From positions 779,686 to 843,685 of the forward strand of contig CP129478.1 of the NCBI GenBank assembly GCA_030583845.1: 64,000 bases of DNA, written 5' to 3'. This stretch comes from Candidatus Dojkabacteria bacterium (lineage in GTDB: Bacteria > Patescibacteriota > Dojkabacteria > SC72 > JAHDCA01). The notes beneath the pieces were generated by a model. It did not search any database, was not told the origin of the DNA, and worked only from the letters and a program-made list of their open reading frames with translations. The position numbers were made by a program, and so were the translations under genes. How positions within the stretch are numbered: the first letter of the stretch is position 1; every line of letters starts with the position of its first letter. This document shows, in pieces, positions 1 through 64,000 of the stretch.

Positions 1-3000
1 CAGTAAGGGACTCAGATACACATGCTGTAGTGTTTACTGGTACAGCGACCTCGGTCAATAATGAGGTATATCATTTAGGCTTTGGAACCGGTGATCAAAG
101 TATCTATGTCGGTGCTGAGTGGTATATGGATTGTGATATGCCTGTGTACTCATATACACGCAAATTTGCTGTGTATGATTTCATGAACTGGACCTATGCT
201 CATATGCGTCAGTACACCTATCCAGAGCCAGCGCCTACTGTCGGTGCTGAGCAGGTATTATATGCACCTTCTGGAAGCTGGGAGTCTTCGAGTGAAGCAG
301 GCGATGTAATAGATATAGTGTGGAATGGAGGATGGGGGGATGGGACTCCGTCATCGACCGCATTTGAAGCAGATCTGACAGGCGCAACCGTAAGTGAGAA
401 TGTAACATTTCAGATCCGAACAGCAGAAGACCTAGAAGATCTTGAAGCTGCTTCATATACAACACTTGGTGTGGCAACATCCTCACCGTTTATACTTACA
501 GCTGATGACCTCGGCAACCTTGGTGTGGCTGTAGGATTCCATCGGTACATCCAGATCCGTGCGACATTAACTACTGGTGATGAGGCCGTTAGTCCGGCCT
601 TAGAGACATTCACGCTTAGCTATCTTCGAGATGACCTTGCTCCTACTACAAATGCGACAAATGTAGAATTATCTGTCGGTGATCCGGATTCATGGGTGAG
701 GGTTGATCCGACAATCGTATGGGATGCTGCTGACGACGATGCGCTTGGAAGTGGTGTAATGGGTTACTGTGCAGCTTTGGACGAGGTTGGGCTGTCTGAC
801 CCTCCCCCAAACAATGATCCTGAGACATCTTCGGGTATTTTAAACCCTGCTGACAGCGAGATCACACACCCATCGTGCCCATTTATTGTCTCAGGTGAGG
901 CATTTGATCTGTCGACACTTGGGAGCTTAGATCTTGAGTCTGGGCAACGATACTATCTATCTCTAAAGGCTATAGACTTTGCTGGCAATGTCTACAGTGG
1001 CATTGGATTCCAAAATCTATTGAGCTTCAGATTTGATAGCGCTGTGCCGAAGAATGTTGACTATATTAGCGTGCCTAATACGGTGTTTGGCTCGGTAGAT
1101 GACATGTTCTTTAGCTGGCCATCGGCTGGTGCTGCTGCCTCAGACGATCTCTATAACGGTGAAGAGCTCTCCGGTGTACATGGGTGGCAATACTCAATAA
1201 ACTCGACCACGGATTGGGGAGGGACAGATTATGACGCAGCTCTTGGGATATATTACATCCCTGATGACGGCCTGACCTACGAGCACACGCTCTCGGACGC
1301 GATAGATGGCGAAGATATCGCAATAGGGAATAATATAATATATGTAAGGACAGTCGATAGCGCCGGGAATCTTTCTTCGCACGTAACGGGTGTGCTGCAA
1401 TTTGGTGGAGAAGCACCGCAATTTGCGCCTGACGCTGAGATCACCATTACACCATCAACGAACACTGTAAACTCGTACTCGCTATCATGGCCAGAGGCAA
1501 ATCCTACAGATGGCAATACAATTGAATCGTACTACTACATGATAAACAGGACTCCCCCGAGCAATTTTGCGACACTAAGCACCAACAGCTCTATCTATAT
1601 ACCAACGGAGTCGACCACAGTGCCTACAGGACAACTGACCGGATCGGTTCGTGGCAGCAATAGTGTATGTGTCGTAGCAGTCGATAATGAGAATAACTAT
1701 TCAGCATCAAATAGCCTATGTGGCGAGTATACCTTAGATTCAACGGTGCCTGATCCTGTTCAGAATCTCTTCGTGACAGATAGCTCTGTCAGGACAAACG
1801 AGCTTTGGAGGTCAACGATAGTGTGGGAAGCTCCAGGATATCAAGGGACAGGTCAGCTTACTTACATCGTACAAAGAAGTCCTGATGATAGCTCTTGGAC
1901 CACCGTCGCAACCACCCCAGGTTTGGCTCATACGGATATAGTCCCTGAGTCTCAGCTATACTATTATCGTGTTGGGGTCTACGACACAAGTGATGAGTCA
2001 ATAGCGTCGCCGACATTCTCGACTTCCGTATCAATAATTCCAAGAGGGAGCTATACAGAGCCCGCCGACCTAGTGAGTGGCCCGAAAGTTGTTGAACTAA
2101 GCACCACTAACGCGCTCATTACATGGACAACCGGGCGTGGATCTGACAGCAAGGTGCAGTACGGGCTTGCTTCAGGTGAGTACTTTGATGAGGAGCCTTC
2201 AAAAGGTGAGCAGGTTAATGATCATGAAATAAGATTAATCAATCTTCGCCCAGGCACACAATACTTCTATAGAGCTAAATGGTCAGACGAGGACGGAAAC
2301 CTTGGAATATCAGATGAACAATCATTCGTGACCCAGCCAGCACCTGTTGTGACAGATCCTGCGATTACAAGAGTTAGCCTTAATTTCGCTACACTAAGAT
2401 TTACAGTACAGAATGCTTCCGCAGTGAAGATATATTATGGCAAATCGGCTTCGTTTGGAGGGGCTGAGGAGATCTCGACAGCCACTAGTAGGTCTACTTA
2501 TTCCGTAAACATTGAGGGTCTGGATGATGGATCTAAATACTTTTATAAAATAAATACATTTGATCCTGAAGGGAATGAGTATGAAGGTGTAGTTCTCAGC
2601 TTTGAGACGCTTCCGCGGCCGCAAGTATCAAATATCCGCATACAGCAGGTTAAAAATAGTGCCCAACCATCGATTGTTGTCACCTGGGACAGCAACACCG
2701 AGATTACCAGTGTAGTTTCTTACTATCCGACCAGTGATCCAGTGAATAGGCTTGAGGAAGTTGATATAGAGTTAATTAAAGGTGAGCATCAGCTTTTGAT
2801 ATCTAACCTTCAAGCTGAGACACAGTACGGACTTATCGTCTCAGGTGTCGACAGATTGGGAAATGAGGCACTCTCTTCTGAGCAGGTATTTACAACAGCA
2901 ACAGATACTCGACCTCCATTGATCAGTGATGTGAGTGTAGAGAGTTCTATAGTGGTAACAGAGGATGGGACAAGCACAGCCCAGCTTGTTGTATCGTGGA

Positions 3001-3278
3001 ATACAGATGAAGACGCAACCTCGCAGGTAGAGTACGGTATCGGAAATAGTACGGAGTATACCCAGAGAACCAGAGTTAATACTGATTTGAGTCTAAATCA
3101 CCTCGTAGTTATTTCTGAGCTTGATCCTTCAGCCGTTTATCATCTCAGAGTGCTTTCACAAGACTCGCAGGGTAACCAAGCGCAGTCAGGTGATATTATT
3201 ACGATAACACCGAAGCGTACTGATTCAGCGTTCGAACTAGTAGTAAACGGATTAAGAGATATATTTGGTTTCCTATAA
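1..3278 (+). CDS. 5'-partial giant secreted protein with tandem FN3 / purple-acid-phosphatase-N-like beta-sandwich repeats
   Basis: The frame is open to the window edge, and the listed start at nt 30 is only the first alternative start after an out-of-frame TAG. At least five degenerate repeats carry an FN3-like signature, e.g. ITWTTGRGSDSKVQYGLASGEY...LRPGTQYFYRAKWSDEDGN and VKIYYGKSASFGG...GSKYFYKINTFDPEGNE. There is no C-terminal TM segment. An ABC ATPase gene follows 2 nt downstream. Confidence 0.6.
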   Translation, partial: VRDSDTHAVVFTGTATSVNNEVYHLGFGTGDQSIYVGAEWYMDCDMPVYSYTRKFAVYDFMNWTYAHMRQYTYPEPAPTVGAEQVLYAPSGSWESSSEAGDVIDIVWNGGWGDGTPSSTAFEADLTGATVSENVTFQIRTAEDLEDLEAASYTTLGVATSSPFILTADDLGNLGVAVGFHRYIQIRATLTTGDEAVSPALETFTLSYLRDDLAPTTNATNVELSVGDPDSWVRVDPTIVWDAADDDALGSGVMGYCAALDEVGLSDPPPNNDPETSSGILNPADSEITHPSCPFIVSGEAFDLSTLGSLDLESGQRYYLSLKAIDFAGNVYSGIGFQNLLSFRFDSAVPKNVDYISVPNTVFGSVDDMFFSWPSAGAAASDDLYNGEELSGVHGWQYSINSTTDWGGTDYDAALGIYYIPDDGLTYEHTLSDAIDGEDIAIGNNIIYVRTVDSAGNLSSHVTGVLQFGGEAPQFAPDAEITITPSTNTVNSYSLSWPEANPTDGNTIESYYYMINRTPPSNFATLSTNSSIYIPTESTTVPTGQLTGSVRGSNSVCVVAVDNENNYSASNSLCGEYTLDSTVPDPVQNLFVTDSSVRTNELWRSTIVWEAPGYQGTGQLTYIVQRSPDDSSWTTVATTPGLAHTDIVPESQLYYYRVGVYDTSDESIASPTFSTSVSIIPRGSYTEPADLVSGPKVVELSTTNALITWTTGRGSDSKVQYGLASGEYFDEEPSKGEQVNDHEIRLINLRPGTQYFYRAKWSDEDGNLGISDEQSFVTQPAPVVTDPAITRVSLNFATLRFTVQNASAVKIYYGKSASFGGAEEISTATSRSTYSVNIEGLDDGSKYFYKINTFDPEGNEYEGVVLSFETLPRPQVSNIRIQQVKNSAQPSIVVTWDSNTEITSVVSYYPTSDPVNRLEEVDIELIKGEHQLLISNLQAETQYGLIVSGVDRLGNEALSSEQVFTTATDTRPPLISDVSVESSIVVTEDGTSTAQLVVSWNTDEDATSQVEYGIGNSTEYTQRTRVNTDLSLNHLVVISELDPSAVYHLRVLSQDSQGNQAQSGDIITITPKRTDSAFELVVNGLRDIFGFL

Positions 3279-3280
3279 TT

Positions 3281-4120
3281 ATGAACCAGGATATGGTTAC
3301 AGACATACAGATAGCTTCAGCTAAGTCATCGAAAGGTGACAGGAGTGAACAGTTCGCGTTGCAGAAGGATGCGATAACTGTATCAGATGTCAGGAAGGTC
3401 TTTAAAGTTGGCGAGCAAGATGTAGAAGTACTAAAAGGTGTGAGTTTGGCGATAAACCGTGGAGAGTTCACTATACTATTTGGACCCTCGGGGTGTGGAA
3501 AATCTACACTGCTTCATTTAATTCTTGGTTTGGAGGATCCAACAGCGGGAGAAGTAGACTTCATGGGGGTAAAGTTGAGCGGTAGCAATGATCCTAATTT
3601 TACTTCGACTTTTCGTAAGCTCAATATCGGCATGGTGTATCAGCAATCGCTCTGGGTAAAATCTTTATCTGTTCGAGAAAATGTCGCTCTTCCTCTAATG
3701 CTTGCCGGCACAAATAAAAATCAGGCTTTGAATCGATCTATCGAGATGCTTAGAATGGTTGGTATGCTCGATTGGGCGGACTATTTCCCTACAGAGCTGT
3801 CTGCTGGACAGCAGCAACGCACAGCAATGGCTAGGGCATTGGTTAATGACCCGGAAGTAATAGTGGCAGACGAGCCCACAGGTAATCTTGATTTTGAAAG
3901 CGGTAAAGATATGATGAGTCTATTCTATAAATTGAACCATGAATTAGGTAAGACAGTGATCTTAGTAACGCATGACTTGGAGTATCTGATTTATGCTGAT
4001 AAAGCATTCCAGATGTTAGATGGCCAAGTAATCGCAACACATGATAAGGGTGCTATTGAAGAGCTGCTGCACCATAATATTGGTCTAAAAAAGAACGGTA
4101 ATAATCATGAAGAAGCTTAA
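3281..4120 (+). CDS. ABC transporter ATP-binding protein (MacB/LolD/FtsE-like)
   Basis: Walker [16 protein letters not shown] signature LSAGQQQR and Walker [13 protein letters not shown] are present. It is tightly coupled to the flanking genes. Confidence 0.85.
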
Positions 4121-6122
4121 GATTGGCGCAAGCACCAAGAGATGGTTCAATCCGCATAATATTGCGGGCAAATTAAGAGCCGCTACCTTTGAGTTGAACT
4201 ATATTGTCCGATTCCTGTTTATTGTAAATGTATATGTTGTCACACGTACGATTCAGAAGATTCTGGCAATCAGGATTTTTCCATCTCTAGTTGCGTCGCA
4301 TTACAATATTTTCGCACTTAAAACATTTGCCTTCCTCAATCGTGTTGGTGATATGAAGCGGTATCCTAACAATATGACAATACTTACGATACTTGATCTC
4401 GCATTGAAAAACTTGAAATTCAAAAGGAGCAGAGCTTTTATTACAGTTAGTGGAGTATCATTAGGTATTGCGACTATCGTGTTTTTGGTGTCCCTCGGCT
4501 TTGGTCTCCAGGAGCTAGTAATTAGCAGAGCGATTTCACTCAAAGAGATGAGGCAAGCAGAGGTCGATACACAGCCCGGGAGCAAATTGAAGTTAAACGA
4601 TTCAGCTGTTACAGATATTAAAAAAATCTCGGAAGTGGATGAGGTTTTCCCAGTCATCGCAGTGGTGGGTAAGGTTGAGTACTCCGAATCTACATCGGAT
4701 ATTGCTATCTATGCTGTGCCAGGTGGTTACCTCGAGGAGTCGGCAATAAATATTGTCGAGGGTACACTGTTTGACGGCAAGATGGCTGTGGCAGGAGAAG
4801 GCGAGCAGGATGTTCTTGGTATCGGTACATACTCCGGGCACCCAGGTTTAGATAACTATCTTGGGAATGTGATAATGGGTGAGAGTGAGCCCGTATGGCT
4901 AGCTGTCAGGGTAACGCCGGATAAAGATTCTAGACTACTTGGATGGACTAATGCCAGGCTTTTAAAGGATAAAGCAGCCTCACATGTAAGCGGAGGTAAG
5001 TATCTGTACGCAGACGAGGAGAAGAATGACTGGTTCTATGGCCATATGCCTCTATGGGCCAAAGGAAGATGCTCGGAGGAGTGTGCAGATACTATTTATG
5101 AGCCGGTAAGAGATGACCGTGGTTATCAAACGAACGAGTGGGGTTACATCGAGAATCAGTATCTGGAGTACCAAAGTACTATTGTACCTAAGCCATCTGA
5201 AGAAGGGCTGAGTAGTGCTGTTCTTGGAGCTTCACTCGAGCTTTCTGACACCGTGGATCTGGAGTTTATTGAGATAGATGATGAGGAAGAGACCACAGAA
5301 AACGTCGTCGAAAAGGTTAATCTGGCAGCAAATGCTGAGAGAGTCGTCATCGTGAATCGTTCTGTGCTAAACCTATTGGGTGTTTCGGAACAGGAGGCGG
5401 TAGGTAGGAAACTTAAACTTGGCTATTCTGTCACCAATGAGTTGATATCAGAAGCAGGTTCACGAATCGAGTCGGTGCCAGAAGAGTATACAATTGTTGG
5501 AGTCACCTCTGATGAAAGCAGCCCATTTGCTTTCGTACCAATAACCGATCTTAAAGGTATCGGTGTTGCCAACTACTCACAGCTCAGAGTTGTGGCTGAA
5601 AGCAATGAGGCTCTAAGTGATATACGAAAGAAGATCGAGTCATTAGGGTTTGCGACTTCTTCTGTCGCAGATACCAAGGAACAGATAGATCAATTCTTTG
5701 CCACAGCTAGGATCATTCTCGCACTTGTGGGTAGCTTTGCCCTTGCTGTTGCATGCCTAGGAATGTTTAACACATTGACGGTATCACTCTTGGAAAGAAC
5801 CAGAGAGGTTGGGTTGCTTAGAGCCATGGGTATGCGTCCCGAGGAGGTAAGGATGCTTTTCCTCTCCGAGTCGATGATCATGGGCTTTTATGGTGGTGTT
5901 GGTGGACTGCTTTTAGGCTTCTTCATCGGTAAGCTATTAAGCATCGCTCTCTCTTTCCTATCTATAAGTAAAGGGTATGGGTTTATCGATGTGACGAATA
6001 TACCGATCTTGCTAGCTCTTGGTGTGGTAATGATCTCGTTCTTTGTTGGATTTGCAACTGGATTATATCCTGCTAACCGCGCCACCAAGATCTCGGCGTT
6101 GAACGCCTTGAGATACGAGTAG
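4107..6122 (+). CDS. ABC transporter permease, FtsX/MacB family with a large extracytoplasmic domain
   Basis: The C-terminal block LRAMGMRPEEVRMLFLSESMIMGF...ATKISALNALRYE is typical of FtsX/MacB permeases. An N-terminal TM follows KFKRSRAFITVSGVSLGIATIVF, and the insert between TM1 and TM2 is about 400 aa. The ATG at 4107 overlaps the ATPase stop (ATGA coupling), but the first ~80 aa are unlike the family, so the true start may be the ATG at 4353. Confidence 0.7.
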   Translation: MKKLKIGASTKRWFNPHNIAGKLRAATFELNYIVRFLFIVNVYVVTRTIQKILAIRIFPSLVASHYNIFALKTFAFLNRVGDMKRYPNNMTILTILDLALKNLKFKRSRAFITVSGVSLGIATIVFLVSLGFGLQELVISRAISLKEMRQAEVDTQPGSKLKLNDSAVTDIKKISEVDEVFPVIAVVGKVEYSESTSDIAIYAVPGGYLEESAINIVEGTLFDGKMAVAGEGEQDVLGIGTYSGHPGLDNYLGNVIMGESEPVWLAVRVTPDKDSRLLGWTNARLLKDKAASHVSGGKYLYADEEKNDWFYGHMPLWAKGRCSEECADTIYEPVRDDRGYQTNEWGYIENQYLEYQSTIVPKPSEEGLSSAVLGASLELSDTVDLEFIEIDDEEETTENVVEKVNLAANAERVVIVNRSVLNLLGVSEQEAVGRKLKLGYSVTNELISEAGSRIESVPEEYTIVGVTSDESSPFAFVPITDLKGIGVANYSQLRVVAESNEALSDIRKKIESLGFATSSVADTKEQIDQFFATARIILALVGSFALAVACLGMFNTLTVSLLERTREVGLLRAMGMRPEEVRMLFLSESMIMGFYGGVGGLLLGFFIGKLLSIALSFLSISKGYGFIDVTNIPILLALGVVMISFFVGFATGLYPANRATKISALNALRYE

Positions 6123-6148
6123 GGGATTGCCTCTTAGTTTTATCAAGC

Positions 6149-7453
6149 TTATTCGTAGCGAAGTGCCTCGATCGGGTCGAGTCTTGAAGCCTTCCTCGCC
6201 GGAATTAATGCCGCAATTAGGCTTATGCTTGTAAGGAAAAGGACGATAGGTATGAGCATCAATGGAGGGAAGAGGAACTGAATCGGCTCATCTACGCCTT
6301 GGCTCTCAAAATAGTTGAACAACAACGGGTTGAAAATAAGCCCACCAACAATCAACGCAGAAACAATGCCCACAACACCTCCCCAGAAGCCGATAAATGC
6401 TCCCTCGATTGAGAATAAAGCAAACACTGTGCGATTCGACATCCCGATGGCCTTCATTAAGCCTATCTCTTTAGTTCTTTCGTATACGCTCATTAGCATC
6501 GTATTTAAGATTCCAAAAAGCGATGCAAAGATTACGATACTTGAAAATCCAACAAGCCCTGAAGTAATGTAGACCCCTGCACTTTGCGCCAGCTGATTTA
6601 ATTGGGCAAAATTGAAGTATTGATAACCTTCCTTGTTTAGCTCGTCGGTGACCTTCTTCTCGGTCTCAGCTGTTGTGTCTTCAAGTACTAATACAGCTGT
6701 TTGAGCAGATGCCAATAGCGGATTCTCAGCACCTAGCTGCTCAGTCTGGATCTCTAGAGCCTTCACCTCTGTAATATAGAATGCTTCTGTATCAGTAATG
6801 CCTGTCGATTTGACTCCAACAATTTCCAATTCGTCAGAAACGATCACGCCACTGCTATCAAGATAGCTGATTGTAATGCTCTTCCCAACCAGCCTCTCTA
6901 CTTCTTCGGGATCGTGCTTGTCCAACTCCGCTGTCTCAAGATACTCCTCGGTGACAACAGTTTCGTCATCATCTTCTGGCAAGCGCCCTGCAAGCAGTTG
7001 CAGCTTCAGATCTGGATAGAAAAGTGTAGTGTTTGTTTGATATTTCCCCTCGACATCTTCGATCTCGACATATTGAACTTCGGTCGAGTAGTTGTAATAG
7101 ACCGAATCGACACCGTCGAGCGATTCAAAGTAGCTTCTATCATCCTGATTTAAGATAGGTATCCCACCAGCACTAACATTCGCCTGCTCTTCTGGCTCCT
7201 CATACTCTTCTAATCCAGTAGCTCCAGGCTCTCTTTCATTGGCGAAGTCACCGCCTGGGAAGACAGAGAGACTCCCTTCAGCTTCGACATTATTTAGCTC
7301 GCGGTTAAAAAGTGTGATTACACCGATTCCTGCGCCAAGCGCTAGTGTAAGCGTAGTACCTCCAACTGCCACTGCTAATATGGTCAGTAAGCTTCTGGTC
7401 TTTGACTGGACGATATGTCTATTACTTTTGATAAATATATCTTTAATCTTCAT
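6149..7453 (-). CDS. ABC transporter permease, FtsX/MacB family
   Basis: N-terminal MKIKDIFIKSNRHIVQSKTRSLLTILAVAVGGTTL and C-terminal MKAIGMSNRTVFALFSIEGAFIGF...ARKASRLDPIEALRYE match the family. It overlaps the upstream ATPase gene by 11 nt and converges on the plus-strand permease. Confidence 0.8.
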   Translation of the reverse strand: MKIKDIFIKSNRHIVQSKTRSLLTILAVAVGGTTLTLALGAGIGVITLFNRELNNVEAEGSLSVFPGGDFANEREPGATGLEEYEEPEEQANVSAGGIPILNQDDRSYFESLDGVDSVYYNYSTEVQYVEIEDVEGKYQTNTTLFYPDLKLQLLAGRLPEDDDETVVTEEYLETAELDKHDPEEVERLVGKSITISYLDSSGVIVSDELEIVGVKSTGITDTEAFYITEVKALEIQTEQLGAENPLLASAQTAVLVLEDTTAETEKKVTDELNKEGYQYFNFAQLNQLAQSAGVYITSGLVGFSSIVIFASLFGILNTMLMSVYERTKEIGLMKAIGMSNRTVFALFSIEGAFIGFWGGVVGIVSALIVGGLIFNPLLFNYFESQGVDEPIQFLFPPLMLIPIVLFLTSISLIAALIPARKASRLDPIEALRYE

Positions 7454-8114
7454 CTACGATTTTGCCGTCAACTAATTCTATCTGTCTTCCACACTTCTCT
7501 GCCAAATCTTCATCGTGCGTGACAATAACCAATGTTGTATTAAGCTCCGCATTCAACCCAAAAAGAATCTCTTCAATCTTGCGACCAGTTGCACTGTCGA
7601 GGTTGCCAGTCGGCTCATCAGCGAAAACTACCTGTGGCTGATTTATCAATGCCCTTGCGATGCATACTCGCTGCTTTTGGCCACCTGAAAGCTCATTCCC
7701 TTTATTTTTTGCCTTATCTTCCATCTCTACCAGTTTTAGCATCTCCATAACCTTTTCGTTGACCTCGCTCTTTGGCCTGTTCAATAGTAGTAGTGGAAAT
7801 GCAACATTGTCGTACACGCTTTCGCTATTAAACATGAAGAACGATTGGAATATGAAGCCGATATTTTCATTGCGGAATCTATTGAGCTGGCGTGACTTGA
7901 AATCGCGGAGATCTTTGCCGTTAAAGTTGATATTTCCTTCAGTTGGGGTATCAAGCGCGGCCAGTAAATGCATAAGCGTGGACTTGCCAGACCCTGACTT
8001 GCCAAGTATCGCCAAGCTCTCTCCTTGATCAATCTGTAGTGATACACCATCAAGCGCAGTAAAGCTGGTTTTACCCATCTTGTAAATTTTGGTGATGTTG
8101 TCTGCGCGAATCAT
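7443..8114 (-). CDS. ABC transporter ATP-binding protein (MacB/LolD-like)
   Basis: Walker A GKSGSGKSTLMH, signature LSGGQKQR and Walker [13 protein letters not shown] are present. Confidence 0.85.
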   Translation of the reverse strand: MIRADNITKIYKMGKTSFTALDGVSLQIDQGESLAILGKSGSGKSTLMHLLAALDTPTEGNINFNGKDLRDFKSRQLNRFRNENIGFIFQSFFMFNSESVYDNVAFPLLLLNRPKSEVNEKVMEMLKLVEMEDKAKNKGNELSGGQKQRVCIARALINQPQVVFADEPTGNLDSATGRKIEEILFGLNAELNTTLVIVTHDEDLAEKCGRQIELVDGKIVDED

Positions 8115-8175
8115 TCAACAGATATATTAGCACGAAAGCATATCTGAGGTACAGCTGACGTCAAGGCGAGGGGAT

Positions 8176-8787
8176 CTATAACTCCTCCGATTTCTTGTCT
8201 CTTCTTCGCCTCATAAAGATAAAAATCGCTGGTAGAAGGAGCAGAAGTAAACCACAAGAACTGACACTTCCTGCTACGAAGGTCGCTGTATCTATACCGA
8301 ATATAAGGCCATCGTCATTTTCCTCTCCACCGCCACCTCTGTTGTCACCGTCATCACTACCGCCATCGTCGTCATCGTCACTGTCAGGGTCATTCGGGTC
8401 ATTGTCCCTGCCGTCTGTGTCTTCCCCGCCATCACTGTCTCCATCGCCATCATCTGGATTGCTGCTTGAACCGCCGTTACCAGAGCCATTGCTGCTACCA
8501 CCCGACCCGCCATTCTCCTCTTCTTCTTCCTCACCACCGCTATCGCCTGGATCATCAGGTGGGTCATCGGGTGGCTCAGGATCTGGGAATTCTGAATTAT
8601 CGCCCCACGACTCACATCCTGGATCTGTGCCGAAGTCTATTGCACCATCGCCATCGTTGTCCATTCCGTCATTGCACTCCTCGAACCCGTAGATATATTG
8701 ATAAAATGTGGAAGCATAAGAGTGCTGAGCAGACAGAGCTAGGAGGAGCAAACAAAGGTAAATTGTGATCTTTCTTGCGAGATTCAT
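8176..8787 (-). CDS. Secreted Asp/Gly-rich acidic protein with a thrombospondin-type-3-like Ca-binding repeat and a C-terminal Cys-TM-RRRR anchor or sorting-signal-like tail
   Basis: A signal peptide MNLARKITIYLCLLLLALSAQHSYA is followed by CNDGMDNDGDGAIDFGTDPGC, a C-x-D-x-D-N-D-G-D-G-x-x-D...C motif. There is a ~120-aa D/G/S/E low-complexity region. The C-terminus is SVSSCGLLLLLLPAIFIFMRRRRDKKSEEL. The antisense ORF 8195..8692 is a low-complexity shadow. Confidence 0.5.
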   Translation of the reverse strand: MNLARKITIYLCLLLLALSAQHSYASTFYQYIYGFEECNDGMDNDGDGAIDFGTDPGCESWGDNSEFPDPEPPDDPPDDPGDSGGEEEEEENGGSGGSSNGSGNGGSSSNPDDGDGDSDGGEDTDGRDNDPNDPDSDDDDDGGSDDGDNRGGGGEENDDGLIFGIDTATFVAGSVSSCGLLLLLLPAIFIFMRRRRDKKSEEL

Positions 8788-8794
8788 CTTTCAA

Positions 8795-11700
8795 TTAGTT
8801 TGAAACAACCGATAGGCTCATATTAATTGAATAATTGCCACTTGCTTGTTCAGCAGGGATTTTCTGAGATACTTCAATCCCTGTAATATCCCAGTAACAG
8901 CCTGTGTCAGCAGTTCCATCTGCCTGAACAAGTAAAATGCTGTCGGTCGTTCCTTGAACATAGCCTGCGTCTGAGCCAACAGTAATCCCCGTCGCACTAC
9001 AGCCGCCCTCTGGAGTTATAGTTACATTGGAAAGATCGATGCTTAGCTGACCCTTATATGAGTCGGCATCACCGCCGTCGCCACATCCAGCAGGTGATCC
9101 AGCACTGTCATTGAAGTCGTAGCTTGATGACCAGCTGGAGGTAATCCCGTCGGCAGCTGCTAATGATAAAGTCCAGGAGGGGTTCGATCCACTATTGTAG
9201 ACACGAATCTTTTCGTTCGCGACTCCGAATGTGCCCGTGGTTGTTTGGCATGCAAAGCTTGCAGTTGCAATAGAGAAGGCAATAGAAGGGTTCGAGACAG
9301 TAGTGCCACCGCTATCGACGATGTCGACCGATATTATATCCTGTTCGACTTCTGCCCAGCGATAACTTGCCATTGCGAAATCGATATCATCGGTAACAGA
9401 TGTCGAAATTGAGGAGTTTAGTGTCCTGAGCCTAAAGTTTATTAGCTCTGCACCTGAATCAATATAGTAGTAAGGGCTAGTGATGAATGCCTTGATACCC
9501 GCTGTTTGAGTAAATTTGCTATCTCCATATCCAAATGAAGTACCAGAGTTACTAAGCTGTGAGGCGCTCCACCCTGAGACTCCAAGCCTGGCTGAATAGT
9601 CTTTTATACCGAGTTGTCGAGTAATCGATACACTGTTTGAGCGTATCCGAGCAGCCCAATGAATTGCAGTGATTGAGCTGCCCGAACCTATCTCAGTAGG
9701 AAAAGATAGATTAGTAGATATTGCAGATTCACCGTTGTTACCATCATCATCATTATCAAGAGAGTAAAATGATGAGATATACTCTGTGGTTGAGCTAACC
9801 TGCCATGTGCTACCAGCAGAACTACCTCCGTCAGCGGAGCCTGCATCCCTTGTATTTGTACAGTCGGTTGCAGTACCGCTTCCCCAAGCGATCTCGCAGA
9901 GGCTACTATCTGTATTGGTTGAGCCTAGCATTACATATAGAGCATCAAGGCTCATCGTGTGCGTATTGCTACTGGCTGTGGCTATCCTTACTCTAATTTC
10001 ACCACTGCTAATATAGTTAGAAAGAGTTACATTATTCTTTGCATACGAATACACAGTGTCTGTTGCACATGCTGTGCCTGTAACTGCCCCGCTAGTTAAT
10101 GCTTCCCAGCTGGTGCTATTAAAATTATAGATATAGATATCAAATGTGAGAGCTGAATTCGAGAGACACACTTCAGGTTTTACAAGGATGGTATTTGCTG
10201 ATGTGTAGGCCTCTACGTTTTTAAACGAGAAATATACATCTAGCGGGTTGGTAGCATCATTGGTCATTGTGAACTTGTTACCATCGCTTGCAGCAGCTCC
10301 AATCATGTCAGAGATATAGTTTGATGTAGATCCTGTGTATGGTGATATCTTTGTAAATGCTGCCGGTTCGTAGATTGGGTCGATACCGACCTCAACGGCT
10401 GCGTAGTCAAGCCTATGTTGCACTGTTGAGGCTACAGTAGAGTAGACCCTAACCAGTACTGTATCGCTTGATCCACCAATAAAATTTGTAAGTGGGGTGG
10501 AGTATGCTGTTCCAGGTGATGAGCTTCTGTCTGAGAAGAAACCGTCATAAACAGCATACTCCCTGAGAGTATCAGTAGTGTTTGTATGATCTGCTTTCCG
10601 ATCGTTTAAGGTCCTCCAACCTCCACCTGTGCACTGGGCATCCGCAGCGTTGTCCACGCCAGTCGATGAGACCCAGTCACAGATCTGATGAGAATAGGCA
10701 TTACCTGTTGTTATATTGGTATCCTCTATGGTAATGAACAGTTTATTTGCGCCATACAGGTTTATGTTATCAAATGTAAGTTGCTTATCCAGACCTGAAG
10801 CATTGTCTCTTGCAGTCGTCCAGTAGTTTGACGTCCCATCAGACTGAACATCAGAGCCAAGTGTGCCTTTCCACGATCCGGTATTAGTTTGTGAGGTGGA
10901 GACCTCAGCCCCAGTAATTAACGCGCCACCAGTCGCGGTTCGCTTTGTTAGCAAGGTTATTCTGTCGGTTTCCTCAACCCATCTGATACTCATCATTGCA
11001 AAAGCCCAGTCTCTGCTACCTGGGTCCGATGTATTGCCTGCACTTGTCCTAAGTCGAAGATTCATAATATTGCTTGAGGTGTCTACATACATTGGTGCGT
11101 CGGTCTGGATCTCTGTAGTTACCCAGCTGTCCGACCATGTATAAGTGGAGCTGTTGCTGTTATCTGATCCTGGAGTATCCGTCCATCCGGTGGTCACATT
11201 TTGTCCAGCATACGTTCTTAATTGAGGCGATGCGGTTTGGTTAGAATTATTTGAACGATGCTTTGTCGCAAAATGCATAGCGGTTATAGACATGTTCGAG
11301 CTAGTAGTTACTGGAAACGAAAGATTCTGTGAGGCAGCGTACTCGTTGTCGTTTGCATCATCATCGTTATCCTGGGCATAAAAGGATGAAGGATACTCCA
11401 GCGTTGCAGCCGCCTGCCAAGTCGAGCCTGATGGTGCCCCTGTCTTACCAACATCTACATACCTTGTGTTTACGCAGTTTGTCGCAGTTCCGGTCCCCCA
11501 TGATATCTCGCACTTAGAGCTGTCACTATTGATAGCTCCTACCATCATGTAAGACCTATCAATCTGTATATTGTAAACCGATGCAGGAGCGTTAGTGACA
11601 ACTCTAAATCGTACCTCTCCAGACGAAATATGCTCATTCAGATCAAAACCGCCAATGAGCGAATCGTTGAAGGAGAATGCGTAATCTGTATCACTGGGGC

Positions 11701-12742
11701 AGGCTGTTGATGCTGGTGGGGATGGGATTGAGGTCCAGTTTGTGTCAGCAAAATTGTATAAGCTTATCGATGATAATGTTAGGCTGGCATTTGACATACA
11801 CAGCTCTGTGGCCACCAATAGCGTGTTTGCGCCATTGAATGTCTCTACATTTTTAAATGTTAAATAGTACTCGATTGCAGTCGACGTCGCTGACATTGGA
11901 ATAGTCAATTTAGTGCCGTCCGAAGCATCTGCTGCTGCCGGGCTACCGACGATGTCTGATATATAGTTCGTAGCAGACCCTGCCGCGGTAAGTGTGATGT
12001 CTGACGGTTCATATATCGGATCAACGGCAACCTCTATGCGAACCATGTCTGTACGGAATGAGGTTGTATCGTTTGTTGTAGAGTATGATCGCAATAATAC
12101 TTTGTTATTGCTTGATGCATTAATAAAATTGCTCATCGGGGTAGAAGCGACTGTTCCTGGTGATGAGCTTCTTGATGAGAAGTAGCCATCGTAGATCTCA
12201 TACGTTCTTGCGGTGTCGGTGTTGTTTGTCCAAGTAGTCCTCCGGGGGTGCAGTGTCCTCCATCCACCAGTTGTACAGTTTGCATCTGCAGCATTGTCAA
12301 CAGCAGTCGAAGAAGTCCAATCACAGATCTGATGAACGTAATCGATCGAATTAGTAATATTTGAGTCCTCAAAGTAGATGATGATTTTGTTGCCACCAAG
12401 CATTGAGACATTGTTGAAAGCAAATTGCACGTCAAGACTTGGGCTCGCAGCGGCTCTTGCGACAGTCCAGTAGTTGTCATCTGACCCGAATGTGCCTTTC
12501 CACGAGCCGGTGTTGCTGTTGTCTGTTGATGCCTCGGAGCCGACAACCAAAGTTCCACCACTTACCATGTAGTTTGAATCGGCTCTTACACTATCAACTG
12601 ATCCTGCATTTTCAGAGTTCTGTGTAGCATCTCTATTAGTGATATAGTAAAGATTGGCAAGCAGCACCACTACTAACAGCAGCGCCATCAGGGCTCCTCT
12701 TAATCCTATGCTCAGGTTTTTCCTTCTAATTTCTCCTGTCAT
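8795..12742 (-). CDS. Giant (1315 aa) membrane-anchored or secreted surface protein with an internal ~480-aa tandem duplication and a C-terminal domain paralogous to ORF 13928..14605
   Basis: The N-terminal TM/signal is LRGALMALLLVVVLLANLYYI. Two homologous halves begin SWKGTFGSDDNYWTVARAAA... and SWKGTLGSDVQSDGTSNYWTTARDNA..., each containing HQICDW.SST.VDNAADA.CT.GGWRTL. The protein is rich in N-x-S/T sites and ends ...GNYSINMSLSVVSN. Confidence 0.6.
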   Translation of the reverse strand: MTGEIRRKNLSIGLRGALMALLLVVVLLANLYYITNRDATQNSENAGSVDSVRADSNYMVSGGTLVVGSEASTDNSNTGSWKGTFGSDDNYWTVARAAASPSLDVQFAFNNVSMLGGNKIIIYFEDSNITNSIDYVHQICDWTSSTAVDNAADANCTTGGWRTLHPRRTTWTNNTDTARTYEIYDGYFSSRSSSPGTVASTPMSNFINASSNNKVLLRSYSTTNDTTSFRTDMVRIEVAVDPIYEPSDITLTAAGSATNYISDIVGSPAAADASDGTKLTIPMSATSTAIEYYLTFKNVETFNGANTLLVATELCMSNASLTLSSISLYNFADTNWTSIPSPPASTACPSDTDYAFSFNDSLIGGFDLNEHISSGEVRFRVVTNAPASVYNIQIDRSYMMVGAINSDSSKCEISWGTGTATNCVNTRYVDVGKTGAPSGSTWQAAATLEYPSSFYAQDNDDDANDNEYAASQNLSFPVTTSSNMSITAMHFATKHRSNNSNQTASPQLRTYAGQNVTTGWTDTPGSDNSNSSTYTWSDSWVTTEIQTDAPMYVDTSSNIMNLRLRTSAGNTSDPGSRDWAFAMMSIRWVEETDRITLLTKRTATGGALITGAEVSTSQTNTGSWKGTLGSDVQSDGTSNYWTTARDNASGLDKQLTFDNINLYGANKLFITIEDTNITTGNAYSHQICDWVSSTGVDNAADAQCTGGGWRTLNDRKADHTNTTDTLREYAVYDGFFSDRSSSPGTAYSTPLTNFIGGSSDTVLVRVYSTVASTVQHRLDYAAVEVGIDPIYEPAAFTKISPYTGSTSNYISDMIGAAASDGNKFTMTNDATNPLDVYFSFKNVEAYTSANTILVKPEVCLSNSALTFDIYIYNFNSTSWEALTSGAVTGTACATDTVYSYAKNNVTLSNYISSGEIRVRIATASSNTHTMSLDALYVMLGSTNTDSSLCEIAWGSGTATDCTNTRDAGSADGGSSAGSTWQVSSTTEYISSFYSLDNDDDGNNGESAISTNLSFPTEIGSGSSITAIHWAARIRSNSVSITRQLGIKDYSARLGVSGWSASQLSNSGTSFGYGDSKFTQTAGIKAFITSPYYYIDSGAELINFRLRTLNSSISTSVTDDIDFAMASYRWAEVEQDIISVDIVDSGGTTVSNPSIAFSIATASFACQTTTGTFGVANEKIRVYNSGSNPSWTLSLAAADGITSSWSSSYDFNDSAGSPAGCGDGGDADSYKGQLSIDLSNVTITPEGGCSATGITVGSDAGYVQGTTDSILLVQADGTADTGCYWDITGIEVSQKIPAEQASGNYSINMSLSVVSN

Positions 12743-12745
12743 AAC

Positions 12746-13900
12746 CTACTCCCTTGGAGGGATTTTAATTTTCCTTCCAGCTTCGATATTATACGGAGGC
12801 TTAATCTTGTTTGCATTCGCCAGCTTTTTCCAGCCGATGTTGTTTCTTTTCGCTATTTCTTCTAGATTTTCGCCGCTCTTTATTGTGTAGGTATCCCATC
12901 TCATCTTAATCTCGTTTCGGTGGGCAATCCGAAGCCAGATAGCAGCCCCAACTGCGATGACCAAGGCCAATACACCCAGCTCTATCAAGGCATTCCTTGG
13001 TTGGGGTAGGAATAGGAGATACTTCGGCTCAGAGGATATAGATGTATTTGGCGCCTCTGAGTCCACTCCAACACTTGCTTCGCTGCTGTTGTCGTACTCA
13101 ACTATTGCGCTTGTTTTGATCAGGCCTCCCCACTCCGGTGGCTGTAGGTCAATATTAAATACACCGGTGTCACCACGAAGTATCGGATATTGACTGATTT
13201 CTTCATGGCTTCCAATACCCCAGAAATAGGCGGTTACAAGATGAAGCTTGGCGTCGATCGATACATTCCCATCGTTTCTGATCTCGGTTCGTGTGGTTAT
13301 CAGCGACCTGCTGGCCTGATTGGCTCGAAAAGAGGTTAGGCTTAATTTCCTGACCTGCTCACCCGGCACAGTTACTACCACTCTCAAGCCGGTTCTAAAT
13401 GATAAGCTCACCCCGGATCCACTTCCAGTGGGGTCTTTTTTCTCTTGTAACATTATGCACCCATTTTGTTCACCTACATCCGCTACCTCTGGCACCTCAA
13501 CGTTGAACCTTACACTTGTACTTGTGTGAGCAGCCAAGTCTAGCTCTTCGGCCTCAAGATTAATCCACCCTCCCACTTTATCTTTGCTGTCGAGATACTG
13601 CTCGCAAGCGAAAGAGCCGTCGGTGGATTTCTGAGAGTCAGTGGCATATAGAAGCACCGTCTTGTCTTGATCTGTGTTATTGATGACTAGGATCTCATCC
13701 TCTTCGCTTACACCAGGTGCGAGATTGTAAATAAAAATCGATTTGGTTCTCTCGTTATCTGGGTCTGGGTGAGCAGGCTTCAGTCCGATACCTTCATATT
13801 CAATGGCAGCGGCTGAAGAAGTGCTATATAAAGTGAAAAGAATCACACAAATTGACAGTTTTGCTAGCCTTGCTGGCGTAGCGAGTTTCTGTTTGAGCAT
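12746..13900 (-). CDS. Secreted/anchored protein with a C-terminal TM segment followed by a LysM domain
   Basis: It has a signal peptide, a ~290-aa ectodomain, a TM segment LIELGVLALVIAVGAAIWL, then YTIKSGENLEEIAKRNNIGWKKLANANKIKPPYNIEAGRKIKIP, which fits the LysM consensus. It starts 4 nt downstream of the giant gene. A resemblance to DUF916-type WxL-interacting surface proteins is only a guess. Confidence 0.55.
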   Translation of the reverse strand: MLKQKLATPARLAKLSICVILFTLYSTSSAAAIEYEGIGLKPAHPDPDNERTKSIFIYNLAPGVSEEDEILVINNTDQDKTVLLYATDSQKSTDGSFACEQYLDSKDKVGGWINLEAEELDLAAHTSTSVRFNVEVPEVADVGEQNGCIMLQEKKDPTGSGSGVSLSFRTGLRVVVTVPGEQVRKLSLTSFRANQASRSLITTRTEIRNDGNVSIDAKLHLVTAYFWGIGSHEEISQYPILRGDTGVFNIDLQPPEWGGLIKTSAIVEYDNSSEASVGVDSEAPNTSISSEPKYLLFLPQPRNALIELGVLALVIAVGAAIWLRIAHRNEIKMRWDTYTIKSGENLEEIAKRNNIGWKKLANANKIKPPYNIEAGRKIKIPPRE

Positions 13901-13927
13901 AGGTTTATATCCCGCAGAATCTAAGTT

Positions 13928-14605
13928 TTAGTTGCTAACTACAGACAGAACCATGTTGATATCGTAGTCTGAAGCGGCTGCTTGCTGTGCAGGAATATCT
14001 TGGTCTACATCGACACCTATTAATGCCCAATCACCGATATCGTCGGAGCCTGCAGCTGCAGTTAGGAGTGTGATACTGTCGGTAGTACCCTGAACAAACG
14101 AAGCGGCTGAGCCTTTAGTGATGTTGGTGGTAGTACAGCCTGAGCATGCACCTGCTGTTAATGTGCCAACCGACGCATCAACTGTCATCTGTCCACCAAC
14201 CGAGTCTGCATCACCACCATCTGTACAGCCACCACCCGATGAGTCGTTAAAATCGTAGTCAGAAGCTGCTCCATCCCATACTGCTGTTGCAGCTGATCCG
14301 GCGAGACTTGCTGACCATCCGTTATCCGCAGCGTCTGGGTTTGAGACATAGATTCTCTGAGATGCCGTACCGAAAGTTCCTGAGCTTGTCTGACAAGCAA
14401 ATGAGAATGTTGCAGTAGGAAATGCAACGCTTGGGGAACCAACTGTAACATATGATCCGTCAACAATATCAATCGCAAGCGTTCCTGCGTTAATTGTTTG
14501 GGTGAAGTTTGAGGTGTCTAGTGCGTATACTGATGCACCGAAGAAAGAAAGTGTAGATATAATAGTAGCTAATAGTAAAATTCCCTTGGCAGCTCGAGCT
14601 TTCAT
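13928..14605 (-). CDS. Small secreted protein, stand-alone paralog of the C-terminal domain of the 1315-aa protein
   Basis: After a signal peptide it aligns to the last ~190 aa of 8795..12742: DIVDGSYVTVGSPSVAFPTATFSFACQTSSGTFG vs DIVDSGGTTVSNPSIAFSIATASFACQTTTGTFG, and YDFNDSSGGGCTDGGDADS vs YDFNDSAGSPAGCGDGGDADS. Both end in SVVSN. Confidence 0.55.
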   Translation of the reverse strand: MKARAAKGILLLATIISTLSFFGASVYALDTSNFTQTINAGTLAIDIVDGSYVTVGSPSVAFPTATFSFACQTSSGTFGTASQRIYVSNPDAADNGWSASLAGSAATAVWDGAASDYDFNDSSGGGCTDGGDADSVGGQMTVDASVGTLTAGACSGCTTTNITKGSAASFVQGTTDSITLLTAAAGSDDIGDWALIGVDVDQDIPAQQAAASDYDINMVLSVVSN

Positions 14606-14778
14606 CTGATTACCCCTAATTAAATGATTTACTTATTATATTAAAGTAGCATATGCACAGAGTGCAATCAATACTTTAATTTTCTCAACTCTGGATAACT
14701 GCGTGGTTCATATTTTGTGAGTGACTTTGGTCTACAGGAGTGATATAATCACCGCGCATTTCAATATTTCCCGTAAAT

Positions 14779-16674
14779 ATGGCAGAAATCACACCTAACG
14801 ACAAAATTCGTAATATCGCTATTATCGCCCACGTAGACCATGGGAAGACCACACTTATCGATGCATTTCTGAAGCAGAGCAATACTTTCCGTGAGAATCA
14901 AGAAGAGATGCAGCAGGAGCAAATCTTAGACTTCAATGAGCTCGAACGAGAGCGTGGTATCACTATTCAGGCTAAAAATATCGCCCTGCCTTACAAAGGC
15001 CATCTTATCAATATTATCGATACTCCAGGTCACGCTGACTTTGGTGGTGAAGTTGAGAGAACATTGAGCATGGCAGACGGTGCTGTGCTTCTAGTTGATG
15101 CACAGGAAGGTGTAATGCCACAGACTAGATTCGTATTGAAGCGAGCTTTGGAGCTTGGATTGAAGATAATCGTACTGGTTAACAAGATTGATAAGAAGCT
15201 GGCGGATCCTGCATCTACAGTCAAGAAAGTACAGGATCTGTTCTTGAGCCTTGTTACTGACATGAACCAGCTAGAATTCCCGGTGTATTATGCAATCGGC
15301 CGTGACGGCAAGGTTTTCAAAGAGCTTCCAGTAGAGAGAGGTGATGACCTAGCCAATGTTCCTGGTGACACGACTCCTCTCTTGGATGAAGTACTCGCAT
15401 ATATTCCGGCACCGTCTGGAGATATTAATGAGCCGTTCCAGATGCAGGTTTCATCCCTAGATTACGACCCACACAACGGTCGCTACCTTATTGGTCGCAT
15501 ATCGCATGGAAAAGTAAGCCTTGGCGATAGTATAAAAGCAGCACATCCCGAGCTTCCTGGCAAAGTTATCTCAAGCAAAGTAAAAATGCTCTCAGTCCGT
15601 AAAGGACTTGAGTATGCACAGGTAGATAAGGCTGGGGTAGGGGATATTGTCGCCATAGCTGGTCTAGATGATGTGCGCATCGGCAGCACACTATATGTAC
15701 AGGAGGGCACAGAGATCATGCCGGACATCAAGATATCACCTCCGTCACTCAAGATGAAATTCGAGGCAAACACCTCACCATTCCTCGGTAAAGAGGGTAA
15801 ATTCCCTAACCTGAAGCAGCTTCAAGCACGACTCGAGCACGAGAAGATGATCAATATCAGCCTTAAGATCGATAAGAACGACGACGGATCGTACTATGTA
15901 TCCGGTCGTGGAGAGCTTCACCTCGGAATCCTCGTAGAAACACTACGAAGAGAGGGCTATGAATTCCAGCTACGCAAGCCAGAGGTAATCATCACAGTTG
16001 TTGACGGCAAAAAGATGGAGCCAGAAGAGGAGCTATATGTTGAGGTACCCGAGGAGTACTTTAGCGTTGTCTCACAGATCGTAAATACTCGCAAAGGCAA
16101 TTTAATAAATGTAGAAAACGCCAACGGTCAGTCGAAGATGACATTCCATATCTTAGCCCGCAACTTGATCGGCCTAAGAAGGCAGCTCGCAACAGCAACA
16201 AAAGGCAACCTGGTAATCAGCAATACTTTCCACCAGCTAGTAGCTCTTGGTGGTGGCACAATCGAAGAGAGAAATGGTCGCCTCATCTCGAATGCCACAG
16301 GTACGTCATTGGCCTATGCTTTGAACTCTATCCAGGAGCGAGGTGAGCTATTAATCACACCAGCAACCGAAGTATATGAGGGAATGGTAATCGGAATCAG
16401 CAAGTATGAGAACGATATAAGCGTAAATCCAATGAAAGCTCGTGAGAAGAGCAATGTACGTCAGTCAACCGCAACTGTGACAGACGTCGCATTGAAGACT
16501 CCAATTCAGGTGACCTTGGAGTATGCGATCGGTATCTTGGCAGACGATGAGATACTTGAGGTTACACCTTTGAATTTGCGCATCCGCAAGAAATTCCTCA
16601 ATAAGACGGAGGAATATATGGCCACTAAGAAGAAGGGTAAGGGTGGAGTTGCTGCTTCTGAGGTTGAGGAGTAG
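14779..16674 (+). CDS. typA: Translational GTPase TypA/BipA
   Basis: The G domain AIIAHVDHGKTTL and DTPGHADF is present and the EF-G-like architecture is full length. Confidence 0.9.
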   Translation: MAEITPNDKIRNIAIIAHVDHGKTTLIDAFLKQSNTFRENQEEMQQEQILDFNELERERGITIQAKNIALPYKGHLINIIDTPGHADFGGEVERTLSMADGAVLLVDAQEGVMPQTRFVLKRALELGLKIIVLVNKIDKKLADPASTVKKVQDLFLSLVTDMNQLEFPVYYAIGRDGKVFKELPVERGDDLANVPGDTTPLLDEVLAYIPAPSGDINEPFQMQVSSLDYDPHNGRYLIGRISHGKVSLGDSIKAAHPELPGKVISSKVKMLSVRKGLEYAQVDKAGVGDIVAIAGLDDVRIGSTLYVQEGTEIMPDIKISPPSLKMKFEANTSPFLGKEGKFPNLKQLQARLEHEKMINISLKIDKNDDGSYYVSGRGELHLGILVETLRREGYEFQLRKPEVIITVVDGKKMEPEEELYVEVPEEYFSVVSQIVNTRKGNLINVENANGQSKMTFHILARNLIGLRRQLATATKGNLVISNTFHQLVALGGGTIEERNGRLISNATGTSLAYALNSIQERGELLITPATEVYEGMVIGISKYENDISVNPMKAREKSNVRQSTATVTDVALKTPIQVTLEYAIGILADDEILEVTPLNLRIRKKFLNKTEEYMATKKKGKGGVAASEVEE

Positions 16675-16770
16675 TAGCTTCTTCCTGCACAGTTTCGCAT
16701 TTAATGAAAATTTCATGAATTTATATCTAGTTTTGCTTGAAGCGATCTGTAGATCGTATAGAATCAAGCT

Positions 16771-17283
16771 ATGAAGAAGAAAGAGAAATCCAGAAAAGAT
16801 CAGAAGCCAAAAAACTATGCGTTTATTGATAGTCAGAATCTGAACCGCGGAGTAATTTCTCAGAAGTGGGAATTGGATTACGGGAAGTTCAGACTTATGC
16901 TTAGGAATAAGTATAATGTCACCCGAGCGTTCCTGTTTATCGGTTATATCCCCAAGAACCATAGATTGTATAGCAAGCTCCAGGCGCTGGGTTATATTCT
17001 GGTGTTCAAGAATGTTCTTGAGATAAAAAGGGGGAATGAGAAGTTGTATAAAGGGAATGTTGATGCGGAGCTGGTCTTACATGCGATGATTGAATTTCCC
17101 AACTATGACAAGGCGGTAATAGTGAGTGGGGATGGTGACTTCTTCTGCCTAGTAGAGTATTTAAGCAAAAAGAAGAAGCTACTCAAAATGATTGTGCCAA
17201 ATCAGAAATACTCCTCACTGTTGAGGGATTTCGCAAGCAATATTGTGAGTATTCAGTCGTTTAAGGGGAAGCTTAAAAAATAA
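16771..17283 (+). CDS. NYN (LabA-like, PIN-fold) domain protein
   Basis: YAFIDSQNL...VIVSGDGDFFCLVEYL carries the acidic residues typical of the NYN/LabA family. Confidence 0.55.
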   Translation: MKKKEKSRKDQKPKNYAFIDSQNLNRGVISQKWELDYGKFRLMLRNKYNVTRAFLFIGYIPKNHRLYSKLQALGYILVFKNVLEIKRGNEKLYKGNVDAELVLHAMIEFPNYDKAVIVSGDGDFFCLVEYLSKKKKLLKMIVPNQKYSSLLRDFASNIVSIQSFKGKLKK

Positions 17284-17392
17284 GAGAGGCATTCCCGCGG
17301 CATACAAGGATAGCCTTTGGTAGTCCTCTCATCGTGATAAGACATTATACACTAAAACAACGCCGATCTCAAATAGATGGATATGCTGCTAA

Positions 17393-17809
17393 TTAGTTAG
17401 GATGCTGTTCATTGAACCACTTCCCAAACTTTGTCCAAACCGAAATATCCTCAGTCTCATCAAAGGAAGAGATCTCTTCACTGTTGCATAAAGCAATACT
17501 CTTGCCATCAGCCCTGAAGGTAACTATCTGATCAATTGGGATACCTTCGCCAGCAGGCTCTGTAAGAATTGTACCCTCTTTGATCGTCTTGAAAATCTTC
17601 ATTTTGTCACCATCTTTGTAAGCAAGTACATCCATGAATGTTATGGATCGGTCTGCTTTATCACTCATTAAGTTTAGAAAATCCTGTGGAGAAAACCAAT
17701 CGGTTACGTAGTGCATAAATGGTCCTGGGAAGCCTTTTAGAGCATGGATATTCCAGCCGGTATCTGTTACTACGACAGCTGATTTCGCGACTTCAAATGC
17801 TTGTTCCAC
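17393..17809 (-). CDS. Ham1/ITPase-like (non-canonical purine NTP pyrophosphatase) C-terminal portion; possibly a frameshifted gene together with ORF 17824..18171
   Basis: VVVTDTGWNIHALKGFPGPFMHYV resembles the Ham1 block (L/V)[22 protein letters not shown]. The GTG start sits only ~20 aa upstream of the motif, so the N-terminal lysine/TGN motif region is missing from this frame. The upstream ORF is in a different frame. Confidence 0.35.
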   Translation of the reverse strand: MEQAFEVAKSAVVVTDTGWNIHALKGFPGPFMHYVTDWFSPQDFLNLMSDKADRSITFMDVLAYKDGDKMKIFKTIKEGTILTEPAGEGIPIDQIVTFRADGKSIALCNSEEISSFDETEDISVWTKFGKWFNEQHPN

Positions 17810-18382
17810 TTTAGAGATAGCAACTACTTCGATAGGCTTGCTTGTTCGTCATCAGTGAGGTCTTGAAAGTTCACTATTTTGTTTAGTATTACCGGATAGC
17901 TTGTCTCGACTACACCTAAAAGCTTCTCAACGTCATTATTTTTACCACCATCTGCATCTGTATAGGAATAGAAACCTGATTCGACTGCTGTGTCTTTAGT
18001 TAATTGCTGTATGTATGTGTTACGCTTCTTTGCAATAAGCACAGAGACAAGCTCATCTCTCTGTTGCAAACGAGTCAAGGCTCCAGCACTTGGGTAGATA
18101 GTGGTGTCGTTTCGGCAGTCTGACGTAAGTAAAGCTGAGGCTAAAGTTACATATACTGAAATCATACACAAGGGTTATTCTTTCAATCGATACGAGCTGC
18201 AAGATGACGGAACGGTCAACTATGCACTCACTGCGTTCGTATCATAGTTGTACTCCTGTCGAAAGCCACTCATTTGCCTCTACGAGTCTACATTCGTGGA
18301 TCTCCAGTTGCGGGGTACCCCGACATCTTGTTCCATCTCTACTAAGTACACGACTTCCTGTCGGGTCTCTAAGTTAGTAGCA

Positions 18383-18459
18383 TGGCGGAACGGACGGGGA
18401 TCGAACCCGCAACCTTTCGCGTGACAGGCGAATGCTCTAACCAATTGAGCTACCGCTCC
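18383..18459 (-). tRNA. tRNA-Asp (GTC), CCA encoded
   Basis: I folded the cloverleaf by hand. The acceptor is GGAGCGG/CCGTTCC with one G-U pair, the anticodon loop is CCTGTCACGCG and the T-loop is GGTTCGATCC. ORF 18280..18492 is a spurious overlap. Confidence 0.85.
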
Positions 18460-18639
18460 ACAAAAATAACGAGCTATTTTCTTTAGGAGCACGGAAAGTA
18501 TATCAAATGTCTAAGCCACAAACAACATCGGGCAGTCCTGCCTGTGTAATCCTATAGTTGAAATACCACGGCTGTCCTATTACAACATCCCATAGAGAGT
18601 GGTACAATGAAAGAGATAAATTTTCATTAACTCTCTATT

Positions 18640-19363
18640 ATGGCTTCAAAAAATAAGAAGTCTAGTCAGGGAAGTAGCGCATCTGCGCAAGGTTCGCAGA
18701 GTGCTTCAGCTTCTCAATCGCAGGGTGTAGAAGACACTGGCCGATCAGTCCTGAGTGTTATGGGCTGGATCATTGCTGGTGTATTTCTGCTACTATTCGC
18801 ATCTTTCGTTTTCTTTGAGAATGATGAGAGCGATGAGCTGAGCCAGGCTACACAGGATAAATATGATGCAGTACAGGAGCTGTATGATACTGTGCGACCT
18901 GCTCTTTCACAGGAAGGACAGGAGGATCTGGATATCGTTATGGAGTATATCGATGAAGATCCAAACAGGCTTAATTTGGAGAAGGATGAGCATCCAGCAT
19001 ATGTTGTTGAGGCATATGATGCAGTAAAGTCCGAGATTGAGGAATCAGTCGGTTCAGGACAAGAGCCAGAAGAGGGAGTACAGGTAGGTGATGAGTACAC
19101 AGTTGTTGGTGTGCTTGAGGAGACAGAAGAGGACACAGTCTATGGTCCGCTTGTTCAAAGTTCAAGACGAAACAACTGGTGCAGACCTTTACTTTGTATT
19201 TAATGGTGATCAGCTAAACGAGATCGAAGATCAATCGATGCTCGGTGAGAGGGTCGAAATTGACATCGTCATAACCGATGTTGAGGGTGGTAAAGTCGCA
19301 TACAATGTGACTGATGGCCCATCATTGGTTGATGATGGCTCAGACGAAGAGTCAGAGGAGTAG
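18640..19363 (+). CDS. Acidic membrane-anchored protein, apparently split by a frameshift near 19140 (ORFs 18640..19203 and 19088..19363)
   Basis: An N-terminal S/Q-rich segment and a TM helix (GWIIAGVFLLLFASFVFF) are followed by an acidic tail. The second ORF continues the same D/E-rich composition (KVQDETTGADLYFVFNGDQLNEIED...DDGSDEESEE) in another frame. Confidence 0.35.
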
Positions 19364-19399
19364 TTTTTAAGAGCACTTTGCTGAACTGATGTAAGTGCA

Positions 19400-19440
19400 G
19401 GGGCGGTGTGTTTTGCAAAACACACCGCCCCTTTTGTTAT
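19400..19440 (+). terminator. Rho-independent terminator hairpin
   Basis: The stem GGGGCGGTGTGTTTTG/CAAAACACACCGCCCC is followed by TTTTGTTATTT. Confidence 0.65.
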
Positions 19441-19469
19441 TTCGCTCGGCATCATATACTTGGAGCCGT

Positions 19470-19800
19470 GGGAAACAGAAAGTTTGTTAAAAATAATGAA
19501 AGCTTTAGATGCGTGAATTGTGGCGTTGATGTGCCAGTTCACCCCAGCAGCTCTCGCGATCATTGTAACCAATGTCTTTATTCTCTCCATGTGGACATCA
19601 ATCCAGGCGATAGAGCAAACCCGTGCAAAGGGATCTTGAAGCCAATAGCTGTGCTCCAAAGCAATAATCGGCAGCAGATCGAATACGAATGTGAGAAATG
19701 CGGTGCTACCGTTAGAAATATCGTAGCGCCTGATGATGATATGAACCGACTGATCGAGGTGTCGGTCCAGCCTTGGGAAGGCAGCACGGCCTCAAAGTAG
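19470..19800 (+). CDS. RNHCP-domain zinc-ribbon protein
   Basis: RKFVKNNESFRCVNCGVDV...SSRDHCNQCLYSLHVD matches the RNHCP family pattern, and a second Cys pair EYECEKCGAT follows. The start is uncertain: the ORF is open from 19408 and a GTG/TTG near 19461-19470 is likely. Confidence 0.5.
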
Positions 19801-19816
19801 ACGATTAAACGGTTGT

Positions 19817-20137
19817 TTATGCAGAAAGTCTTTTAATAGTCTCTACATAGTTCTGCTTTGGCTGTAGGCCGATCATTTTCTCTACCAGCTGACCATCTTT
19901 GAAGAACATAACCGTTGGGATGCTCATGACCTGGTTTGCCTGGGCTGTTTGAGGATTTTCGTCGACATTCATTTTGACTACTTTCGCTTTACCTTTCATT
20001 TCCTCCGCTACTTCTTCAAGAATCGGAGAAAGCATCACGCAAGGGCCACACCAAGGAGCCCAAAGGTCTATTACAACAACGCCTTTTTCATTAAGAACTT
20101 CGGCCTGAAATGTTGCATCTGTTACTTCATTAACCAT
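19817..20137 (-). CDS. trxA: Thioredoxin
   Basis: The active site is WAPWCGPC. The start is taken at the internal ATG (MVNEVTDATF...), which gives a ~106-aa protein. That ATG lies inside a TTAATGAA motif copy. Confidence 0.9.
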   Translation of the reverse strand: MVNEVTDATFQAEVLNEKGVVVIDLWAPWCGPCVMLSPILEEVAEEMKGKAKVVKMNVDENPQTAQANQVMSIPTVMFFKDGQLVEKMIGLQPKQNYVETIKRLSA

Positions 20138-20287
20138 AGTTAAAAATTGTGGATAGTTTAGTCGCCCTATGATAGGACAAGAGTAGGGTAGGGTCAATCA
20201 AAAGTGATTGGCTGGTGTATAGCTAATTTCAGGCGTTTTTAATATAATTACGCCGTAGTAGAACGGTTTTAATGCTATCCTGCTTTT

Positions 20288-21397
20288 ATGGAAAGATTAA
20301 CAATTAATGAAAATGAATATCAGCTTGTAGTGGATCGTGCCGTTGAGGTGTTGGCAAGCGGTGGAATTGTCGTGTACCCAACCGAAACATGCTACGGAAT
20401 TGGCGTTGACGCCACAAATCAGGCGGCTGTCGACCGTTTAATGAAGTATAAGTCGCGTAGAGAAGGGAAGCCGTTGTCTGTGGCGGTTACTGGGCGCGAG
20501 ATGGCTGCAAAATATGTTGAGATAAATGATCTTGCTGATAATCTATATGAAAACTATCTGCCCGGGCCAATAACAGTCGTATCTAAGGGCTTGGGACAGG
20601 TTGCTGCTGGGGTTGAGTCAGAATACGGTACTCTCGGGATCCGCGTCCCGGATTACAAGCTAATACTTGATATCGTTGAGAAATTTGGAAAGCCTGTGAC
20701 CTCTACCTCTGCCAACGTCTCATATAAGCCTCGTCCTTATGATATCGATACATTATTGAAGAATTGCTCGGAGCAGCAGAAAGGCTATCTCGATCTGATT
20801 CTTGATGCAGGTGTATTGCCGAAAAATGAGCCCTCAACAGTTGTTGATACAACTTTAAATAGCTTAAATGTCATGCGAGAGGGCACATTGAAATTTAATG
20901 AAGATATAAGCAACGATAAATTAATCTTGCAGGCTGAGAGTGATAGTGCAGATGAGACCGCCAGGTTTGGAAGCCTTGTGATGCTGAAGCATATAGACGC
21001 AATGCTAGAACAGCCATTTATTCTTGCATTAAAAGGTGATCTTGGGGCAGGGAAGACACAGTTTGTGAAGGGTCTCGCCCAGCAGTTAAAAATTAATGAA
21101 AATGTATCTTCGCCGACCTATACAATCATTGATGAGTACAAATATGAGGTTGGTGAGCATAGAAAAGGGCTGCTCGCACACATGGACACATGGAGGGTAG
21201 ATGGGGCAGAGGAATTCGCACGAACAGGTCTTGAGGGGTACCTTAAGCCTGGCAATGTCATAGCTATCGAGTGGGCAGACAAATTTTATCCAGAGCTACT
21301 TGAAGCTGCAAAGAATTCGAAGGCTAAAGTCTTGAAGGTAAGCTTCGAGCATATCTCCGAGAGTAAGCGGAAAATAGAGGTTTATTCAGAAATTTAA
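20288..21397 (+). CDS. tsaC/tsaE: Fused threonylcarbamoyl-AMP synthase TsaC (YrdC/Sua5 domain) + TsaE (YjeE P-loop ATPase)
   Basis: The N-terminal half carries VVYPTETCYGIGVDATNQAAVDRL...STSAN, the YrdC fold. The C-terminal half carries LKGDLGAGKTQFVKGLA...SPTYTIIDEY...WRVDGAEE, the YjeE motifs. It is a single uninterrupted ORF. Confidence 0.8.
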   Translation: MERLTINENEYQLVVDRAVEVLASGGIVVYPTETCYGIGVDATNQAAVDRLMKYKSRREGKPLSVAVTGREMAAKYVEINDLADNLYENYLPGPITVVSKGLGQVAAGVESEYGTLGIRVPDYKLILDIVEKFGKPVTSTSANVSYKPRPYDIDTLLKNCSEQQKGYLDLILDAGVLPKNEPSTVVDTTLNSLNVMREGTLKFNEDISNDKLILQAESDSADETARFGSLVMLKHIDAMLEQPFILALKGDLGAGKTQFVKGLAQQLKINENVSSPTYTIIDEYKYEVGEHRKGLLAHMDTWRVDGAEEFARTGLEGYLKPGNVIAIEWADKFYPELLEAAKNSKAKVLKVSFEHISESKRKIEVYSEI

Positions 21398-22515
21398 TGA
21401 AATCTATGAGCAAGAGCGCGTTAAAAATTAATGAAAATAGTAGCGAGCCTTTAATCCTAGCTGTAGATACAAGTTGCGATGAGACCTCTGTCGCTATTCT
21501 TCGTGGCAGAAATGTAATAACAAGCATTGTTTCGTCACAAACGGAGCTCCATAAAAAGTGGGGCGGAATCGTGCCACATGTGGCACGTCGTGCGCATGAA
21601 GAGAATCTCCCAAAGGCATATGCTGAGGCTATGAAGCGTGCGGGCATAGATGATCCAAAGCAGTTCGATGCTGTTGCTGTCACCAAGGGTCCAGGGCTGG
21701 CGGTCGATCTGGAGGTTGGGATTGATTTCATTAAGCAGTTAGCAATTAATGAAAATATCCCTCTTATAGAAGTGAACCACATGGAAGGTCATTTTCTCTC
21801 ATCACTCGCGTTGAACTCGGAGGGGCACGGCTCGATAGAAGATTTTAATGAAGATGAATATTTCCCTGCTCTTGGGCTGCTTGTTTCGGGAAAGCATACC
21901 GAGATAGTCTACTCAGAGAAAATCGGGCAGTATAAAAAAATTGGCTGGACTTTGGATGATGCGGCTGGTGAGGCGTTTGATAAATTTGGGAGGATGATGG
22001 GTTTCGGCTACCCTGCTGGTCCTGTAGTGTCAGAGTTTGCAAAGAAAGGTAAGCCGAATGACCTGATTGAGCTTCCAATTCCGCTTGAAAAAAGCAAAGA
22101 TCTGAATTTCAGCTATTCAGGTCTAAAAACAGCCTCGCTTTACCGAATAAACGAGCTGCGTGAGCAGGGTTTGAAGGATAAGGATTTTGCAAATGACTTC
22201 TGTTATGCATTTGTGCAGGTTATTGTTGACTCTATAGTACTCAAATTAGAAAAGGCTCTGCAAGGGTATCCCGAGGCCAAATCTGTCTTCGCTGGAGGCG
22301 GCGTGCTCAAAAATGAAAAGCTTTCGCGTAGCCTAAGCAATATGGTCAGGAGTTATGGGGTGAAATTTAATCTTCCTGATGATAAATATCGCACCGATAA
22401 TGCCGTGATGATAGGGATTGTTGCATATTATAAATATCTACGTGGAGAGATCTCAACTACAACCGAACAGAAGTCTAGGTTAGATAGAAATCCTAGACTT
22501 GAAATAGGCAATTAA
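21397..22515 (+). CDS. tsaD: tRNA N6-adenosine threonylcarbamoyltransferase TsaD (Kae1/YgjD)
   Basis: AVDTSCDETSVAIL and ...VNHMEGH match the family. Its ATG overlaps the upstream stop (TAATG). The N-terminal ~18-aa extension contains the recurrent AATTAATGAAAAT motif. Confidence 0.85.
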   Translation: MKSMSKSALKINENSSEPLILAVDTSCDETSVAILRGRNVITSIVSSQTELHKKWGGIVPHVARRAHEENLPKAYAEAMKRAGIDDPKQFDAVAVTKGPGLAVDLEVGIDFIKQLAINENIPLIEVNHMEGHFLSSLALNSEGHGSIEDFNEDEYFPALGLLVSGKHTEIVYSEKIGQYKKIGWTLDDAAGEAFDKFGRMMGFGYPAGPVVSEFAKKGKPNDLIELPIPLEKSKDLNFSYSGLKTASLYRINELREQGLKDKDFANDFCYAFVQVIVDSIVLKLEKALQGYPEAKSVFAGGGVLKNEKLSRSLSNMVRSYGVKFNLPDDKYRTDNAVMIGIVAYYKYLRGEISTTTEQKSRLDRNPRLEIGN

Positions 22516-22769
22516 TGAAACTTCATTAACCCCCTGTTGGAACACTCATCTTCTACTTTTTTATTTCGATTGTCAATTTCTCTAAATGAAAACCGATGGT
22601 GAGGCTGCTTTCTGTACAAAAATTGTGTATATTTAAACAACGACGCACAATGTGTTGTACCGAACGGCTAAACGGCTGCTTGATGATAAGTAACACCCCT
22701 TCCTGTAATATGTCCACATTCTGTTTAGGAATATGCCCATATAATGCTTAATATTTTAGTTTTTTTGTT

Positions 22770-24440
22770 ATGGCAAGCAAAGTTAAGACACCAAAATATA
22801 TATTTGTTTCTGGAGGAGTAATCTCTGGGATTGGTAAAGGCATCGCCGCATCATCAATCGCATTCTTAATGAAATCGTACGGCTACAAGATAACGATGAT
22901 TAAGATGGATCCGTATCTAAATGTCGACGCTGGTACTATGAATCCGCTTGAGCACGGCGAAACTTTTGTACTAGAGGATGGTTACGAAACCGATATGGAT
23001 ATAGGCCATTATGAGCGCTTTACAGGAGAGCTATTTAATGAAAAGAGCTCTATGACTGCCGGTAGAGTGTTAAAAAGACTCTTAGAAGATGAAAGATCGA
23101 TGGAATATAAAGGCAGGTGCGTCGAATTTGATACGCATGTGCCACTTGAGGTGGTCAAATGGGTCGAAGATGTGCAGAAAACCAATCAATCTGACATAAC
23201 TGTGATTGAGATCGGCGCGACAGTTGGCGAGCTTGGCCAAAGAATCTACCTCGAAGCCAATCGCATCATGAAGGTTTGGTTTCCAAATGATGTAATTCAT
23301 GTACATGTCTCATATCTTCCAATCCCGAAAAATCTCGGCGAGATGAAGAGCAAGCCCGTCCAGCTTTCAGTGCAGCTGCTCAATGGCGCCGGAATTAATC
23401 CTGATTTCATAATTGCACGTTCTGAGCTTCCAATTGACGATATCAGACGGGAGAAGCTTAGCTTCAAGTGTTATGTGCCAAAAGATAACGTCATATCTGC
23501 ACCTGACATCGAAAATATCTATGAGGTGCCATTGAACTTTGAGAAAGATGAGCTCGGCCGAAAGCTTCTCGAGAAATTCGGCCTACAGGCCAAGAGAAAT
23601 GGCGTCTTCGAAGAGTGGAAAGAGAAATTTGCAAAATTATCAGATGCCAAAGAGAAAGTTACCATCGGGATCGTCGGAAAATATTACAAGAGTGGCGATT
23701 TCGACCTGAAGGACTCATATGTATCTGTAATTGAGGCAATTCGACATGCAGCATGGGCTCAAAACCTACTACCAGAGATCAAATGGTTTGTTGCAGACGA
23801 TTTTGAAAATGACGAAGCCATGCTTGAAGAATTAAAAAGTGTTGACGGAATAATTGTGCCGCAGGGTTGGGGCAGTAGAGGTGGTGAGGGGAAGATTAAA
23901 GCAGTTCAGGTTGCCCGTGAGAGCAAGATCCCCTATCTCGGTCTATGCTATGGGATGCAGATGGCTGTGATTGAGTACGCAAGGAATGTTGCCGGAGTTA
24001 GCGGTGCAAATTCTGAAGAGATCGATGAGAAAGCTGCCGATCCTGTAATCCACATAATGGAAGAGCAGAAAAAGCATATCGCTGAAGGTAACTATGGTGG
24101 CACGATAAGACTCGGCGCATGGCCGTGCAAAGTCGAGAAAGGATCGCTACTGGAGGAGATGTATAAAAAGTACTCAAACGGGCTATTTAATGAATTGCCC
24201 GTCGTCCAAGAAAGGCATCGCCACAGATATGAATTTAACAATGAATACCGAGAGGCACTGAGCAAGGCTGGCCTAAAGATCACAGGCACTAGCCCGGATG
24301 ATAGGCTGGTTGAGGCAATTGAGCTTGATAAAAAGGATCATCCATTTTTCGTCGCGACACAATATCATCCTGAGCTGAAGTCGCAGTTTATAATGCCGCA
24401 TCCGTTGTTTATGGGCTTTATAGCTGCAGCTAAGAAATAG
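22770..24440 (+). CDS. pyrG: CTP synthase
   Basis: The N-terminal synthase domain has KYIFVSGGVISGIGKGIAASS. The C-terminal GATase domain has LGLCYGMQMAVIEYARNV and HRHRYEFN. Confidence 0.9.
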   Translation: MASKVKTPKYIFVSGGVISGIGKGIAASSIAFLMKSYGYKITMIKMDPYLNVDAGTMNPLEHGETFVLEDGYETDMDIGHYERFTGELFNEKSSMTAGRVLKRLLEDERSMEYKGRCVEFDTHVPLEVVKWVEDVQKTNQSDITVIEIGATVGELGQRIYLEANRIMKVWFPNDVIHVHVSYLPIPKNLGEMKSKPVQLSVQLLNGAGINPDFIIARSELPIDDIRREKLSFKCYVPKDNVISAPDIENIYEVPLNFEKDELGRKLLEKFGLQAKRNGVFEEWKEKFAKLSDAKEKVTIGIVGKYYKSGDFDLKDSYVSVIEAIRHAAWAQNLLPEIKWFVADDFENDEAMLEELKSVDGIIVPQGWGSRGGEGKIKAVQVARESKIPYLGLCYGMQMAVIEYARNVAGVSGANSEEIDEKAADPVIHIMEEQKKHIAEGNYGGTIRLGAWPCKVEKGSLLEEMYKKYSNGLFNELPVVQERHRHRYEFNNEYREALSKAGLKITGTSPDDRLVEAIELDKKDHPFFVATQYHPELKSQFIMPHPLFMGFIAAAKK

Positions 24441-24471
24441 GATACGAATTAGTCAGTAGGCATATTATGGG

Positions 24472-25746
24472 CTACCAGCCGAGCTCGATCTCAGTGAGCC
24501 TGTTATATTTGGCTAGTCTTTCGCCACGATCCGGACCGCCAAACTTTGTCTGGCCTGACATTGTGCCGATTGCAAGGTCAGCAATCAGGTCGTCGTTTGT
24601 CTCGCCACCACGGTGAGACATCACTGCTCCCCACCCTACTGATTTGGCCATCTTAATCGCTTCAATCGTCTCTGTAATCGTGCCGATCTGATTTATCTTC
24701 ACAAGTACTGCGTTTGCAGCATCGGCTGTAATCGCTTTGCGGATACGTTCAACATTGGTTGTAAGGAGATCGTCACCAACAATCTGCATGGTGCTACCAA
24801 ACTGATCCACCAGCCTGACCCATGTATCCCAGTCCTCTTCAAAGAGTGTGTCTTCAATACTCCAGATCGGATACTGCCTGAACCAGTCGGCCTGCTTTTC
24901 AAGCCACTCTTCAGATGACAGGATCAACCCCTCACGCTTCAAGTTATATTTACCAGTCTCGCGGTCATAAAACTCTGATGCCGCCATGTCCAACGCAAGC
25001 ACTATCTCTTCCCCGACCTTATATCCTGCCAATTCGACTCCCTCGAGCATAATCTCGAAAGCCTCAGTATTCGAGCGAATCTCGTGTGGTGCGAAAGCTC
25101 CTTCAAAGCCCACCGTGGCCGAATAGCCTCGCTTAAGTAGGGCATCGTGGGTAGCTTTGAAAATCTCTGCTCCGGCGCGCACTACATCTGAATACTTTGG
25201 GAATCTCTCTTTCTTTGGGACAACCATATACTCCTGGAAATCAGTTGCCCAGTTCCCGTGCTTTCCGCCCTCCATGAGCAGCACCATCGACTGCGGCATC
25301 TCTATCTTAAATTTGCTCTCATACTCGTCGCCGAAATACGCTTTTGCAAAGTACTGATAGAGCGGCTGTTTGGTAGATATAGCCATCGCGCGTGCGAAAG
25401 CCATAGATACTGAGAGAATGCTGTTGCCACCGAGCTTGCTTTTGTTCAAAGTGCCATCAAGCAGGATAAGGAAGTTATCTAGATCTGCTTGTGTGTCGTA
25501 GTTCATGCCAACGATTGCGGTTTTAATCTCTGTCTCGACCTTGGAGACGGCATTTAATACCCCATCGCCGAAGTAGCGAGCCTTGTCATCGTCGCGCATC
25601 TCAAGCACCTCTGTAGTGCCCGTTGAGGCTCCAGAAGGTACTGCACCTTTTGCCTTGGTACCGTCTTCTAATGTAATCTCGGTCTCGATGGTCGGGATGC
25701 CTCGGGAGTCTAGGATTTCGCGGGCTCGCAGGTTGGATATATTCAT
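24472..25746 (-). CDS. eno: Enolase
   Basis: ILDSRGIPTIE, SGASTG and SHRGGETNDDLIADLAIG match enolase. The start is taken at the internal ATG (MNISNLRAREILDSRG); the ORF is open to 25785. Confidence 0.9.
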   Translation of the reverse strand: MNISNLRAREILDSRGIPTIETEITLEDGTKAKGAVPSGASTGTTEVLEMRDDDKARYFGDGVLNAVSKVETEIKTAIVGMNYDTQADLDNFLILLDGTLNKSKLGGNSILSVSMAFARAMAISTKQPLYQYFAKAYFGDEYESKFKIEMPQSMVLLMEGGKHGNWATDFQEYMVVPKKERFPKYSDVVRAGAEIFKATHDALLKRGYSATVGFEGAFAPHEIRSNTEAFEIMLEGVELAGYKVGEEIVLALDMAASEFYDRETGKYNLKREGLILSSEEWLEKQADWFRQYPIWSIEDTLFEEDWDTWVRLVDQFGSTMQIVGDDLLTTNVERIRKAITADAANAVLVKINQIGTITETIEAIKMAKSVGWGAVMSHRGGETNDDLIADLAIGTMSGQTKFGGPDRGERLAKYNRLTEIELGW

Positions 25747-25767
25747 GTCTTGTTTGATAAGGTTAGT

Positions 25768-25809
25768 CCAAGTCGCACTTTGCAAGTGCGACTTCGCGAA
25801 GGCGGAGTT
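25768..25809. repeat. 42-nt palindromic repeat, copy 1 (identical to 41553..41594)
   Basis: The sequence is CCAAGTCGCACTTTGCAAGTGCGACTTCGCGAAGGCGGAGTT. It contains a 10-bp stem/5-nt loop hairpin plus a CTTCGCGAAG palindrome, and it sits between the SPFH gene 3' end and the eno start. Confidence 0.7.
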
Positions 25810-25847
25810 TGTTTGACATCCGTCTGTTTCAGGCTACGAGCTGTCGG

Positions 25848-26709
25848 TTATTGGCCCTGGTTCCCTAAATCTAGGATTAGGCCTGAGTCATCTCCAGCAA
25901 CCACGTCGGGCAGCTGCCCATTCCATTTCTCAATCCATAGCTTGTTTATCAATGCCTGATTTAGTGATGATTGCTGCAAAGCTTGAGCCTGTGCCTCACC
26001 CTCTGCCTTGGTGATAGCTGCTTTTTTCTTGAACTCTTCTTGTTGCGCGATGAACTCTTCGGTAGTTACTTTCTCTTTCTCTATCTGCTTCTGCTCGATT
26101 GCCTGTATGTACTCATCAGTGAATTGGAGTGATCTGATACCAAACTCGTCTAGAGATTAGACCGTTATCTTCAAAAATAGGCGCAAGTTTATCAAAAATC
26201 TCTTGAGAGACCTCGTCAACATTACCGGTGTATAGGTCGGCTGCTGAGTAGTTGCGTGCTATCTGACGTGCCCAGATGCGCGAATCAGTTTTCACAATCT
26301 TCTCGACAACCTCTTCTTCTGTACCCAAGGTGTTGGCTACATCCTTAATCTTGTCAGGATCGATTGAGAATCTCACCGTGTATCGTATCGAAACCTGCTG
26401 TCCATCTTTAGTGTTTGTATCAACAGCGAAGTCTTGGTAGTCAGAGTTTGAAGCTCCGGTATACGGTGTAAATGACAATGTCTCGTACACAATCTTCTGT
26501 GTTCTATAGGTTACAACCTCGTCGACTACTGGAATTTTAAAGTGCAGTCCCGGCTCTTTAGGCTCTCCAACAATCTTACCAAAGCGTGTCAATATTGAAA
26601 CCTGCCCATACTGTACGCTAAATGTTGCCGAGTTTAATATGGCTAATGCTGCAACTCCAACGACCACAACTGCAAATAGTATCCCTGCAATCCTTTTGCT
26701 TCTGTCCAT
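25848..26709 (-). pseudogene. SPFH/band-7 (prohibitin/HflC-like) membrane protein interrupted by a single 1-nt frameshift near 26146
   Basis: ORF 26116..26709 gives the N-terminal TM and SPFH core. The C-terminal segment EFGIRSLQFTDEYIQAIEQKQIEKEKV...AEGEAQAQALQQS continues in the +1 frame down to the stop at 25848. An extra A in CTAATCT restores the frame if removed. Confidence 0.6.
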
Positions 26710-26911
26710 ATGCTTTATTACTAATTTAAACCTTCTTAATATATAACATAGCCGTTAAAACTGTTCAAATATTCGTTTATGTAAGCCTTATCCTTGCGCT
26801 AACTTCCTACACTGCACGTGGGAAAATAGATTGTATCTGGGCTAATAATACGGTAAAATACTAGCGAAATCTTAATAAACAGCCATTTATGGCTAATTAT
26901 TAAGAAGGCAA

Positions 26912-27000
26912 GCCGAGGTGGTGGAATTGGCAGACACGCTACTTTGAGGTGGTAGTGGGAGTTAAATCCTGTGCAGGTTCAAGTCCTGTCCTCGGCACCA
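26912..27000 (+). tRNA. tRNA-Leu (GAG), type II with long variable arm, CCA encoded
   Basis: Hand fold gives acceptor GCCGAGG/CCTCGGC, anticodon stem CTACT/GGTAG and loop TTGAGGT. Confidence 0.8.
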
Positions 27001-27103
27001 TCCGACCGCTAGACGATAATAGTCGCATGATTTAAGTCGCACTAGGGTCAAGTGAGTCGGGATGGTGCCTTAATGGCATCTATCTGTTAAAATACAGGAC
27101 ATC

Positions 27104-27180
27104 GGGCGATTAGCTCAGCTGGTTAGAGCATCTCGTTTACACCGAGAGGGTCGGGGGTTCGAATCCCTCATCGCCCACCA
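27104..27180 (+). tRNA. tRNA-Val (TAC), CCA encoded
   Basis: Hand fold gives acceptor GGGCGAT/ATCGCCC, anticodon stem-loop TCTCG-TTTACAC-CGAGA and T-loop GGTTCGAATCC. Confidence 0.85.
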
Positions 27181-27394
27181 TGTAACCGATCGCATCCGTA
27201 GGCTGCAAGGCGAGCTATGGTTTAAAGATTGAGTGTATGAAGAACCGACGGTTCGTTAGGACGCATCCCACGAGTGAAACGAGTGGCAGATGCGACGTTA
27301 TGCTAGATCCATTGAGGTCTGCGAGCGTAGCGAGCAGTAACCGAAATGAGATCCAGTAAATCCCTCATCACCCACCATTTCCTAAAATTGAGAG

Positions 27395-28084
27395 TTACTT
27401 TGAAGCAGCTTTTCTTTCCAATAGTCGGGAATAGATCACCAATGCTCCAACCGCTGCTGCACAGCCAAGATAGTCTAGCAACAGGTCGTTAATCGTATCG
27501 TGAAGTCCCTGCACCATATCTGTCCCGATGTAAACATCCGAGTAATACTCATAGATCTCAAACAGCACTGCCATTTGAAATATAAGCAACGCACCAAGCA
27601 AAATGCTTCCAAAGGCCATCCCTTTCTGCCCATCGTTTTGAGAAATAAACAACCCAACAGCAAAAGATGCCATAAATGGGATAATAAAATGCATATAGCC
27701 GTCGTAGTAAATACCAACAAATGTTTTGGTGTAAAGATTAAGTGCATTGCCTCCCCCATCGAGTAAAGCAATTGCAAGTAGTGCAAATAGCAAGATAAGG
27801 TGTCTCAGAGAGTCTCTCTTTCTTCGTATCACATAAACAAAATAGATTGAGAGAGTTGCGAATAGTATCAGATACCGCACTGAAAGTCTGGAGTGAATCC
27901 CAAGTAGATCGATCCCTCGTTGCACCTCTACCGATTGGGTCGCCAAACCAGCTGCAGCAACAAATACTGCTAGTATTGTAAGGACAACCCACATAACGAC
28001 AACGAGTTTTAGGATGATATCCGTCTTCCCCACCTGTATCTTGCGTATGATGTAGATGCTTGATTTTACACCTATATTGCACAA
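27395..28084 (-). CDS. Polytopic membrane protein (5-6 TM; VanZ-like is a guess)
   Basis: It is a hydrophobic multi-helix protein and I recognise no catalytic motif. Confidence 0.35.
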   Translation of the reverse strand: MCNIGVKSSIYIIRKIQVGKTDIILKLVVVMWVVLTILAVFVAAAGLATQSVEVQRGIDLLGIHSRLSVRYLILFATLSIYFVYVIRRKRDSLRHLILLFALLAIALLDGGGNALNLYTKTFVGIYYDGYMHFIIPFMASFAVGLFISQNDGQKGMAFGSILLGALLIFQMAVLFEIYEYYSDVYIGTDMVQGLHDTINDLLLDYLGCAAAVGALVIYSRLLERKAASK

Positions 28085-28303
28085 ATGTACTACAGGAAAC
28101 GACTTATAAAGTATATCGGGGAAATTTGGAGAATAAAAAGTGTAGTCAGATCAAGTATCAGGGTTCACTCGGTAGAGGGATTACTCCCAGAGCCGAGTAC
28201 CAGCGAAACGCACCCCATGTTAACTCGCTGATTTTTCGAAGATCTGACTACACCCTTACTATATCTAATCACGAGATATAAGCAAGCTTGTCTAGCTGCT
28301 GGC

Positions 28304-30986
28304 TTAACCTTTTCTTAACCTCTTAGGCGAGTAGTTGTACAGCAAATCCCTCCAGCCCTGTACTGCGGCATAAAATACAGGGAAGGCGAAGAGTATTAGT
28401 GCCATGCTAGAAAGCAGCCCAAATATGATTGTAAATGCAAGTGGCTCCCAGAATGGCTCCGTAAGTGCTAGCGGTACTAAGCCACACACCGTCGTTAAAG
28501 TTGTGGTCAGTATAGGTCGAGTTCGAAGCCGTACAGCCTCAGAGATTGCTTCGGTTATGTCTTTGCCCTCTCGCCTGCGCGCATTTGCGTATTCAATCAA
28601 CATGATTGTGTTATTCACTACAATACCGATCAATCCTGTGAGACCGATCACTACAAAGAAGCTCATCGGGTTACCAGTTAAGTACAACCCCAAGAATAGT
28701 CCAGGGAAGCAGAAAGGTATTGCCAAAAGGATCAGCAGCGGCTGTGAAAAGGAATTGAACTGAAGCACTAGCAAGCCATACATTACTATTAGCGCAATTA
28801 TTCCTGCCAATGCCACGGATGCGAACGACTCGGCATTATCACTCTCCTGTCCAGAATCAAATCCAACGGTGACCCCTGGGTACCTACTGTTCAGAAGATT
28901 TTGATCAAATTCCGCTTCGATTGCATTTTGCAACTCAATAATTGTCGCGCTGTCACTACCATCACTGAACTTAACCCTGATGGTTGCGTACCTGTCGCCA
29001 TTTTTACGGCTCACTTCTAGCAGGGATTCACTCTTTACATCTGCAACTTCAACATCGTTATCCAGCTTAACGGTTGGTATATATCGTGCGATGTCATCCG
29101 TGGCATTCTCAAGCATCGTCTGATCTTCAGAATAAATCTGCATAGCAAAAGGGAACTGTGTTTCAGGTGGACCTGCTGATACGACCGCTGTGTTAATAAT
29201 AGCACCATCAAAATCCTCGGTAGCGACATTTAATTCCTTTGCAATCTGTGTAGAGGTTATTTCTCTCTCAGTAATGCCGTTCAGGTGAACCATTAATTGG
29301 GCACTCCTGCTGTTTCCAACGAGATATGTTACCTCCTCAATCTCCTCCCGGCTCTTCTGCAGTAGAATATTTTCAACCTGAATGCTAAGTTTTCTAGCGC
29401 TCTCAATAGCTGTTGGTTGGTCAAATGATATAGAGACAGTAATCTCTTCAGAATCCTTAGCAGGTGCAAAGTATGAGAACCCGATTAAGCTGGAGAAGTA
29501 TATGCCCACTCCAATTAAAACAATAGACATCACAATGGCAAATAGTTTGTAGAGCCTATTTCTTAGCGCAAATTTGACATACGACTCGAGTATCTCCCCA
29601 AAGCGGAGAATCTTGCTAGGAACATATTCAAATACCCTCTCGAAGATTGATCTGTTATCCGCATTACCGTTGCGATCCTTCAAGAAATGCTTCGATATGA
29701 ATGGCAGGATAGTTAAAGCAATTAGCAGCGAAAGTAGCAGTGAAATGATAACTGTAATTGGTAAGATCTTGATAAACTCTCCAAGTACCCCTTCGATAAA
29801 TACAAGCGGCACAAATACAAGCACTGTAGTTAATGTCCCTGAGATATCCGCGACTCCAATGTCCCCGATTGCCTTTCTTACGGCCTCTACTCCTTTATGG
29901 CCTTTCCTCTTATAGTAATCGATAGCTTCAACTACTACAGTCCCATCATCTACAAATAGGCCAAGCACAAGCACAAGCGAGAATAGTGAAATTGTATTGA
30001 GGGAAAGACCAAAAAGTGTGAATGTAAGGAATACCGCCCCAAGCGTCATCGGTATGAAAAGTGCGAGTATGAGTGCCGATCGTAGATCTATGAATAGCAG
30101 TAGAATAATAAAGATTGTCACTATTGCGGCCACAGCATTTTCCTCTAAGGATGAGATCTGTGTCTCGAGCTGCTCTGCAGGATCAGATGTGTATGAGACA
30201 TCAATATCTTTGAGCGCCTCGCTTTCGAGTGCCTTCTCCACGCTGCCTCCTCACGGATTCGGAGAAATCAAGAGTGCCGATGTCTTGGTTTTTCTTCATT
30301 ATTCCGATAACTATTGTGTCAAACGCCCGTTTTTCAAATGCCCGACTACCATTACCTTCTACAGTAATGAGTCTTGAGAACGAGTTTTGCACGACAACCT
30401 CTCTGTTCTGGCCGAAATCGTAGGTCTCTACAAACTGCTCTTTCACATTTGCGTGTTGCACCATGTCGTTTCTCTCGATTTCTGTTGCAAGTAACTCACC
30501 TCTTTCCTGAAGCTCTTCCAATCCAAGCTCATCTGAATATATTGAGATCAAGATGTCATTTTCACCATCAACAAGCCCAGGCTCTGGGATTGATATCTGT
30601 GACTCGTTGGGCAAATTTAGCGACTCCACGCGCTCTGCCACAAGCTCTTCAACTTTGTATGGATCCGAATTATCTTGATCTAGCGTGATGACCACAGTTG
30701 AAACATTTGCACTAGAGCTACTGTTAATCTCTTCTACCTCCTCTAGCTCAAGCACTGTATCGTAGATTGGGATTGTAATGTCGGCTTCAGTCTTGGCTGG
30801 GTCGCCTGATAGATATGGTGTAACAACGACAATGTACGGTATGTTAATTACCGGAAAGCCCTCTTTTTTCAAAGTATTGGTGTAGGTGTAGAAACCCATT
30901 GCCAGGAGGGAGAGGGTGATAAGTATGGTAAACCTGCTTCTATTGACAAAGAAGAGGCTTACTTTTGTAATAATATTGTCTTTCAT
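28304..30986 (-). pseudogene. RND (AcrB/HAE-type) efflux transporter split by one frameshift near 30235 (ORFs 30201..30986 and 28304..30241)
   Basis: The N-terminal ORF has the RND start (TM1, then PVINIPYIVVVTPYLSGDPAKTEADITIPIYDTV). The downstream ORF continues with ...LFIPMTLGAVF...GLSLNTISLFSLVLVLGLFVDDGTVVVEAI and the C-terminal TM bundle. The two ORFs overlap in different frames. Confidence 0.7.
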
Positions 30987-31252
30987 CTGTTTTATATAGA
31001 ATTAAGATAGCCGTTATACAGTACGAGTAACCTGGGGATTATACTATTTAACTCGATGAGAGGCACGTGGTTGCAGGTAGGCGATTTGAGTGACTTTAAG
31101 GCTTTATTAATGTATGATCGTTAAGTACTTCATTAAATTTTAACGAGGGCGTGTAATGATAAGAAAAATGCGTAACTCGCTAGATGAAGTCTCCTTTGGC
31201 GACCTCGCCTAGCAAATTTCCCAAACAACAATAATTTCATTAAGTAGATCTC

Positions 31253-32302
31253 GTGGATTACGAAGACTCATATGTAAGTCGTCGCGATAAGAAGCGCGAC
31301 AGAAAAATTCGCAATAACTCATTAGGCAAAAACCTCAACCTGACAGGTGTAATCAGCAACGACAAAATCGACTCGATGTGGGAGTCGGTGAGACCATCTG
31401 CAACCGAAGCAATAGAGGGAGTGGTGGTCGAGTCAAGAAATGATTTTGTTACCGTAATGGTTGGTGATAAACCTGTTCAGGCAAAATATGACCACTCTCT
31501 CCCCGCCGTATTGAGGCAATCGCTAATAGTTGGTGACGAGGTGATGCTATCAGATAGCTCGAGTGAGCCAAATGTGGCATACCGCAAGCGTCGCCGATCC
31601 TTTATCGCCCGCAAGAAGATAGACTCAACACGCAAGAATACTGAAGCAAAAGAGATTCAGGTATGGGCTGCAAATATAGATATCGCCGTGATAGTTGTGG
31701 CAGCAGCTAACCCAGCATTTCATCCAAATATGGTCGATAGATATCTTCTAATGGCTGAGTTTGGTGGGGTTAAGCCAATTATCTGCTACAACAAAGTCGA
31801 TCTGGTCGAGGTAATCTCGCCCGACCTCCCCTACTACTCAGATAAGCTTGGCGTTGAGATCGTACACACCTCTGCAGAAAAAGGTTTAGGTATAGATGAA
31901 TTAAAGGGTGTCTTAAAGGGCAGCAGATCGATATTTGTGGGGCCAAGCGGTGTGGGTAAAAGCTCTCTAGTTAATGCGCTTCGAGGCAGTACTGACCTGA
32001 AGACACAGGAGGTGGGTAATAAAACTTTGAGAGGAAGACATACAACCACCGACACGAAGATGTATAAGTTCGATAAGGATTCATGGGTGATCGATAGTCC
32101 AGGAATTCGTTCTTTGGATGTGTCGTTTATCAGTCGAGAGGATGCTAGGTTCTATTTCGAAGATCTGCTAGTGCTGGCAGTTGGTTGTGCATATTCCGAT
32201 TGTCTTCACCTGGATGAGCCTGATTGTGCTGTCAGAGCGGCAGTGAGGGCTGGTGAGCTCGATGAGCGTCGGTACGAGAGTTATGCGAGGCTGGTTGAGT
32301 AG
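31253..32302 (+). CDS. rsgA: Ribosome small-subunit-dependent GTPase RsgA/YjeQ
   Basis: The circularly permuted G domain is present: CYNKVDLV as G4, then GPSGVGKSSLVNAL as G1 and DSPG as G3. The C-terminal Zn finger CAYSDCLHLDEPDCAV is also present. Confidence 0.8.
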   Translation: MDYEDSYVSRRDKKRDRKIRNNSLGKNLNLTGVISNDKIDSMWESVRPSATEAIEGVVVESRNDFVTVMVGDKPVQAKYDHSLPAVLRQSLIVGDEVMLSDSSSEPNVAYRKRRRSFIARKKIDSTRKNTEAKEIQVWAANIDIAVIVVAAANPAFHPNMVDRYLLMAEFGGVKPIICYNKVDLVEVISPDLPYYSDKLGVEIVHTSAEKGLGIDELKGVLKGSRSIFVGPSGVGKSSLVNALRGSTDLKTQEVGNKTLRGRHTTTDTKMYKFDKDSWVIDSPGIRSLDVSFISREDARFYFEDLLVLAVGCAYSDCLHLDEPDCAVRAAVRAGELDERRYESYARLVE

Positions 32303-32369
32303 GTTGCTCTTTCGAGACAGGTATATGTTTGGTATTGTGAAGAGAGTAACTATCTCGCACTATACTAGT

Positions 32370-33035
32370 ATGAAATATCTGGTCATATCAGACACACATC
32401 TAACGCACAGGTTCTATCCCGATAAATATGAGAAACTCCGAATTATTATTCAAGCCGCAGACAGGGTGATTATCAATGGCGACTTCTGGGATGGCTATTT
32501 TACGACCTTCGACAAGTTCTTAAAGTCAGAATGGAAAACACTTTTTCCACTTCTCAAAGAGAAGAAGGCAGTATATATCACTGGAAACCATGATGACACC
32601 CAGCTTTATCAGTTCAAGGATAATTGTGGATTATTTGCTGATCTTGTAGCCGAAAATTTTAAATTCAAGTCAGGAGACAAGCAGTTTTATGTCGAGCATG
32701 GGCATAGGATATTGCCAGAGATGAGTCGTAGATTTATGCCGCTTAGGAAGTCTCGCTTATTTTTAATGATATGGAACCTACCATTTAATATTGGTGAGTA
32801 TATAAGCCTCAAGCTTTTCCGTACGCCAGCACCAGTTAGCGATATAAATCAGAAGCTATTTGAGCACTTTGGGAAAGACCGAAAAGGGAATCACTACACA
32901 ATAGTGAGCCATTCACATAAGCAGGAATTTAATGAAAAGGCTGGCGTAATCAACACCGGATACTTTAGGTGGGGATTGGCACAATACTTAACTGTTGAAG
33001 ATGAAAAAGTAGTTTTGCACTCGGAAAATTACTAA
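32370..33035 (+). CDS. Calcineurin-like metallophosphoesterase
   Basis: ISDTHL, GDFWDG, GNHD and EHGH are present. The start is chosen at MKYLVISDTHL; the ORF is open from 32253 and overlaps rsgA. Confidence 0.65.
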   Translation: MKYLVISDTHLTHRFYPDKYEKLRIIIQAADRVIINGDFWDGYFTTFDKFLKSEWKTLFPLLKEKKAVYITGNHDDTQLYQFKDNCGLFADLVAENFKFKSGDKQFYVEHGHRILPEMSRRFMPLRKSRLFLMIWNLPFNIGEYISLKLFRTPAPVSDINQKLFEHFGKDRKGNHYTIVSHSHKQEFNEKAGVINTGYFRWGLAQYLTVEDEKVVLHSENY

Positions 33036-34303
33036 TTTCTGGAGCGCTTCGCCTTCTTATAGGCTTTTACACCCAGATAGAGACCGAGAGTCCCTGCTAT
33101 AAAGGCTGCTGCGAAGACTTTGCTCGTAGCAGATGAATTGCTATTTGGAGCGTCCTCCAGATGCCTGCTGTAAGCATCAACGGTTTGGTTTATCACAGTA
33201 TCATAATCAAACATATTTGCTAGCTCTTTCGCATTTTTACACCTCTGGCTATATTCCTCTAGGTTACTGTGCATTTCTACAACTGCTTCAGCAAAATGCT
33301 CGGGAGTTGTCTCTGCCGGAAGAAGCTTACCGTTGCTATCATTTATAAGCTCTCTTGAGGTCTGATTTTCGATCGCTACGACAGGCTTACCAGCTGCTAA
33401 AGCCTCGATAATCGATAATGACTGAACCTCCGCTTTTGATGCAAAGACAAAGTAGTGTGCTTTCTCGAGCTGCTTCGGGATCTCCTCATATGGCAACTTA
33501 CCAAGCAGGTGGACATTATCAAGCTTATGCTTCTTTATGTAATTTTTTACAGAATTGCCGTACGCAATGTCTACATCAACACCTCCTGCTATGTAGAGGT
33601 GGTAGTTTGACGGCAGGTGCGCCATGCTTTCTACGAGAAAGTGTGTTCTCTTTCGCTTTGAGATGCTGCCTGTGTATAGTAGCCTGACCTCATCTTCCTC
33701 AGGGTCTGGCTGCTCTAAATCTCTAAACAGTTCTAGAGAGAGTCCATTTGGGATTATGTACGACTCACCCTTGTAGCCAAATCTCTTCAAGTCGTCGTGG
33801 CTTTCATCATTTAAAGTAATTATTATGGAGCATGAGTTATAGAAAGACTTAATGTAATCCTTAAAAAGCCCTGAGTCTGTAAATTTCTTAGCTACTGACT
33901 TGGTCGAATCGTTCTCTGTCCACTCAGCCGCCTTCGATGGAAGTATATGTGTAGTATAGAAAAATGGAGTGCCATGCTTAATCGCCCAGTCCTGTAAAAT
34001 CTGCCCCAACCAGATAATTGTGTGAGAATGTGCGATATCAGGATCAAACCTTGTTATATATCTTTTAAGCTTTCTAATCTCTCCGATATCAAGCTTCGGC
34101 GTGTAGATATTGCCGTTGCTTACGCTTCTGACGCCATACTTGGTAAGATTTCCTTCCTTCTCAATCAATGTGTCGTCATGTTGCGATGGGTGCAGGATAA
34201 GCACTTCATGATCTTTGGCCATCCTTCTGGCCATATCAAATGCTACTTTAGTCTCCCCGCCTCCTATATTCTCAGGTCTTGAAGCCGCGTAAACAATCTT
34301 CAT
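33032..34303 (-). CDS. Family-4 glycosyltransferase (GT-B) with a C-terminal TM anchor
   Basis: The EALAAGKPVVAIENQTSRELINDSNGKL block matches the family, and a hydrophobic C-terminus AAAFIAGTLGLYLGVKAYKKAKR follows. Confidence 0.7.
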   Translation of the reverse strand: MKIVYAASRPENIGGGETKVAFDMARRMAKDHEVLILHPSQHDDTLIEKEGNLTKYGVRSVSNGNIYTPKLDIGEIRKLKRYITRFDPDIAHSHTIIWLGQILQDWAIKHGTPFFYTTHILPSKAAEWTENDSTKSVAKKFTDSGLFKDYIKSFYNSCSIIITLNDESHDDLKRFGYKGESYIIPNGLSLELFRDLEQPDPEEDEVRLLYTGSISKRKRTHFLVESMAHLPSNYHLYIAGGVDVDIAYGNSVKNYIKKHKLDNVHLLGKLPYEEIPKQLEKAHYFVFASKAEVQSLSIIEALAAGKPVVAIENQTSRELINDSNGKLLPAETTPEHFAEAVVEMHSNLEEYSQRCKNAKELANMFDYDTVINQTVDAYSRHLEDAPNSNSSATSKVFAAAFIAGTLGLYLGVKAYKKAKRSRN

Positions 34304-34378
34304 ATTTTGCTTTATATAAGTACGAAAATATACGCTGAAATGATACTTGTTGCTAGTTTAAAGATCAATAGCATAGCA

Positions 34379-34430
34379 GTCAGCCCTGTGTAGGCCGTCC
34401 CGGGTCAGGGACGGCCTACACAGGGCTGAC
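34379..34430. repeat. Perfect 23-bp GC-rich hairpin in a divergent intergenic region
   Basis: GTCAGCCCTGTGTAGGCCGTCCC-gggtca-GGGACGGCCTACACAGGGCTGAC lies between the GT4 gene start and the response-regulator gene start. Confidence 0.7.
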
Positions 34431-34523
34431 CTCGATCGATTAATACCACCTTAATTGGTGGTAACATACAATAGTTCCTGAATTCGAAAGTCACTATCTA
34501 AATTCTTTTGTTTCATTCAAGCG

Positions 34524-35189
34524 ATGAAAGTACTTCTTGTTGAAGATAACGTGATGCTGTCCAAAAATATCCGAACCTACCTCGAGCTCGACAATCTGAC
34601 TGTGGATACCGCATTTGACGGGGAAGAAGGCGAGAAGAAAATTTTAGAGGAAGAATATGAGTGCATAATTTTGGACCTAAACCTCCCCAAGAAAGATGGT
34701 GTAGATGTGTGTAAGAGCGTCAGAGAGAGAGGCGTAAAGAAGCCGATCATTATGCTCACCGCGAGGACCGATAAAGATGCTGTACTTAAGGGATTGGATA
34801 CAGGTGCAGACGACTACATCAAGAAGCCGTTCGATATGGATGAGCTGATCGCCAGGATAAATTCAGTCGTAAGACGAAGCAAAGATTCACCAAGCCCGGT
34901 CATCAAATTCAAAGATATTACGATCGATTCCAACAAGAAACAGGTGAAGAAGGGTGATGATGTAGTGGATCTGGCTCCGAAAGAGTTTGCACTGCTAGAG
35001 TTCCTCGCAGTAAATATGGATAAAGCGATGGATCGAAGCGAGATTATTGAAAGTGTGTGGGGAGAATTTGAAGAGCTAATGTTCTCACAAACAGTGGATG
35101 TGCACGTGGCATACATCCGAAAGAAGCTTGGCAAAGAGGTAATAAAAACTGTTCCAGGCGGGTATATGGTAGAGTCGGACGCTAGCTAA
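34524..35189 (+). CDS. OmpR-family response regulator
   Basis: The receiver domain has LLVEDN...D...LDLNLP..DG and MLTAR..D. A winged-helix domain is at the C-terminus. Confidence 0.85.
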   Translation: MKVLLVEDNVMLSKNIRTYLELDNLTVDTAFDGEEGEKKILEEEYECIILDLNLPKKDGVDVCKSVRERGVKKPIIMLTARTDKDAVLKGLDTGADDYIKKPFDMDELIARINSVVRRSKDSPSPVIKFKDITIDSNKKQVKKGDDVVDLAPKEFALLEFLAVNMDKAMDRSEIIESVWGEFEELMFSQTVDVHVAYIRKKLGKEVIKTVPGGYMVESDAS

Positions 35190-35288
35190 CAAGTTCCGCT
35201 TTCCTTTTACGCGGAGATGCTATGGGCTATAACCTCGTGCATGCGAAATTATTATTGAATCTTAAGTGCGCGAGCGATAAAATAGTCT

Positions 35289-36155
35289 ATGTTTAAGCGT
35301 TTAAAGTATAACCTCATTATTGTTTTTACAGTCGTTGTGCTGTTTATACAGTTCATTACCGGCTTTGTGCTGATAATGTTCGAGGTGTATCTTGCCGATC
35401 TCACTTTTGACCAGTATATCCATAAGCTTGGATTCCTACTTTCTGAGGTATCGGTAACAACAATCGTCATATTGATGGTGGGCTATGTTTTCGTACAGGA
35501 AAATTTCAAGCCGGCCGAGGATATGGTGGCCAGGCTTAATCAATTTACCCAAGATGCCTCGCACGAGCTAAGGACACCACTGAGCAACGCGAACATAGCA
35601 CTGGACCTCGCTCTCAGATCCAAGAAGTATGAAGAGTATATTCGTGAGGCTAAGATGAGTGTTCGTGATGCAAACAATATTGTCGATAAGCTGCTGGCCT
35701 TGGCGAAGCTAGATAAGATGTCGCTGGACCGGAACAAATTTATGGCTTCTGAGAGTGTGATGCAGGTGATGGATATGTTCAACGAGCAGATTGCTGACAA
35801 GGGAATAAAAGCAGATGTGAAGCTGGATGAGAAGAAGGAGTTGGTCGGAGATTCTGGATTATTCAAGATTCTTGTCGCAAATCTGGTCGACAATGCAATT
35901 AAATACAATCTCCAAAATGGTGAGCTCAAAGTTAAGCTGACGAGTAAGAAGCTTTCAGTCGCTAATACTGGTAAAGAGATAAATGCTGTAGAGATGGGCA
36001 AGATATTCGATCGCTTTTATCAGACCGACGAGTCTCGATCAGATAAGGGATACGGGATTGGTTTGGCTGTTGTAAAGAAGATTGCTGACCTGCACAAATG
36101 GGAAATTCAGGTTGAAAGCAAAGATGGATTAACCACTTTCATTCTGGAGTTTTAA
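35289..36155 (+). CDS. Sensor histidine kinase (short, 2 TM)
   Basis: The H-box is QDASHELRTPLS and the G-box is GYGIGLAVVKKIADLH. It lies downstream of the response regulator gene. Confidence 0.8.
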   Translation: MFKRLKYNLIIVFTVVVLFIQFITGFVLIMFEVYLADLTFDQYIHKLGFLLSEVSVTTIVILMVGYVFVQENFKPAEDMVARLNQFTQDASHELRTPLSNANIALDLALRSKKYEEYIREAKMSVRDANNIVDKLLALAKLDKMSLDRNKFMASESVMQVMDMFNEQIADKGIKADVKLDEKKELVGDSGLFKILVANLVDNAIKYNLQNGELKVKLTSKKLSVANTGKEINAVEMGKIFDRFYQTDESRSDKGYGIGLAVVKKIADLHKWEIQVESKDGLTTFILEF

Positions 36156-36350
36156 TGATAATTTCATTAACATTAGGTGAAATTGTAGTAGTAGAGGATC
36201 TCTATTATGGGGAGATGTTACACCTATTGGCGCTGGAATACCTCAATTAGCACCTCTAAAAAAGCTTTTAAGTATAATGTAAACCTTAACCGCACCTTAA
36301 AGGGTAACGGACTACACTGATAATATAATTAAATTGTCAGGGAGGGCTAA

Positions 36351-36443
36351 ATGTTCAAAAGAACATTTCTCCGCGTTAGACGAGTAGAGATCTCTCGCTC
36401 TAATGTGAAGGCAATTAAGCACAAACCGAGGGATGCGCCTTGA
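36351..36443 (+). CDS. Candidate 30-aa basic small protein (MFKRTFLRVRRVEISRSNVKAIKHKPRDAP)
   Basis: A strong Shine-Dalgarno AGGGAGGG lies 4 nt upstream of the ATG and a terminator lies ~70 nt downstream. There is no recognisable homology; it is not L34. Confidence 0.25.
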   Translation: MFKRTFLRVRRVEISRSNVKAIKHKPRDAP

Positions 36444-36516
36444 GTTTTGTACGGATGGTAATCCTACGTGGGGATCTATCCGCAAAACTTAATAGCTATT
36501 TCTAAGGAAAATATGA

Positions 36517-36549
36517 AGACCGGCTTACAGAGTCGGTCTTTTTTTTATC
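36517..36549 (+). terminator. Rho-independent terminator
   Basis: GACCGGCTTACAGAGTCGGTC is followed by TTTTTTTT. Confidence 0.65.
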
Positions 36550-36551
36550 GA

Positions 36552-36662
36552 CCCCGCTAACCTATAGAGCATTGGTAAGGTTAAAATCTTAAGACAATTT
36601 AACACCTGTAATAAAAAACGTTGTACCTGCGCAAGCTTTATTATCATTATAGGTTAGCGGGG
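36552..36662. repeat. Inverted-repeat element, family CCCCGCTAACCTATAG (copy a)
   Basis: 15-bp terminal inverted repeats CCCCGCTAACCTATA...TATAGGTTAGCGGGG enclose ~80 nt. The right arm creates the spurious GTG start of the trxB ORF. Confidence 0.65.
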
Positions 36663-36712
36663 TGATCGAGCCAGGTGGTATACTGGTCATGAATAAATTT
36701 CGCCATATCGAT

Positions 36713-37645
36713 ATGTCAGATCAAAAAGTTCATGAATTAATAATTATCGGCTCAGGCCCAGCTGGACTAACAGCAGCAATTTATGCCGCACGTGCTGACC
36801 TTAAGCCGCTGCTTATTGCAGGCATCAAATTTGGTGGCCAGTTGATGGATACAACATTGGTGGAAAACTATCCTGGCTTTATTGATGGTGTAATGGGACC
36901 AGAGTTAATGAACAGCATGATGAAGCAGGCCGAGCGATTTGGCACAGAGGTTGTCTATAAGAACGCGGATAAGGTCGATTTCACAGGTGATGTTAAAAAA
37001 GTATATGTTGAAGACACCGAGTATCAGGCCAAGAGTGTCATACTCGCTATGGGCTCCTCGCCACGAAGGCTAAATATACCGGGAGAGCAGGAGTTCTATG
37101 GTCGTGGTGTATCTACCTGCGCAACCTGCGATGCAGCCTTTTATCGTGATAAAATCGTCGCAGTAGTTGGTGGCGGTGACAGCGCAATGGAAGAAAGCAC
37201 ATTCCTCACAAAATTTGCCAGTAAAGTTTATGTAATCCATCGCCGTGACGAGTTCAGAGCCTCAAAAGCGATGCAAAATAGGCTTTTTGAAAACAAGAAG
37301 ATAGAGGTGATCTGGAATGCAGAAGTCACTGAAGTAGTAGGGAGTGAAGTAGTTACTTCTTTAAAATTGCAAGACAACAACGGAAATTCACTCGACGATA
37401 TCACAGTTGATGGCATGTTCTTGGCTATAGGCCATATCCCAAATACTCAGATATTGGAGGGCCAAATTGAATTAGATGAGCAGGGATTTATAATTGTAAA
37501 AGATGGCCGCACCAAGACTTCAAACGAGGGTGTGTTTGTTGCCGGTGATATTAAGGATCATGTTTATCAGCAGGCTGTAACAGCTGCGGGTATGGGCTGC
37601 ATGGCTGCGATGGATGTAGAGAAGTGGCTTGAGAGCAAGAAATAG
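36713..37645 (+). CDS. trxB: Thioredoxin reductase
   Basis: The FAD site is IIIGSGPAGLTAAIYAARA, the redox site is CATCDAAFY and the NADPH site is VVGGGDSAMEE. The start is taken at MSDQKVHELIIIGSGPAG. Confidence 0.85.
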   Translation: MSDQKVHELIIIGSGPAGLTAAIYAARADLKPLLIAGIKFGGQLMDTTLVENYPGFIDGVMGPELMNSMMKQAERFGTEVVYKNADKVDFTGDVKKVYVEDTEYQAKSVILAMGSSPRRLNIPGEQEFYGRGVSTCATCDAAFYRDKIVAVVGGGDSAMEESTFLTKFASKVYVIHRRDEFRASKAMQNRLFENKKIEVIWNAEVTEVVGSEVVTSLKLQDNNGNSLDDITVDGMFLAIGHIPNTQILEGQIELDEQGFIIVKDGRTKTSNEGVFVAGDIKDHVYQQAVTAAGMGCMAAMDVEKWLESKK

Positions 37646-37762
37646 CCTCTCTCTCGTCAGACTTTACACGAAAGCGTAAAGCGCCTACAAACCTTTTCAC
37701 ACATGTTGGATTCTGCCCTACTATCAAGATATAATCCAATAATTACTTGAGACTACACAATA

Positions 37763-38923
37763 ATGGAAATCGTTCTCTACACATTAATCGGATTAATCAT
37801 AGGCGGTGCCATTGCACTCGTGATTGCTTACTTCATCCTCAAGCCAAAAAGTAAAGTAAACGATGAGGTGCTTCTACAGACCTTGGAGCTAAAGATAAAA
37901 GCGATGATGCCTGAACTTATCAATGAATCTTCGGAAAACCTAATCAAGATAGCTAACGAAAAGCTTGGTGCAGAGAAGAAAGAGATCAGGGCTGATATGG
38001 AGAGCAAGCGATCCGAGATGACGCGAATGGTGCAGCAGATCGAGCGACAATTGAAAAACAATGAGGACAAGCTCGCGGCTTCTGATAAAGAAAGGATCGG
38101 CTCATTCAATGCACTAAAGGAACGACTAGAGGAGCAGACAAGGATTTCCGAGCAGCTCCGTGTCTCAACAGAGAACCTAAAGAAAGTGCTGTCCAATAAT
38201 CAGATGCGTGGCCATTTCGGCGAACAGGTTGCAGAAGATCTTCTCAAAATGTCAGGCTTTGTAGTCGGCAAGGATTACGAATTTAACAAGGCACAAGAGA
38301 CGCGCGAGACACGCCCTGATTTCACGATATATATGCCCGACCGTACCAAGATTAACGTAGACGCCAAATTCCCGTACGCAAATCTGCAGAAGCTTGCTGA
38401 GACTGAGAACGAAGAGCAGCAGAAGGAGTATCGCAAGCTATTTGAAAAAGATGTGAAGGATAAGATCAAGCAGGTAACAGTCCGCGACTATATCAACCCA
38501 GAAGAGGGTACTGTGGACTTTGTAATAGTGTTTATCCCGAACGAGATGATCTTCTCCTGGATATATGACCAGATGAATGAGATCTGGGTCGAGGCAATGC
38601 GCAAGAAGGTTATCTTCGCTGGCCCGTTTAGCTTCACTGCGATCTTGAGGATGGTGCGCCAAGCGTATGACAACTTCGAGATTAAAGGGAACATACGAGA
38701 GATTATTGGGCATGTTAAAGCTTTCTCTACTGAGTTCGCGAAATTTGACGATGAATTTCAGAAGGTTGGAGATAGGATCCAGGCGCTTGATAAGCAGTTT
38801 GCAACAGTAAATAGCACCCGCATGAATCAGCTACGCAGAAAGATGGACAGGGTTCAGATGCTTGAGGAGCCTGTTGAAGAGAGTACTTCCGGGGAAAGTG
38901 ATACGATCAAGATGATTGAGTAG
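37763..38923 (+). CDS. rmuC: DNA recombination protein RmuC
   Basis: An N-terminal TM and coiled coil precede the RmuC core RPDFTIYMPD...DAKFPY...DFVIVFIPNE. Confidence 0.75.
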   Translation: MEIVLYTLIGLIIGGAIALVIAYFILKPKSKVNDEVLLQTLELKIKAMMPELINESSENLIKIANEKLGAEKKEIRADMESKRSEMTRMVQQIERQLKNNEDKLAASDKERIGSFNALKERLEEQTRISEQLRVSTENLKKVLSNNQMRGHFGEQVAEDLLKMSGFVVGKDYEFNKAQETRETRPDFTIYMPDRTKINVDAKFPYANLQKLAETENEEQQKEYRKLFEKDVKDKIKQVTVRDYINPEEGTVDFVIVFIPNEMIFSWIYDQMNEIWVEAMRKKVIFAGPFSFTAILRMVRQAYDNFEIKGNIREIIGHVKAFSTEFAKFDDEFQKVGDRIQALDKQFATVNSTRMNQLRRKMDRVQMLEEPVEESTSGESDTIKMIE

Positions 38924-39040
38924 TCCTACGCTAAAGCTACGGACTACATATAGTCATACACCAAAGCTACTGACTACATCTAGTCACGCTAAAGCTACGG
39001 ACTACACTGTAGTCACACACCAAAGCCTTACTCTAGAGCG
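38924..39040. repeat. Array of four ~30-nt tandem hairpin repeats
   Basis: Units (C)TAGTCACGCTAAAGCTACGGACTACA and TAGTCATACACCAAAGCTACTGACTACA alternate. Each is bounded by GTAGTC...GACTAC inverted ends. The array lies between the convergent rmuC and DUF1846 genes. Confidence 0.6.
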
Positions 39041-40131
39041 AGATCAGGGTTGTAGCCCCTTTCATTTATATACTTCAAGGCACGATCTTCAAGCAGCTCG
39101 CATTTCCTATACCACTCCTGATCTCCAGCACCACGCGCAATTATCTGTGCATACCACTCTTTGCGCCTGCGGATCTCGTGCAAGCTTGCAATACACACAA
39201 CCTCATCGTTTTCGATTGCGTGACCGGCGAAATTAATTCCCATGTCGGTTGGTGATTTATACTCGTTCATGAAGCTGGTTGAATCTAGAAGCTTATCTTT
39301 CATGCTCAAGATAATCTTGAATGCATCGACGTCGCGATTGTAGTTTACCGAATTTTTCCCATAAGCCTCCATATGATATGTATCGATCACATTGTAGTCG
39401 CCGATATCAGCCGTGGCAGCCTCATAGGCAAGATTGATCGGGTGGTTCAAGGGAAGAATCCAGATAGGGAAGGTCTCATACTTGGCATAGCCGGAAATTA
39501 GCCCGTGCTGCTTATCGAGATAGATCTGGCCGAGACATGTGGACATTTTACCGCTATTGGAGCCAGCACCGGTTACCAGGATTAGGTTTTTATTGCTTTC
39601 GACATAATCGTCAGCTCCATATCCTGTATCGCTCAAAACAGCATCTGTACTATCTGGGTAGCCTTCGATCTTATACCTTCTCTTGACTGTATACCCTTGG
39701 CTCGATAGAGATTCCTCAAAGCCCTGCACTTCCTGGTCATGGTTGATTCGATCACACAAATTTATGACAATCTTCGGTTTAATATCAAATGTTGACTCAA
39801 GCTCCTTAATCGCTCTGCTGCAATAATCGGTGTATGACTCACGGTCGCTCCGCATCTGCCTGTCATTTGCAATATCCTCAGCCTTGACACAGTAAAAGAT
39901 ATCGAGGAAGCCGTGCAACTCTTTTAAAATGGTCACCTTCGTTACAGGGTCAAAGCCTGGAAGCACACGTGCAGCATGCGCATCATAAAGGAATTTCCCA
40001 CCGATCTCGAAGTACAGTTTGCCATCTTTGAATCGATCAATGCGCTCTAAAATCTTTTTCTTCTGGTTCTGGATATACTTTGGGTTGTTGAATCCGGAGA
40101 CTTTGTATTGGATTATGTCGCTGCTTGTCAC
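39028..40131 (-). CDS. UPF0371/DUF1846-family protein
   Basis: The N-terminal block KILERIDRFKDGKLYFEIGGKFLYDAHAARVLPGFDP and ...KYETFPIWILPLNHPINLAYEAATAD resemble, from memory, streptococcal UPF0371 proteins. Confidence 0.5.
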   Translation of the reverse strand: MTSSDIIQYKVSGFNNPKYIQNQKKKILERIDRFKDGKLYFEIGGKFLYDAHAARVLPGFDPVTKVTILKELHGFLDIFYCVKAEDIANDRQMRSDRESYTDYCSRAIKELESTFDIKPKIVINLCDRINHDQEVQGFEESLSSQGYTVKRRYKIEGYPDSTDAVLSDTGYGADDYVESNKNLILVTGAGSNSGKMSTCLGQIYLDKQHGLISGYAKYETFPIWILPLNHPINLAYEAATADIGDYNVIDTYHMEAYGKNSVNYNRDVDAFKIILSMKDKLLDSTSFMNEYKSPTDMGINFAGHAIENDEVVCIASLHEIRRRKEWYAQIIARGAGDQEWYRKCELLEDRALKYINERGYNPDLALE

Positions 40132-40199
40132 GATTATCTGTCTATAAGTTAGCGGATGAGATACTGTTAAAGATAGCCTAAAGAAGGGTAAATGAAAAG

Positions 40200-40242
40200 C
40201 CCCGCTAACCTATAAGTCGATTCGACTTATAGGTTAGCGGGG
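40200..40242. repeat. Inverted-repeat element, family CCCCGCTAACCTATAG (copy b, minimal)
   Basis: It is a near-perfect 43-nt palindrome CCCCGCTAACCTATAAGTCGA/TTCGACTTATAGGTTAGCGGGG. A partial extra arm CTATAAGTTAGCGG lies at 40142. Confidence 0.65.
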
Positions 40243-40262
40243 CTTTAATTGCTACACCAAAA

Positions 40263-40853
40263 CTACTCAGCCTTTGGCTCAGATGGTGTTGAAGCTGGAG
40301 CCTCGCTCTTCATTGCAGGAGCAGCGCCTTTTGGCTCAGCAAATGCAATGTAAAGAGGTACTAACCAACCTACAACCGGAACTATTACGAGTAAACCGTA
40401 CCAGTTCTCGAAGCCTCGTCTTTCAGCTATTTTCATCCAAACAATCAAGTAGTAAACAATGTTTACGAATGGGATAAAGAAGAGGATAAATTTCCAACCA
40501 TCCTCGTTAGCTACTCTGACCATGTAGTAGTAGTTAACAAATGGTACCCAAGCCATCCATGCAGGATCAGATGTACCAACCTTCTTACCAATTGTCATAA
40601 GCACATAGGCCATGACCACGTAGAAGACAATACCGAATACTGCCCAGCACATCATATATGCGCTAAGTGCTGCCAAAGCTGCAGCTGTATCCTCTTCGCT
40701 AGTATCCGTAGTTGTATAGAGAAGATCATCCTCGTACGTATAGTCGTAATCATAATCAAACTCGTCCTGTGCCATTGCTGGCGATGCATACGCATATACA
40801 CCCATTGCAAAGGCTGCTAGCGCTGCGAAACCCACGATAAATCTTTTCAGCAT
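40263..40853 (-). CDS. Membrane protein with an acidic Tyr/Asp-rich N-terminal region and repeated W-x-x-(V/I)P(F/V)V helices
   Basis: A signal/TM is followed by DEFDYDYDYTYEDDLLY. Three further TMs carry WMAWVPFVNYYYM, WKFILFFIPFVNIVYY and LLVIVPVVGWLVPLYIAF. I could not assign a family. Confidence 0.35.
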   Translation of the reverse strand: MLKRFIVGFAALAAFAMGVYAYASPAMAQDEFDYDYDYTYEDDLLYTTTDTSEEDTAAALAALSAYMMCWAVFGIVFYVVMAYVLMTIGKKVGTSDPAWMAWVPFVNYYYMVRVANEDGWKFILFFIPFVNIVYYLIVWMKIAERRGFENWYGLLVIVPVVGWLVPLYIAFAEPKGAAPAMKSEAPASTPSEPKAE

Positions 40854-40930
40854 TGTCTTAATGAGAAAATTTAAATAAATCTTAATCTGAGTTTACTCTA
40901 AATTTTTCACATACGTCAATAGCTTTTAGT

Positions 40931-41545
40931 GTGTGCACAGATATGATAATTTGGAGTATGCAAATTAGCGATGCAATTCTATATAACAAGGGCAGCAATG
41001 CTGTGTTAATTACAGCGCCGCATAGCACTGCGCATAGACGGCCTAGCTATTCGGGTTCATTGAGGCCGGCCGAGTTGTGGACTGACAACATTGCATTAGA
41101 GCTTGGCGAGAGGAGCGGCGCGCATACACTAGTAGTCAATGATCAGCTAGACTTTGATCCGAATTACCACGCAGTCGCAGACAATCTTTTTAAGCAGAGG
41201 GTGCAGGAAATAGTTGAGTCTGAAAAGATTAAATACATTTTCGACCTGCATGGCCTGAGCGAGATCTATCCATATGATTTTGGCTACTATTTTTCGCGTC
41301 GGTTTTATAAGTCAAAACGAATTGCATATGGTTTAGCCCAGTCTATCAACCAGAATTTGCTCCGACAGGCAGTTGCACAGGTTCTCTGTTTCAATGAAAA
41401 TTTGCAGGAAAGTATTGGTCAGTTTGCGGTGAAGAACCTCGGAACTGTGGCTGTGCAGCTGGAGATCGCTCGCTATATCCGAGAGGATGAGTTACTGAGG
41501 CAGAATTTCGTCACTGGGATGGAGCAGTATCTGCTGACTCTCTAA
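40931..41545 (+). CDS. Hypothetical protein
   Basis: The ORF is intact and contains a ...AVLITAPHSTAHR... segment. I recognise no family; the start may be the internal MQISD. Confidence 0.3.
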   Translation: MCTDMIIWSMQISDAILYNKGSNAVLITAPHSTAHRRPSYSGSLRPAELWTDNIALELGERSGAHTLVVNDQLDFDPNYHAVADNLFKQRVQEIVESEKIKYIFDLHGLSEIYPYDFGYYFSRRFYKSKRIAYGLAQSINQNLLRQAVAQVLCFNENLQESIGQFAVKNLGTVAVQLEIARYIREDELLRQNFVTGMEQYLLTL

Positions 41546-41552
41546 GCACAGA

Positions 41553-41594
41553 CCAAGTCGCACTTTGCAAGTGCGACTTCGCGAAGGCGGAGTT
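41553..41594. repeat. 42-nt palindromic repeat, copy 2 (identical to 25768..25809)
   Basis: It lies immediately 3' of ORF 40931..41545 and upstream of the recA promoter region. Confidence 0.7.
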
Positions 41595-41639
41595 GATAGT
41601 ATTTCTTCATTAGAAATTCATTAAAAATATAGCTGTTTT

Positions 41640-41668
41640 TTGACCCTTAACCCACCCTCTGTTACACT
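41640..41668 (+). promoter_or_regulatory. Putative sigma-70-type promoter of recA
   Basis: TTGACC, a 17-nt spacer and TACACT lie ~30 nt upstream of the recA ATG. It is preceded by the direct repeat TTCATTAgaaaTTCATTAA at 41606..41625. Confidence 0.4.
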
Positions 41669-41699
41669 CTCAATATCTAAAATTTATAGTAATTCCTAT

Positions 41700-42770
41700 A
41701 TGCCATCCAAAGGAAGCACAGATGTAAAGAAAACTGCCGCCAAAGCCCTACAACCAACAAAAGCCGCCCCACCAACTAAGCCAAAGATCGACCCGAACAA
41801 AGCGATGGCAGTTGATGCCGCGATTCAGCAGATCGAGAAGCAGTTTGGAAAAGGCTCAATTATGCGACTCGGCAGCCGAGAAAAGATTGATGTCCCTGTT
41901 ATTTCGACTGGCGCTCTATCTTTGGATATGGCTCTCGGTATTGGTGGTATCCCAAGAGGCAGAATAATTGAAATCTATGGGCCAGAATCATCTGGTAAAA
42001 CTACCCTTGCAATGCATATCCTCGGAGAGGCTCAGAAGGCTGGTGAGATGGTGGCATTTATTGATGCAGAGCACGCATTTGATCCAGTCTACGCTAAGCG
42101 GATTGGCATTGATGTAAATGAAATGTATATTTCTCAGCCAGACTTCGGTGAGCAGGCGCTTGAGATCTTAGAGACATTGGTAAGGTCATCAGGGTTCGGT
42201 GTGATCGTTGTTGACTCTGTAGCGGCACTTACTCCCAGAGCTGAGATCGAAGGAGAGATGGGTGACAGCCATATGGGATTGCAAGCAAGGCTGATGTCAC
42301 AGGCGCTTCGCAAGATCACCGCGATTGCAAGCAAGACCAACACGACAGTAATTTTCCTCAACCAGCTTCGTATGAAGATCGGCGTAATGTTCGGAAATCC
42401 TGAAACAACCACCGGTGGTAATGCACTGAAATTCTACGCCTCTATCAGGATGGATATCAGACAGCGAGAGAAGGTGATGGAAGAGGGCGAAGTCATTGGA
42501 CACACTAGAGTAGTAAAAGTAGTGAAGAATAAGCTTGCGCCACCATTTAGAGAGGCGACATTCACTATCAAGTATCCAACCGGCATCGACAAAGAAAGCA
42601 GCATCCTTGATGCTGCAGTGGCCCGTGGGATTGTCGAGAAATCTGGCGCATGGATGAAGTATGGCGACTCTCAGCTCGCGCAGGGACGAGAGGGCGCAAT
42701 CCAGGAGCTCAAAGATAACTCGAAGCTACGTGACGAAATCGAGAAAAAAGTGCGAGATACTATAAAGTAG
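41700..42770 (+). CDS. recA: Recombinase RecA
   Basis: The P-loop [13 protein letters not shown] and the L1/L2 and core motifs are present across the full-length RecA fold. The start is taken at [11 protein letters not shown]; the ORF is open from 41640. Confidence 0.9.
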
Positions 42771-42836
42771 TGCTACAATGTGTGTGAGGTCGATCTGAAA
42801 TGAGGCCTTGCACACATTAAATTATTCAAGATTACT

Positions 42837-43898
42837 ATGGCAGAGAATGAAGTCAATTCGTACGATATCGGCTACGAGAGTTTGAAAACCAACCATCACA
42901 AGAATCGCTGGTGGAAGCGTGGGTGCTGGTGGGGCATTGGAATCCTATTTATTGTGCTTGCTTTTGCTACCGTATGCGGACTCTTCACATTGATTATAGT
43001 TGCAGTAGCGGATGTCTCTGAGGGTGCGAGCAGCGGCTATATTTACGATCCAGATGAGACTTTGATCGAGGAAGGAACCTCGACAAATAAGATCGCGGTA
43101 ATAAATGTGAGCGGAGTAATCACCCAAGGAGCGACATTGTCACCATTCGGTAGCTCATCGGGTGCAGTCACATCATTTGTCAATCGGGATTTGAAGAAAG
43201 CATATGACGATCCTGATGTTAAGGCAGTCTTGCTTCATATCGAGTCTCCTGGTGGTGAGGCAGTAGCAAGTGACCTGATATATCAGCAGGTGAAGGCATT
43301 GTCGTCTAAGAAGCCAGTGGTAGTCTACTCAAGCAACATGGTGGCTTCGGGTGGCTATATGATCGCGATGGGGAGTGATTATTTTATGACGCATGAAGGA
43401 GCAATAACTGGATCTATAGGTGTAATATTGCAAGCACAAAGCTTGGCAGGGTTATACGAGAAGCTCGGCATTGAGACGGCTACATTCAAGTCAGGGAATT
43501 TCAAGGATGACGAAGAGATTTTCGACGAGAATCCAAACGGCGAGCTTGACCAGGTATATCAAGAATTGGTAGATGAGACATATCAATCATTTGTGTCAAT
43601 TGTGGCTGAAGGTAGAGGCATGACACCGTCACAGGTAAAGGTGTTGGCTGATGGTCGTGTGTATTCTGGTAAGCAGGCTGCGCTGAACGGTCTGATCGAT
43701 GAGACAGGCTATATCCGAGATGCATATGAGAAGGCCGAGGAGCTTGCTGGAGAGGATGGGCTAACAATTGTTGAATATAACAGCTACGATCCTTGGGCAG
43801 ATCTTTTTGGTCTAAAATCCCTTAGCAAGAAGGCAGAAGAGGTAAGTGTAGTTGATCAGCCTGGAATCCAGCTTTACTACTTGGTGGAGGCCAATTGA
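42837..43898 (+). CDS. sppA: Signal peptide peptidase SppA (36K type)
   Basis: An N-terminal TM precedes the S49 core HIESPGGEAVASD...VVYSSNMVASGGYMIA. Confidence 0.8.
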   Translation: MAENEVNSYDIGYESLKTNHHKNRWWKRGCWWGIGILFIVLAFATVCGLFTLIIVAVADVSEGASSGYIYDPDETLIEEGTSTNKIAVINVSGVITQGATLSPFGSSSGAVTSFVNRDLKKAYDDPDVKAVLLHIESPGGEAVASDLIYQQVKALSSKKPVVVYSSNMVASGGYMIAMGSDYFMTHEGAITGSIGVILQAQSLAGLYEKLGIETATFKSGNFKDDEEIFDENPNGELDQVYQELVDETYQSFVSIVAEGRGMTPSQVKVLADGRVYSGKQAALNGLIDETGYIRDAYEKAEELAGEDGLTIVEYNSYDPWADLFGLKSLSKKAEEVSVVDQPGIQLYYLVEAN

Positions 43899-43952
43899 AG
43901 TCTGACCACTTGGCATTATTGCCTTTGAATACTCGATGCTAAACTAAACCAA

Positions 43953-44603
43953 GTGGTTGGAATGAAGATTACAGATCTTAAGATTCAGAAGAGGAATCAG
44001 AACAGATTCAATATGTTTGTTGATGGTGAGTTTGTTGTCGGTGTCTCGGCAAATATCGTTGCGAAATATGGGATTTATAAAGAGCGCGATATAGAAACAG
44101 AAGAGCTTGCATTGATATCAGAGGCGGCGATCTTTGAACGTTTTTGGAACCGTACTGTAAAATATCTTGAGAGCAGGCTTAGGAGCGAGTACCAGGTACG
44201 GCAATATATTCGCAAGCTATATCATCAGAAGAGAGATGATTGGATAGGTAAGAATGTTGACTTTGATCTGGGGAAGATGGAAGAGCGTATAATCGAGGAG
44301 TTGCTCAGGTTCAAAATAATCGATGATCGGGCTTATGCAGAGGCATTCATCCGTGATAGGACCAAGATGCGACCGAGGGGCAAGATATTGCTGGTACAGG
44401 AGCTTAGATCTAAAGGAATCGACCGGAAGCTGGCTAATGAGGTTGTAAATGAGCTGATTGTCGATGAGGGGACATTAATAGCTGACACTTTATATAAAAA
44501 GTATAAGGTTCGAGAGCTATCTCGTAACGACAGGAAAAAGATTGACTATCTGAGAAGGCGAGGATTTAGCTGGGATCAGATAAGTCGCTTGATTAATGAT
44601 TAA
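43953..44603 (+). CDS. recX: RecA regulator RecX
   Basis: RecX-type helical repeats are present (IDDRAYAEAFIRDR...GKILLVQELRSKGIDRKLANEV), in synteny with recA. Confidence 0.7.
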   Translation: MVGMKITDLKIQKRNQNRFNMFVDGEFVVGVSANIVAKYGIYKERDIETEELALISEAAIFERFWNRTVKYLESRLRSEYQVRQYIRKLYHQKRDDWIGKNVDFDLGKMEERIIEELLRFKIIDDRAYAEAFIRDRTKMRPRGKILLVQELRSKGIDRKLANEVVNELIVDEGTLIADTLYKKYKVRELSRNDRKKIDYLRRRGFSWDQISRLIND

Positions 44604-44621
44604 ATTGTGATCTAGAAGATT

Positions 44622-46358
44622 TTGACACTTGAAAGCAAGAAAAATTGGCAGCTTCCAGAGAATATATCAATCGAAGAGCTGGAAAAGTATAAGAGCCTTT
44701 CCCCTAAAATAGCATCCTTACTTCACTCGAGAGGCATCGCAGCTGAAGACTCTGAAAGATTCTTAAAGCCGACGCTCGACCAGGTCCCTGACTTTACCCA
44801 TCTGTACAACGCTGACAAAGCAGCAAAGCAGATAGTAGAAGCCGTGAAAGCAGGCAGGAAGATCTATATCCATGGGGATTTTGACGCAGATGGAATATGC
44901 GCAACCTCGATTTTATGGGAGTTCATCTATCGTGAAATGCCCAAAGCTATAGGCAAGGAAGTCGATGTGATGCCATATATTCCAGATAGGGCCACAGAAG
45001 GGTACGGGCTTTCTGAACCGTCAGTTGAGGCTATGATAGATGGCGGTGCAAAGCTCATTATTACGGTTGATTGTGGTGTCCGCGACAAGAAGCTGATTCA
45101 AGAGATTCAGAAAAAGCATGGAGTTGAGTTTATTGTGACAGACCACCACCAGCCACCCGACGATTTAGCAAAGAAGCTCGATTACACAGTTGTGCACCAG
45201 ATGTATCCGGACCATCACTACCCAGAGCTGCAGATCTGTGGGTCGGTAGTTGCGTTGCTGCTGATTCAGGCAATTAGAGCCGAGCTAGCTCTGCCGTACG
45301 AATTTAATGAAGACACTCCAGGGCTCGATCTGGCAGGTATGGCCACTGTCACGGATATGATGCCGCTAACTGGTGTAAACCGAGTCTTGGTAAAAGCCGC
45401 ATTAGATCAGATAAAGAAGGGTAAACGTGTAGGCTTGGTCCAGCTGTGTGAAATCGCAAAAGTTGACCCTAAGGCGATCGAGGCGTATCACTTCGGATTT
45501 GTGCTTGGTCCTAGGATTAACGCATCAGGCCGCATAGGCTCAGCGATCGAGGCGGTAAAGCTTCTTGTCACCGAGAACCCTGTAATCGCAAGAAAGAATT
45601 CCGCTTCATTAAATTCATTGAACTACCAGAGGCAGCAGCTGACCGAGGAGATAATGCAGGCGGCAAGGCTGCGAATCGATACAGAGTTAAAAGATGACAA
45701 GCTTATCTTTCTTGATGGTGAAAATTGGCCAGAAGGGATAATCGGATTAGTCGCGGGTAAGATTCAGGAAGCATATGGGAGGCCGACTGTTGTGGTAACG
45801 GTAAAGGATGAAGAAATAAAAGGCTCGGCACGAAGTCTAAAGGGCTTTAACATAACTAATGCAATCGAGGAATTTAATGAGCTGCTTGAGAGGTATGGTG
45901 GTCACGAGCAGGCTGCCGGCTTCAGTGTGAAGGTCGGAAAGCTTGAGGAATTTCGCCAGGCGCTGGTAAATTATGCCAATGAGAAGATCGACCCGACAGC
46001 CCTGACGAGCGAGCTAAAGATTGACATGATAATCGATACTGAAGATATGAATGTTGATACAGTAAATGAGCTGGCACAGCTTGAGCCGTTTGGCTACGGC
46101 AATCGCAAGCCGGTCGTGATGCTGCAAGGGGTTGTTGTGTTTGAGAAATTTGTAATGGGGCGAGGTGGCAATCACTTGAGGCTAAAGCTGAAAGGCGACG
46201 GGATCGGATTTGGTACGGCGGTGATGTTTGACTGTGCTGAGGATATTGAGAAGATTGAGGTCGACGACCTGCTGGATATCGCTGGCACGCTGGGGATAAA
46301 TGAGTGGAACGGTAATGTAGACGTGCAATTTCTGGTAAAAGAATGGCGCAAGCCTTAG
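44622..46358 (+). CDS. recJ: Single-stranded-DNA-specific exonuclease RecJ
   Basis: The DHH motifs are IYIHGDFDADGICA, VDCG and IVTDHHQPP, followed by a DHHA1 domain. It has a TTG start. Confidence 0.85.
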   Translation: MTLESKKNWQLPENISIEELEKYKSLSPKIASLLHSRGIAAEDSERFLKPTLDQVPDFTHLYNADKAAKQIVEAVKAGRKIYIHGDFDADGICATSILWEFIYREMPKAIGKEVDVMPYIPDRATEGYGLSEPSVEAMIDGGAKLIITVDCGVRDKKLIQEIQKKHGVEFIVTDHHQPPDDLAKKLDYTVVHQMYPDHHYPELQICGSVVALLLIQAIRAELALPYEFNEDTPGLDLAGMATVTDMMPLTGVNRVLVKAALDQIKKGKRVGLVQLCEIAKVDPKAIEAYHFGFVLGPRINASGRIGSAIEAVKLLVTENPVIARKNSASLNSLNYQRQQLTEEIMQAARLRIDTELKDDKLIFLDGENWPEGIIGLVAGKIQEAYGRPTVVVTVKDEEIKGSARSLKGFNITNAIEEFNELLERYGGHEQAAGFSVKVGKLEEFRQALVNYANEKIDPTALTSELKIDMIIDTEDMNVDTVNELAQLEPFGYGNRKPVVMLQGVVVFEKFVMGRGGNHLRLKLKGDGIGFGTAVMFDCAEDIEKIEVDDLLDIAGTLGINEWNGNVDVQFLVKEWRKP

Positions 46359-46466
46359 GTCTCGTGCTTTTCACTGCAACACGCTTTTAGAGTATAATCC
46401 CGATTGGAGGTTACAGGGAGTCTCGAGACACTTGCGTAGAACGTGGCTGGAAACTACCTAGGCAAT

Positions 46467-46542
<76 letters not shown>

Positions 46543-46602
46543 TATTTTAGGAATCTCTCGAGCTCACTCCTCTCCTAACCACTTGAGGAATTATACAAGT
46601 GG

Positions 46603-46854
46603 TTGGATGCGGAGGAGTTCTCAAAATTCCTGAAACATGGTATGGAATACCAGGGTAAAGGATACGCCACTGAAGCGCTGAATAGGCTGATTGAATTCTG
46701 TTTTAGTTTAGAAGGTGTTCATAAGATATTTGGAGAATGTGACAAAGAAAATATTGCCTCACAGAGAATCATGGAGAAGTGTGGTATGAAGTTCGAGCGC
46801 GAAGTAGAAGAGGGTGATGGAGTAGTGAGTATACAATTTAGTATTGAAAAGTAG
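46603..46854 (+). pseudogene. C-terminal fragment (~83 aa) of a GNAT N-acetyltransferase
   Basis: QGKGYATEALNRLIEFCF...IASQRIMEKCGMKFE is the GNAT motif A/B region, but the N-terminal half of the fold is missing. It begins inside a hairpin 60 nt after tRNA-Ala. Confidence 0.5.
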
Positions 46855-46865
46855 AGGAGTGGCTT

Positions 46866-47345
46866 ATGCCGCAAATTACTAATCGGTTTGAGCAGGGTAG
46901 AGGCTTAATATCTACGGAAACCTACTCACTTGGGGGATCGGATCTCTACAATAGAACGCCAAGTGAATTAGAGAAAAACAGTGCCGTCTTCATCTCAGCT
47001 GACCTGGACGGAACTGAAAGTGGGACGAGAATTCTCGAAGAGGTAACTAGATATTTTGGTGAAGCTGACTACGGTAGCCTCCTTGGGTTGCCAGGACGTA
47101 CGCAGTTTGATGAGGCCGCCTTGTTACAAAGTTTAACTCGTTCTACTCTGGTCACCATGAATAATCCATTGGATGAAGGGAGAAGGGTTGTACTAGTTGA
47201 TTTCTACTATGGAGAACAACGATATCTTGCTATTCAACATATATTCCCTACAGGTGAGCTTGCTTGGGCTTTCTTCCAGCGGCTGATAACTTTGAATAAA
47301 GTGTTTGAGCGCATCTACTTTTCACACCTTAGAGGTGGCATTTAG
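46866..47345 (+). CDS. Hypothetical protein (159 aa)
   Basis: The ORF is intact with no recognisable motif. Confidence 0.3.
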   Translation: MPQITNRFEQGRGLISTETYSLGGSDLYNRTPSELEKNSAVFISADLDGTESGTRILEEVTRYFGEADYGSLLGLPGRTQFDEAALLQSLTRSTLVTMNNPLDEGRRVVLVDFYYGEQRYLAIQHIFPTGELAWAFFQRLITLNKVFERIYFSHLRGGI

Positions 47346-47384
47346 CGACCTTTTTCATTCTGAGTCAAAGTCATTAGCAGCCAA

Positions 47385-48113
47385 CTATTGAGAATTGGAT
47401 TTAGTATACAGTTCTCCATCCACCTTCAACACATAGTCCATATTCTCAGCCACGAGCTCGTAGCTCATATCATATGTCTGCATAAATTCCTCATCATAGG
47501 TGTAAACACCGTAAACTGCTAGCTCCTCTAAGGAGCTAGGGTAGTATCCAAAGGCAAAAAAGTAAGTCTCTAGTAAATACTGAGTGTGGGTTGCTATGGT
47601 CACGGGATCTGTGTCCAAGGGCTGCTCATTGCTACCTGATGATAGATCTAGCGGCTCGTAAGAGTAGTCGATCGATCCAGTGTTGGCCTCAATTAAGTAG
47701 CTTTGGCCGTCATTTTGCAGTGTGTACGATACGTTGTAGTCCGAAATGAATTGTGTGTCATAAATCATGTAATCTGGATCTAGCTCCTCAAGAGATTCGG
47801 GGTAGTAACCATAATCCTCATAGTAAAAGTCGAGACTTGCATTGTAGTTCTCGATCGTAGTGTAGAAGAAAACCTGATCTGCATCCTCTGCCAATCTCTC
47901 TGCCCCTTCGGTCATATTCCGGATGAATATAAAGCCAGCATATGTACCGCAACAGCTACACAGTGCAAGAAATGCTAGCACCGCAACTACGATCGCTATT
48001 ACTTTACCATTCTTACTGCTCTTACTTGGTTTAACCTCCTGTGCTTCAACTTTTTTCGTTTCCGTAGGCTTAATCTCAGGTTGAACCTCTTTTTCGGGGA
48101 TAGAATTTTCCAT
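47385..48113 (-). CDS. Membrane-anchored protein with two tandem ~70-aa repeats (GYYP.SLEEL ...)
   Basis: A single TM VIAIVVAVLAFLAL is followed by the repeats YGYYPESLEELDPDYMIYDTQFISDYNVSYTLQNDG and FGYYPSSLEELAVYGVYTYDEEFMQTYDMSYELVAEN. It is a pilin/pseudopilin-like alpha-beta module without a prepilin leader. Confidence 0.4.
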   Translation of the reverse strand: MENSIPEKEVQPEIKPTETKKVEAQEVKPSKSSKNGKVIAIVVAVLAFLALCSCCGTYAGFIFIRNMTEGAERLAEDADQVFFYTTIENYNASLDFYYEDYGYYPESLEELDPDYMIYDTQFISDYNVSYTLQNDGQSYLIEANTGSIDYSYEPLDLSSGSNEQPLDTDPVTIATHTQYLLETYFFAFGYYPSSLEELAVYGVYTYDEEFMQTYDMSYELVAENMDYVLKVDGELYTKSNSQ

Positions 48114-48489
48114 AAAAATTTGTAATAAATTTACTCCTAGCTTTGCTCTACTAAAATTATACTTGTAATTATGGCTCTGTTCAAATATAATTCGAAGAAG
48201 CGACCAGGGAGAGTGTGAGCCTGGGTTTTTGAAGTGACCTCAGCCTTTGTGCTGTGACATGAGTGAAAATTTAATGAAAAGCGGTTGTAGTTTTACAACA
48301 ATCGAGGTGGCACCACGGTGATAATCGTCCTCTTTCTATTGAAATTATTTAGTAGAAAGCGTAGGGCGATTTTGTTTTTTAGCTTCTTAAACAGGTGGCA
48401 GTCGGAAGCTTATTAATTGCTAGGGCAAGGCCAATTGTTTAAGAATCCAAAAAACAAAAATAAGTGAATTAATTTTTGAGTTACACAAA

Positions 48490-50733
48490 ATGGAAACTAA
48501 ATTGGACAGAATATTGGCTCGGTCAACGAGCGAAAAAACCGGAGAGAAAGTTAAAGTATCAGGCTGGGTGGCATCGGTCAGAGACCACGGCCAGCTCCTC
48601 TTTCATCGACCTACGAGACTGGTCGGGACGTGTACAGCTAGTCGTAAACCCTGAGAACAAAGCAGCATTTGAGGTAGCCAAATCATCTGGGCAGCGAGTT
48701 TGTAATATCCGCAACAGGCGAGGTCGTTGAAAGAGACAACTCACTTCTAAATGATAAGCTTGGATACAGGAAAAATCGAGATAATCGTAGACGAGCTGGA
48801 GTTAATCAACAAGACAAAGCCTTTGCCATTCCCGATCGACACAACTGGCCATGAGATCGACGAAAACACTCGACTCGAAGTACCGATACCTAGACCTACG
48901 CCGCGAACGACTCAAGACAAACATGATAAAGCGACACAAGCTGATGCTTGCCGTCCGTCAGTGGATGGACAAGAACGGCTTCACCGAAATTACCACGCCG
49001 CTTCTTACAAGCACATCACCTGAAGGTGCAAGAGACTTCATGGTCCCTTCAAGAATTCATAAAGGGAAATTCTATGTGTTGCCACAGGCACCGCAGCAGT
49101 TTAAGCAGCTGCTCATGGTCGGTGGTATCGATAAATACTTCCAGATTGCACCTTGTGCGCGTGACGAGGACCCAAGAGCCGACAGGCATTACGGTGTGTT
49201 TTATCAGATCGACATTGAGATGAGCTTCCCGACAATCGACAGGCTTTTCTCAACCTGTGAGAACCTGATCAAAGAGACATATAAAACAGTCGCTCCCGAC
49301 AAGGAGATTATGGAATTTCCATTCCCTCGCATTCCACATGCTGAGGCTATGGAGCGTTTCGGCTCTGACAAGCCAGATATCAGATTCGGACTTGAGATGA
49401 AAGATATAACTGAGGTTGTAAAAGACAAAACTGAATTTAACATCTTCAATAGCGCAGAGGTAGTAAAAGCCATTGTGGCTGAGAGGGCAGGTGAGTGGAG
49501 TCGAAAAGAGATTGAGGATATGGAAACATTTCGCTAAAAGGTGAAGGCGCTAAGGGCTTGGCCTACACAAAGGCAGCAGGAGGAAAGCTCGAGGGTGGAA
49601 TTGGTAAATTCCTAGAACCGGTAACAGCAGAGCTTATCGAAGCAACTGGAGCCAAAGATGGTGATCTAATCTTTTTTGGTGCCGACGACCGCAAAATTGT
49701 AAATAAAGTATTAGGACAGGTACGTTCAAAGCTTGGAGACCTACTCGGCTTAAAAGATCCGAAGAAGTTGGCCTTTGCATGGATTACCGACTTTCCAATG
49801 TACGAAATAGACGAAAAGACGGGCAAAATCGACTTTGCTCACAACCCATTCTCGATGCCGAAAGGTGGGCTCGAGGCATTCAACAAGGAAAACCCGCTTG
49901 AGATCGAGTCAAACCAGTACGACGTCACTCTAAACGGCTTCGAGATTCTATCCGGCTCTATTCGAAACCACGACCCAGAGCTGATGGTGAAGGCATTTGA
50001 GATTGTTGGATACGGCGAAGAAGAGGTGAAGCGAAGGTTCGGCGGACTTTACAACGCATTCCAGTATGGAGCACCTCCACACGGAGGCTGGGCTATCGGC
50101 ATCGACCGTATGTTTATGGTATTTACTGAAGAGCCAAACATACGAGACGTTTATGCATTCCCGACAGCTGCAAACGGTGAAGACCTAATGATGAATGCAC
50201 CAAGCGAGGCATATCCAGAAGATCTGCAGGTTCTCGGCATTGAGATATCCGACAAGGGCGATCTAGTTGTGAACCAGATCCGAGAGCTAATAGACGGATC
50301 AGGAGCTGAGTACAAGTTTATGGAGCACGAGCCGGTACGCACATCAGAGCAGGCGGCTAAAATCCGAGGCACGAAAGTGAGTGAGGGTGCCAAGGCATTA
50401 GTGCTCAAATCACTTGAATATGCTGGCAAATACATAATGGTAGTCATCCCTGCTGATAAGCAGCTCGACCTTGAGAAAGTTGAAAAGGTGCTAGGCGAGA
50501 AGTTTGATGTCGCACCTGCCGAAGAGGTTGAGAGCTACACAGGAGTACAGATGGGTGGTGTGCCACCATTTGGTAGGCTGCTAAAGTTGGAGGTGTATTT
50601 CGACAAGCAGATGTGGGAGAAAGAGATGTCAGCCTTCAACTGTGGTAGGAAAGACAGATCCATCTATATGAAAACTTCTGATTTGATAAAACTTGTGCAG
50701 CCTAATAAAATAGCTGAAGAGTATACCAAGTAG
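48490..50733 (+). pseudogene. aspS: Aspartyl-tRNA synthetase with at least 5 frameshifts in its N-terminal half
   Basis: Collinear AspRS segments lie in different frames: METKL...VSGWVASVRDHGQLLF (frame 1), FIDLRDWSGRVQLVVNPENK (frame 2), SEFVISATGEVVERDNSLLNDKL (frame 0), TGKIEIIVDELELINKTKPLPFPID (frame 1), KYRYLDLRRERLK...FYVLPQAPQQFKQLLMVGGIDKYFQIAPCARDED...FR (frame 2), then YGN..GAKGLAYTKAAGGKLEG...FFGADDRKIV...GGLYNAFQYGAPPHGGWAIGIDR through to the end (frame 1). The shifts are near 48603, 48690, 48770, 48870 and 49527, mostly single extra bases in 2-3-nt homopolymers. Confidence 0.75.
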
Positions 50734-50799
50734 CTCTAGGTCCTGTATGAGCGAAAATGTATATCCAATATTAGATTTGCTGCAAAGCAGTGTCGGATC

Positions 50800-51891
50800 A
50801 TGGATAATAAAGCTGCCGAAAACAAGAGCTTGATAAATAGTAGCTTCCCATCTAGGATGGACGATAAGAAGATAGACAATGTCGTCAATCAGGTACATCG
50901 GTCTACTGGCTTTCACTATCCGAGGCGGAGACGACCAATTGTCATTGGCGCAGGAGTATTGCTGCTTCTGACTATATCCGGAATGGCAATCGCAAAGGCT
51001 GGATTTAGCAAGCCCGAAGTGCAATACCTCAGAGTAAGTAGCCCAGCTGAGAATTTCAGCGAAGAGCTCCCGGATGTTGCCGAGCCGTTTGATATGGAAC
51101 TTCGGGTGAGCGAATTAGATTTCACTGAAATAGATGCTTCATCAGTTTATGCCTACAATCCGGAATCGCATCAGGTTTATTATGAGAAGAATATCGATGA
51201 GAAGAGGCAGATCGCTAGCATAACCAAACTAATGACAGCAACAGTAGTGATAGATCAGTACGATTTTGAAAAGGAGATCGAGGTTACAGATGAGATGCTT
51301 GAGAGTTTTCCTGATGAGTTAAGTCATGTGATTGGCTTTGAAGACGGAGATAAGTTGAGCGTGCAAGAGTTGTACGACGCGATGATGATCAACTCATTTA
51401 ACGATGCTGCTGTGCTTTTGGCTGTTCTGCACCCATCAGGATACGATGGATTCGTCGCCGAGATGAATTCTCGTGCAGAGCAACTTGGCATGGCTAATAC
51501 GAAATTTGCGAACCCCCAAGGCTTCGATTCTGACAATAGCTATTCAACAGCTCGTGATGTACAGCGACTTGTCGGCTATGCGATGCAGTATGAAGAGATA
51601 ATGAGTGCAGCTCAGACTGTTAGCTCGCAGATGACGATAGAGCATGCAAATGGTGAAGTTGAGCAGGTCGACCTTGAATCAACCAACAAACTTCTTGGCA
51701 GACTGAAATATATGAAAGGGCTTAAAACAGGGTATACAGCTGAAGCAGGACCATCTCTTGTGGGTTACTTCGACGCAGGTGCAGAGGAGAAACTTGTAAC
51801 AATCGTCTTGGGTGGGAATGATAATCGATTTGATCTGACTGAAGAGCTTTACTACTTGCTTGGCAAGTCCTACTCACCCCCACCCCGCTAA
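50800..51891 (+). CDS. D-alanyl-D-alanine carboxypeptidase (PBP5/6-like, peptidase S11)
   Basis: An N-terminal TM precedes the SxxK motif SITK, the SxN motif SFNDAA and the KTG motif KTGYT. Confidence 0.8.
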   Translation: MDNKAAENKSLINSSFPSRMDDKKIDNVVNQVHRSTGFHYPRRRRPIVIGAGVLLLLTISGMAIAKAGFSKPEVQYLRVSSPAENFSEELPDVAEPFDMELRVSELDFTEIDASSVYAYNPESHQVYYEKNIDEKRQIASITKLMTATVVIDQYDFEKEIEVTDEMLESFPDELSHVIGFEDGDKLSVQELYDAMMINSFNDAAVLLAVLHPSGYDGFVAEMNSRAEQLGMANTKFANPQGFDSDNSYSTARDVQRLVGYAMQYEEIMSAAQTVSSQMTIEHANGEVEQVDLESTNKLLGRLKYMKGLKTGYTAEAGPSLVGYFDAGAEEKLVTIVLGGNDNRFDLTEELYYLLGKSYSPPPR

Positions 51892-51998
51892 CCTATAGCG
51901 ATGTCGGATCCCCAGATGATTAATTTCTGTTAAGGCCTTCAGGATAAAATCAGGATAATTTCCCTTTCTATATCCGCTATAGGTTAGCGGGGTGGGGG
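51876..51998. repeat. Inverted-repeat element, family CCCCGCTAACCTATAG (copy c)
   Basis: 24-bp TIRs CCCCCACCCCGCTAACCTATAGCG...CGCTATAGGTTAGCGGGGTGGGGG enclose ~75 nt. The left arm supplies the TAA stop of the carboxypeptidase gene. Confidence 0.65.
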
Positions 51999-52000
51999 AA

Positions 52001-53311
52001 TTACTGCTCTTCGGTAGTAGCCTCGACAGGTGCAGGATCTTGCAAGTTCTCATAATCGATCGCCGGAATATAGTAGTAGAACCTTCCCACTGCACCAGAA
52101 TCAAAAAATGCTTCCCCAATTACGATATAGATTGGCTGCATGAAATCGCGCTTCTCGCGCTCGTCTAAGTACGCAATTCGCACATCATTAACTGCCAGTT
52201 TGCCTACCGACTGAGGGGTATATGGCACAACATCATCACCATCTTTCTCGTTTAGATAGACAAGGCTTCCTTCCCCTTTGGCGATTCTGTTAGATACCTC
52301 GGTTGCTGAGATAAGAGGGTATGTACCACATGGCTCTGGCTCTACTATCCATGCATAATACTCGAGGCCGTACACTTCCTGCACATTTGGACTGGTCTCT
52401 TCAACCTGCTCGTTGGATGGCCCGATATAGATCGAAATATTCGATCGCTGCGTATCTTCATGCACTACCTCTGTGCTGAAGTTATATAGGTCAGCCTTGC
52501 CCTCATCTGTGCTAATCTGCTCGGCGCTATAGTCATAGTTGTGGAATTCCTGTTGTAGCTCCTCTTTTATCTCCTCGGCTCCGTCGATGTTGCTCGGGAC
52601 AGAGATAAATGGCTTTGTTCTATAGAAATCTACTCTAATTAGCTCAGCATCTCCGCGTGACCGTGCCTCAGAGAAGCTTCCATCAGGCTCGATATTTATA
52701 TCTGTAGTCTGTGGCTCCTCGGTTTTGTAATCTTGTAACATCCAGCCGTTGCTTTGGAGGAAGCTAATTGCCATCTGCTTTGCCTGTTCTGAGGTTGGCA
52801 ATTCGCCATCTGATGGGATTGCATTTGAATTTTTAAAATTCACCGACATTGTGAAATTTAATGAAGCTGCCTGTACTACAAGTGATCGACCAAAAGCATC
52901 CTCTTCCCAATAATATTCTGAAGCACCGCGCCTCTTGATCTGCTCGGGCTGGAAGCCGAATTTTAATGCGATCTTCTTGGCTTCATTTTGTGCACCTAAA
53001 AGCGCACCAGGGTTGTCATAAGCATAAACATTGGCAATGAGTGGGAGTTCTTCAATCTTACCGGTAGCCGTTTCGATTGTGAAAAATGGCTCATCTCCGC
53101 CAGAAAGTTCGAGGCTTGGTATCGATAGCCGGTGCTCCTGGAATTGCTCTTTTGTGTCTGTACAGGTATATGTTGGCTTCAAGTACCTTGGTACTGCGCT
53201 TTCCTCGGGCCAGTTCACAACGATAAGTGTAATCACTATGAAGGCACCAAATAGCACTGCACCAATCACTCCTAATCTTCTTGTCCAGTATGCTGATTCA
53301 GTTAATGTCAT
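52001..53311 (-). CDS. Hypothetical membrane-anchored extracytoplasmic protein (436 aa)
   Basis: It has one N-terminal TM and a large soluble domain. No family was recognised. Confidence 0.4.
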   Translation of the reverse strand: MTLTESAYWTRRLGVIGAVLFGAFIVITLIVVNWPEESAVPRYLKPTYTCTDTKEQFQEHRLSIPSLELSGGDEPFFTIETATGKIEELPLIANVYAYDNPGALLGAQNEAKKIALKFGFQPEQIKRRGASEYYWEEDAFGRSLVVQAASLNFTMSVNFKNSNAIPSDGELPTSEQAKQMAISFLQSNGWMLQDYKTEEPQTTDINIEPDGSFSEARSRGDAELIRVDFYRTKPFISVPSNIDGAEEIKEELQQEFHNYDYSAEQISTDEGKADLYNFSTEVVHEDTQRSNISIYIGPSNEQVEETSPNVQEVYGLEYYAWIVEPEPCGTYPLISATEVSNRIAKGEGSLVYLNEKDGDDVVPYTPQSVGKLAVNDVRIAYLDEREKRDFMQPIYIVIGEAFFDSGAVGRFYYYIPAIDYENLQDPAPVEATTEEQ

Positions 53312-53399
53312 CTCAGCTCGTTAATTCTAATTTGATAAGATATAATAGCACAGGAAATCAGTGTGATCATACATGATTTAGATTAAGAGAGGTTTACAC

Positions 53400-54974
53400 A
53401 TGGGAGACAAAAATGGTGGAGTTATTCGCGGTCGTGCAGCACCTAGCCCAACAGGGCGTGTTCATATCGGCAATATGCGTACTTTCCTTTTTAATTCGCT
53501 GTTTATTCGCCATAACAATGGCATAAATGTGCTTCGAGTTGAGGATACGGACCAGAAAAGGTCGGTAGAGAAGGGATTGGAGGGCATAATAGAGGTGCTC
53601 GAGCAGTACGGCATTACATTCCAGGAAGGGCCACACGTTGGAGGTGAGTATGGTCCATATGTGCAAACCGAGCGAAAAGATAGCTATAAAGAGGTAGCTG
53701 AAAAGCTTGTTAATGATGGGAATGCCTACTACTGCTTCTGCAGCTCCGAAAGGTTGGCGGCACTTAGAGAAGATCAAGTGAAGAATAAGGTTAAGCCAGG
53801 CTACGATCGGCATTGTCGAGACATAGCATCGGATGAGGCTCGCAAAAGAGTCGAGGCAGGAGAATCTCATGTTATCCGCCTAAAATTTCCAACTGAGGGT
53901 GAATTCAGGTATGACGACATTGTTTTCGGAGAGCTGAAGTTCAAGAACAAGGATATGGAAGATATCGTTATCTTGAAAAGCGATGGGCTGCCTACTTATA
54001 ACTTCGGCGTCGTAGTAGATGACCATGCAATGGCGATAACTCATGCAATGCGAGCCCGTGAATACCTCTCAGAGATCCCAAAAAATATCTTTATATACCG
54101 CTCGCTGGGCTGGGAGCCAGCAAGATATATCCATGTGCCAGAGGTGCTTAACCCAGATGGGAAAGGAAAGCTAAGTAAGCGCAAAGGTGCATTGCCTGCT
54201 ATCTCCTATCTCCGTAAAGGATACCTAGTTGAGGCTATGATTAATTTCCTGGCGCTGCTTGGCTGGTCACCATCACCGGAAAACGCCCACGAGGATGAGA
54301 TCTATAGCGAAGATGAGCTGGTAAAATTTTTTGATGAGTCCAGAATTAATCGTGCCCCTGCTCGTTTTGACCAGCGCAAGCTTGATTATATGAATGGGAA
54401 GCATATTCGAGCTATGAGCATCGACCAGTTGGCAGATCGTGTAGTTAGGTGGGCTGAGGATCTGGTATTAAAGGAGTTTATAACCGACATGTACGAGGAG
54501 AAGATGGAGTGGGAAGTAGCGCTTAAAGCCTCGGTAGAAAGTGCCTTGCCAAAATGGAAGGCAGATATGGAGTATTTCAAGAAGGCTTTGACACTGGTAC
54601 ACGAGCGGCTTGTTTACCTAAGCGAGATCCCTGAGCTTCTCAACTTTATCTATGCAGATGAACTGGAGATGTCTGACGAGGTATGGAACTTCAAGAATCA
54701 CGACAAGGCAGAGACAGCTGCTGCGCTAAAAGGTGTTCTACCAAAGCTAGACGAGGTATTTGCCAACGGAGTGAATGACCATGAGGCATGGGAAGAGAGT
54801 GTAAGGGGCTATGCGGATGAGATCGGGTGGAAGCATGGCGATCTTTTCATGGCAATCCGATCGGCCACAACGGGTGCAGTTAAGAGTCCACCGCTTTTTG
54901 AGAGTTTCCAGGTAATGGGATGGGAAAAGGGAAGAGGGTTTATGGAAGCCGCGGTCAAATATCTTGAGTCTTAA
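53400..54974 (+). CDS. gltX: Glutamyl-tRNA synthetase
   Basis: The class I HIGH motif is PSPTGRVHIGN and the KMSKS motif is KLSKRKG. It has GluRS-type architecture. Confidence 0.9.
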   Translation: MGDKNGGVIRGRAAPSPTGRVHIGNMRTFLFNSLFIRHNNGINVLRVEDTDQKRSVEKGLEGIIEVLEQYGITFQEGPHVGGEYGPYVQTERKDSYKEVAEKLVNDGNAYYCFCSSERLAALREDQVKNKVKPGYDRHCRDIASDEARKRVEAGESHVIRLKFPTEGEFRYDDIVFGELKFKNKDMEDIVILKSDGLPTYNFGVVVDDHAMAITHAMRAREYLSEIPKNIFIYRSLGWEPARYIHVPEVLNPDGKGKLSKRKGALPAISYLRKGYLVEAMINFLALLGWSPSPENAHEDEIYSEDELVKFFDESRINRAPARFDQRKLDYMNGKHIRAMSIDQLADRVVRWAEDLVLKEFITDMYEEKMEWEVALKASVESALPKWKADMEYFKKALTLVHERLVYLSEIPELLNFIYADELEMSDEVWNFKNHDKAETAAALKGVLPKLDEVFANGVNDHEAWEESVRGYADEIGWKHGDLFMAIRSATTGAVKSPPLFESFQVMGWEKGRGFMEAAVKYLES

Positions 54975-55038
54975 GACTCTCGGAATTTCGCTTGATAGAG
55001 GGTTATTTGTTTGGTAAACTATGTCCGTTAATCGACAT

Positions 55039-55109
55039 TGCCGGGTCGTCTAACGGTAGGACGTTGGTTTCTGGCACCAATAATCGGGGTTCGAATCCCT
55101 GCCTGGCAA
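55039..55109 (+). tRNA. tRNA-Gln (CTG); CCA not encoded
   Basis: The hand fold has a U1:A72 acceptor TGCCGGG/CCTGGCA, a D-arm like bacterial Glu/Gln tRNAs, anticodon stem TTGGT/ACCAA with loop TTCTGGC, and T-loop GGTTCGAATCC. Confidence 0.7.
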
Positions 55110-55131
55110 CTTTACATTTCAAAGCTTCAGA

Positions 55132-55281
55132 ATGATTAAAGCAATCTGTTTCGATCTCGATGGAGTATATTTCACACCTGATAGTTTCAAGCGATTTGTA
55201 GAGGCGATGAGCGTCAACTCTACGATCGAAAGAGCTGAGTTTGTCCTTAATGAGCTGGCCAAGCTAGGCGTAGTACTATAG
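55132..55281 (+). pseudogene. N-terminal fragment (49 aa) of a HAD-family hydrolase
   Basis: MIKAICFDLDGVYFTPDSF... carries HAD motif I DxDG, then stops after 49 aa. It is 23 nt downstream of tRNA-Gln. Confidence 0.4.
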
Positions 55282-55324
55282 TGAAGAGAGTGCCCCATAT
55301 TGAGACAAAGCGTATAATCCTGGT

Positions 55325-56545
55325 ATGTCATTCAGAAGACGATTAATAAATATCCTCTGGCTTACAATGCTCGCCGGAATCTGTGGAGTTATAATAACCT
55401 CTATATTTCTCTACGATAGAAGCAAGACTCAAGATCGAATCAAGGGAAGCTCTGTAATTGCTACCGATCCAGCAACTGTTGAGGAGGAAGCGGTGTCTGA
55501 CATTCCCCCGTGCTGCGACGCACAGATTGCAGCATACATATCCCAGATGAGTCTTGAAGAGAAGGTTGGGCAGCTTTTCATATTCGGATTTCAGGGAAAT
55601 ACTCCAACCCCTCACATTTTGCGCTATGTGAGTGAGTATAAAATCGGTGGGGTGATGCTTCTATTCTATAACCTTCCCGACGATCCTACTGCCAGAAATA
55701 ATATCGCAGCGCTAAACTCTCATGCTGTATCTACCGGTAATAGCATCCCACTATTTATGGCTGTCGACCAGGAAGGCGGTACTGTGAATGCGTTTAGATA
55801 CTGGGATGCAGCACAAAAGATTGGTCAGAAGCAGCTTGAAAGCGAGCAACAGGCCAAAGAGGTTGCAATTGCGAGATCGAATGCCCTCAAATCTATGGGT
55901 GTGAATATAAATTTCGCCCCGACGGCGGATTACATAACAAATCCAGCGTCATTTCTATACAGGAGGAGCTTTGCGGGTGATTCGGGAAATGTCGGTAAGA
56001 TGGCAAGCGCTATGATATCTGGAGCTGATGAAGCAGGGATTGTGACTAACCTTAAGCATTTCCCTGGGCATACTAATTATGCTGTAGATACACACAAAAA
56101 TCTGGCCTCATTTACTGTGCCAGAGCAAGAGATGCAAGAGTCATTAAATAGTTTCTCGATTTCATTAAAAAATGCAGATCCGGATATAGTAATGATGGCA
56201 CATGTGAGGTACGAAAACTACGACAGTGAGGATATTGCCTCGATGTCAGACTTCTGGATTAGTGAAAAGCTGAGGGGAGAGCAGCAGTATAATGGCATAG
56301 TAATTACAGATGATATGACTATGAAATCTGTGACTAAAACTTATGGCGTAAACGATGCTGCAGTGAAGGCGATATTAGCAGGCAATGATATTCTTCTGTA
56401 CGTTGGCTCGCCAGATATGCAATCTGATGCATACAACGCTGTCATAAATGCCGTGCATGATGGTACAATTAGTGAAGAGAGGATTAACCAGTCACTCTTT
56501 AGAATTCTGAAGCTGAAAAATGAGAAGCTAGGGATGCAATTTTAG
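55325..56545 (+). CDS. Glycoside hydrolase family 3 beta-N-acetylhexosaminidase (NagZ-like), membrane anchored
   Basis: An N-terminal TM precedes GH3 N-domain motifs VGQLFIFGF, LFMAVDQEGG and KHFPGHT. Confidence 0.8.
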   Translation: MSFRRRLINILWLTMLAGICGVIITSIFLYDRSKTQDRIKGSSVIATDPATVEEEAVSDIPPCCDAQIAAYISQMSLEEKVGQLFIFGFQGNTPTPHILRYVSEYKIGGVMLLFYNLPDDPTARNNIAALNSHAVSTGNSIPLFMAVDQEGGTVNAFRYWDAAQKIGQKQLESEQQAKEVAIARSNALKSMGVNINFAPTADYITNPASFLYRRSFAGDSGNVGKMASAMISGADEAGIVTNLKHFPGHTNYAVDTHKNLASFTVPEQEMQESLNSFSISLKNADPDIVMMAHVRYENYDSEDIASMSDFWISEKLRGEQQYNGIVITDDMTMKSVTKTYGVNDAAVKAILAGNDILLYVGSPDMQSDAYNAVINAVHDGTISEERINQSLFRILKLKNEKLGMQF

Positions 56546-56557
56546 CTACTGCCACAA

Positions 56558-57196
56558 ATGAAGATTTTTAATAGCTCAATATTTGACAGGCAAAACAATG
56601 GTAGGGTGTTGATAATACTTCTGGGCGTCAGTGTGACCCTAATGCTCTCGGCCGCATCTGATAAGATTATCAGCAGCTCGTTTCCTCATAGATTGGTGGT
56701 AGACGATATTATATTCAGGCTTTTTGCTACACCACGATCGCTTATCTTCGAGTATTACACTGACGTAGTACTTATAAGCATGATAGCGATCACAGTCTGG
56801 GCTTGGAAAGACGATATGAAGCAGTATTTCCCATATCTGGCTGTAAATGCATGTCTCTTCTACAGCACAAGAGCGATTATAAATGTGCTGACACCTCTTC
56901 AGAGGCCTCTTGGTGATGCTATATCGCATGGGTTGCTTCGGGATATCGCGATACAGTACGGGATGTTCCCTTCGGGGCATGTCGGCTTCGCTGTCTTGCT
57001 TTTTCTGCTCACCAAGGATCGTATAGAGATGAACCTTCGCAACATATTATTTGTGTTAATTGCCTTTCAAGCCCTGCTCATGGTAATTACTCGCGGACAT
57101 TACAGTATAGATGTGGTAGGCGGGATACTGCTGGCGTATTTTGTGTATAAAATCCTGCAGCCGTACAAGGAGAGATTGGTCTTCTACAGCAAGTAG
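56558..57196 (+). CDS. PAP2-family membrane phosphatase
   Basis: The motifs are ...LQRPLGD..., FPSGHVGFA and TRGHYSIDVVGG, i.e. KxxxxxxRP / PSGH / SRxxxxxHxxxD-like, over ~6 TM. Confidence 0.7.
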   Translation: MKIFNSSIFDRQNNGRVLIILLGVSVTLMLSAASDKIISSSFPHRLVVDDIIFRLFATPRSLIFEYYTDVVLISMIAITVWAWKDDMKQYFPYLAVNACLFYSTRAIINVLTPLQRPLGDAISHGLLRDIAIQYGMFPSGHVGFAVLLFLLTKDRIEMNLRNILFVLIAFQALLMVITRGHYSIDVVGGILLAYFVYKILQPYKERLVFYSK

Positions 57197-57250
57197 CCGA
57201 TATGGTAATATGGTGGACATGCCCGCCTAAGTTAAAAGTATGAAATAAGT

Positions 57251-57529
57251 ATGAAGAGAGGAATAATCGAGGTGTCACATGCGGAAGTTGATGAGATTTT
57301 GAAAAGGGTTTCGCCTGCTGTGTATGAAGGCACTCCACTTGAGTCCAAGCTAAATGCAATAATGATTTCAGACGTTGATCCAGTTAATCTGGAGATATCC
57401 GCCGAGGAGCTCGAAGTAATTCTGGATGAGATAGCCATACCTGATCCGGCAAATGACACCGAAGACATCAAATCTATCAGGAGGAAGATTCAGCAGAAAA
57501 TATTAGAATTTCACGGTAACGGGGAATAA
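57251..57529 (+). CDS. Hypothetical small acidic protein (92 aa)
   Basis: The ORF is intact; no family was recognised. Confidence 0.3.
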   Translation: MKRGIIEVSHAEVDEILKRVSPAVYEGTPLESKLNAIMISDVDPVNLEISAEELEVILDEIAIPDPANDTEDIKSIRRKIQQKILEFHGNGE

Positions 57530-57557
57530 GTACGAGGCTAATGAATTTCTGTTAGCC

Positions 57558-58100
57558 TTACAGGTTCTCAGCGTCTACGCCAGTAAGCTTGGTAAATTGC
57601 AGCACTGCCTCCTCAAACTCTATACCATCTGATACCGCTAGCTCACCTGCGATATTGCCAATAGCAGTCTTCATGCTCTTCGAGATGCTCACAGGGATCA
57701 ATCGGCCCTCTTTCTCACGAACCTTGATGACATAGTTACAATACTGGATTGCTTTGATAAATGACTCAATCGAAGCCTCCTCTAGGAGTGTATCGATCTC
57801 GGTAATGATATCGTTGTAATCCTGGCTTGGTGGCTTAAGATTAGGGGTCTTCTTTAGAGGTTTAACCTTCTTCTTGATCGACGCAACTGATTCAACAGGA
57901 CGGACGCCCAGCATTGCGATGTTCTGAACTGGTGTGGAAATTGTAAGTGAGCTATTAACGAACTCAAATTCGTAATATCTCTGCTTCTCGCCGCCGAATT
58001 CTATCATCCGCTCGCGGACTACATGGCCTGCGCCGTGTGATGGGTAGAAAACTTTGGAATTTATGTCTATTGAATGCTCCGTGTTCTTTGCCTTCTTCAT
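57558..58100 (-). CDS. CarD/CdnL-family RNA-polymerase-binding transcription factor
   Basis: The N-terminal RNAP-interaction domain is VFYPSHGAGHVVRERMIEFGGEKQRYYEFEF..., a CarD_TRCF-like Tudor fold, with a helical C-terminal domain. Confidence 0.65.
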   Translation of the reverse strand: MKKAKNTEHSIDINSKVFYPSHGAGHVVRERMIEFGGEKQRYYEFEFVNSSLTISTPVQNIAMLGVRPVESVASIKKKVKPLKKTPNLKPPSQDYNDIITEIDTLLEEASIESFIKAIQYCNYVIKVREKEGRLIPVSISKSMKTAIGNIAGELAVSDGIEFEEAVLQFTKLTGVDAENL

Positions 58101-58246
58101 TATCGTAGATTATAACACAAAAGAAAGCTTATTGCAATAGGATTTTGTGTGTTGCGCGATCCCTTTGTTCAGTGTACACTGGATTAATTTGGATTGCAAA
58201 TAATCGATTGTAGCAGTAGGGATAATCTTAGACTGAAGAGTTTAGT

Positions 58247-60190
58247 ATGAGTGGAAATACAATCACGAGTCAAGAAGGCGAGAGGTCCGAGGCAGGTCAA
58301 AGCAATGGTATTAGTGCAACTCTGTCTGAAGCCGCACGATCTTATTCTGGTAATGACGAAGATAGGTTGAATATAGGAAAGATTTATGAACAGATATATG
58401 GTGGAAGCGACGCTGCACCTAAGGAAGAGCTACTGTCAGTTAGGACATATAACAGTGTGACTGCTTTAGCAACAGTATTGCAAGAGTGGTATGCGTTAGC
58501 GGGTGACGTACAGCCACCTCACCCTTCTAGAGATGAAATCAATAAAAAGATGGCTGATCAAAGCAATCGGCTTTATGCAGCAATGCTGGTGGAAGTAGAA
58601 GAAGGCTCGGCTGAAAGGAGGCTTCTGGAGTCAGCGCTAAAAAGTGCGAGCACTTTGGATGGTGAAACGGAGCAAGAGGTAGTCTCATCAGCGCATAAGA
58701 GTGTAAATACTGCTCGTGACAAGGCGATAGCTGAGTTACGTCAGGCAAAGGAAAACGCCACAAAATCACTTACAAACAAAGAAGTGCAGTATAGAGAATT
58801 GGAGGAACGTATGTCTCGGGTTATAGAAGATAGGGAGGCGGAAGATGGTACAATACCGAAAGTTAGCGAGCTAGAGGCAGAGACCAGAAGGTATGTAGAA
58901 CTCTCTCAGCAGGTTCTCCCACTTCTAGTTAATTCTGATCTCTCAGATCAGCAACTGTCCCAAGAGATTGACTTGAAAATTCAGGATATCGCTTTAATGC
59001 CTACCGTACCTGAAGGTACTTCCCCACTTGATACTAGGAAGTTGCTTTTAAATTATATCTCTCGCGTTGGTCTCGAATTAGATGATATTACAAGCAAGTT
59101 AGAAAGTGACAAAATCAGCTGGACTGGCAGTAATATTCGTGATGCAATAACTCAGCATAGATCTCAAAGCCAATTGCCAGGATTACAAGATATTTGGGGA
59201 GTAATTTCAGCGTATGAAACCTCGAAAGCCTTATTTGACAGTAGAATTTCTGATGAGACATCTGTTTTACAAGAGATCCTTGTAGAATTGGGGCTGAGTA
59301 GAGAAGATGTACATGGACTAACAGTTGGTAATCTTGCTGCTCTCGATGGTTGGATAACATCACTAGGGGGTATGGAGATTTCTGCACCAGATCCAGTTCA
59401 TGTAAATAGAATCCTTGAAAGTAGGAGACAATTAAACACCTTTGCTTCAGATCAGCAAGTTGTATCTGAAACGAAGGTGGCAGGAGTCGAAGAAAAAGAA
59501 CAGCAGATAGCCCACCTAGCGTATGATGCTCTGGTTGCGGTGGAGAAAGATCTTGAGCTGAAAGAGAAAGTAGCTCGACAAGAGGCAGCAAATGCGGACC
59601 TTCAGAGACAAATTTTAGAACTTCAAGCGCAGCTTGCTGCTTCAACTGCTCAGATTGCCGATCAAGAGGAGACAATAGCGAATCTCACAGCGCGACTAGA
59701 GACACTTCAGAGTGCACCGGCAGTTGTGAATGGGCAAGTTACCCCGGACGCCAGTTCAGTTACCACAACTGTTACTGCAGGTGAACTAACACAGGATGAG
59801 GAAGCAGCTCTGCAAGATCTCAAGGCGAGGATGGAGAATCTAGGGATTAATACCCTTACCGCGCCTGTTACGCCCTTCGTGGATGTAATCAAACTCCTTG
59901 GACGCCGAAGTGAGCCATTATATGTAGTCTTGAGCAGTAATGGCAATTCTGTACAAATAGATTTGGTAAAGGTCGCAAAATTTGTTGATCGAATCGTGTC
60001 TAATGATCGTGTCAACTTGTCTAATTATGTGGGGCAGTATAGCATCCAAAGCAAGCAAATAGTGCAGAGTCTGATAGGTGACCAAGAATTGTATACAATC
60101 CAAGGAAGTGAGGGCTACAACCCACCGCAGATCTACACATTCGTTTATTACCTCATCCAAGGCTATGCGAAGCGTGTCGGAAAGATTTAA
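58247..60190 (+). CDS. Large coiled-coil hypothetical protein (647 aa)
   Basis: It has long heptad-like stretches (e.g. ELQAQLAASTAQIADQEETIANLTARLETLQ) and no enzymatic motif. Confidence 0.4.
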   Translation: MSGNTITSQEGERSEAGQSNGISATLSEAARSYSGNDEDRLNIGKIYEQIYGGSDAAPKEELLSVRTYNSVTALATVLQEWYALAGDVQPPHPSRDEINKKMADQSNRLYAAMLVEVEEGSAERRLLESALKSASTLDGETEQEVVSSAHKSVNTARDKAIAELRQAKENATKSLTNKEVQYRELEERMSRVIEDREAEDGTIPKVSELEAETRRYVELSQQVLPLLVNSDLSDQQLSQEIDLKIQDIALMPTVPEGTSPLDTRKLLLNYISRVGLELDDITSKLESDKISWTGSNIRDAITQHRSQSQLPGLQDIWGVISAYETSKALFDSRISDETSVLQEILVELGLSREDVHGLTVGNLAALDGWITSLGGMEISAPDPVHVNRILESRRQLNTFASDQQVVSETKVAGVEEKEQQIAHLAYDALVAVEKDLELKEKVARQEAANADLQRQILELQAQLAASTAQIADQEETIANLTARLETLQSAPAVVNGQVTPDASSVTTTVTAGELTQDEEAALQDLKARMENLGINTLTAPVTPFVDVIKLLGRRSEPLYVVLSSNGNSVQIDLVKVAKFVDRIVSNDRVNLSNYVGQYSIQSKQIVQSLIGDQELYTIQGSEGYNPPQIYTFVYYLIQGYAKRVGKI

Positions 60191-60227
60191 TGAAACCCCT
60201 ACACTGATTTAGGTGTATAATCCCACC

Positions 60228-61214
60228 ATGAAAATCACAATCATCGGTGGAGGCACAGGAAGCTCCGCTGTCCTCAACGGCCTCAAGAAATACCCCGATC
60301 TAGACCTAAATGTAATAGTCAGCATGGCCGACGATGGTGGTAGTAACGCTGTAATTCGCGACGAGTTCGGTCTCCTTCCTATGAGCGATCTGCGAAAGTC
60401 GATAATCTCGCTCTCAGAGCTACCAAATAACGACAAGTTGCGTGAGCTTTTTACATACAGATTTGCAGAAGGGGATGGGTTAAGGGGACATACATTGGGC
60501 AATCTTATGATGATTGCGGCTAATTCAATCAATGGCTCCGAGAAAGAGGCGTTGGAGTATATCTGTGAGATATTTAGAGTTAAACATAATGTTATACCTG
60601 TGACATATTCTGACTCGCGATTATTTGCAAAGTTTTCTGATGGGTCGCAGATTAAAGGTGAGCACCTGATTGATGAGCCTGAAATAGCTGATGGTGTTAA
60701 GCTTGTGGAGTTTTGGATGGAGCCAAAGTCTGAGGCCAACCCAGACGCTGTGAAGGCAATCCAAGAGGCAGACTTCATAATAGTGGGTCCAGGGGATCTT
60801 TATACAACCACTTTAGCCAATATAATTGTAGATGGGATTGTTGATGCCATATGCAAGTCGAAGGGGAAGAAAATCCTGATTACAAATATCATGAGCAAGG
60901 TGGGCCAGACTAAGGGTATGAAGCAGTCCGAAATTGTCGCAACATTTGGCAAATATTGTAAGTGCAAATTCGACTACCTGTTGGTCAACTCAGAAAGCAT
61001 CCCCGATCGTGTCATTAGCTACTATAAAGAGCACGGCGAGCATCTGCTCGAAGATGATCTTGATGACTCTGTAGGCAAGATTATCCGAGCCGATCTTATT
61101 GCCGATGAGATCTTCGAGAGAGATAAGGGTGATGATCTGGTGAGAAGCATGGTGAGGCATGACAGCGACAGGCTCGGCTGGGAGCTGTACAAGCTCATGA
61201 AAGAGGGCCGCTAA
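60228..61214 (+). CDS. YvcK/CofD-family (UPF0052) protein
   Basis: ITIIGGGTGSSAVLNGL...VIVSMADDGGSNAVIRD matches the family. The start is taken at MKITIIGGG; the ORF is open from 60213. Confidence 0.75.
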   Translation: MKITIIGGGTGSSAVLNGLKKYPDLDLNVIVSMADDGGSNAVIRDEFGLLPMSDLRKSIISLSELPNNDKLRELFTYRFAEGDGLRGHTLGNLMMIAANSINGSEKEALEYICEIFRVKHNVIPVTYSDSRLFAKFSDGSQIKGEHLIDEPEIADGVKLVEFWMEPKSEANPDAVKAIQEADFIIVGPGDLYTTTLANIIVDGIVDAICKSKGKKILITNIMSKVGQTKGMKQSEIVATFGKYCKCKFDYLLVNSESIPDRVISYYKEHGEHLLEDDLDDSVGKIIRADLIADEIFERDKGDDLVRSMVRHDSDRLGWELYKLMKEGR

Positions 61215-61215
61215 C

Positions 61216-61270
61216 CCGACCACCCGACCACTTGCTTCGCAAGTGGGTCGGGCAAGTGGTCGGGGGTCGG
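61216..61270. terminator. GC-rich compound palindrome between convergent genes (likely a bidirectional terminator)
   Basis: CCGACCACTTG-cttcg-CAAGTGGGTCGG is followed by a second CAAGTGGTCGG arm. Confidence 0.5.
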
Positions 61271-61271
61271 A

Positions 61272-61874
61272 TTAGCTCATTTTCCTAAATCGCCTCAGCG
61301 GCAGCACAACCAGTGAGCCGAAAACCGCCATCGCGGCCGAGACATAGAAAAGATAGTTAAAATTCAATGTCTGGTAAACTATTAGTCCTATCACGGCGAT
61401 AAATACAGCGGTGAACGCTGTTAGCAGAGAATCATACACAGCATACTCTACAGCCTCTTTCCCTTCATCGAGTGAAGCTGCAAAGGTCTTCCTCCATGCT
61501 GGTAGGTTAATAGCTATGCCTAGACCGATCATTAGCTGCAGCACATAGTAGTGCCACGCCTCAGACAGGTAAGGGAAGAGCAGGTATGCGGCCACAATAA
61601 GCAAGCCGCCAGTCATTATTGCGTAGATCTCATCAGACATCCTTCTGTCTTTGTCGAGATACTTCGCCACAGGTGTTTGGCAGATAGATCGTACGAAGAA
61701 TGTTATCATCGCACCAATTGCGATCACCTTGATTGCCTCCACACCAAGCTTCTCTTCTACATATAGTGCGATTAGGAAGTTATTTGCCAATACTGTACTC
61801 CAGATAAATGTATCACTGGCCGTAAGATAGCGGATCTGCCTATTCAATATATTAATCGTAAGATGTCTCTGCAT
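61272..61874 (-). CDS. Polytopic membrane protein (6 TM, MFS-half-like)
   Basis: It is a hydrophobic helical bundle; I could not confirm any signature. Confidence 0.35.
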   Translation of the reverse strand: MQRHLTINILNRQIRYLTASDTFIWSTVLANNFLIALYVEEKLGVEAIKVIAIGAMITFFVRSICQTPVAKYLDKDRRMSDEIYAIMTGGLLIVAAYLLFPYLSEAWHYYVLQLMIGLGIAINLPAWRKTFAASLDEGKEAVEYAVYDSLLTAFTAVFIAVIGLIVYQTLNFNYLFYVSAAMAVFGSLVVLPLRRFRKMS

Positions 61875-61911
61875 TGCACTGGCCTCAGTTCAAGTAAGAT
61901 AAGGAACTTTA

Positions 61912-64000
61912 CTATATACTTTTTATCTTAATATCGTACTTCTTGGCAACCTCTTTGATTTTCTCTTCGTTGCCGATGATTGAAATTGGGTGACACTGCT
62001 TGTAACCCTGCTCAAATAGCTCTCCGAATCGCTTAAACGACTTTTCATCTGTTGCTAGCAATTCATCTAACAAACGTTGGCGATACTCAACAGTTGATCC
62101 TCGTAGGTGGCGAAGTGTGGAAATGAGGCCTCTTTCCAGAGGCTCGATATATGGCTCAAGGTCTGCATAACCGCTGATTATTGAGCCGTCAAGATCTTTT
62201 TGTGCGATTGCTGTTTTCTTGTAGTATTCAGAGATTCTCTTGTACACCTCGATGCTGTTCTGTATGTTTGGGTCGCGGTAGGAGGCAAGGCTGATTACTG
62301 GAGCGCCAGAGTTATACCTGATGATGCATCCGTAGGCTCCACCTTTTTGGCGGATCTCTTCCCACAGATATTGGTTGCGGGCTAGTATGTTGATAGCAAG
62401 CTGTGAGCCGGTGTACGACTTTAGATAAGCAACTGGCACCGAGATTGAGACATAGTTTACATTTGTCGGCAGCACGAAGGCCTCGTTTTCTTGTGCGAGA
62501 AGGAACTGTTTCTGGTCTGCGACCTTAAATTGCTCAGATGGTAGGCTGGCAGCCAATGTCTCTAGCTGCTTCACACTCCTGACCTTGTATTTCGCCTCCG
62601 TTGAGGTGCTGAGCAACTTACCTGATGCGCTTATGATCTTTGTATGGACACTTTCGAGCTGCTGCGAGATAGCCTCAAAATTTTTACTCTCTTCTATACC
62701 CTTCAAGAACTGCAATAAGCTGATTCCACTCATCAGCTCGTTTTTGGCGTGCAGGCCACTAAGCATTGCCGAAGATCTCATATACGAATAGAGATGTCCT
62801 GACTCCACAAGTGAATCTTCAAGCGACTGCGCTGATTCCTTCACTATCTGCATGATTCGCTCCTGGTCATTAAACTGGGTGTTCAACAAGATCTCTTTCG
62901 CTAGCTCTGCTGCTCTAGAGTCATTCTCCGGCAGGTAGCTCATGCTCAACGCCATCTTTGTAATAAGCTCGCCACTATCTACATGAGCGTAGGCAGAGGC
63001 TGTGAAATTTATGCTGCCCAGGTATGTGTCTAACTCATTTGAGAGCTCTTTGTATGTATAGCGCTCTGTATCAATTCGGCTCATGAGTAGCGTTAGAAGC
63101 GCCGCGTATTGGAGCTCGACTTTATCAAGCTGATTCATTTCGAAAAATATATTGGTCGTCACAATGCCATTTGTATGTTGCGGGTGGAAAAGCAGTGTGT
63201 AGCTGTCGCCTTCTGTTATCACCTCTTTCTCAATCTCACTAACAGTTGTAGGCAGGTCGCTGACCTTCAGCATTGGGAGTTTTTCAAGATCTTCTGCTGT
63301 ATCCTGTTTTTCTTGGAGCTGCTTTAGCTGCTCGGCCTCGTTTTTAATTTTATCCAGCTCTTCATTTGTGAGCTCCTTCTGAAGCTTTGCTAATTTCTCA
63401 TCTTCTTTTTGCTGCCTTGAAGACTGGTAAGTGGCATCAGGGTAGAGGTCTATACTGGCTTTGTGATTATTGTCTAGCAGCTGTTTCTGGATAACCTCTG
63501 ATATAATGCCTGGATTCTCTCGGATTGCTCTTATGTCATCTGCAAATCTTATCCCATCCAACGGATCCAGGTCGTAGTTCCATAGCGTTGAGGTTAGGTG
63601 TAAGAAGCTTAACGCTCGAGAGTCCCCTCGGTAAACTGCTTCCCTCCTGCGGAACTCGACTCGGTTGGTGGCTGCCAATGCAAGCTGTGGATCGATACTC
63701 TTGGCTAGTTTTGTGAGCTCTTCATTGATTATAAGGTCAGCCTTTTCGAAATCTTTTTCACCTAAGCCTTTCAGATAGACAAAAAAATATGGCTGATGAA
63801 TATCTTGCTCCAATCCCGTAGGTACGATCTCTTTGCACGACGTCTCTGCTAAGATTCTATGGCGAAGCTCAGATGAGTCGGTCTCAAGCAGCATGTACAC
63901 TAATATTTCCAGTGCCATACGCTCGGCGCTTGTTGGCTTGCTTAAGACCCAACTGTATACGGCATGATGATCAGTTTCTTTCTCGTCTTGAACGGGGTAG
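61912..64000 (-). CDS. M16C-family (PreP/pitrilysin-like) metallopeptidase, 5'-partial (continues past the window end)
   Basis: The middle and C-terminal M16C regions are present (e.g. EFRRREAVYRGDSRALSFLHLTSTLWNYDLDPLDGIRFADDIRAIRE...). The frame stays open upstream of the listed Met to nt 64000. Confidence 0.6.
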   Translation of the reverse strand, partial: YPVQDEKETDHHAVYSWVLSKPTSAERMALEILVYMLLETDSSELRHRILAETSCKEIVPTGLEQDIHQPYFFVYLKGLGEKDFEKADLIINEELTKLAKSIDPQLALAATNRVEFRRREAVYRGDSRALSFLHLTSTLWNYDLDPLDGIRFADDIRAIRENPGIISEVIQKQLLDNNHKASIDLYPDATYQSSRQQKEDEKLAKLQKELTNEELDKIKNEAEQLKQLQEKQDTAEDLEKLPMLKVSDLPTTVSEIEKEVITEGDSYTLLFHPQHTNGIVTTNIFFEMNQLDKVELQYAALLTLLMSRIDTERYTYKELSNELDTYLGSINFTASAYAHVDSGELITKMALSMSYLPENDSRAAELAKEILLNTQFNDQERIMQIVKESAQSLEDSLVESGHLYSYMRSSAMLSGLHAKNELMSGISLLQFLKGIEESKNFEAISQQLESVHTKIISASGKLLSTSTEAKYKVRSVKQLETLAASLPSEQFKVADQKQFLLAQENEAFVLPTNVNYVSISVPVAYLKSYTGSQLAINILARNQYLWEEIRQKGGAYGCIIRYNSGAPVISLASYRDPNIQNSIEVYKRISEYYKKTAIAQKDLDGSIISGYADLEPYIEPLERGLISTLRHLRGSTVEYRQRLLDELLATDEKSFKRFGELFEQGYKQCHPISIIGNEEKIKEVAKKYDIKIKSI

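Follow-up and report, generated by a model that had tools for sequence, protein, structure and literature searches.

The uptake sequence of Haemophilus and other Pasteurellaceae (USS) has a 9-bp core, AAGTGCGGT, with AT-rich flanks, and that of the Neisseriaceae (DUS) is a 10- to 12-mer that is read by the minor pilin ComP and exists in lineage “dialects”. Other iterated octamers include Chi, the top word of the E. coli genome, and the cyanobacterial HIP1 (GCGATCGC), a GC-rich 8-bp palindrome that is over-represented lineage-wide, is associated with methyltransferase sites, and has a debated function. The CPR bacteria (Patescibacteria) are believed to rely on imports of DNA and nucleotides, and some of them, at least, are naturally transformable. 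ComEC is encoded in 86% of CPR genomes, with pili and competence systems widespread (PMC6744442), and Saccharibacteria have been shown to undergo natural transformation that depends on ComEC (PMC10633639); the literature that we searched on CPR uptake and transformation reports no uptake sequence preference.

The window analyzed here is a 64-kb stretch of a MAG from a tiny, uncultivated Candidatus Dojkabacteria bacterium (the 1.04-Mb genome encoding WKZ30921.1). We found that the octamer TTAATGAA occurs 31 times in this window on both strands together, compared with a mean of 3.79 and a maximum of 10 in dinucleotide shuffles and an order-3 Markov expectation of 3.94, and that it ranks first among the 8-mers of the window by both count and z-score (13.6). 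An initial annotation of this DNA, which had counted more than 25 copies against about 5 expected, is borne out in this respect. The excess is confined to the exact word: in the window, the 24 one-mismatch variants total 66 copies against 77 expected (summed by hand), each of them is at or near its chance frequency, and all eight positions are equally specific. Since the one-mismatch variants are not in excess, recognition of the word appears to be all-or-none. Its flanks are weak (A-T-TTAATGAA-A-W), with an information content that falls to background within ~2 nt on each side. A dispersed repeat (REP, MITE, or IS remnant) was considered and rejected, given that extended common flanks are absent and only two copies share a 19-mer. 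As the initial annotation had claimed, with coordinates off by 0-1, the 13-mer AATTAATGAAAAT has exactly four copies, all on the plus strand (20302, 21091, 21426, and 21744), each of which encodes L-x-I-N-E-N in tsaC-tsaE or tsaD, and the 19-mer GTTAAAAATTAATGAAAAT is present twice (21085 and 21420); dinucleotide shuffles yielded 0 copies of the 13-mer. The copies in the window are as follows.

20087..24194, no strand assigned: hot cluster, 16 of the 31 copies, over trxA, tsaC-tsaE, tsaD, and pyrG
6453..6460, minus: FtsX-like permease gene, sense, frame TTA-ATG-AA (LMK)
16701..16719, plus: imperfect inverted pair TTAATGAA-AAT-TTCATGAA, 27 nt past the typA stop
18623..18630, minus: intergenic copy, end 9 nt upstream of the ATG at 18640
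20087..20094, minus: trxA, sense, CTT-AAT-GAA (LNE)
20126..20133, minus: trxA start, ATG GTT AAT GAA (MVNE)
20302..20314, plus: 13-mer AATTAATGAAAAT, TsaC N-terminus (TINEN)
20438..20445, plus: tsaC, frame TTA-ATG-AA, on conserved RLMKY
20895..20902, plus: TsaC-TsaE linker (KFNED)
21085..21103, plus: 19-mer GTTAAAAATTAATGAAAAT containing the 13-mer, TsaE domain (LKINEN)
21394..21401, plus: across the tsaC-tsaE stop (TAA) and the tsaD start (ATG)
21420..21438, plus: second 19-mer GTTAAAAATTAATGAAAAT, TsaD N-terminal extension unique to this genome (LKINENS)
21727..21734, minus: tsaD, antisense, TTC ATT AAG (DFIKQ); kept in L007
21744..21756, plus: 13-mer in a variable part of tsaD (AINEN)
21845..21852, plus: variable loop of tsaD (DFNED)
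22512..22529, no strand assigned: exact inverted pair TTAATGAA-AC-TTCATTAA, overlaps the tsaD stop codon
22866..22873, plus: pyrG (FLMKS)
23035..23042, plus: pyrG (LFNEK), window only
24187..24194, plus: pyrG (LFNEL), common to the window, L007, and L008
31129..31136, minus: intergenic, divergent region upstream of rsgA
31236..31243, minus: intergenic, end 9 nt upstream of the rsgA GTG
32929..32936, plus: metallophosphoesterase gene, near the 3' end (EFNEK)
36152..36170, no strand assigned: imperfect inverted pair TTAATGAT-AAT-TTCATTAA at the histidine kinase stop
36905..36912, plus: trxB (ELMN); kept in L011, L012, and L014
41606..41624, minus: tandem TTCATTAG-AAA-TTCATTAA just upstream of a conserved TTGACC (-35-like), before recA
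45304..45311, plus: recJ (EFNED); relatives have TTAACGAA
45605..45612, minus: recJ, antisense
48271..48278, plus: intergenic copy
52858..52865, plus: gene 52001-53311, antisense
56161..56168, minus: GH3 gene, antisense
60187..60194, plus: overlaps the stop codon of gene 58247-60190

Most positions in the earlier copy list agree with these within 0-3 nt, although 23025 should be 23035 and 52878 should be 52858; the forward copy placed at 45874 is actually the one-mismatch TTAATGAG, and seven exact copies had been missed (6453, 20087, 20438, 21727, 22866, 36905, and 56161). The three inverted pairs that it described do exist, one exact (22512-22529) and two with one mismatch in one arm (36152-36170 and 16701-16719). 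Close pairs are inverted or everted, have spacers of 2-3 nt, and recur in several genomes, and 26 of the 31 copies are unpaired. The pair at the tsaD stop itself forms only a 7-bp A+T-rich stem; the 46-nt folds of the pairs reach -10.2 (tsaD), -7.0, and -1.2 kcal/mol (the 16701 pair after typA), and only the first marginally beats shuffles.

Even spacing, a hallmark of USS and DUS, is not what we see for TTAATGAA in the window, where the copies are strongly clumped: 16 of 31 fall in 20087-24194, compared with at most 11 per 4.2 kb under random placement (5000 trials), and three word-free gaps of 10.2, 6.9, and 6.5 kb total ~23 kb. Outside the hot cluster, the remaining 15 copies in 60 kb are still ~4x the expectation. 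The 6.4 kb of non-coding DNA (~10% of the window) hold 10-11 copies inside or at the edge, against 0.6-1.3 expected. Twenty copies are intragenic (16 sense, 4 antisense). Favored places for copies include the N-termini of proteins, their linkers and variable loops, and stop codons.

For the coding copies, 16 in sense orientation compare with 3.1 and 1.8 expected, and 4 in antisense with 1.05 and 1.33, under synonymous-codon and codon-order shuffles, respectively. The orientation symmetry that the initial annotation proposed to check is present, in that the excess over the codon null is similar for sense (5.1x) and antisense (3.8x) copies and the intergenic copies divide into 5 on the plus and 6 on the minus strand. 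Among the codons used in the copies are GAA, the less frequent of the two for Glu, and TTA, the rarest of those for Leu. In out-groups, the residues of the word are kept through other codons (TTT AAC GAG, ATT AAT GAG, and CTT ATG AAA). Specifically, L009 encodes F-N-E at the KFNED site as TTT AAC GAG and has ATT AAT GAG at the AINEN site (21744), and the Leu codon of RLMKY (20438) is TTA in the window and L007, CTA in L008, and CTT in L009 and L010. At other sites, the residues themselves differ: the TsaC N-terminus has INE in the window and L007 only, VND in L008, and IKK or LEK in out-groups, and the pyrG site at 22866 reads FLMKS versus FILKS or YLLKA in out-groups. At the pyrG site at 24187, the window, L007, and L008 have LFNEL where out-groups have LFSDL or LFADL, so that at both of these pyrG sites the clade altered amino acids to create the word. 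Conservation at the protein level, which the initial annotation had set against its own proposal, is found at some sites and not at others: LKINE and KFNE extend to an ortholog with 70% identity (at the 21085 site, KINE is retained out to L009, and the word with it), and only this clade has INEN at both N-termini, AINEN, DFNE, and the pyrG sites. Altogether, the coding copies sit at protein-tolerated positions and the word overrides codon and amino-acid preference, a hallmark of USS and DUS. In one Candidatus Dojkabacteria clade, then, selection or drive acts at the DNA level on TTAATGAA as an exact word; the earlier view that selection acts on the DNA word is well supported by the failure of codon-preserving nulls, the use of minor codons, and the differing codons and residues of out-groups.

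The clade was sampled over ~128 kb, using five loci from four related genomes at 67-71% nucleotide identity (L007 and L011 come from one sample). Here the word is in 5-12x excess, with 15 copies observed versus 1.2 expected in L007, 6 versus 0.8 in L008, 7 versus 1.5 in L011, 8 versus 1.6 in L012, and 12 versus 1.7 in L014. At 62-64% TsaD identity, no enrichment is found (2 versus 1.2 in L009 and 0 versus 0.4 in L010), nor is it in the other CPR examined; TTAATGAA is common to related species and not enriched in more distant ones. The hot cluster recurs in L007 as 10 copies over the same 4.1 kb, from the trxA-tsaCE spacer to pyrG, and 8 of its 16 sites in the window are kept at the orthologous position, compared with a background of 7.8% over all 8-mers (p=1e-5). 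Of the sites beyond the cluster, 2 of 9 are shared. The word is gained and lost through single point changes, sometimes with a replacement site close by. At 31129, relatives carry the one-mismatch TTCACTAA; their copy upstream of rsgA (31236) is displaced by 4 nt, and that in recJ (45605) lies 9 nt away, where the window has TTCATTGA, an instance of local turnover. The inverted pair at the tsaD stop is missing there in L007 and L008, and L007 has an everted TTCATGAA-TT-TTAATGAA after typA. Short-tract homologous recombination between clade members is seen, and one imported tract differs at a motif site. An exact copy upstream of recA is kept in all four genomes. This conserved copy by the -35-like hexamer, and likewise the close pairs, would suit a DNA-binding regulator too.

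How, then, does the word compare with the described systems? With HIP1 it shares its length of 8 bp, its over-representation in coding and non-coding DNA of one lineage, and its maintenance at the DNA level, whereas HIP1 is palindromic and GC-rich and TTAATGAA is asymmetric. It resembles the USS in being a short exact core with weak A/T-rich flanks in both orientations, in having many copies in genes at tolerated positions where peptides are bent to fit, in holding positions common to related species with turnover by point mutation, and in being missing from one apparently lineage-specific insert (8176-14605; 0 copies), which at 6.4 kb is too short for a test. Conversely, it is unrelated to the USS in sequence, belongs to another phylum (CPR), carries far less information (8 bp, all A/T but one G), shows an excess of 5-8x where that of the USS is orders of magnitude, and is clumped where the USS is even. 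Its density (0.25-0.9 per kb) is of the same order as that of the USS in H. influenzae, which has 1,465 cores, relatively evenly spread (PMC7811141). The likeness to the DUS lies in its restriction to a lineage, being in related species and not in more distant ones, in its frequent intergenic occurrence as inverted pairs, closely spaced and at the ends of genes, and in the plausibility of type IV pilus-dependent uptake in CPR (PMC6744442, PMC10633639). In contrast to the DUS, the pairs are too A/T-rich for terminators, no ComP-like receptor was identified in the window, and one-mismatch variants are not in excess, unlike in N. meningitidis, which has 682 one-off DUS copies and 1,474 perfect ones (PMC3868556).

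Altogether, a short exact word far above compositional expectation, a hallmark of USS and DUS, whose copies number roughly one per kb, is present both in the 64-kb window and at the relatives' loci, and TTAATGAA carries the statistical signature of uptake sequences used to recognize own DNA. Our best reading, offered tentatively, is that it may be an uptake-sequence-like self-recognition word; both its recognition by uptake machinery and a bias in uptake are inferred. It is possible, if somewhat doubtful, that a Dojkabacteria clade has in this word a genuine sequence for DNA uptake or self-recognition, the first in CPR; we know of no genomically iterated uptake words outside the Pasteurellaceae and Neisseriaceae, so that it would be the first of these as well. 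The initial annotation had called the motif uptake-signal-like, which fits its exactness, both orientations, tolerated sites, intergenic excess, close pairs, lineage specificity, and conservation, and does not fit its clumping, the nature of the pairs, or the window's gene content, in which we found no comEC, comEA, dprA, or pilin genes, no pilin N-terminal motif, and no methyltransferase genes.

Under the uptake-sequence reading, TTAATGAA would be read by a sequence-specific DNA-recognizing component, the likeliest being the DNA-uptake machinery (type IV pilus/ComEC route) found widely across CPR bacteria. Uptake, and hence recombination, would favor self or kin fragments that carry the word; point mutations creating it would spread and those destroying it would be purged, as in the “molecular drive” known from the USS of Haemophilus and the DUS of Neisseria. 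Copies would build up where tolerated, that is, in non-coding DNA, gene ends, linkers, and variable protein positions, and also at conserved residues where synonymous codon choice is enough, and preferential exchange would maintain dense patches such as trxA-pyrG. Since TTAATGAA is an AT-rich 8-mer in only 5-8x excess, such discrimination between self and foreign DNA would be far below that of the 9- to 12-mer USS and DUS.

The main rival, which we regard as unlikely though well worth weighing, is that TTAATGAA is the site of an abundant chromosomal DNA-binding protein (nucleoid-associated, chromosome-organizing, or a global regulator) that would bind single sites weakly and paired or clustered sites cooperatively, with trxA-pyrG as a nucleation or landmark region. 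The strong clumping is consistent with this, as are the recurrence of the hot cluster in L007 (8 of 10 copies orthologous), the close inverted and everted pairs in several genomes, the copies at TTGACC before recA, kept in four genomes, and just upstream of rsgA, and the exact-word specificity, which implies a protein reader. However, 20 of 31 copies are intragenic, through codon choice or residue change in many unrelated genes; operator sets are normally degenerate, whereas one-off variants are not in excess here; inverted and everted pairs with 2-3 nt spacers would be unacceptable to one rigid dimer; sites outside the cluster turn over fast; and no matching candidate is evident in the window. 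We know of no bacterial operator that matches the word, including the Fur, Rex, ArgR, cre, and CodY boxes. A transcription-factor operator set (a degenerate dyad at fixed spacing upstream of genes) was rejected, given the intragenic majority, an excess of the exact word only, and pairs that are inverted or everted. The few conserved promoter-proximal copies, at recA and rsgA, may have a regulatory side-role.

A readerless process at the DNA level, neutral or selfish, is improbable as the way in which the word spreads. It would consist either of mutation or repair biased by sequence context (such as deamination of TTAACGAA to TTAATGAA) or of templated copying of short patches between existing copies. 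Several polymorphisms are indeed C/T at word position 5 (TTAA[C/T]GAA), and one of the two copies with the identical 19-mer lies in a genome-unique insertion and could be a templated copy. Nevertheless, TTAACGAA is no large reservoir (1 copy), all eight positions are equally specific with variants at background throughout, the other copies have no common flanks beyond ~2 nt per side, and the degree to which cluster sites are kept, far beyond the background rate, implies purifying selection or drive.

A polar signal for recombination or translocation with leading-strand bias, such as Chi (RecBCD/AddAB) or KOPS/SRS (FtsK/SpoIIIE), is disfavored and seems very improbable to us. Like Chi and the skewed octamers KOPS and AIMS, TTAATGAA is an exact 8-mer, the top over-represented one, mostly intragenic and lineage-specific; recA, recX, recJ, and rmuC lie in the window, and the raw count is 19 on the plus against 12 on the minus strand. 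However, GC skew is positive over nearly the entire window, yet the orientation of the word switches from region to region (12 plus and 4 minus in the hot cluster, 4 plus and 5 minus in the 31-50 kb region, and 3 plus and 9 minus in that region in L014), and the coding sense bias equals the null expectation. The word thus occurs in both orientations without consistent polarity beyond coding constraint. Unlike those signals, it lacks replication-linked polarity, is intergenic-enriched, and is A/T-rich rather than G-rich; close inverted pairs would make no sense for a polar signal, and addAB and recBCD genes are not in the window.

A cause at the level of protein or translation is very improbable, and for the genome-wide excess it is largely refuted. 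In this explanation, [FILV]-N-E or L-M-K peptides or runs of ANN codons would be selected, for instance as a t6A-dependent autoregulatory stretch (AAA-ATT-AAT-GAA-AAT) in tsaC, tsaE, and tsaD. ANN codons need t6A-modified tRNAs, the four 13-mers lie in t6A-pathway genes and are rich in such codons, 12 of the 20 coding copies read xTT-AAT-GAA, and the conservation of LKINE and KFNE noted above points the same way. Against this, codon-preserving shuffles fall short by 4-5 fold, one third of the copies lie outside coding DNA or at the edges of genes, antisense copies are enriched too, copies also occur in trxA, pyrG, recJ, and trxB, and most sites are at variable residues, with other codons in out-groups. 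Finally, it is hardly credible that the gene-end inverted pairs work as intrinsic transcription terminators of which the single copies are decayed halves: three pairs do lie at or just past stop codons (typA, tsaD, and histidine kinase), but the “terminator-like” label of the initial annotation does not hold for AT-only stems with weak folds and no T-run that a terminator scan does not call, everted pairs exist as well, and most copies have no partner.

If the uptake-sequence reading, which we tentatively prefer, is true, ultra-small, nucleotide-scavenging episymbionts would discriminate kin DNA during pilus/ComEC-mediated uptake, and uptake bias would have reshaped protein sequences of the Dojkabacteria clade; TTAATGAA would then offer a testable handle for Dojkabacteria transformation or for a pilin or ComEA-like reader. 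If it is a chromosome-organizing site instead, an unknown DNA-protein system would be shaping codon and amino-acid choice in a minimal genome. Either way, the word is a useful genomic marker of this Dojkabacteria clade.

We found that the 8-mer core word TTAATGAA occurs 31 times on the two strands of the window, against a mean of 3.79 and a maximum of 10 in dinucleotide shuffles of the window and an expectation of 3.94 under an order-3 Markov model, and it is the top 8-mer of the window by both count and z-score (13.6). The initial annotation, a model's reading of the sequence alone, had counted more than 25 copies where it expected about 5, and this excess is borne out by our counts. Its four copies of the longer 13-mer, AATTAATGAAAAT, were recovered at 20302, 21091, 21426 and 21744, on the + strand only (shuffled sequence yields 0), and the sequence also bears out its 19-mer common to two copies (GTTAAAAATTAATGAAAAT), its tandem ahead of recA and its three inverted pairs. 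Its list of single copies needed correction: most positions agree to within 0-3 nt, but two are displaced by 10-20 nt, one entry has a single mismatch to the word, and the list lacks seven copies. The excess in the window is limited to the exact word, since the 24 single-mismatch variants are each at or near chance and amount to 66 copies versus 77 expected, a total that is our own sum over the per-variant table. Flank preferences carry low information (A at -2, T at -1, A at +8 and A or T at +9).

The copies are unevenly distributed. Specifically, 16 of the 31 fall within 20087-24194, a hot cluster running from trxA to pyrG, whereas random placement puts at most 11 in 4.2 kb. The source is a metagenome-assembled genome of Candidatus Dojkabacteria (WS6, CPR/Patescibacteria) with a contig of 1,036,382 bp, and the genes in and around the cluster are as follows.

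Genes in and around the hot cluster (window coordinates)
14779-16674: typA
19817-20134, minus strand: trxA
20288-21397: tsaC-tsaE fusion
21397-22515: tsaD (product WKZ30921.1)
22770-24440: pyrG
24472-25785, minus strand: eno

Elsewhere the window encodes, among others, a response regulator and histidine kinase pair, trxB, rmuC, recA, recX, recJ, aspS and gltX. There are copy-free stretches of 6.5, 10.2 and 6.9 kb, one of which takes in a 6.4-kb segment (8176-14605) that is missing at the corresponding junction of L007, a locus of a clade relative. No copy of TTAATGAA falls in this segment, and L007 has no counterpart of it from its ABC/FtsX genes to typA. The segment's products comprise a secreted protein of very acidic, D/G/E-rich composition, a protein of 1315 aa that matches no Pfam family, a LysM/WxL-interacting protein and a further secreted protein of 225 aa. 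The ABC/FtsX pair (3281-6122) adjoins rsgA in loci L011-L014 of other genomes, and the window genome is therefore rearranged relative to its relatives. In addition, aspS (48851-50733) lies in two ORFs of 228 and 391 aa where relatives have a single 747-aa gene, and an AcrB-like transporter (28304-30986) is split or truncated; both cases are due to frameshifts, pseudogenes or indels of the assembly.

Copies that are non-coding or straddle a gene boundary number 10 in a flank-padded count and 11 otherwise, versus 0.6-1.3 expected in the approximately 10% of the window that is non-coding. Three copies overlap stop codons (T-TAA-TGA-A), and one covers both the stop codon of tsaC-tsaE and the start codon of tsaD. 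As had been claimed, both orientations occur, and the suggested check of orientation symmetry reveals no consistent polarity despite a uniformly positive GC skew along the stretch: the intergenic copies divide into 5 on + and 6 on -, the hot cluster into 12 and 4, and the 31-50 kb region into 4 and 5 in the window and 3 and 9 in L014, another clade relative. Close inverted pairs have the form TTAATGAA-N2/3-TTCATTAA, and everted pairs also occur in relatives. The label "terminator-like", previously given to the inverted pairs, does not hold: folding and a terminator scan returned weak folds, no T-runs and no terminator call, and intrinsic terminators were rejected as a reading of the pairs. A promoter element was likewise rejected: ordinary TATAAT-like -10 boxes stand apart from the word in the upstream regions inspected by eye. 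None of the five tRNAs, the only known RNA families found in the window, overlaps a copy.

Other repeats and regulatory-looking blocks were observed along the stretch. The 15-mer CCCCGCTAACCTATA forms three intergenic inverted pairs (36552-36662, 40200-40242 and 51883-51992) with spacers of about 13-80 nt, one lying in a hairpin at 40195-40250 of -43.7 kcal/mol (z = -12). Since GTTAGCGG occurs 11 times versus 0.6 expected, partial copies of this element exist too. Of the four loci searched, L008, L009 and L010 lack CCCCGCTAACCTATA, and the best match in L007 carries 2 mismatches. It has the look of a palindromic REP/MITE-like element specific to this genome. A further word, TGGAGTAT, is dispersed over 3978-60553 in 14 copies versus 2.4 expected (z = 7.5; 10 on +, 4 on -), with no enrichment in clade relatives. 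Upstream of recA is a block strongly conserved in 4 genomes (41606-41700), where the motif tandem is followed by TTTTTGACCCTTAA and ATCTAAAATTTATAGTAATTCCTATA in that order; the TTG at 41640 that is listed as the recA start falls within this promoter-like block, and the true start is probably downstream. A further conserved stretch (36265-36350; GGGTAACGGACTACACTGATAAT...GTCAGGGAGGGCTAAATGTTC), promoter-like and with Shine-Dalgarno-like sequence, sits between trxB and the histidine kinase gene; L011-L014 have it too, and it may represent a small ORF missing from the annotation. The intergenic region after rmuC (38924-39027) holds imperfect tandem repeats of roughly 30 nt (…CTAAAGCTACGGACTACA…). 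Finally, a strong terminator-like hairpin on the + strand (19399-19432; 15-bp stem with 9 GC pairs, then a T-run) falls inside a weak minus-strand ORF (19231-19659; TTG start, no Pfam hit); the ORF is probably not a gene, and transcription of the preceding + strand gene (18640-19203) probably ends at the hairpin.

Within genes of the window, TTAATGAA occurs 16 times in sense and 4 times in antisense, compared with 3.1 and 1.05 under synonymous-codon shuffles and 1.8 and 1.3 under codon-order shuffles. Relative to the codon null, sense and antisense copies thus show a similar excess (about 5x and 4x), and, as the codon shuffles favour sense, the bias towards sense is what coding constraint predicts. 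The copies use the minor Glu codon GAA (525 versus 924 GAG) and the rarest Leu codon, TTA. Codon alignments show conserved peptides recoded within the clade so as to form the word: for Leu in RLMKY the window and L007 have TTA, L008 has CTA and the out-groups L009 and L010 have CTT; KFNE is written TTT AAT GAA (forming the word) versus TTT AAC GAG; and the Glu codon of AINE is GAA (forming the word) versus GAG. In pyrG, residues themselves are exchanged to form the word, LFSDL/LFADL becoming LFNEL in 3/3 clade members and FILK/YLLK becoming FLMK. These recoded and replaced residues, together with the shuffles, uphold the earlier proposal that selection acts on the DNA word while the proteins tolerate it. 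The possibility of protein-level conservation, also raised there, applies in part: in the TsaD and TsaC-TsaE alignments the majority of copies lie in N-terminal extensions, the domain linker and variable loops, and LKINE and KFNE are kept no further than an ortholog of 70% identity. As causes, codon usage, codon pairs and peptide selection were rejected on the strength of the shuffles and of codon counts at NE dipeptides, where the AATGAA excess equals the number of motif copies.

Copies of TTAATGAA in loci of other genomes (similarity to the window; observed versus expected)
L007, clade relative: TsaD 79% aa, ~71% nt over trxA-pyrG; 15 versus 1.2
L008, clade relative: TsaD 80% aa, ~71% nt over trxA-pyrG; 6 versus 0.8
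L011, clade relative: ~67% nt over rsgA-aspS; 7 versus 1.5
L012, clade relative: ~67% nt over rsgA-aspS; 8 versus 1.6
L014, clade relative: ~67% nt over rsgA-aspS; 12 versus 1.7
L009, out-group: TsaD 64% aa; 2 versus 1.2
L010, out-group: TsaD 62% aa; 0 versus 0.4
L001-L006, distant CPR and other genomes: 0-4 versus 0.04-2.2, none enriched

The word is enriched in the clade loci, being the top or joint-top 8-mer in L007, L008 and L014, and is not enriched in L009, L010 or L001-L006; therefore, it is a property of one clade. A metagenome scan with GTTAAAAATTAATGAAAAT matched at least 120 unrelated contigs, mostly AT-rich and none clearly of the clade. In the hot cluster, 8/16 window sites and 8/10 L007 sites are at orthologous positions, against an all-8-mer background of 7.8% (p=1e-5 and 5e-8), while outside it only 2/9 window sites, a site in trxB and another ahead of recA, recur in L012 or L014. 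Sites differ by single substitutions (e.g., TTCATTAA, TTCGTTAA and TTCTTTAA in different genomes), and nearby replacement sites occur 9 nt apart in recJ and 4 nt apart upstream of rsgA. L011 and L012 are 99.7% identical, with 34/63 differences in two short tracts (L011/L012 positions 8549-8677 and 17721-18006) where L012 equals the more distant L014, which argues for short-tract homologous recombination within the clade. One tract spans a polymorphic motif site (TTCATTAA in L012 and L014, TTCGTTAA in L011); this single event shows only that recombination occurs. Altogether, TTAATGAA is an exact word specific to one clade, subject to drive or selection at the DNA level independently of orientation, most enriched in the least constrained DNA, and maintained at some sites while turned over at others.

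This combination of properties is the known footprint of uptake sequences, which have over-represented exact cores with A/T-rich flanks, accumulate by molecular drive and are scarce in new segments and constrained coding DNA (PMC7811141), and which come in dialects that differ by lineage and are recognised by a pilin receptor (PMC3868556). Since the footprint matches, and since ComEC, DprA and type IV pili are common in CPR bacteria (PMC6744442) and natural transformation of Saccharibacteria goes through ComEC (PMC10633639), we tentatively rank first the reading of TTAATGAA as a candidate uptake or self-recognition word. The initial annotation's comparison with uptake signals is thus matched in footprint, but the clumped distribution, the lack of excess among one-off variants and a window without competence genes count against it, as does the poor discrimination offered by an A/T-rich 8-mer at 5-8x excess; pilin, restriction and methyltransferase genes are likewise absent from the 64-kb window. 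The main rival, that the word is a putative site for a chromosomal DNA-binding protein, is in our view somewhat less likely. It better explains why the hot cluster is conserved, why pairs are closely spaced and why a copy lies near the recA promoter, but it fits poorly with the many recoded single intragenic copies, with pairs of mixed geometry and with a specificity that is all-or-none. We know of no convincing match between the word and Fur, Zur, Rex, ArgR, cre, CodY, Spo0A or DnaA boxes. Tests also spoke against an origin as a dispersed repeat, against a cause in protein or translation, and against polar signals such as Chi or KOPS. Our literature search returned no bacterial genomic motif among the listed matches to the bare word, and nothing linking uptake sequences to CPR/Patescibacteria. 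We class TTAATGAA as a genomically iterated, uptake-sequence-like recognition word of this clade, with a putative function.

Follow-up and report, generated by a model that had tools for sequence, protein, structure and literature searches.

In a genome of Candidatus Dojkabacteria (WS6, Patescibacteria/CPR), TsaC and TsaE—normally separate enzymes in the biosynthesis of t6A, a universal tRNA modification—are joined in one gene, which shares a base with the following tsaD. Matches to both families in Pfam and NCBIfam, along with a full set of catalytic motifs, establish positions 20288–21397 of the plus strand (369 codons and a TAA stop) of the analyzed window—by which we mean the whole stretch of 64 kb—as the gene of a single predicted polypeptide, with an intact TsaC-type synthase of L-threonylcarbamoyl-AMP (TC-AMP) at its N terminus and an intact TsaE ATPase at its C terminus. 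The fusion is a conserved variant of a known pathway and apparently an undescribed one; the open-access literature that was searched held no mention of a TsaC–TsaE fusion or of t6A genes in CPR bacteria.

Domain architecture of the fused protein

The protein is identical to a database entry (P0001) named L-threonylcarbamoyladenylate synthase from Candidatus Dojkabacteria. Pfam places Sua5_yciO_yrdC (PF01300) at aa 20–199 (E 1.1e-45) and TsaE (PF02367) at aa 234–362 (E 1.1e-28), where profile positions 12–127 of 128 are covered. Both NCBIfam equivalogs lie above their curated cut-offs: TIGR00057 scores 171.3 bits at aa 8–202 (cut-off 123.2), and TIGR00150 scores 84.5 bits (cut-off 60.1). These assignments—and the one of TsaD described below—are far beyond chance, and the ORF runs uninterrupted through both domains. 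Hence, the initial annotation, which had read a YrdC/Sua5 and a YjeE P-loop domain into one 369-aa ORF, is borne out.

The TsaC domain extends over 20309–20893 (plus strand; aa 8–202 by TIGR00057) and contains the motifs K55-x-R57 (20450–20458) and S141-x-N143 (20708–20716). K55, S141, and N143 are invariant in 120 homologues, and R57 is nearly so. In a Foldseek comparison, this half folds like E. coli YrdC (1hru; target-normalized TM-score [TMt] 0.82, rmsd 2.7). Measured against the canonical single-domain type 1 TsaC (COG0009), the protein is without a SUA5 domain, yet a TsaE domain follows; the N-terminal half is a TsaC domain and not a canonical TsaC protein.

A linker of about nine residues (roughly aa 203–211; 20894–20920, plus strand) spans the distance from the end of the TIGR00057 match at aa 202 to the first TsaE strand (E212–218). 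TsaE chains in the PDB align from about their residue 22–28 onward, beginning at aa 235–240 of the fusion. The TsaE (YjeE) P-loop ATPase domain itself comprises aa 212–369 (20921–21394, plus strand) and shows all motifs of its family: the Walker A GxxGxGKT (G250–T257; 21035–21058, plus strand), the SPT(F/Y) loop, H-x-D-x-[YW]-R, and EW. Invariant in the 120 homologues are G250, G253, G255, K256, and T257 of Walker A as well as S275-P276, H298, D300, W302, E328, and W329, while T277 and R303 are nearly invariant. In the usual YR pair of TsaE, the fusion bears Trp in place of Tyr.

Structurally, Foldseek relates the TsaE half to HI0065 (1htw, TMt 0.79) and to T. maritima TsaE within the TsaBDE complex (6s84 chain B, TMt 0.77). 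The AlphaFold2 model of the entire fusion has a mean pLDDT of 91.5, and its stretch of lowest confidence, aa 181–200 (10-residue block means of 77 and 69), lies just upstream of the linker, where the TsaC domain ends. With a pTM of only 0.62, the model does not fix how the two domains lie relative to each other, and hence no channel between them can be claimed.

Overlap with tsaD and genomic neighborhood

The downstream gene tsaD (21397–22515, plus strand; 372 aa), for the threonylcarbamoyl transferase, scores 320.7 bits with TIGR03723 (cut-off 296.1) and an E-value of 5.5e-73 with Pfam TsaD, and it encodes the metal-binding H128-x3-H132 (H128-M-E-G-H132) at 21778–21792 (plus strand). The overlap of the tsaCE stop with the tsaD start that the initial annotation had pointed out is plainly seen in the junction ...GAA ATT TAA TG A...: TAATG occupies 21395–21399 (plus strand), with TAA at 21395–21397 and ATG at 21397–21399, and thus one base in common. 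A second in-frame ATG at 21406 offers an alternative tsaD start, used by one gene caller in an identical assembly. In 74 of 83 related loci tsaD is the neighbor of tsaCE, and in 65 of 70 its ATG lies 4 to 20 nt inside the tsaCE 3′ end. The overlap in relatives mostly measures 8, 11, or 14 nt; the exact TAATG is specific to the Dojkabacteria genome under study. What appears to be conserved is the close coupling and not the exact TAATG.

The two genes would be co-transcribed. In addition, the geometry of the junction suggests that tsaD is translated by ribosomes terminating on tsaCE, because no Shine–Dalgarno sequence stands at a useful distance—the sole GAGG near the tsaD start lies 15 nt before the ATG. 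Co-transcription and coupled translation would hence allow the three activities to be made together. The fusion fixes TsaC:TsaE at 1:1, which says nothing about the amount of TsaD; the "obligate stoichiometric coupling" first proposed for this locus is an inference.

Upstream, the operon is flanked by a divergent thioredoxin gene (19820–20134, minus strand; Pfam Thioredoxin E 4e-30), which is found at the same position in five related loci (L001–L003, L084, and L085). Downstream lies pyrG, encoding CTP synthase (22770–24440, plus strand; Pfam CTP_synth_N E 8.4e-93), a conserved neighbor as judged by synteny in relatives. tsaD ends in the tandem stops TAA TGA, and a perfect hairpin, TTAATGAA-AC-TTCATTAA (22512–22529, plus strand), begins in its stop codon; the hairpin was not found at the tsaD end of L001, the nearest relative.

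Distribution of the fusion

Independent assemblies of two read sets (DRR779146 and DRR859400) are 100% identical at this locus, and no stop codon separates the two domains in either of them. Both domains are found in one protein in all of the 120 best database relatives (51–100% identity). Altogether, 474 species-level genomes match the fusion, mostly from Candidatus Dojkabacteria/WS6, and in the best 80 of these 474 the whole fusion (residues 1–366) is covered. Both motif sets occur together in at least 114 clusters (50% identity level), the most distant of them at about 32% identity, and the linker is uniformly short across homologues. The architecture had initially been called unusual. This holds in comparison with model bacteria but not within the clade, where the fusion is the norm.

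Standalone TsaC relatives of 201–206 aa (45–52% identity) occur in other gene contexts and stop at the equivalent of aa ~200, which is where the linker begins. Since such relatives exist, the fusion is clade-specific and derived. The conservation of the locus shows the tsaCE–tsaD arrangement to be ancestral to a large clade; the fusion thereby appears as a lineage trait and not as a peculiarity of one genome. For Dojkabacteria—a poorly characterized CPR lineage—it represents a defined molecular trait.

A recurrent motif within tsaCE and tsaD

The operon was also described as a hot-spot of the motif AATTAATGAAAAT, the extended form of the core word TTAATGAAA, and the counts agree: the window holds four exact copies, all on the plus strand and all inside tsaCE and tsaD, and seven copies when at most one mismatch is allowed, versus 0.19 expected from shuffles. 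The four exact copies are in frame, each encoding I-N-E-N. Copy 1 (20302–20314) lies at the TsaC N terminus and is part of a 16-nt exact run with L001. Copy 2 (21091–21103) is located in TsaE between Walker A and the SPT loop, with exact runs of 19 nt with L001 and 15 nt with a second relative, L002. Copy 3 (21426–21438) falls into an N-terminal extension of TsaD that is missing in the nearest relatives, and copy 4 (21744–21756) lies inside tsaD. Part of copy 4 also serves as the right arm of an inverted repeat, TTTCATTAA-N11-TTAATGAAA (21726–21756, plus strand; inside tsaD), and the same arrangement is present in L001 at 2720/2739. At this site, L001 matches exactly over 14 nt and over 18 nt. 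AATTAATGAAAAT is conserved at the nucleotide level in this nearest relative, against a background of saturated synonymous sites.

Several explanations of the motif were tried, and none found support. Peptide and codon bias would produce ATT-AAT-GAA-AAT in about 4% of INEN peptides (ATT accounts for 34% of Ile, AAT for 59% of Asn, and GAA for 36% of Glu). AAT-GAA is somewhat favored for Asn-Glu pairs. As to a shared RNA hairpin or a mimic of the tRNA anticodon arm, the folding z-scores at the copies lie between +0.9 and −1.45, without a common structure. Internal sigma-70 promoters are absent from the plus strand, and out-of-frame ORFs starting at the ATG embedded in AATTAATGAAAAT run for 7 to 35 codons. 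A clade-wide operon element finds no support either, with the exact 13-mer missing from 81 of 85 loci. TTAATGAAA, a word specific to the lineage, may be a site for a DNA- or RNA-binding factor regulating the trx–tsaCE–tsaD–pyrG region.

Proposed mechanism and alternatives

TC-AMP is very unstable. The fusion would tether the producer of this intermediate to TsaE, the subunit that binds, together with ATP, where the TsaD active site opens. TsaD would receive TC-AMP with the TsaE moiety still in place, and ATP hydrolysis would then free the TsaC–TsaE protein from TsaD—a release that might open the site for tRNA and for the transfer to A37. As a whole explanation, the combination of fusion, coupling, and TC-AMP hand-over on TsaE-bound TsaD is in our view moderately probable. 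From its sequence, the TsaC half is predicted to synthesize TC-AMP out of threonine, bicarbonate, and ATP and to support t6A formation in vivo, and the TsaE half is predicted to be an ATPase activated by the TsaB–TsaD heterodimer.

For separate proteins, the same cycle has been proposed by Missoury et al. 2018. TsaE, located where the active site of TsaD opens, excludes tRNA but leaves access for TC-AMP, and it was proposed that TsaE "prepares" TsaD for TsaC, after which ATP hydrolysis releases TsaE (PMC6009658). Furthermore, E. coli TsaC bound TsaB and TsaD in pull-downs (PMC4615747). The fusion is consistent with this published hypothesis, in which TsaE-bound TsaD is loaded with TC-AMP by TsaC. 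Against the hand-over stands the unfixed placement of the two domains in the model, as reflected by its pTM. In TobZ, moreover, the TsaC-like module contacts the Kae1-like module opposite to the TsaE side of TsaD (PMC6009658), and hence a tether of nine residues might not let TsaC reach a TobZ-like docking site. Finally, TsaB, which this mechanism needs, was found neither in the window nor in 1.1 Mb of related loci.

Streamlined genomes often contain fused genes, and such fusions may have no functional effect. The TsaC–TsaE protein might thus be a neutral by-product of genome compaction, for which the stop codon and the spacer between an ancestral adjacent tsaC–tsaE pair would have disappeared; the domains would then act independently, with TC-AMP diffusing freely and no benefit from a hand-over. 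The small, gene-dense genome of 1.04 Mb with its many overlapping genes is in line with such an origin, as is the pTM, which suggests no fixed interdomain contact. t6A genes are also fused to unrelated partners (TsaC/HemK, Alr–YjeE), so that a fusion alone is weak mechanistic evidence. However, every one of the 120 best homologues and of the 80 best genomes retains this fusion, its persistence reaches down to sequences of about 32% identity, its linker is short throughout, and its partners belong to consecutive steps of the same pathway. We therefore regard neutrality as possible, but rather unlikely.

The second alternative concerns TsaB. The initial annotation had noted that tsaB is not in the window, and both searches of it concur: phmmer on six-frame ORFs, with TsaD and E. 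coli YeaZ as queries, matched tsaD alone, and a Pfam scan of the 52 window ORFs gave no PF00814 match other than tsaD. In the 10 kb on either side of tsaCE, phmmer did not detect tsaB in any of 80 species either (1.1 Mb of 83 related loci), and in three loci around standalone TsaC relatives, tsaB, tsaD, and tsaE are all absent. Since the window represents just 6% of the 1.04-Mb genome, the absence of tsaB from it says little. We presume that another part of the genome encodes TsaB.

One might nevertheless picture a two-gene t6A system from which tsaB has been lost and in which TsaC–TsaE and a TsaD homodimer do the whole job. A homodimer of the TsaD family is found in mitochondrial Qri7. Beside the fruitless searches near tsaCE, gene order could be read in favor of such a system: the Gram-positive cluster is often yjeE-yeaZ-rimI-ygjD (SyntTax 2013), and here tsaD comes directly after tsaE, the order that a removal of yeaZ and rimI would leave. 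However, TsaE binds the TsaB–TsaD interface and touches both TsaB domains (PMC6009658). In surveyed genomes TsaE is the one lost first—the cited Mycoplasma species retain TsaB and TsaD—and TsaB and TsaE are both missing in only two species, while TsaE kept without TsaB is listed for none (PMC4615747). The TsaD found here also passes TIGR03723, the ordinary bacterial equivalog model. A missing tsaB would mean a new minimal t6A architecture, which on present evidence is highly improbable.

Least of all can we credit an assembly or sequencing artefact, or the decay of one domain into a YciO-like paralogue of TsaC or a dead TsaE: YciO and TsaC do share active-site residues and are inseparable by motifs (bioRxiv 10.1101/2023.12.18.571875), and YciO scores about as high as E. 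coli TsaC in a PDB sequence search, but the independent assemblies are identical, the same ORF recurs at full length in hundreds of relatives, both domains exceed curated equivalog cut-offs with all catalytic motifs invariant or nearly so, and the fusion to TsaE and the adjacency to tsaD tie the N-terminal domain to t6A.

Returning to the hand-over of TC-AMP, the fusion bears on two points: the route of TC-AMP from TsaC to TsaD, and the need of TsaE—an ATPase that blocks the tRNA site—for multiple turnovers. The clade-wide covalent link between TsaC and TsaE, conserved since ancient times, is independent comparative evidence that both act at the same step, as earlier proposed. In its widest form, the argument treats the fusion as a "Rosetta stone" for TC-AMP delivery and the role of TsaE, adds a stronger version without TsaB, and includes the TTAATGAAA site; taken jointly, these claims are tentative and, to our mind, doubtful. 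If the Rosetta-stone reading were true, TsaC would act on TsaE-bound, tRNA-free TsaD, with loading and ATPase reset being one physical event. If its stronger version were true, Dojkabacteria would do without TsaB, and TsaC–TsaE with TsaD would constitute a new minimal bacterial t6A machine. In practical terms, a naturally tethered protein could make the transient TsaC–TsaBDE complex tractable for structural work.

Comparison with known systems

The canonical t6A machinery of E. coli, B. subtilis, and T. maritima (TsaB2D2E2; 6s84/6n9a) is built from the same three families, whose catalytic motifs are also the same. The chemistry is presumably shared as well, with synthesis of TC-AMP, the transfer step at A37, and a TsaE cycle driven by ATP. 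There, TsaC, TsaE, TsaD, and TsaB are separate, whereas here TsaC and TsaE form one polypeptide, tsaD overlaps with its gene, and the cluster contains no tsaB. The TsaC of model organisms acts as a free enzyme, and a stable TsaC–TsaBDE complex has not been isolated (PMC4615747, PMC6009658); SyntTax 2013 noted that there were no reports of YrdC interacting directly with the YgjD complex.

Other fusions of bacterial t6A proteins comprise YeaZ–RimI–YgjD (Coriobacterium), Alr–YjeE (Clavibacter), hydrolase–YeaZ (Dehalococcoides), and TsaC/HemK (Mycoplasma genitalium). Such fusions, from Gram-positive bacteria or reduced genomes, have been taken as "Rosetta stone" evidence of interaction; none of those reported joins TsaC to TsaE.

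Sua5/TsaC2 proteins are alike in that an extra C-terminal domain follows the TsaC catalytic domain right after the same boundary, and Sua5 structures are the top Foldseek matches of the fusion model. The appended domain, however, is a P-loop TsaE here and a Rossmann-like SUA5 there. Hence, the superposition is limited to the TsaC half (191 columns, rmsd 2.5) and exceeds an rmsd of 12 when forced over the full length.

TobZ and HypF resemble the Dojkabacteria protein in that a fusion brings an adenylate-forming module near a transferase, and in both of them the labile intermediate passes by a channel; in TsaN, no channel is formed (PMC10484737). TobZ, HypF, and TsaN unite synthase and transferase in one chain, whereas here the partner of the synthase is the ATPase accessory subunit, with the transferase separate and probably linked through translation.

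Lastly, archaeal Kae1–Bud32 (MJ1130, HVO_1895)—fused in 25 of 53 archaea—is likewise a t6A fusion that involves an ATPase/kinase-type regulatory subunit and recurs widely within one lineage. However, Bud32 shares no relationship with TsaE, and its fusion partner is the transferase, whereas in Dojkabacteria the regulatory subunit is joined to the TC-AMP synthase.

Domains and identity of the fusion protein

The tsaCE gene (20288–21397, + strand) is a single ORF of 369 aa, followed by tsaD (21397–22515, + strand) with 372 aa. Pfam places Sua5_yciO_yrdC at residues 20–199 (E 1.1e-45) and TsaE at residues 234–362 (E 1.1e-28) of the first protein and recognizes TsaD in the second (E 5.5e-73), and three NCBIfam equivalogs exceed their curated cut-offs: TIGR00057 (171.3 versus 123.2 bits), TIGR00150 (84.5 versus 60.1 bits), and TIGR03723 (320.7 versus 296.1 bits). 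Hence, the TsaC–TsaE fusion with tsaD next to it, as read from the sequence in the initial annotation, is correct.

Across 120 aligned homologues, K55-x-R57 and S141-x-N143 of TsaC are invariant or nearly so, as are the TsaE Walker A (G250–T257), the SPT loop (S275–T277), H298/D300/W302/R303, and E328–W329. An AlphaFold2 model built from this alignment has a mean pLDDT of 91.5, with lower confidence only at residues 181–200—the C-terminal end of the TsaC domain, directly upstream of the linker. With a pTM of 0.62, the model does not fix the orientation of the domains to each other. In a Foldseek search against the PDB, the N-terminal half resembles Escherichia coli YrdC (1hru; TM-score normalised by the target (TMt), 0.82) as well as the TsaC domain of Sua5/TsaC2, and the C-terminal half resembles HI0065 (1htw, TMt 0.79) and Thermotoga maritima TsaE in the TsaBDE complex (6s84, TMt 0.77); the halves were matched separately, and no solved chain bore both. 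The N-terminal domain could instead be YciO, a TsaC paralogue that the motifs alone do not separate from TsaC, but the score above the equivalog cut-off, the TsaE domain fused to it, and the adjoining tsaD speak against this. A role in t6A synthesis is by far the most likely one judging from these sequence features, and we are highly confident that the parts are correctly identified and that the fusion is real.

Reality, spread, and age of the fusion

The initial annotation had considered that a stop between the domains would expose the fusion as an assembly artefact. Two sequencing runs, DRR779146 and DRR859400, gave independently assembled contigs that encode the same 369-aa protein and match the window at 100% identity over 3.8 and 2.7 kb, respectively. 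Among related proteins, no such stop was seen: all 120 best matches (51–100% identity, 360–385 aa) in a collection of 5.8 billion proteins carry both Pfam domains, and those named are mostly Candidatus Dojkabacteria. When GTDB species were scanned with one genome each, 474 genomes had a relative, and in the best 80 of these the alignment spans residues 1–366. Cluster representatives, searched exhaustively with HMMER, gave 255 clusters at E ≤ 1e-30; TsaC and TsaE motifs occur together in 114 of the best 149, with identities as low as about 32%. The fusion is of old origin and has become fixed throughout a large clade.

Standalone TsaC proteins of 201–206 aa, with 45–52% identity to the N-terminal half, stop at the position where the linker of the fusion starts. 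Their genes (L086:10001–10609, L087:270–875, and L088:6001–6621) have unrelated surroundings, with either a class I aaRS gene adjacent or def–fmt upstream, and neither tsaE, tsaB, nor tsaD was found near these three. The fusion is therefore clade-specific, and it is derived. Some family members are longer, with 403–486 aa (P0128, P0133, P0144, P0145, P0147, P0150, P0172, P0180, P0196, P0218, and P0261); in most of them, the TsaC loop past the LPGP motif contains a low-complexity insertion, at the equivalent of window residues ~100–113.

The tsaCE–tsaD junction and its neighborhood

The junction reads GAA ATT TAA TGA AAT, so that the TAA stop of tsaCE and the ATG of tsaD share base 21397. Another in-frame ATG follows 9 nt downstream and was used by a gene caller in an identical assembly; the tsaD start is hence either 21397 or 21406. 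In relatives, tsaD comes next after tsaCE in 74 of 83 loci, and where both gene ends could be located, its ATG lies 4–20 nt inside the tsaCE 3′ end in 65 of 70, mostly by 8, 11, or 14 nt. Of the TAATG coupling proposed initially, the overlap is thus the rule, whereas the exact TAATG is peculiar to this genome. As the window junction has no Shine–Dalgarno-like sequence at a useful distance from the tsaD start and the genes overlap, we infer that termination–reinitiation coupling is plausible.

The gene order thioredoxin (−), tsaCE, tsaD, pyrG, enolase (−) is kept in relatives at 84%, 70%, and 67% identity. The thioredoxin ORF is listed at 19820–20197 (−; 126 aa, TTG start at 20197); its real start is probably 20134, as the relatives' products have 106–107 aa and an ATG there gives MVNEV. 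Tandem in-frame TAA TGA stops occur at four of 54 gene ends (21395–21400, 22513–22518, 36153–36158, and 60188–60193), those of tsaCE and tsaD among them. The window TsaD bears a 19-residue N-terminal extension, MKSMSKSALKINENSSEPL (21397–21453), which its closest relative (MKPLILAVDTS) lacks.

A repeated word within the operon

The 13-nt word AATTAATGAAAAT has four exact copies in the 64 kb, all on the + strand and within tsaCE–tsaD—as anticipated by its description as an operon hot-spot—at 20302 (TsaC N-terminus), 21091 (TsaE), 21426 (TsaD N-terminal extension), and 21744 (TsaD). The third shares 18 nt, TTAAAAATTAATGAAAAT, with the TsaE-domain copy. All four share the codon phase and encode I-N-E-N, for which ATT-AAT-GAA-AAT is expected in about 4% of cases at window codon usage. 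Synonymous sites are saturated in the comparison with L001, the nearest relative (84% protein identity), as the codon agrees at only 41% of identical residues; the exact runs at the three shared motif sites nevertheless rank second, third, and sixth in length (19, 18, and 16 nt) in tsaCE and tsaD, and the one at the TsaE site ranks second against L002, another relative.

The core 9-mer TTAATGAAA, also written TTAATGAA(A), occurs 18 times versus 0.88 expected, with 12 copies between 16.7 and 23.1 kb, 10% of the window; the word ranges over 16701–24187, densest at 20087–23043, and over L001:129–5192. In L001, the 8-mer TTAATGAA occurs 11 times versus 0.5 expected; this enrichment was not seen in more distant relatives. 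Between trx and pyrG, 8 of 16 window sites have a copy at the homologous L001 position, spanning two reading frames, one antisense copy, and intergenic DNA despite saturated synonymous sites. An inverted repeat TTTCATTAA-N11-TTAATGAAA lies within tsaD, also in L001, and a perfect hairpin spans the tsaD stop codon. Together, these patterns point to selection on the nucleic acid at these words in this genus. Folding of the motif sites gave no shared RNA structure, and neither a promoter-like context nor a conserved alternative ORF was found. The words might be sites bound by a lineage-specific factor, or an uptake-signal-like word.

Other elements of the window

Three intergenic inverted-repeat pairs (36552–36662, 40200–40244, and 51883–51994) share a ~17-nt arm, CCCCGCTAACCTATAG/CTATAGGTTAGCGGGG; one is a long perfect hairpin, and ~80 nt separate the arms of the other two. 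The three resemble a small palindromic or MITE-like element in repeated copies, and a related GCTAACCTATAGGTAG lies near position 200 of L001. An AspRS-like class II synthetase (48476–50730, +) appears split into 48851–49534 (tRNA-synt_2 profile positions 4–185) and 49558–50730 (GAD remainder and positions 185–306), the latter with an unusual C-terminal addition, a YbaK-like aminoacyl-tRNA editing domain (PF04073, E 2.5e-28). An RND/AcrB-family transporter (28307–30986, −) occupies two overlapping ORFs, 30204–30986 (profile positions 3–121) and 28307–30241 (from 311 on); the relative L003 has a single intact 902-aa gene, and a frameshift or pseudogenization may account for the split.

tsaB and the possible role of the fusion

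In agreement with the initial annotation, no TsaB-like ORF was found in the window, either by phmmer with TsaD and an approximate E. coli YeaZ query or by Pfam on 52 ORFs, nor in the 10 kb on either side of tsaCE in 80 species. As the window covers 6% of the 1.04-Mb genome, this is weak evidence, and tsaB is very probably encoded elsewhere. In favor of this, TsaE binds the TsaB–TsaD interface and touches both TsaB domains (PMC6009658), and in symbionts TsaE is the first subunit lost, with the cited Mycoplasma species keeping TsaB and TsaD; both TsaB and TsaE are absent in only two Mycoplasma species (PMC4615747).

At the sequence level, a single protein carries intact TC-AMP synthase and TsaE domains, and its gene overlaps tsaD. 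Such a tether would hold the domain that makes the labile TC-AMP where TsaE docks, at the entrance to the active site of TsaD. Missoury et al. (PMC6009658) found that TsaE bars tRNA but leaves TC-AMP entry, and proposed that TsaE "prepares" TsaD for TsaC, with TC-AMP passed in a short-lived TsaBDE–TsaC complex; ATP hydrolysis would then free TsaE and let tRNA bind. A conserved TsaC–TsaE fusion is what their model predicts evolution could fix. On the contrary, TobZ's TsaC-like module sits on the transferase side opposite to the TsaE-binding one (PMC6009658), the AlphaFold2 model gives no fixed interdomain geometry, and a gene fusion may be neutral in a compact genome. Weighing these points, we would give a functional hand-over of TC-AMP somewhat less than an even chance.

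Comparison with known fusions

The fusion is of moderate specialist interest, as it bears on TC-AMP delivery and the role of TsaE; this would grow if tsaB were truly absent or a hand-over were demonstrated. Some JGI product names carry both domains—annotation pipelines do see them—and the open-access literature searched yielded neither a TsaC–TsaE fusion nor an account of t6A genes in CPR, so the architecture is visible in databases, yet apparently undescribed. The t6A-related fusions reported there are Kae1–Bud32, TobZ/HypF, Pandoravirus TsaN, and YeaZ–RimI–YgjD, next to Alr–YjeE, hydrolase–YeaZ, and TsaC/HemK. To these, the window would add an apparently new, clade-wide combination within a well-known pathway, in tight overlap with the gene of the next enzyme.

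Follow-up and report, generated by a model that had tools for sequence, protein, structure and literature searches.

The window, our name for the whole 64-kb stretch of DNA analyzed here, lies on a contig of 1.04 Mb in a MAG of Candidatus Dojkabacteria (candidate phyla radiation, CPR), and contains a short motif, CCCCGCTAACCTATA(G/A), that is arranged as three inverted pairs and one degenerate solitary arm (Table 1). These pairs lie upstream of trxB (copy 1), in the spacer separating the genes for a DUF5684 and a DUF1846 protein (copy 2), and at the 3' end of a DD-carboxypeptidase gene (copy 3). When up to three mismatches were allowed, the 16-mer arm matched seven sites in 64 kb, against 0.28 expected, and none of 100 shuffled sequences reached seven. 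The conserved unit is the arm itself, of ~16-18 nt, (C/A)AC-CCCGCTAACCTATAG, which is sharply bounded, with no conserved flank; arm pairs are usually inverted with their G+C-rich ends outward, and enclose between 1 and ~600 nt of unrelated DNA. Because two reading frames of each strand are closed by stop codons within the arm, a gene clipped at its 3' end terminates there. A previous sequence-only reading of this DNA had placed three copies at these loci, where all three were located, and had pointed to a partial arm at 40142, which is the degenerate solitary arm of Table 1 and one of the seven matches.

Table 1. Coordinates of the repeat copies and adjoining features in the window.
Feature	Position	Strand	Remarks
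Copy 1, left arm (ACCCCGCTAACCTATAG)	36551..36567		Directly after the terminator at 36515-36548
Copy 1, core	36568..36646		79 nt, AT-rich, without homologue
Copy 1, right arm (TTATAGGTTAGCGGGGT)	36647..36663		Runs into GTG 36662
Extended -10 box of trxB (TGGTATACT) with ATG 36689, the likely start codon	36676..36691	+	Flanking host sequence, outside the element
Degenerate solitary arm (ATCCGCTAACTTATAG on the - strand)	40142..40157	-	Precedes the DUF1846 start codon by 10 nt
Copy 2, perfect 25+1+25-nt palindrome	40196..40246		In the spacer of two - strand genes, DUF5684 and DUF1846
Copy 3, left arm (CCCCCACCCCGCTAACCTATAGCG)	51877..51900		Encodes the four C-terminal residues (PPPR) and the TAA stop of the DD-carboxypeptidase
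Copy 3, core	51901..51974		74 nt, without homologue
Copy 3, right arm	51975..51998		2 nt away from the convergent 436-aa gene's stop codon
Convergent 436-aa gene	52001-53311	-	Adjoins the copy 3 right arm

The three copies and their empty sites

The left arm of copy 1 is directly preceded by an intrinsic terminator (36515-36548). Its arms, at 36551-36566 and 36648-36663, are 16 nt long (the sequence-only reading had given 15 bp), 100% complementary and spaced 81 nt apart, which agrees with the ~80-nt unrelated core described before. Compared to strain L097 (98.8% identity), five substitutions fall in the core and none in the arms, and the core has the same orientation in this second strain; an Rfam search with the core returned no match. 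In the orthologous spacer of the relative L119 copy 1 is entirely absent, with the preceding terminator and the TATACT box of trxB conserved on either side; the same box is also conserved in L121. The trxB gene call, of 318 aa, begins at ATG 36689 and, since this call and the N-termini of the relatives favor that codon, the earlier suggestion that the arm creates a false GTG start for trxB, directly after the right arm, is a reasonable one.

Copy 2 was rightly recognized as a bare palindrome, but measures 51 nt instead of 43, with arms of 25 nt each (40196-40220 and 40222-40246) around a single central nucleotide. Its predicted fold reaches -43.7 kcal/mol (z = -10.8), and the element is flanked by T-rich runs and gave the top terminator-like matches on both strands; as judged from its sequence, it looks like a bidirectional terminator. 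At the corresponding site, L119 and L120/L121 carry unrelated terminator hairpins, and L122 a 10-nt spacer.

The arms of copy 3 are 24 nt long, 100% complementary and spaced 74 nt apart, for a whole element of 122 nt, very close to the 24-bp arms and ~75-nt unrelated core first reported. Also borne out is the proposal that an arm donates the stop codon of the DD-carboxypeptidase, as TAA 51889-51891, within the left arm, terminates this Peptidase_S11 gene. The enzyme ends in ...SYK* and ...VYR* in the relatives L124 and L123, respectively, versus ...SYSPPPR* in the window, where PPPR and the stop derive from the arm. In these two relatives the site is empty, and the convergent genes are separated by 5 nt (L124) and 19 nt (L123).

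Empty sites are thus found in relatives at all three window positions and, compared with related genomes, the elements are insertions. Orthologous proteins of these relatives are 58-76% identical to those of the window (DacA 58-59%, DUF1846 61-76%), and at such distances loss, rather than gain, may account for an individual empty site.

Relatives, structural RNAs and unrelated cores

Searching related bins for the arm had been suggested along with the sequence-only reading, and instead of an arm confined to the window and not conserved in relatives, this search found many further copies. Dojkabacteria Bin_334, although only ~52% identical at the protein level, harbors about 30 arms in 17 blocks, and UBA4813 one arm pair; beyond these two, the search over 596 Gb of genomes yielded single background matches only. 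Further pairs are present in four metagenome contigs (L108, L109, L114 and L116), one copy lies between DUF1846 and RmuC in L120/L121, and L124 has one in the aspS 5' UTR and another between aspS and dacA. In relatives the arm thus occurs at sites not orthologous to those of the window, and it is absent from the ~97 kb sampled from five other Dojkabacteria lineages (L119+L123, L122, L125, L126 and L127), whose orthologous proteins, DUF1846 among them, are 58-76% identical to those of the window, while being present in Bin_334 at 52%. Of the Bin_334 arms, roughly two in three stand alone, yet these are perfectly conserved, and their G+C end either falls between -4 and +2 nt from a tRNA 5' end or a start codon, or overlaps a stop codon; this resembles a functional site more than the remains of a decaying copy.

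Arms also supply extra stem-loops of 23S rRNA and RNase P RNA in distant relatives. In the Bin_334 23S rRNA, one copy is inserted in helix 25, between E. coli positions 540 and 545, with a 382-nt core containing a 108-aa GIY-YIG ORF, and another in helix 45, after E. coli position 1162, both being classical sites of 23S rRNA intervening sequences. The degenerate arm in helix 45 keeps all of its pairs through three G-U wobbles. A word-based search detected no homologues of the GIY-YIG ORF, the one enzyme seen enclosed by a copy, and there is none in the window. In the UBA4813 RNase P RNA, the arm pair forms helix P12. Elements of the family land either in intergenic spacers that are very short or at the tips of helices in structural RNAs.

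Arms are nearly invariant, and cores diverge freely. The cores of the 13 pairs compared (9-596 nt) are mutually unrelated, and those of the window resemble neither one another nor the ten further cores, in agreement with the initial impression that only the arms are conserved. No two copies have a core in common, against a divergence of only ~2% between arms, so that the family is not explained by whole elements being simply copied and pasted. None of the 15 pairs examined showed a target-site duplication, and a non-systematic inspection of the genes next to the copies revealed no transposase, RAYT or recombinase. Symmetry is retained where the arm sequence changes: in the L124 variant TCCGCCACCCTATAG both arms are altered together, likewise in L120 and window copy 2, and short-loop copies remain perfectly symmetric.

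A probable dispersed palindromic family and its alternatives

On balance, we favor the view, which we hold with some reserve, that the three loci represent a dispersed, insertion-polymorphic palindromic (foldback/REP-like) repeat family specific to some Candidatus Dojkabacteria. These data are best read as a family that is or was mobile, whose arms are the sole recognized part, and of which some copies have been co-opted as stop codon or terminator. The arms would be the cis-site for an enzyme acting in trans, and the absence of target-site duplications suggests a non-DDE route, possibly HUH-type, nuclease-plus-repair, or recombination through the arms themselves. Lineages might have acquired the family horizontally. 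Once transcribed, paired arms are expected to fold into a long GC-clamped stem, which could either form a 3' hairpin or terminator, as in copy 2, or be processed in the manner of RNase III stems, as in the 23S copies; the majority of copies would be neutral passengers, and a few would have been co-opted. The REP/MITE-like element initially proposed stands in its essentials, given the dispersal, the empty sites and the insertions in RNA helices, but not in its canonical forms. A canonical MITE is ruled out by the lack of target-site duplication (0/15 pairs), the unshared internal sequence and the fact that no autonomous partner was seen, and a canonical REP by individual arms that are not hairpins and have no GTAG.

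Function, rather than mobility, could be at the origin of these repeats if they were RNA hairpins (terminators, 3'-end stabilizers or RNase III processing stems) read by a host double-strand RNA-binding protein, with stems separating transcripts in a genome that has almost no intergenic space. The very stable folds (z = -3.9 to -10.8), the replacement of a native terminator by copy 2, which scores as one on both strands, the compensatory variants that change both arms, the G-U wobbles that keep the stems paired, both in the sense strand of the rRNA and in the strand transcribed at L058 and window copy 1, and the location at sites classically processed by RNase III all speak for it. Nonetheless, we regard this explanation as unlikely: copies 1 and 3 and most of those in relatives lack a U-tract, the aspS 5' UTR copy of L124 lies downstream of a T-box terminator, where a further terminator would be harmful, spacers of 5-19 nt suffice in relatives, solitary arms cannot form a stem, two C-A mismatches interrupt the sense-strand pairing of the RNase P copy, and selection on structure only leaves 16-22 identical nucleotides across lineages with ~52% identical proteins unexplained. 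The near-perfect conservation of solitary arms would be accommodated if the arm acted in cis for the host, most plausibly as a promoter facing outward, with inverted pairs being back-to-back promoters and their hairpins incidental. The hexamer TAGGTT (or TATAGG) would be the -10 element and AGCGGG the discriminator, with transcripts starting at the outer edge of the arm. In Bin_334 the arm (CTATAGGTTAGCGGG) does reach exactly to the 5' end of the genes for tRNA-Leu, tRNA-Met and two tRNA-Arg, or stops 1-2 nt short of it, and it also ends at the GTG start of leuB (L072) and of two other ORFs (L007, L063), so that +1 falls seven to nine nt after TAGGTT in 7/9 cases. However, the arm is without a -35 or TG element and its flanks are not conserved, TAGGTT shares only 3/6 positions with TATAAT, the genes for tRNA-Pro and tRNA-Ala start 4 and 3 nt, respectively, into the arm, and a similar number of solitary arms lie at gene 3' ends, antisense and overlapping stop codons (L005, L050 twice, L040). 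Furthermore, copy 3 separates convergent genes, a conserved TATACT box specific to trxB follows downstream of the arm, relatives do without the arm, the five tRNAs of the window lack the motif, copies reside within 23S rRNA and RNase P RNA helices, and the distribution across the clade is patchy, all of which makes a promoter rather unlikely.

Recombination sites bracketing cassettes, also proposed by the sequence-only reading, gained no positive support. A single master recombinase acting on all arms, as sites flanking invertons or exchangeable cassettes, would explain conserved inverted arms around unrelated cores of 9-596 nt, some with whole genes (CYTH in L045, GIY-YIG in L062), and the arms abut genes as in compact cassettes. 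The arm also contains GCTAAC / GTTAGC, which we take to be faintly reminiscent of the integron attC core sites RYYYAAC / GTTRRRY. We nevertheless deem this scenario quite improbable, as many arms are solitary and many pairs only 1-20 nt apart, too short for inversion or cassettes; copies are dispersed singly rather than in arrays beside an integrase, and none was seen adjoining a recombinase gene; cores show no attC-like folding; the orientation of the copy 1 core is unchanged in a second strain, with three metagenome contigs in mutual agreement; and insertions occur in rRNA helices. Lastly, a short, exactly conserved motif common to related lineages, with inverted pairs downstream of genes, might recall a DNA-uptake signal for the competence machinery whose inverted pairs double as terminators, as in Neisseria, and CPR bacteria do encode competence systems. 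This reading is poorly supported and hardly credible, as the density (7 arms in 64 kb) is ~100-fold below that of known uptake sequences, coding regions contain no copies or near-copies, the G+C ends point outward in 15/15 pairs, and five related lineages lack the motif over ~97 kb.

Comparison with known systems

The REP, BIME and REPIN sequences of Proteobacteria, the latter being inverted REP doublets mobilized by RAYT transposases, resemble the Dojkabacteria family in being short palindromic repeats outside genes, GC-rich at the base of the stem, located at gene 3' ends and between convergent genes, with singlets beside doublets, no target-site duplication and an occasional role as terminator or mRNA 3' hairpin; REPINs and window copies 1 and 3 are all inverted doublets ~110-120 nt long, with ~75 nt between the two halves. 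The Dojkabacteria arm, however, is not itself a hairpin, lacks the 5' GTAG and was not seen with a RAYT gene; its spacers are unrelated and span 1 to ~600 nt, whereas those of REP type are homologous and of fixed length; it is identical across lineages ~52% identical in protein; and some of its copies lie within rRNA and RNase P RNA. Correia elements (CREE/NEMIS) of Neisseria are likewise small, non-autonomous inverted-repeat elements beside genes, co-transcribed and with strain-polymorphic insertions, and their arms can supply outward promoters, terminators and stems cleaved by RNase III. They differ, however, in a body of ~100-150 bp that is conserved and in duplicating a TA target, neither of which is found here, and in having TATAG at the outer rather than the inner end of the arm. 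Eukaryotic foldback (FB) transposons also combine conserved inverted arms with a central loop that is absent or made of unrelated DNA, but this resemblance is purely formal: FB arms consist of hundreds of bp of internal tandem repeats, and FB elements generate target duplications and belong to another domain of life. Non-intron insertion sequences, some with GIY-YIG ORFs, were described in CPR rRNA genes (PMC11270868), in a text where neither "inverted repeat" nor any word beginning with "palindrom" occurs and no link to dispersed palindromes is made. The intervening sequences in helices 25 and 45 of the 23S rRNA of Salmonella, Yersinia, Leptospira and Coxiella occupy exactly the positions of the Bin_334 copies (E. 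coli ~540-545 and ~1162-1208), which are similarly closed by a stem of inverted ends and in one case carry an ORF; unlike in those bacteria, the stem sequence of the Dojkabacteria family recurs in intergenic DNA and RNase P RNA of several genomes.

Elements of the window and their empty sites

Three inverted-repeat elements had been placed in the window by the sequence-only reading, and when their arms were located again all three positions proved to be exact (see the table). In each of the three, the terminal inverted repeats are formed by arms of 16-25 nt that are 100% complementary, and the 16-mer CCCCGCTAACCTATAG, searched with up to 3 mismatches, has 7 matches in the window against 0.28 expected. 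All three copies fold into very stable stems, with z-scores of -3.9 to -10.8, and their cores, namely the DNA between paired arms, show no pairing of their own in these folds. The contig that holds the window, from a Candidatus Dojkabacteria MAG, is 1,036,382 nt long. In an Rfam search of the whole window at gathering scores only tRNAs were recovered, and at permissive E-values copies 1 and 3 returned nothing but meaningless hairpin matches. T-rich runs lie on either side of copy 2, which is the most terminator-like site of its region on both strands, and plausibly it has taken over the role of the native terminator at this site.

Positions of the inverted-repeat elements and of neighbouring features in the window
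Feature	Position (nt)	Arms	Between arms	Setting or remark
Copy 1	36551-36566 and 36648-36663	16 nt each	~79-81 nt	terminator of a conserved 30-aa ORF on one side, trxB on the other
Copy 2	40196-40220 and 40222-40246	25 nt		perfect palindrome; in the spacer of the - strand genes DUF5684 and DUF1846
Copy 3	51877-51900 and 51975-51998	24 nt each	74 nt	between convergent genes, the DD-carboxypeptidase (DacA) gene and a 436-aa gene
Degenerate solo arm	40142-40157			one of the 7 matches to CCCCGCTAACCTATAG at <=3 mismatches
Further palindrome	34379-34430	23 nt		perfect; sequence unrelated to the arm family
Further palindrome	19399-19432	17 nt		perfect; sequence unrelated to the arm family; followed by a T-run, terminator-like
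24-nt repeat GTGCGACTTCGCGAAGGCGGAGTT	25786-25809 and 41571-41594			identical copies
Tandem hairpin units	38924-39027			convergent RmuC/DUF1846 spacer
30-aa ORF MFKRTFLRVRRVEISRSNVKAIKHKPRDAP	36351-36443			arginine/lysine-rich
Intrinsic terminator	36515-36548			strong; downstream of the 30-aa ORF
Extended -10 box TGGTATACT	36676-36691			trxB
14-nt match GATGATTAATTTCT	51915-51928			core of copy 3

At all three positions, syntenic contigs of relatives, whose DUF1846 and DacA proteins are 61-76% and 58-59% identical to those of the window, respectively, hold an empty site, and copies are found elsewhere in relatives. Where the window has copy 3, the spacer of the convergent genes measures 5 nt in one related contig (L124) and 19 nt in another (L123). 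DacA ends in ...SYK* and ...VYR* in the relatives and in ...SYSPPPR* in the window, PPPR and the TAA being read from the arm, so that the earlier claim that this arm donates the stop codon of the DD-carboxypeptidase gene is borne out. The site of copy 2 is occupied by unrelated terminator hairpins in L119 and L120/L121, and by a 10-nt spacer in L122. At the site of copy 1, L119 still has the terminator and, downstream of it, the TATACT box that belongs to trxB, with the element between them absent, and trxB is therefore independent of the arm. The GTG at 36662, which had been called a false trxB start created by the arm, is most likely not the real start, as both the gene call and the N-termini of relatives favor the ATG at 36689.

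The extended -10 box of trxB, which is conserved in relatives, lies only 4 nt ahead of this ATG; the sequence suggests a leaderless or near-leaderless trxB mRNA in the window organism, and the trxB leaders of relatives are ~50-70 nt long. The 30-aa ORF upstream is conserved, and is also found in L119. Repeats of other kinds are present in the window as well. The 24-nt repeat contains a CGACTTCGCGAAG-like palindrome, and one of its copies (41574-41595) received a terminator-like score. The tandem array in the RmuC/DUF1846 spacer consists of three hairpin units, GACTACAnnTGTAGTC and then CGTAGCTTTAGCG-like loops, and the 13-mer CGTAGCTTTAGCG is also the loop of the DUF5684 terminator in L120; these units look like a second small repeat family.

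Copies in other Dojkabacteria and in structural RNAs

Further copies of the arm were searched for in relatives, and many were found. In a scan of 596 Gb of species-representative genomes, a 15-mer of the arm was massively enriched in one genome only, Dojkabacteria Bin_334, where it occurs ~30 times in 17 blocks; Dojkabacteria UBA4813 has one inverted pair, and all remaining genomes gave single background matches. The DUF1846 protein of Bin_334 is 52% identical to that of the window and other orthologues are 40-46% identical, but the arm is identical between the two, in one case over 22 nt (CCCCCACCCCGCTAACCTATAG, in window copy 3 and at 4577 of the Bin_334 locus L062). A metagenome scan added a few more contigs with the arm, and in two of them (L108, L116) nothing but the pair separates convergent genes, or a gene from a tRNA 3' end. 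Among closer relatives, L120/L121 have a palindrome between DUF1846 and RmuC whose perfect stem of 28 bp overlaps both stop codons, and L124 has one palindrome in the aspS 5' UTR and another between aspS and dacA. The former stands between the start codon and the terminator of a T-box-like leader upstream of aspS (GGTGGCACCACGG, L124 300-456). No arm was found in five other lineages (L119+L123, L122, L125, L126, L127; ~97 kb in total). With many copies in the distant Bin_334 and none in these five lineages, the distribution of the family is therefore patchy, and does not track relatedness. A scan of viral contigs with the arm gave 7 single matches, which we took as chance, and the minimal palindrome had no BLAST match in plasmid and phage collections.

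Copies are also found inside structural RNAs. The 23S rRNA gene of Bin_334 (in L062) is 4,347 nt long, and carries an arm-bounded insertion between E. coli positions 540 and 545 (helix 25), with a 382-nt core encoding a 108-aa GIY-YIG protein, while another insertion, after position 1162 (1162/1208, helix 45), is likewise enclosed by an arm pair; 23S intervening sequences are classically found at these two sites. The degenerate arm at helix 45 has three differences, each of which becomes a G-U pair on the rRNA strand. In UBA4813, the arm pair makes up helix P12 of the RNase P RNA. The GIY-YIG protein had no homologue by tblastn in the window and all related loci, and a search of large databases yielded no candidates. 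The same 23S gene has a further ~1-kb insertion between E. coli positions 1703 and 1918 (L062 2987-4004), which is not bounded by arms and is probably of the intron type. A survey of CPR rRNA insertions described non-intron insertions at helix tips, some with GIY-YIG ORFs (PMC11270868); neither "inverted repeat" nor "palindrom*" occurs in that paper, which therefore makes no link to dispersed extragenic repeats.

Conserved arms, unrelated cores and possible explanations

The arm has sharp limits, (c/a)aC-TATAGGTTAGCGGGG-(t/g)(t/g)G being the conserved unit, and no -35 element or any conserved flank was found beside it. Its G+C-rich ends point outward in 15 of 15 pairs. The sequence-only reading held that the arms are conserved and the enclosed sequences are not, and this extends to the further pairs compared: in an all-against-all comparison the cores of 13 pairs, ranging from 9 to 596 nt, were unrelated, while the arms differ by ~2%. 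Window cores compared with the DNA of relatives gave chance matches only, the one curiosity being the exact 14-nt match GATGATTAATTTCT (E = 0.06) to L059 5607-5620, beside a Bin_334 solo arm; it sits 17 nt inside the arm in the window and 11 nt in L059, and may be chance or a subterminal element. In a second strain, L097 (98.8% identical overall), copy 1 has 5 substitutions in the 79-nt core and 0 in the arms. Short-loop copies are perfectly symmetric despite changed arms (TCCGCCACCCTATAG in L124, ACCGCTAACTTATAG in L120, CTATAA in window copy 2), and long-core pairs accumulate one-sided differences, ~16 of 19 of them transitions by a hand tally. All copies lie outside genes or at gene edges, both as doublets and as singlets, and because the arm holds stop codons in two frames on each strand, genes often end inside it (window DacA; L005, L040 and two genes in L050, all loci of Bin_334).

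We lean, with a confidence only a little above even, to the view that the arms belong to a mobile or formerly mobile palindromic repeat family, because the copies are insertions with respect to relatives, occupy different sites in different lineages, have invaded helix tips of rRNA and RNase P RNA, and show a patchy distribution with identical arms in distant lineages. Bin_334 provides an observation that does not fit this view well, in that about two thirds of its arms are solitary yet nearly perfect, with their G+C end -4 to +2 nt from the 5' end of a tRNA (six of them) or from a GTG start (leuB and others), or overlapping a stop codon. The arm could instead be a promoter or another host site, as in 7 of 9 5'-side cases of this genome six to eight nt separate the end of TAGGTT from the tRNA +1 or the GTG, a spacing close to the canonical -10 to +1 that suggests an outward start signal. 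We consider this quite unlikely, however, given that the hexamer is a poor match and the start signal a weak one, that there is no -35 or TG element, that the 5' ends of two tRNAs fall within the arm, that half the solo arms are antisense at gene 3' ends, and that in the window neither the tRNAs nor trxB make use of the arm. In Bin_334 tRNA genes (L040, L052, L053, L058), the 3' CCA is not encoded in Leu, Met, Pro and both Arg genes, and is encoded in Cys, Ala and Ser.

If the pairs were RNA hairpins selected for their function from the start, the G+C-rich stem-loop and U-tract that copy 2 has on both strands would be accounted for, but copies 1 and 3 and most copies of relatives have no U-tract; features of an intrinsic terminator are seen in copy 2 only, and the explanation appears unlikely for the family. 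Recombination sites or invertons seem very improbable, as the orientation of the copy 1 core is unchanged in L097 and many cores are too short for inversion. That the arms serve as DNA uptake signals is scarcely credible, with 7 arms in 64 kb, none of them in coding sequence except for overlaps at gene ends, and none in the 97 kb of the five related lineages. Also dropped were a T7-like promoter, with CTATAG alone in common; mimicry of the tRNA acceptor stem, which has reversed polarity and one extra base; an operator for oxidative-stress genes, which tRNA and rRNA contexts do not fit; and lox/FRT-like sites, as the spacer length is variable.

If the family is mobile, as we favor, the arms, being the only constrained part, would presumably be the cis-site of a trans-acting enzyme. 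The lack of a consistent direct repeat at the 15 pairs (the sole candidate for a target-site duplication being ATCG at copy 1) argues against a DDE transposase, and because no two copies share a core even though their arms differ so little, copying and pasting of whole elements is not the mode of spread. Once transcribed, a pair would form a long GC-clamped stem, which by analogy with REP elements, Correia elements and intervening sequences could end transcripts, stabilise them or serve as an RNase III substrate. A more specific scheme, which we put forward tentatively and regard as rather unlikely in its entirety, is that the arm is the sole recognition end for a Dojkabacteria enzyme acting in trans, possibly the small GIY-YIG nuclease of the helix-25 copy, that would place single arms or inverted pairs at transcription-unit boundaries and would not duplicate the target. 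The arm would then be a portable gene-boundary module, supplying a stop codon, half a stem and an outward start signal, and able to invade rRNA and RNase P RNA helices and to move between deeply diverged CPR lineages. If true, this would represent a new kind of minimal mobile element, a repeat proliferating independently of the DNA between its copies.

The mobile DNA of the ultra-small, streamlined CPR genomes is poorly characterised. Should the arms be ends for an enzyme, they would offer an approach to the entry of intervening sequences into rRNA genes, and would bear on the acquisition of terminators and stop codons in genomes with 5-20-nt spacers. For annotation of these genomes, caution is needed, as arms create false start codons and arm-encoded C-termini.

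Relation to known repeat systems

The closest known systems are REP/REPIN repeats, 23S intervening sequences and Correia elements. The earlier suggestion of a REP/MITE-like element stands as far as inverted repeats, insertion polymorphism and extragenic doublets and singlets are concerned, but several defining features of MITEs and REPs are missing. Like MITEs, the family has terminal inverted repeats and presence/absence polymorphism at orthologous sites; it lacks, however, target-site duplications and a shared body, that is, homologous internal sequence or similar length, and no autonomous insertion sequence with the same ends and a transposase was found in the window, ~130 kb of Bin_334, the loci of relatives, or plasmid and phage collections. 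ORFs enclosed by arms are GIY-YIG and CYTH, and those beside arms in Bin_334 include rubrerythrin-like proteins. The extragenic inverted doublets plus singlets recall REP/REPIN-RAYT systems, but a REP unit is an imperfect palindrome with GTAG, whereas the arm is not a hairpin, having no internal stem except CTATAG, and has no 5' GTAG. The likeness to 23S intervening sequences, at the tips of helices 25 and 45 and closed by a stem of inverted ends, concerns the copies of relatives (Bin_334) and not those of the window. Unlike integron attC cassettes, the copies are dispersed singly with unpaired cores, and no integrase was seen near them; unlike DNA uptake sequences, the arms are of low density, noncoding, and not uniform in the clade. 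In the literature library searched, no paper joining Dojkabacteria with "inverted repeat" was found, and the two joining Patescibacteria with "miniature inverted-repeat" were, by title and abstract, on unrelated topics only. What is unusual about this family is the conservation of arms only across deep divergence, the arm being identical, and all DNA between arms different, in lineages with only about half of their protein residues in common; the solo arms that are well preserved and border transcription units; and one short arm sequence common to extragenic palindromes, rRNA intervening sequences and the P12 expansion of RNase P RNA, three things normally kept apart.

Follow-up and report, generated by a model that had tools for sequence, protein, structure and literature searches.

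Frameshifts that interrupt an otherwise recognizable gene are known from several settings. In the pseudogenes of reductive or host-dependent genomes, such as those of Mycobacterium leprae and of recent insect symbionts, selection is relaxed, and insertions are mixed with deletions and accompanied by nonsense mutations. In prfB, which encodes release factor 2, a +1 shift is programmed at one site that is conserved across bacteria and comprises CUU UGA C, an in-frame stop and an upstream Shine-Dalgarno-like element. The third setting is technical. In two sources, small-indel frameshifts are treated as a recognized problem of long-read metagenome assemblies (10.1101/2021.08.23.457338; PMC9262707), the former presenting proovframe, a frameshift-correction tool, and the latter discussing indels in nanopore metagenome-assembled genomes (MAGs).

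The gene considered here, aspS, for the aspartyl-tRNA synthetase (AspRS) of a Candidatus Dojkabacteria bacterium, shares features with all three. Like the pseudogenes, it carries multiple frameshifts in a recognizable gene of a small-genome, probably host-dependent bacterium; unlike them, its broken tract has a dN/dS of 0.04, its lesions are insertions only, and the gene is an essential one, with no second copy seen in the window (the whole 64-kb stretch of DNA analyzed). As in prfB, +1 corrections are needed in an essential, translation-related gene; unlike in prfB, they are needed in six unrelated contexts, none of which contains a stop at the site or is conserved even in a sister strain. 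As with the indel frameshifts of long-read or hybrid MAGs, the lesions are single-base, split conserved genes, occur in one assembly only, leave the protein otherwise conserved and do not appear when the same population is assembled from accurate short reads. Classic nanopore residual errors, however, concern homopolymer length and are genome-wide, whereas the lesions seen here are insertion-only, mostly G or C and confined to strain-variable tracts, a spectrum that is also unlike the homopolymer-deletion signature classic for a nanopore consensus.

The deposited record is a single-contig MAG of 1,036,382 bp with locus tags beginning with QY318_. Between 48490 and 50733, collinear AspRS pieces are spread over three forward frames, along the frame path 1 > 2 > 0 > 1 > 2 > 1. 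The NCBI annotation of these pieces comprises WKZ30944.1 (84 aa, hypothetical) and WKZ30945.1 (228 aa, 'amino acid--tRNA ligase-related'), while an exact look-up of the 391-aa C-terminal piece found no protein record. DNA alignment against the intact alleles of three independent contigs (L086, L001 and L002) yielded six single-base insertions and zero deletions in the deposited aspS. These are given below, with a slash standing between the two candidate extra bases of each doublet:

48490-50733, plus strand: aspS, predicted to encode a bacterial-type AspRS of 745 aa with the six extra bases taken out

48603-48604, plus strand: extra base 1, ctcttT/Catc, +1 shift; a gap against L086, L001 and L002, with Phe encoded whichever base goes

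48685-48686, plus strand: extra base 2, aaatcA/Tctggg, +1 shift; removal gives back K-S-L-G-S-E, the Leu of which is kept in all orthologues

48759-48760, plus strand: extra base 3, gataagC/Ttggat, +1 shift; placed by alignment to intact orthologues

48876-48877, plus strand: extra base 4, cgactC/Gaagtac, +1 shift; within the conserved RLKYRYLDLR motif

49527-49528, plus strand: extra base 5, gaaaC/Atttc, +1 shift; placed by alignment to intact orthologues

49535-49536, plus strand: extra base 6, cgcT/Aaaagg, +1 shift; together with base 5 resembles one -1 shift

Whichever base of each doublet is deleted, an open 745-aa frame results. At five of the six sites either choice leaves a synonymous codon; site 5 is the only one at which the choice alters the protein (Thr or Asn at residue 345), and two proteins are thus possible. 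An earlier reading of the sequence alone (hereafter, the sequence-only reading) had counted five frameshifts in the first ~1 kb of the gene. The frame switches do lie where it placed them, but they amount to six +1 insertions, as the change near 49527, taken for a single event, consists of two +1 insertions 8 nt apart with a net shift of +2. The downstream 1.2 kb was correctly described as intact, with 49558-50733 forming one clean ORF. The same reading had assigned the extra nucleotides to short homopolymers. This is a possible reading of site 1 (tt to ttt) and site 6 (aaa to aaaa), and site 3 can be read as either t to tt or g to gg, but the assignment does not hold at sites 2 and 4. Placing gg to ggg at site 2 would swap out the Leu that is conserved in all orthologues, and the alignments put the extra base at tcA/Tctg; placing a to aa at site 4 would swap out the conserved Lys of RLKYRY, and the alignments put the extra base at ctC/Gaag.

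Intact alleles are found in close and distant relatives. Two Logan contigs from two other samples, L086 (DRR779145) and L087 (DRR779146), have the same gene order as the window and are nearly 100% identical to it outside the variable tracts. In L086, aspS is uninterrupted and encodes 745 aa, while L087 ends inside the gene. The extra bases are missing from both contigs, in which the 5' tract is of the other haplotype. When window positions 48490-61243 were aligned with L086, the identity was 98.9% and there were exactly six gaps, all of which correspond to the aspS extra bases. As to polarity, none of the six bases occurs in the more distant orthologues of L001 (745 aa) and L002 (747 aa) either, for which the alignment with the window aspS had a mean column identity of 85%. 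The comparison with sister-genome orthologues that the sequence-only reading had proposed as a check thus finds aspS in frame and intact in L086, L001 and L002. Its impression that the local density of breaks is extreme is borne out as well, as over the 12.75 kb compared with L086 all six gaps fall within the first 1,047 nt of aspS and none in the 11.7 kb after the affected tract (probability under uniform placement, 3e-7).

Over the frame-corrected codons 1-376, the window and L086 alleles show 116 differences, distributed as 19/5/92 over codon positions 1/2/3. For this 5' tract, dS is 0.55, dN is 0.022 and dN/dS is 0.04. No stop codons are present in aspS after frame correction, and the 3' half of the gene differs from L086 at 16 positions, all of them synonymous. 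On these counts, strong purifying selection has acted on the broken tract throughout the divergence of the two alleles. As substitutions usually outnumber indels, six independent indels in 950 nt of neutral DNA would be expected to bring many nonsynonymous and nonsense substitutions. Neither relaxed selection nor a mixed spectrum of insertions and deletions, the marks of neutral decay, is found, with six of the six events being insertions when judged against three outgroups. At the protein level, the reconstructed AspRS differs from that of the intact L086 allele by only 14-15 residues, the differences being conservative. It is 85% identical to the intact P0001 (745 aa, over 99% of the length) and 83% identical to P0002 (747 aa), both of which are full-length proteins of related Patescibacteria.

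The differences between the window and L086 are not evenly spread, and the following two regions need to be considered:

46650-48180, no strand assigned: strain-variable island between tRNA-Ala(CGC) and the aspS leader

48490-49700, plus strand: diverged mosaic haplotype tract of aspS, with ~113 SNPs against the intact L086 allele

Mismatches number ~113 in 48490-49700, with ~20 more up to 51104 and two in the next 10 kb. The tract is a mosaic, being interrupted by three identity blocks (48959-49089, 49247-49314 and 49358-49524; 366 nt in total). All six extra bases lie at most 4 nt from a haplotype SNP and none lies in the identity blocks (p=0.015). On the 5' side of the aspS start codon, identity to L086 drops to 75%, and the gene content of the island differs between the strains, with genes for 159 and 242 aa in the window, as opposed to an acetyltransferase gene, genes for 112 and 148 aa and a 242-aa gene 75% identical to that of the window in L086. 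The drop in identity, together with the differing island genes, therefore marks the 5' kb of aspS as the edge of a strain-variable region, in which the window haplotype has diverged. The tRNA-Ala-linked mini-island that the sequence-only reading had placed beside the gene is indeed present, but it is a strain-variable region with a right edge that runs into aspS itself.

Contigs from one further data set, SRR24881069, match the window closely. L092 covers window positions 1-11556 and L091 covers 14643-17349, both at 100% identity, with L091 ending at an island edge, at the last shared base. L098 covers 46620-48209, also at 100% identity and with the window-specific version of the island included, while L100 covers 30604-37359 with one mismatch (99.985%), its end at 30604 lying next to a SNP at 30603. 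The end of L098 at 48209 is the end of the last 31-mer with a window-specific base, the sequence shared with L086 starting at 48180. None of these four contigs crosses the affected tracts. They end at points where the presence of two haplotypes forces a de Bruijn graph to branch, and both haplotypes are therefore present in SRR24881069 at these tracts. This data set is probably the source community of the MAG or a close relative of it. None of the independent assemblies that cover the six sites is of the haplotype carried by the window; L098 stops 280 nt before the start codon. The intact copies thus belong to the other haplotype, and a strain-specific lesion is therefore formally conceivable. 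Exact look-ups of both possible corrected 745-aa proteins gave no match and look-ups of the aspS fragments gave nothing beyond the NCBI record. When searching for the window haplotype, exact-pattern scans of JGI metagenome contigs likewise gave no match, and a scan of genome contigs yielded no relative above 59% identity.

Independent contigs were available for comparison over about 47 kb of the window, most of which was 99.9-100% identical and gap-free. The giant ORFs near aspS are clean, as the sequence-only reading had pointed out, but other genes are broken as well. In 18031-18380, which corresponds to the N-terminal remnant of a DUF4238 gene and the spacer adjoining tRNA-Asp, 17 insertion events add 20 nt to the window sequence as compared with L089 and L090; no bases are missing, and hardly any are substituted before 18339. 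An extra base at G19153 splits a gene into ORFs of 187 and 91 aa, and without this base the gene encodes a 240-aa protein identical to that of L089. Similarly, C30249 splits a gene for an RND transporter into pieces of 261 and 645 aa; this transporter is intact at 888 aa in L099, and P0143 and P0144, which are more distant homologues, are intact too. All of these extra bases are found in the window only, not in the independent assemblies, and their removal restores full-length genes. Outside aspS, about 18 of the 21 added bases are G or C. The insertion-only defect thus recurs in or beside strain-variable DNA, whatever the gene function. Around G19153, the sequence is otherwise identical between the strains and, therefore, not every such error lies inside a SNP tract. 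A single-base deletion was seen only once, at 34489; the independent L100 has it as well, and it is therefore a genuine strain difference. Truncated genes stand beside another island, namely, a HAM1 fragment (17393-17809) and a DUF4238 fragment (17824-18165), and some real gene decay does exist in the window.

Upstream of aspS, the leader shares with those of known T-box-controlled AspRS genes the T-box sequence, the terminator and the antiterminator:

48163-48191, plus strand: promoter-like site (TTGTAA, 17-nt spacer, TATAAT), upstream of the leader

48191-48335, plus strand: predicted T-box leader of aspS (RF00230, 47.5 bits, E=1.7e-9), with a very short Stem I

48323-48380, plus strand: predicted T-box terminator hairpin, by MFE fold a 21-bp-class hairpin followed by the U-run UUUUGUUUUUU, kept in four leaders

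Unlike the standard T-box, the window leader has a drastically shortened Stem I. Its score of 47.5 bits is below the RF00230 gathering score of 93, and the Rfam threshold is thus not reached because ~65 nt of Stem I are missing. RF00230 also matches upstream of aspS in L001, L002 and L086. The TATAAT box is invariant across the four aspS leaders, as is the T-box sequence AAUCGAGGUGGCACCACGG in the four orthologous leaders, and two conserved GUGAC motifs each contain GAC. By sequence match, the bulge UGGC is suited to the G73-CCA end of tRNA-Asp(GTC), which is encoded in the window. The leader can be classified as a putative T-box, given a UGGN bulge that agrees with the discriminator of the cognate tRNA, a mutually exclusive terminator and antiterminator, and a position before an aminoacyl-tRNA synthetase gene. 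The predicted promoter, T-box leader and terminator, as well as the start codon, are intact and conserved, and aspS has all that its expression requires. The AT-rich 360-nt spacer that had been noted beside the gene should thus not be considered anonymous, as it corresponds to this conserved T-box leader with its terminator.

The common feature of the sites is their location in haplotype-specific sequence. We consider it probable, at about 85%, that the six extra bases in aspS are consensus or polishing errors and that the gene is intact in the organism. The assembly was presumably made from error-prone long reads. In the cells, aspS would be an intact, T-box-regulated and essential AspRS gene, with the insertions being errors of the deposited MAG consensus. 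The 5' kb of the gene would form the right-hand edge of a strain-variable region for which at least two haplotypes co-exist in the source community, and it is because of this position that the spurious insertions would have arisen. Haplotype-specific stretches would have little or conflicting read support, such that the assembler or polisher may leave spurious single-base insertions, while strain-shared sequence would be polished clean. A sequencing or consensus artefact, one arm of the sequence-only reading, is supported by the intact gene of a near-identical strain, the dN/dS of 0.04, the presence of insertions only and the recurrence at other variable tracts. Miscalled homopolymer length, the mechanism it had in mind, is not general, as several extra bases extend no homopolymer and G19153 interrupts TTTT. 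As a general cause, such miscalls fail at sites 2 and 4, at G19153 and at most events in 18031-18380. Another candidate, in which both alleles of a SNP were written side by side, was set aside as a simulation of random insertions gave the same pattern (p=0.36); tandem SNP alleles are one possible origin of the extra bases. Gene fragmentation by indels is a known phenomenon in metagenome assemblies, and what is unusual in the present case is the spatial tie to strain-variable tracts. The frame breaks are not a biological feature of aspS.

Other explanations should, nonetheless, be weighed. The lesions stand in the GenBank record, where WKZ30944.1 and WKZ30945.1 are annotated as separate proteins, their sites are covered by no independent assembly of the exact window haplotype, and the HAM1 and DUF4238 fragments next to another island show that real decay occurs in the window. 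Such points would agree with a genuine and very recent pseudogenisation of aspS in the window strain, which would then rely on a second synthetase, represent a dead-end lineage or depend on co-resident cells. We consider this unlikely. The six indels come without relaxed selection, with only ~19 nonsynonymous changes on both lineages together and no nonsense changes, and all six are +1 insertions, whereas bacterial mutation spectra are deletion-biased. Moreover, identical insertion-only lesions occur in unrelated genes and in a spacer of the same assembly, no damage is seen in the leader, terminator or start codon, and no paralogous aspS or asnS was found within the 64-kb window. The low dN/dS, the insertion-only spectrum and the same defect in unrelated loci thus speak against the decay of an essential aspS that the sequence-only reading had raised. 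It is very improbable, in our view, that the strain carries a freshly inactivated sole aspS beside an intact sister and lives on shared or host-derived Asp-tRNA or enzyme, or that strain-variable DNA of this CPR lineage is subject to a mutational process that inserts G or C. Were the lesions true, an obligate symbiont without AspRS would be notable, but the evidence points otherwise. The rescue of a real allele by programmed +1 ribosomal frameshifting, also put forward in the sequence-only reading, or by transcriptional realignment at the six sites, deserves almost no credence. Every break is indeed a +1, and skipping one base gives back the conserved protein. However, the six sites share no common slippery motif, in-frame stop at the shift site or upstream Shine-Dalgarno-like stimulator, the breaks are found in no orthologue and not in the sister strain, whereas known programmed shifts such as that of prfB are conserved, and a non-coding spacer has the same lesions. 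In addition, if six low-efficiency events had to follow one another, next to no full-length enzyme would be made.

A variant of the consensus-error explanation, which we regard as possible though doubtful, holds that the aspS mosaic is itself a chimeric consensus of two haplotypes, produced, for example, by short-read polishing of mappable blocks only. Blocks of identity of 68-167 nt alternate with blocks that are 10-15% divergent, and at a dS of 0.55 about 10 differences would be expected in a 131-nt block in which none is seen. Both haplotypes are found in SRR24881069, and the extra bases are restricted to the divergent blocks. Similar mosaics, however, also result from natural recombination where an imported island ends, and the downstream SNPs in 49602-51104 are clean, of synonymous type and without indels. 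Should the chimera be true, the aspS sequence of the window would exist in no single cell, even with the six bases removed. With or without a chimera, consensus error as the source of the extra bases calls for caution, as a 'complete' single-contig CPR genome in GenBank would contain clusters of spurious insertions where strains differ, making an essential synthetase, a transporter and other genes look like pseudogenes. Without correction, too many pseudogenes would be counted, and AspRS could wrongly seem to have been lost from a symbiotic lineage.

Once corrected, the AspRS contains an OB anticodon-binding domain (PF01336, E=5.5e-18), a class II core (PF00152, E=1.2e-105) and a GAD insertion (PF02938, E=2.1e-23). 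The OB domain, class II core and GAD insertion are common to known bacterial-type AspRS (class IIb, with GAD insertion) and, given that the class II core is of the D/K/N type and that the protein is collinear with full-length orthologues, the aspS product can be assigned to this type as predicted from its domains. Unlike known bacterial-type AspRS, it has a further domain fused at its C-terminus:

50326-50694, plus strand: predicted YbaK/ProX-like tRNA_edit domain (PF04073, E=7e-28), residues 611-733, C-terminal and fused to AspRS

The nearest solved structures to this editing-like domain are those of APE2540 (1wdv), 3op6, TTHA1699 (2cx5) and YbaK (2dxa). A brief literature search found no paper on a fusion of AspRS with YbaK/ProX. 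Among the Patescibacteria matches to the reconstructed protein, the AspRS-YbaK fusion is frequent. This fusion, the T-box with a short Stem I in a CPR lineage and the tRNA-linked variable islands are of more interest than the frameshifts themselves.

Extra bases absent from the independent assemblies, together with strain-variable spots, lie at several places in the window:
17349-18171, second strain-variable spot
18031-18380, extra-base cluster, adjoining tRNA-Asp(GTC)
19153, extra G inside a TTTT run
30249, extra base inside an RND/AcrB-type transporter gene
30325-30339, 15-nt in-frame indel near the preceding base
46650-48180, strain-variable island, from tRNA-Ala(CGC) to the aspS leader

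When compared with two independent assemblies, the cluster beside tRNA-Asp(GTC) presents 17 window-only insertion events, amounting to 20 nt, with no deletions in the window, and the added bases are nearly all G or C. These insertions shift the reading frame of a DUF4238 gene across its N-terminal region with the conserved HHxxP motif, and nine added bases that fall within the ORF allow the downstream frame to be regained. In the overlapping strain-variable spot, a non-canonical NTP pyrophosphatase (187 aa at full length in a Logan cluster member) is represented by a 138-aa fragment, which directly adjoins a 113-aa N-terminal DUF4238 fragment. At the counterpart of this spot in the independently assembled contigs L089 and L090, the DUF4238 gene is intact (298 aa). 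The layout in the window is the product of either a true rearrangement or the chimeric joining of two strains.

The G at 19153 breaks a 240-aa hypothetical gene into ORFs of 187 and 91 aa. Its flanks are otherwise 100% identical to L089, and when the G is removed, the protein is identical to that of L089. Likewise, the single base at 30249 splits the transporter into ORFs of 261 and 645 aa, with the gene being unbroken (888 aa) in L099, another independently assembled contig. The transporter gene (27500-30603) is SNP-rich throughout, and the 15-nt indel is a genuine strain difference.

The gene content of the island upstream of aspS differs between the window and the near-identical sister strain (contig L086). 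The window carries a 159-aa gene where L086 carries an acetyltransferase and two small genes, and a 242-aa membrane protein found in both islands shares only ~75% DNA identity.

T-box leaders were located upstream of aspS as follows:
48191-48380, window
4480-4631, L001, a more distant contig
3982-4131, L002, a more distant contig
12819-13029 (-), L086

In four Dojkabacteria-related lineages, aspS is preceded by such a leader. Its Stem I is drastically shortened, and the leader lacks ~65 nt relative to the Rfam model. The GUGAC motif occurs twice, both copies being conserved, a terminator is present, and the UGGC bulge matches tRNA-Asp. As the leader scores below the Rfam gathering threshold, it would be overlooked by standard annotation.

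At its C-terminus, AspRS is fused to a domain of putative editing function:
50326-50694, YbaK/ProX-like aminoacyl-tRNA editing domain (PF04073), AspRS residues 611-733

In a protein similarity search, this fusion was common to many top Patescibacteria matches, while other close AspRS of ~590 aa lack the domain. A limited literature search found no description of the fusion.

One intergenic element also differs between strains:
34377-34432, long near-perfect hairpin

L099 carries this hairpin as its reverse complement. Because the loop is reverse-complemented (GGGTCA in the window, TGACCC in L099) and the stem mismatches are swapped correspondingly, the sequences suggest that the palindromic element was inverted between strains.
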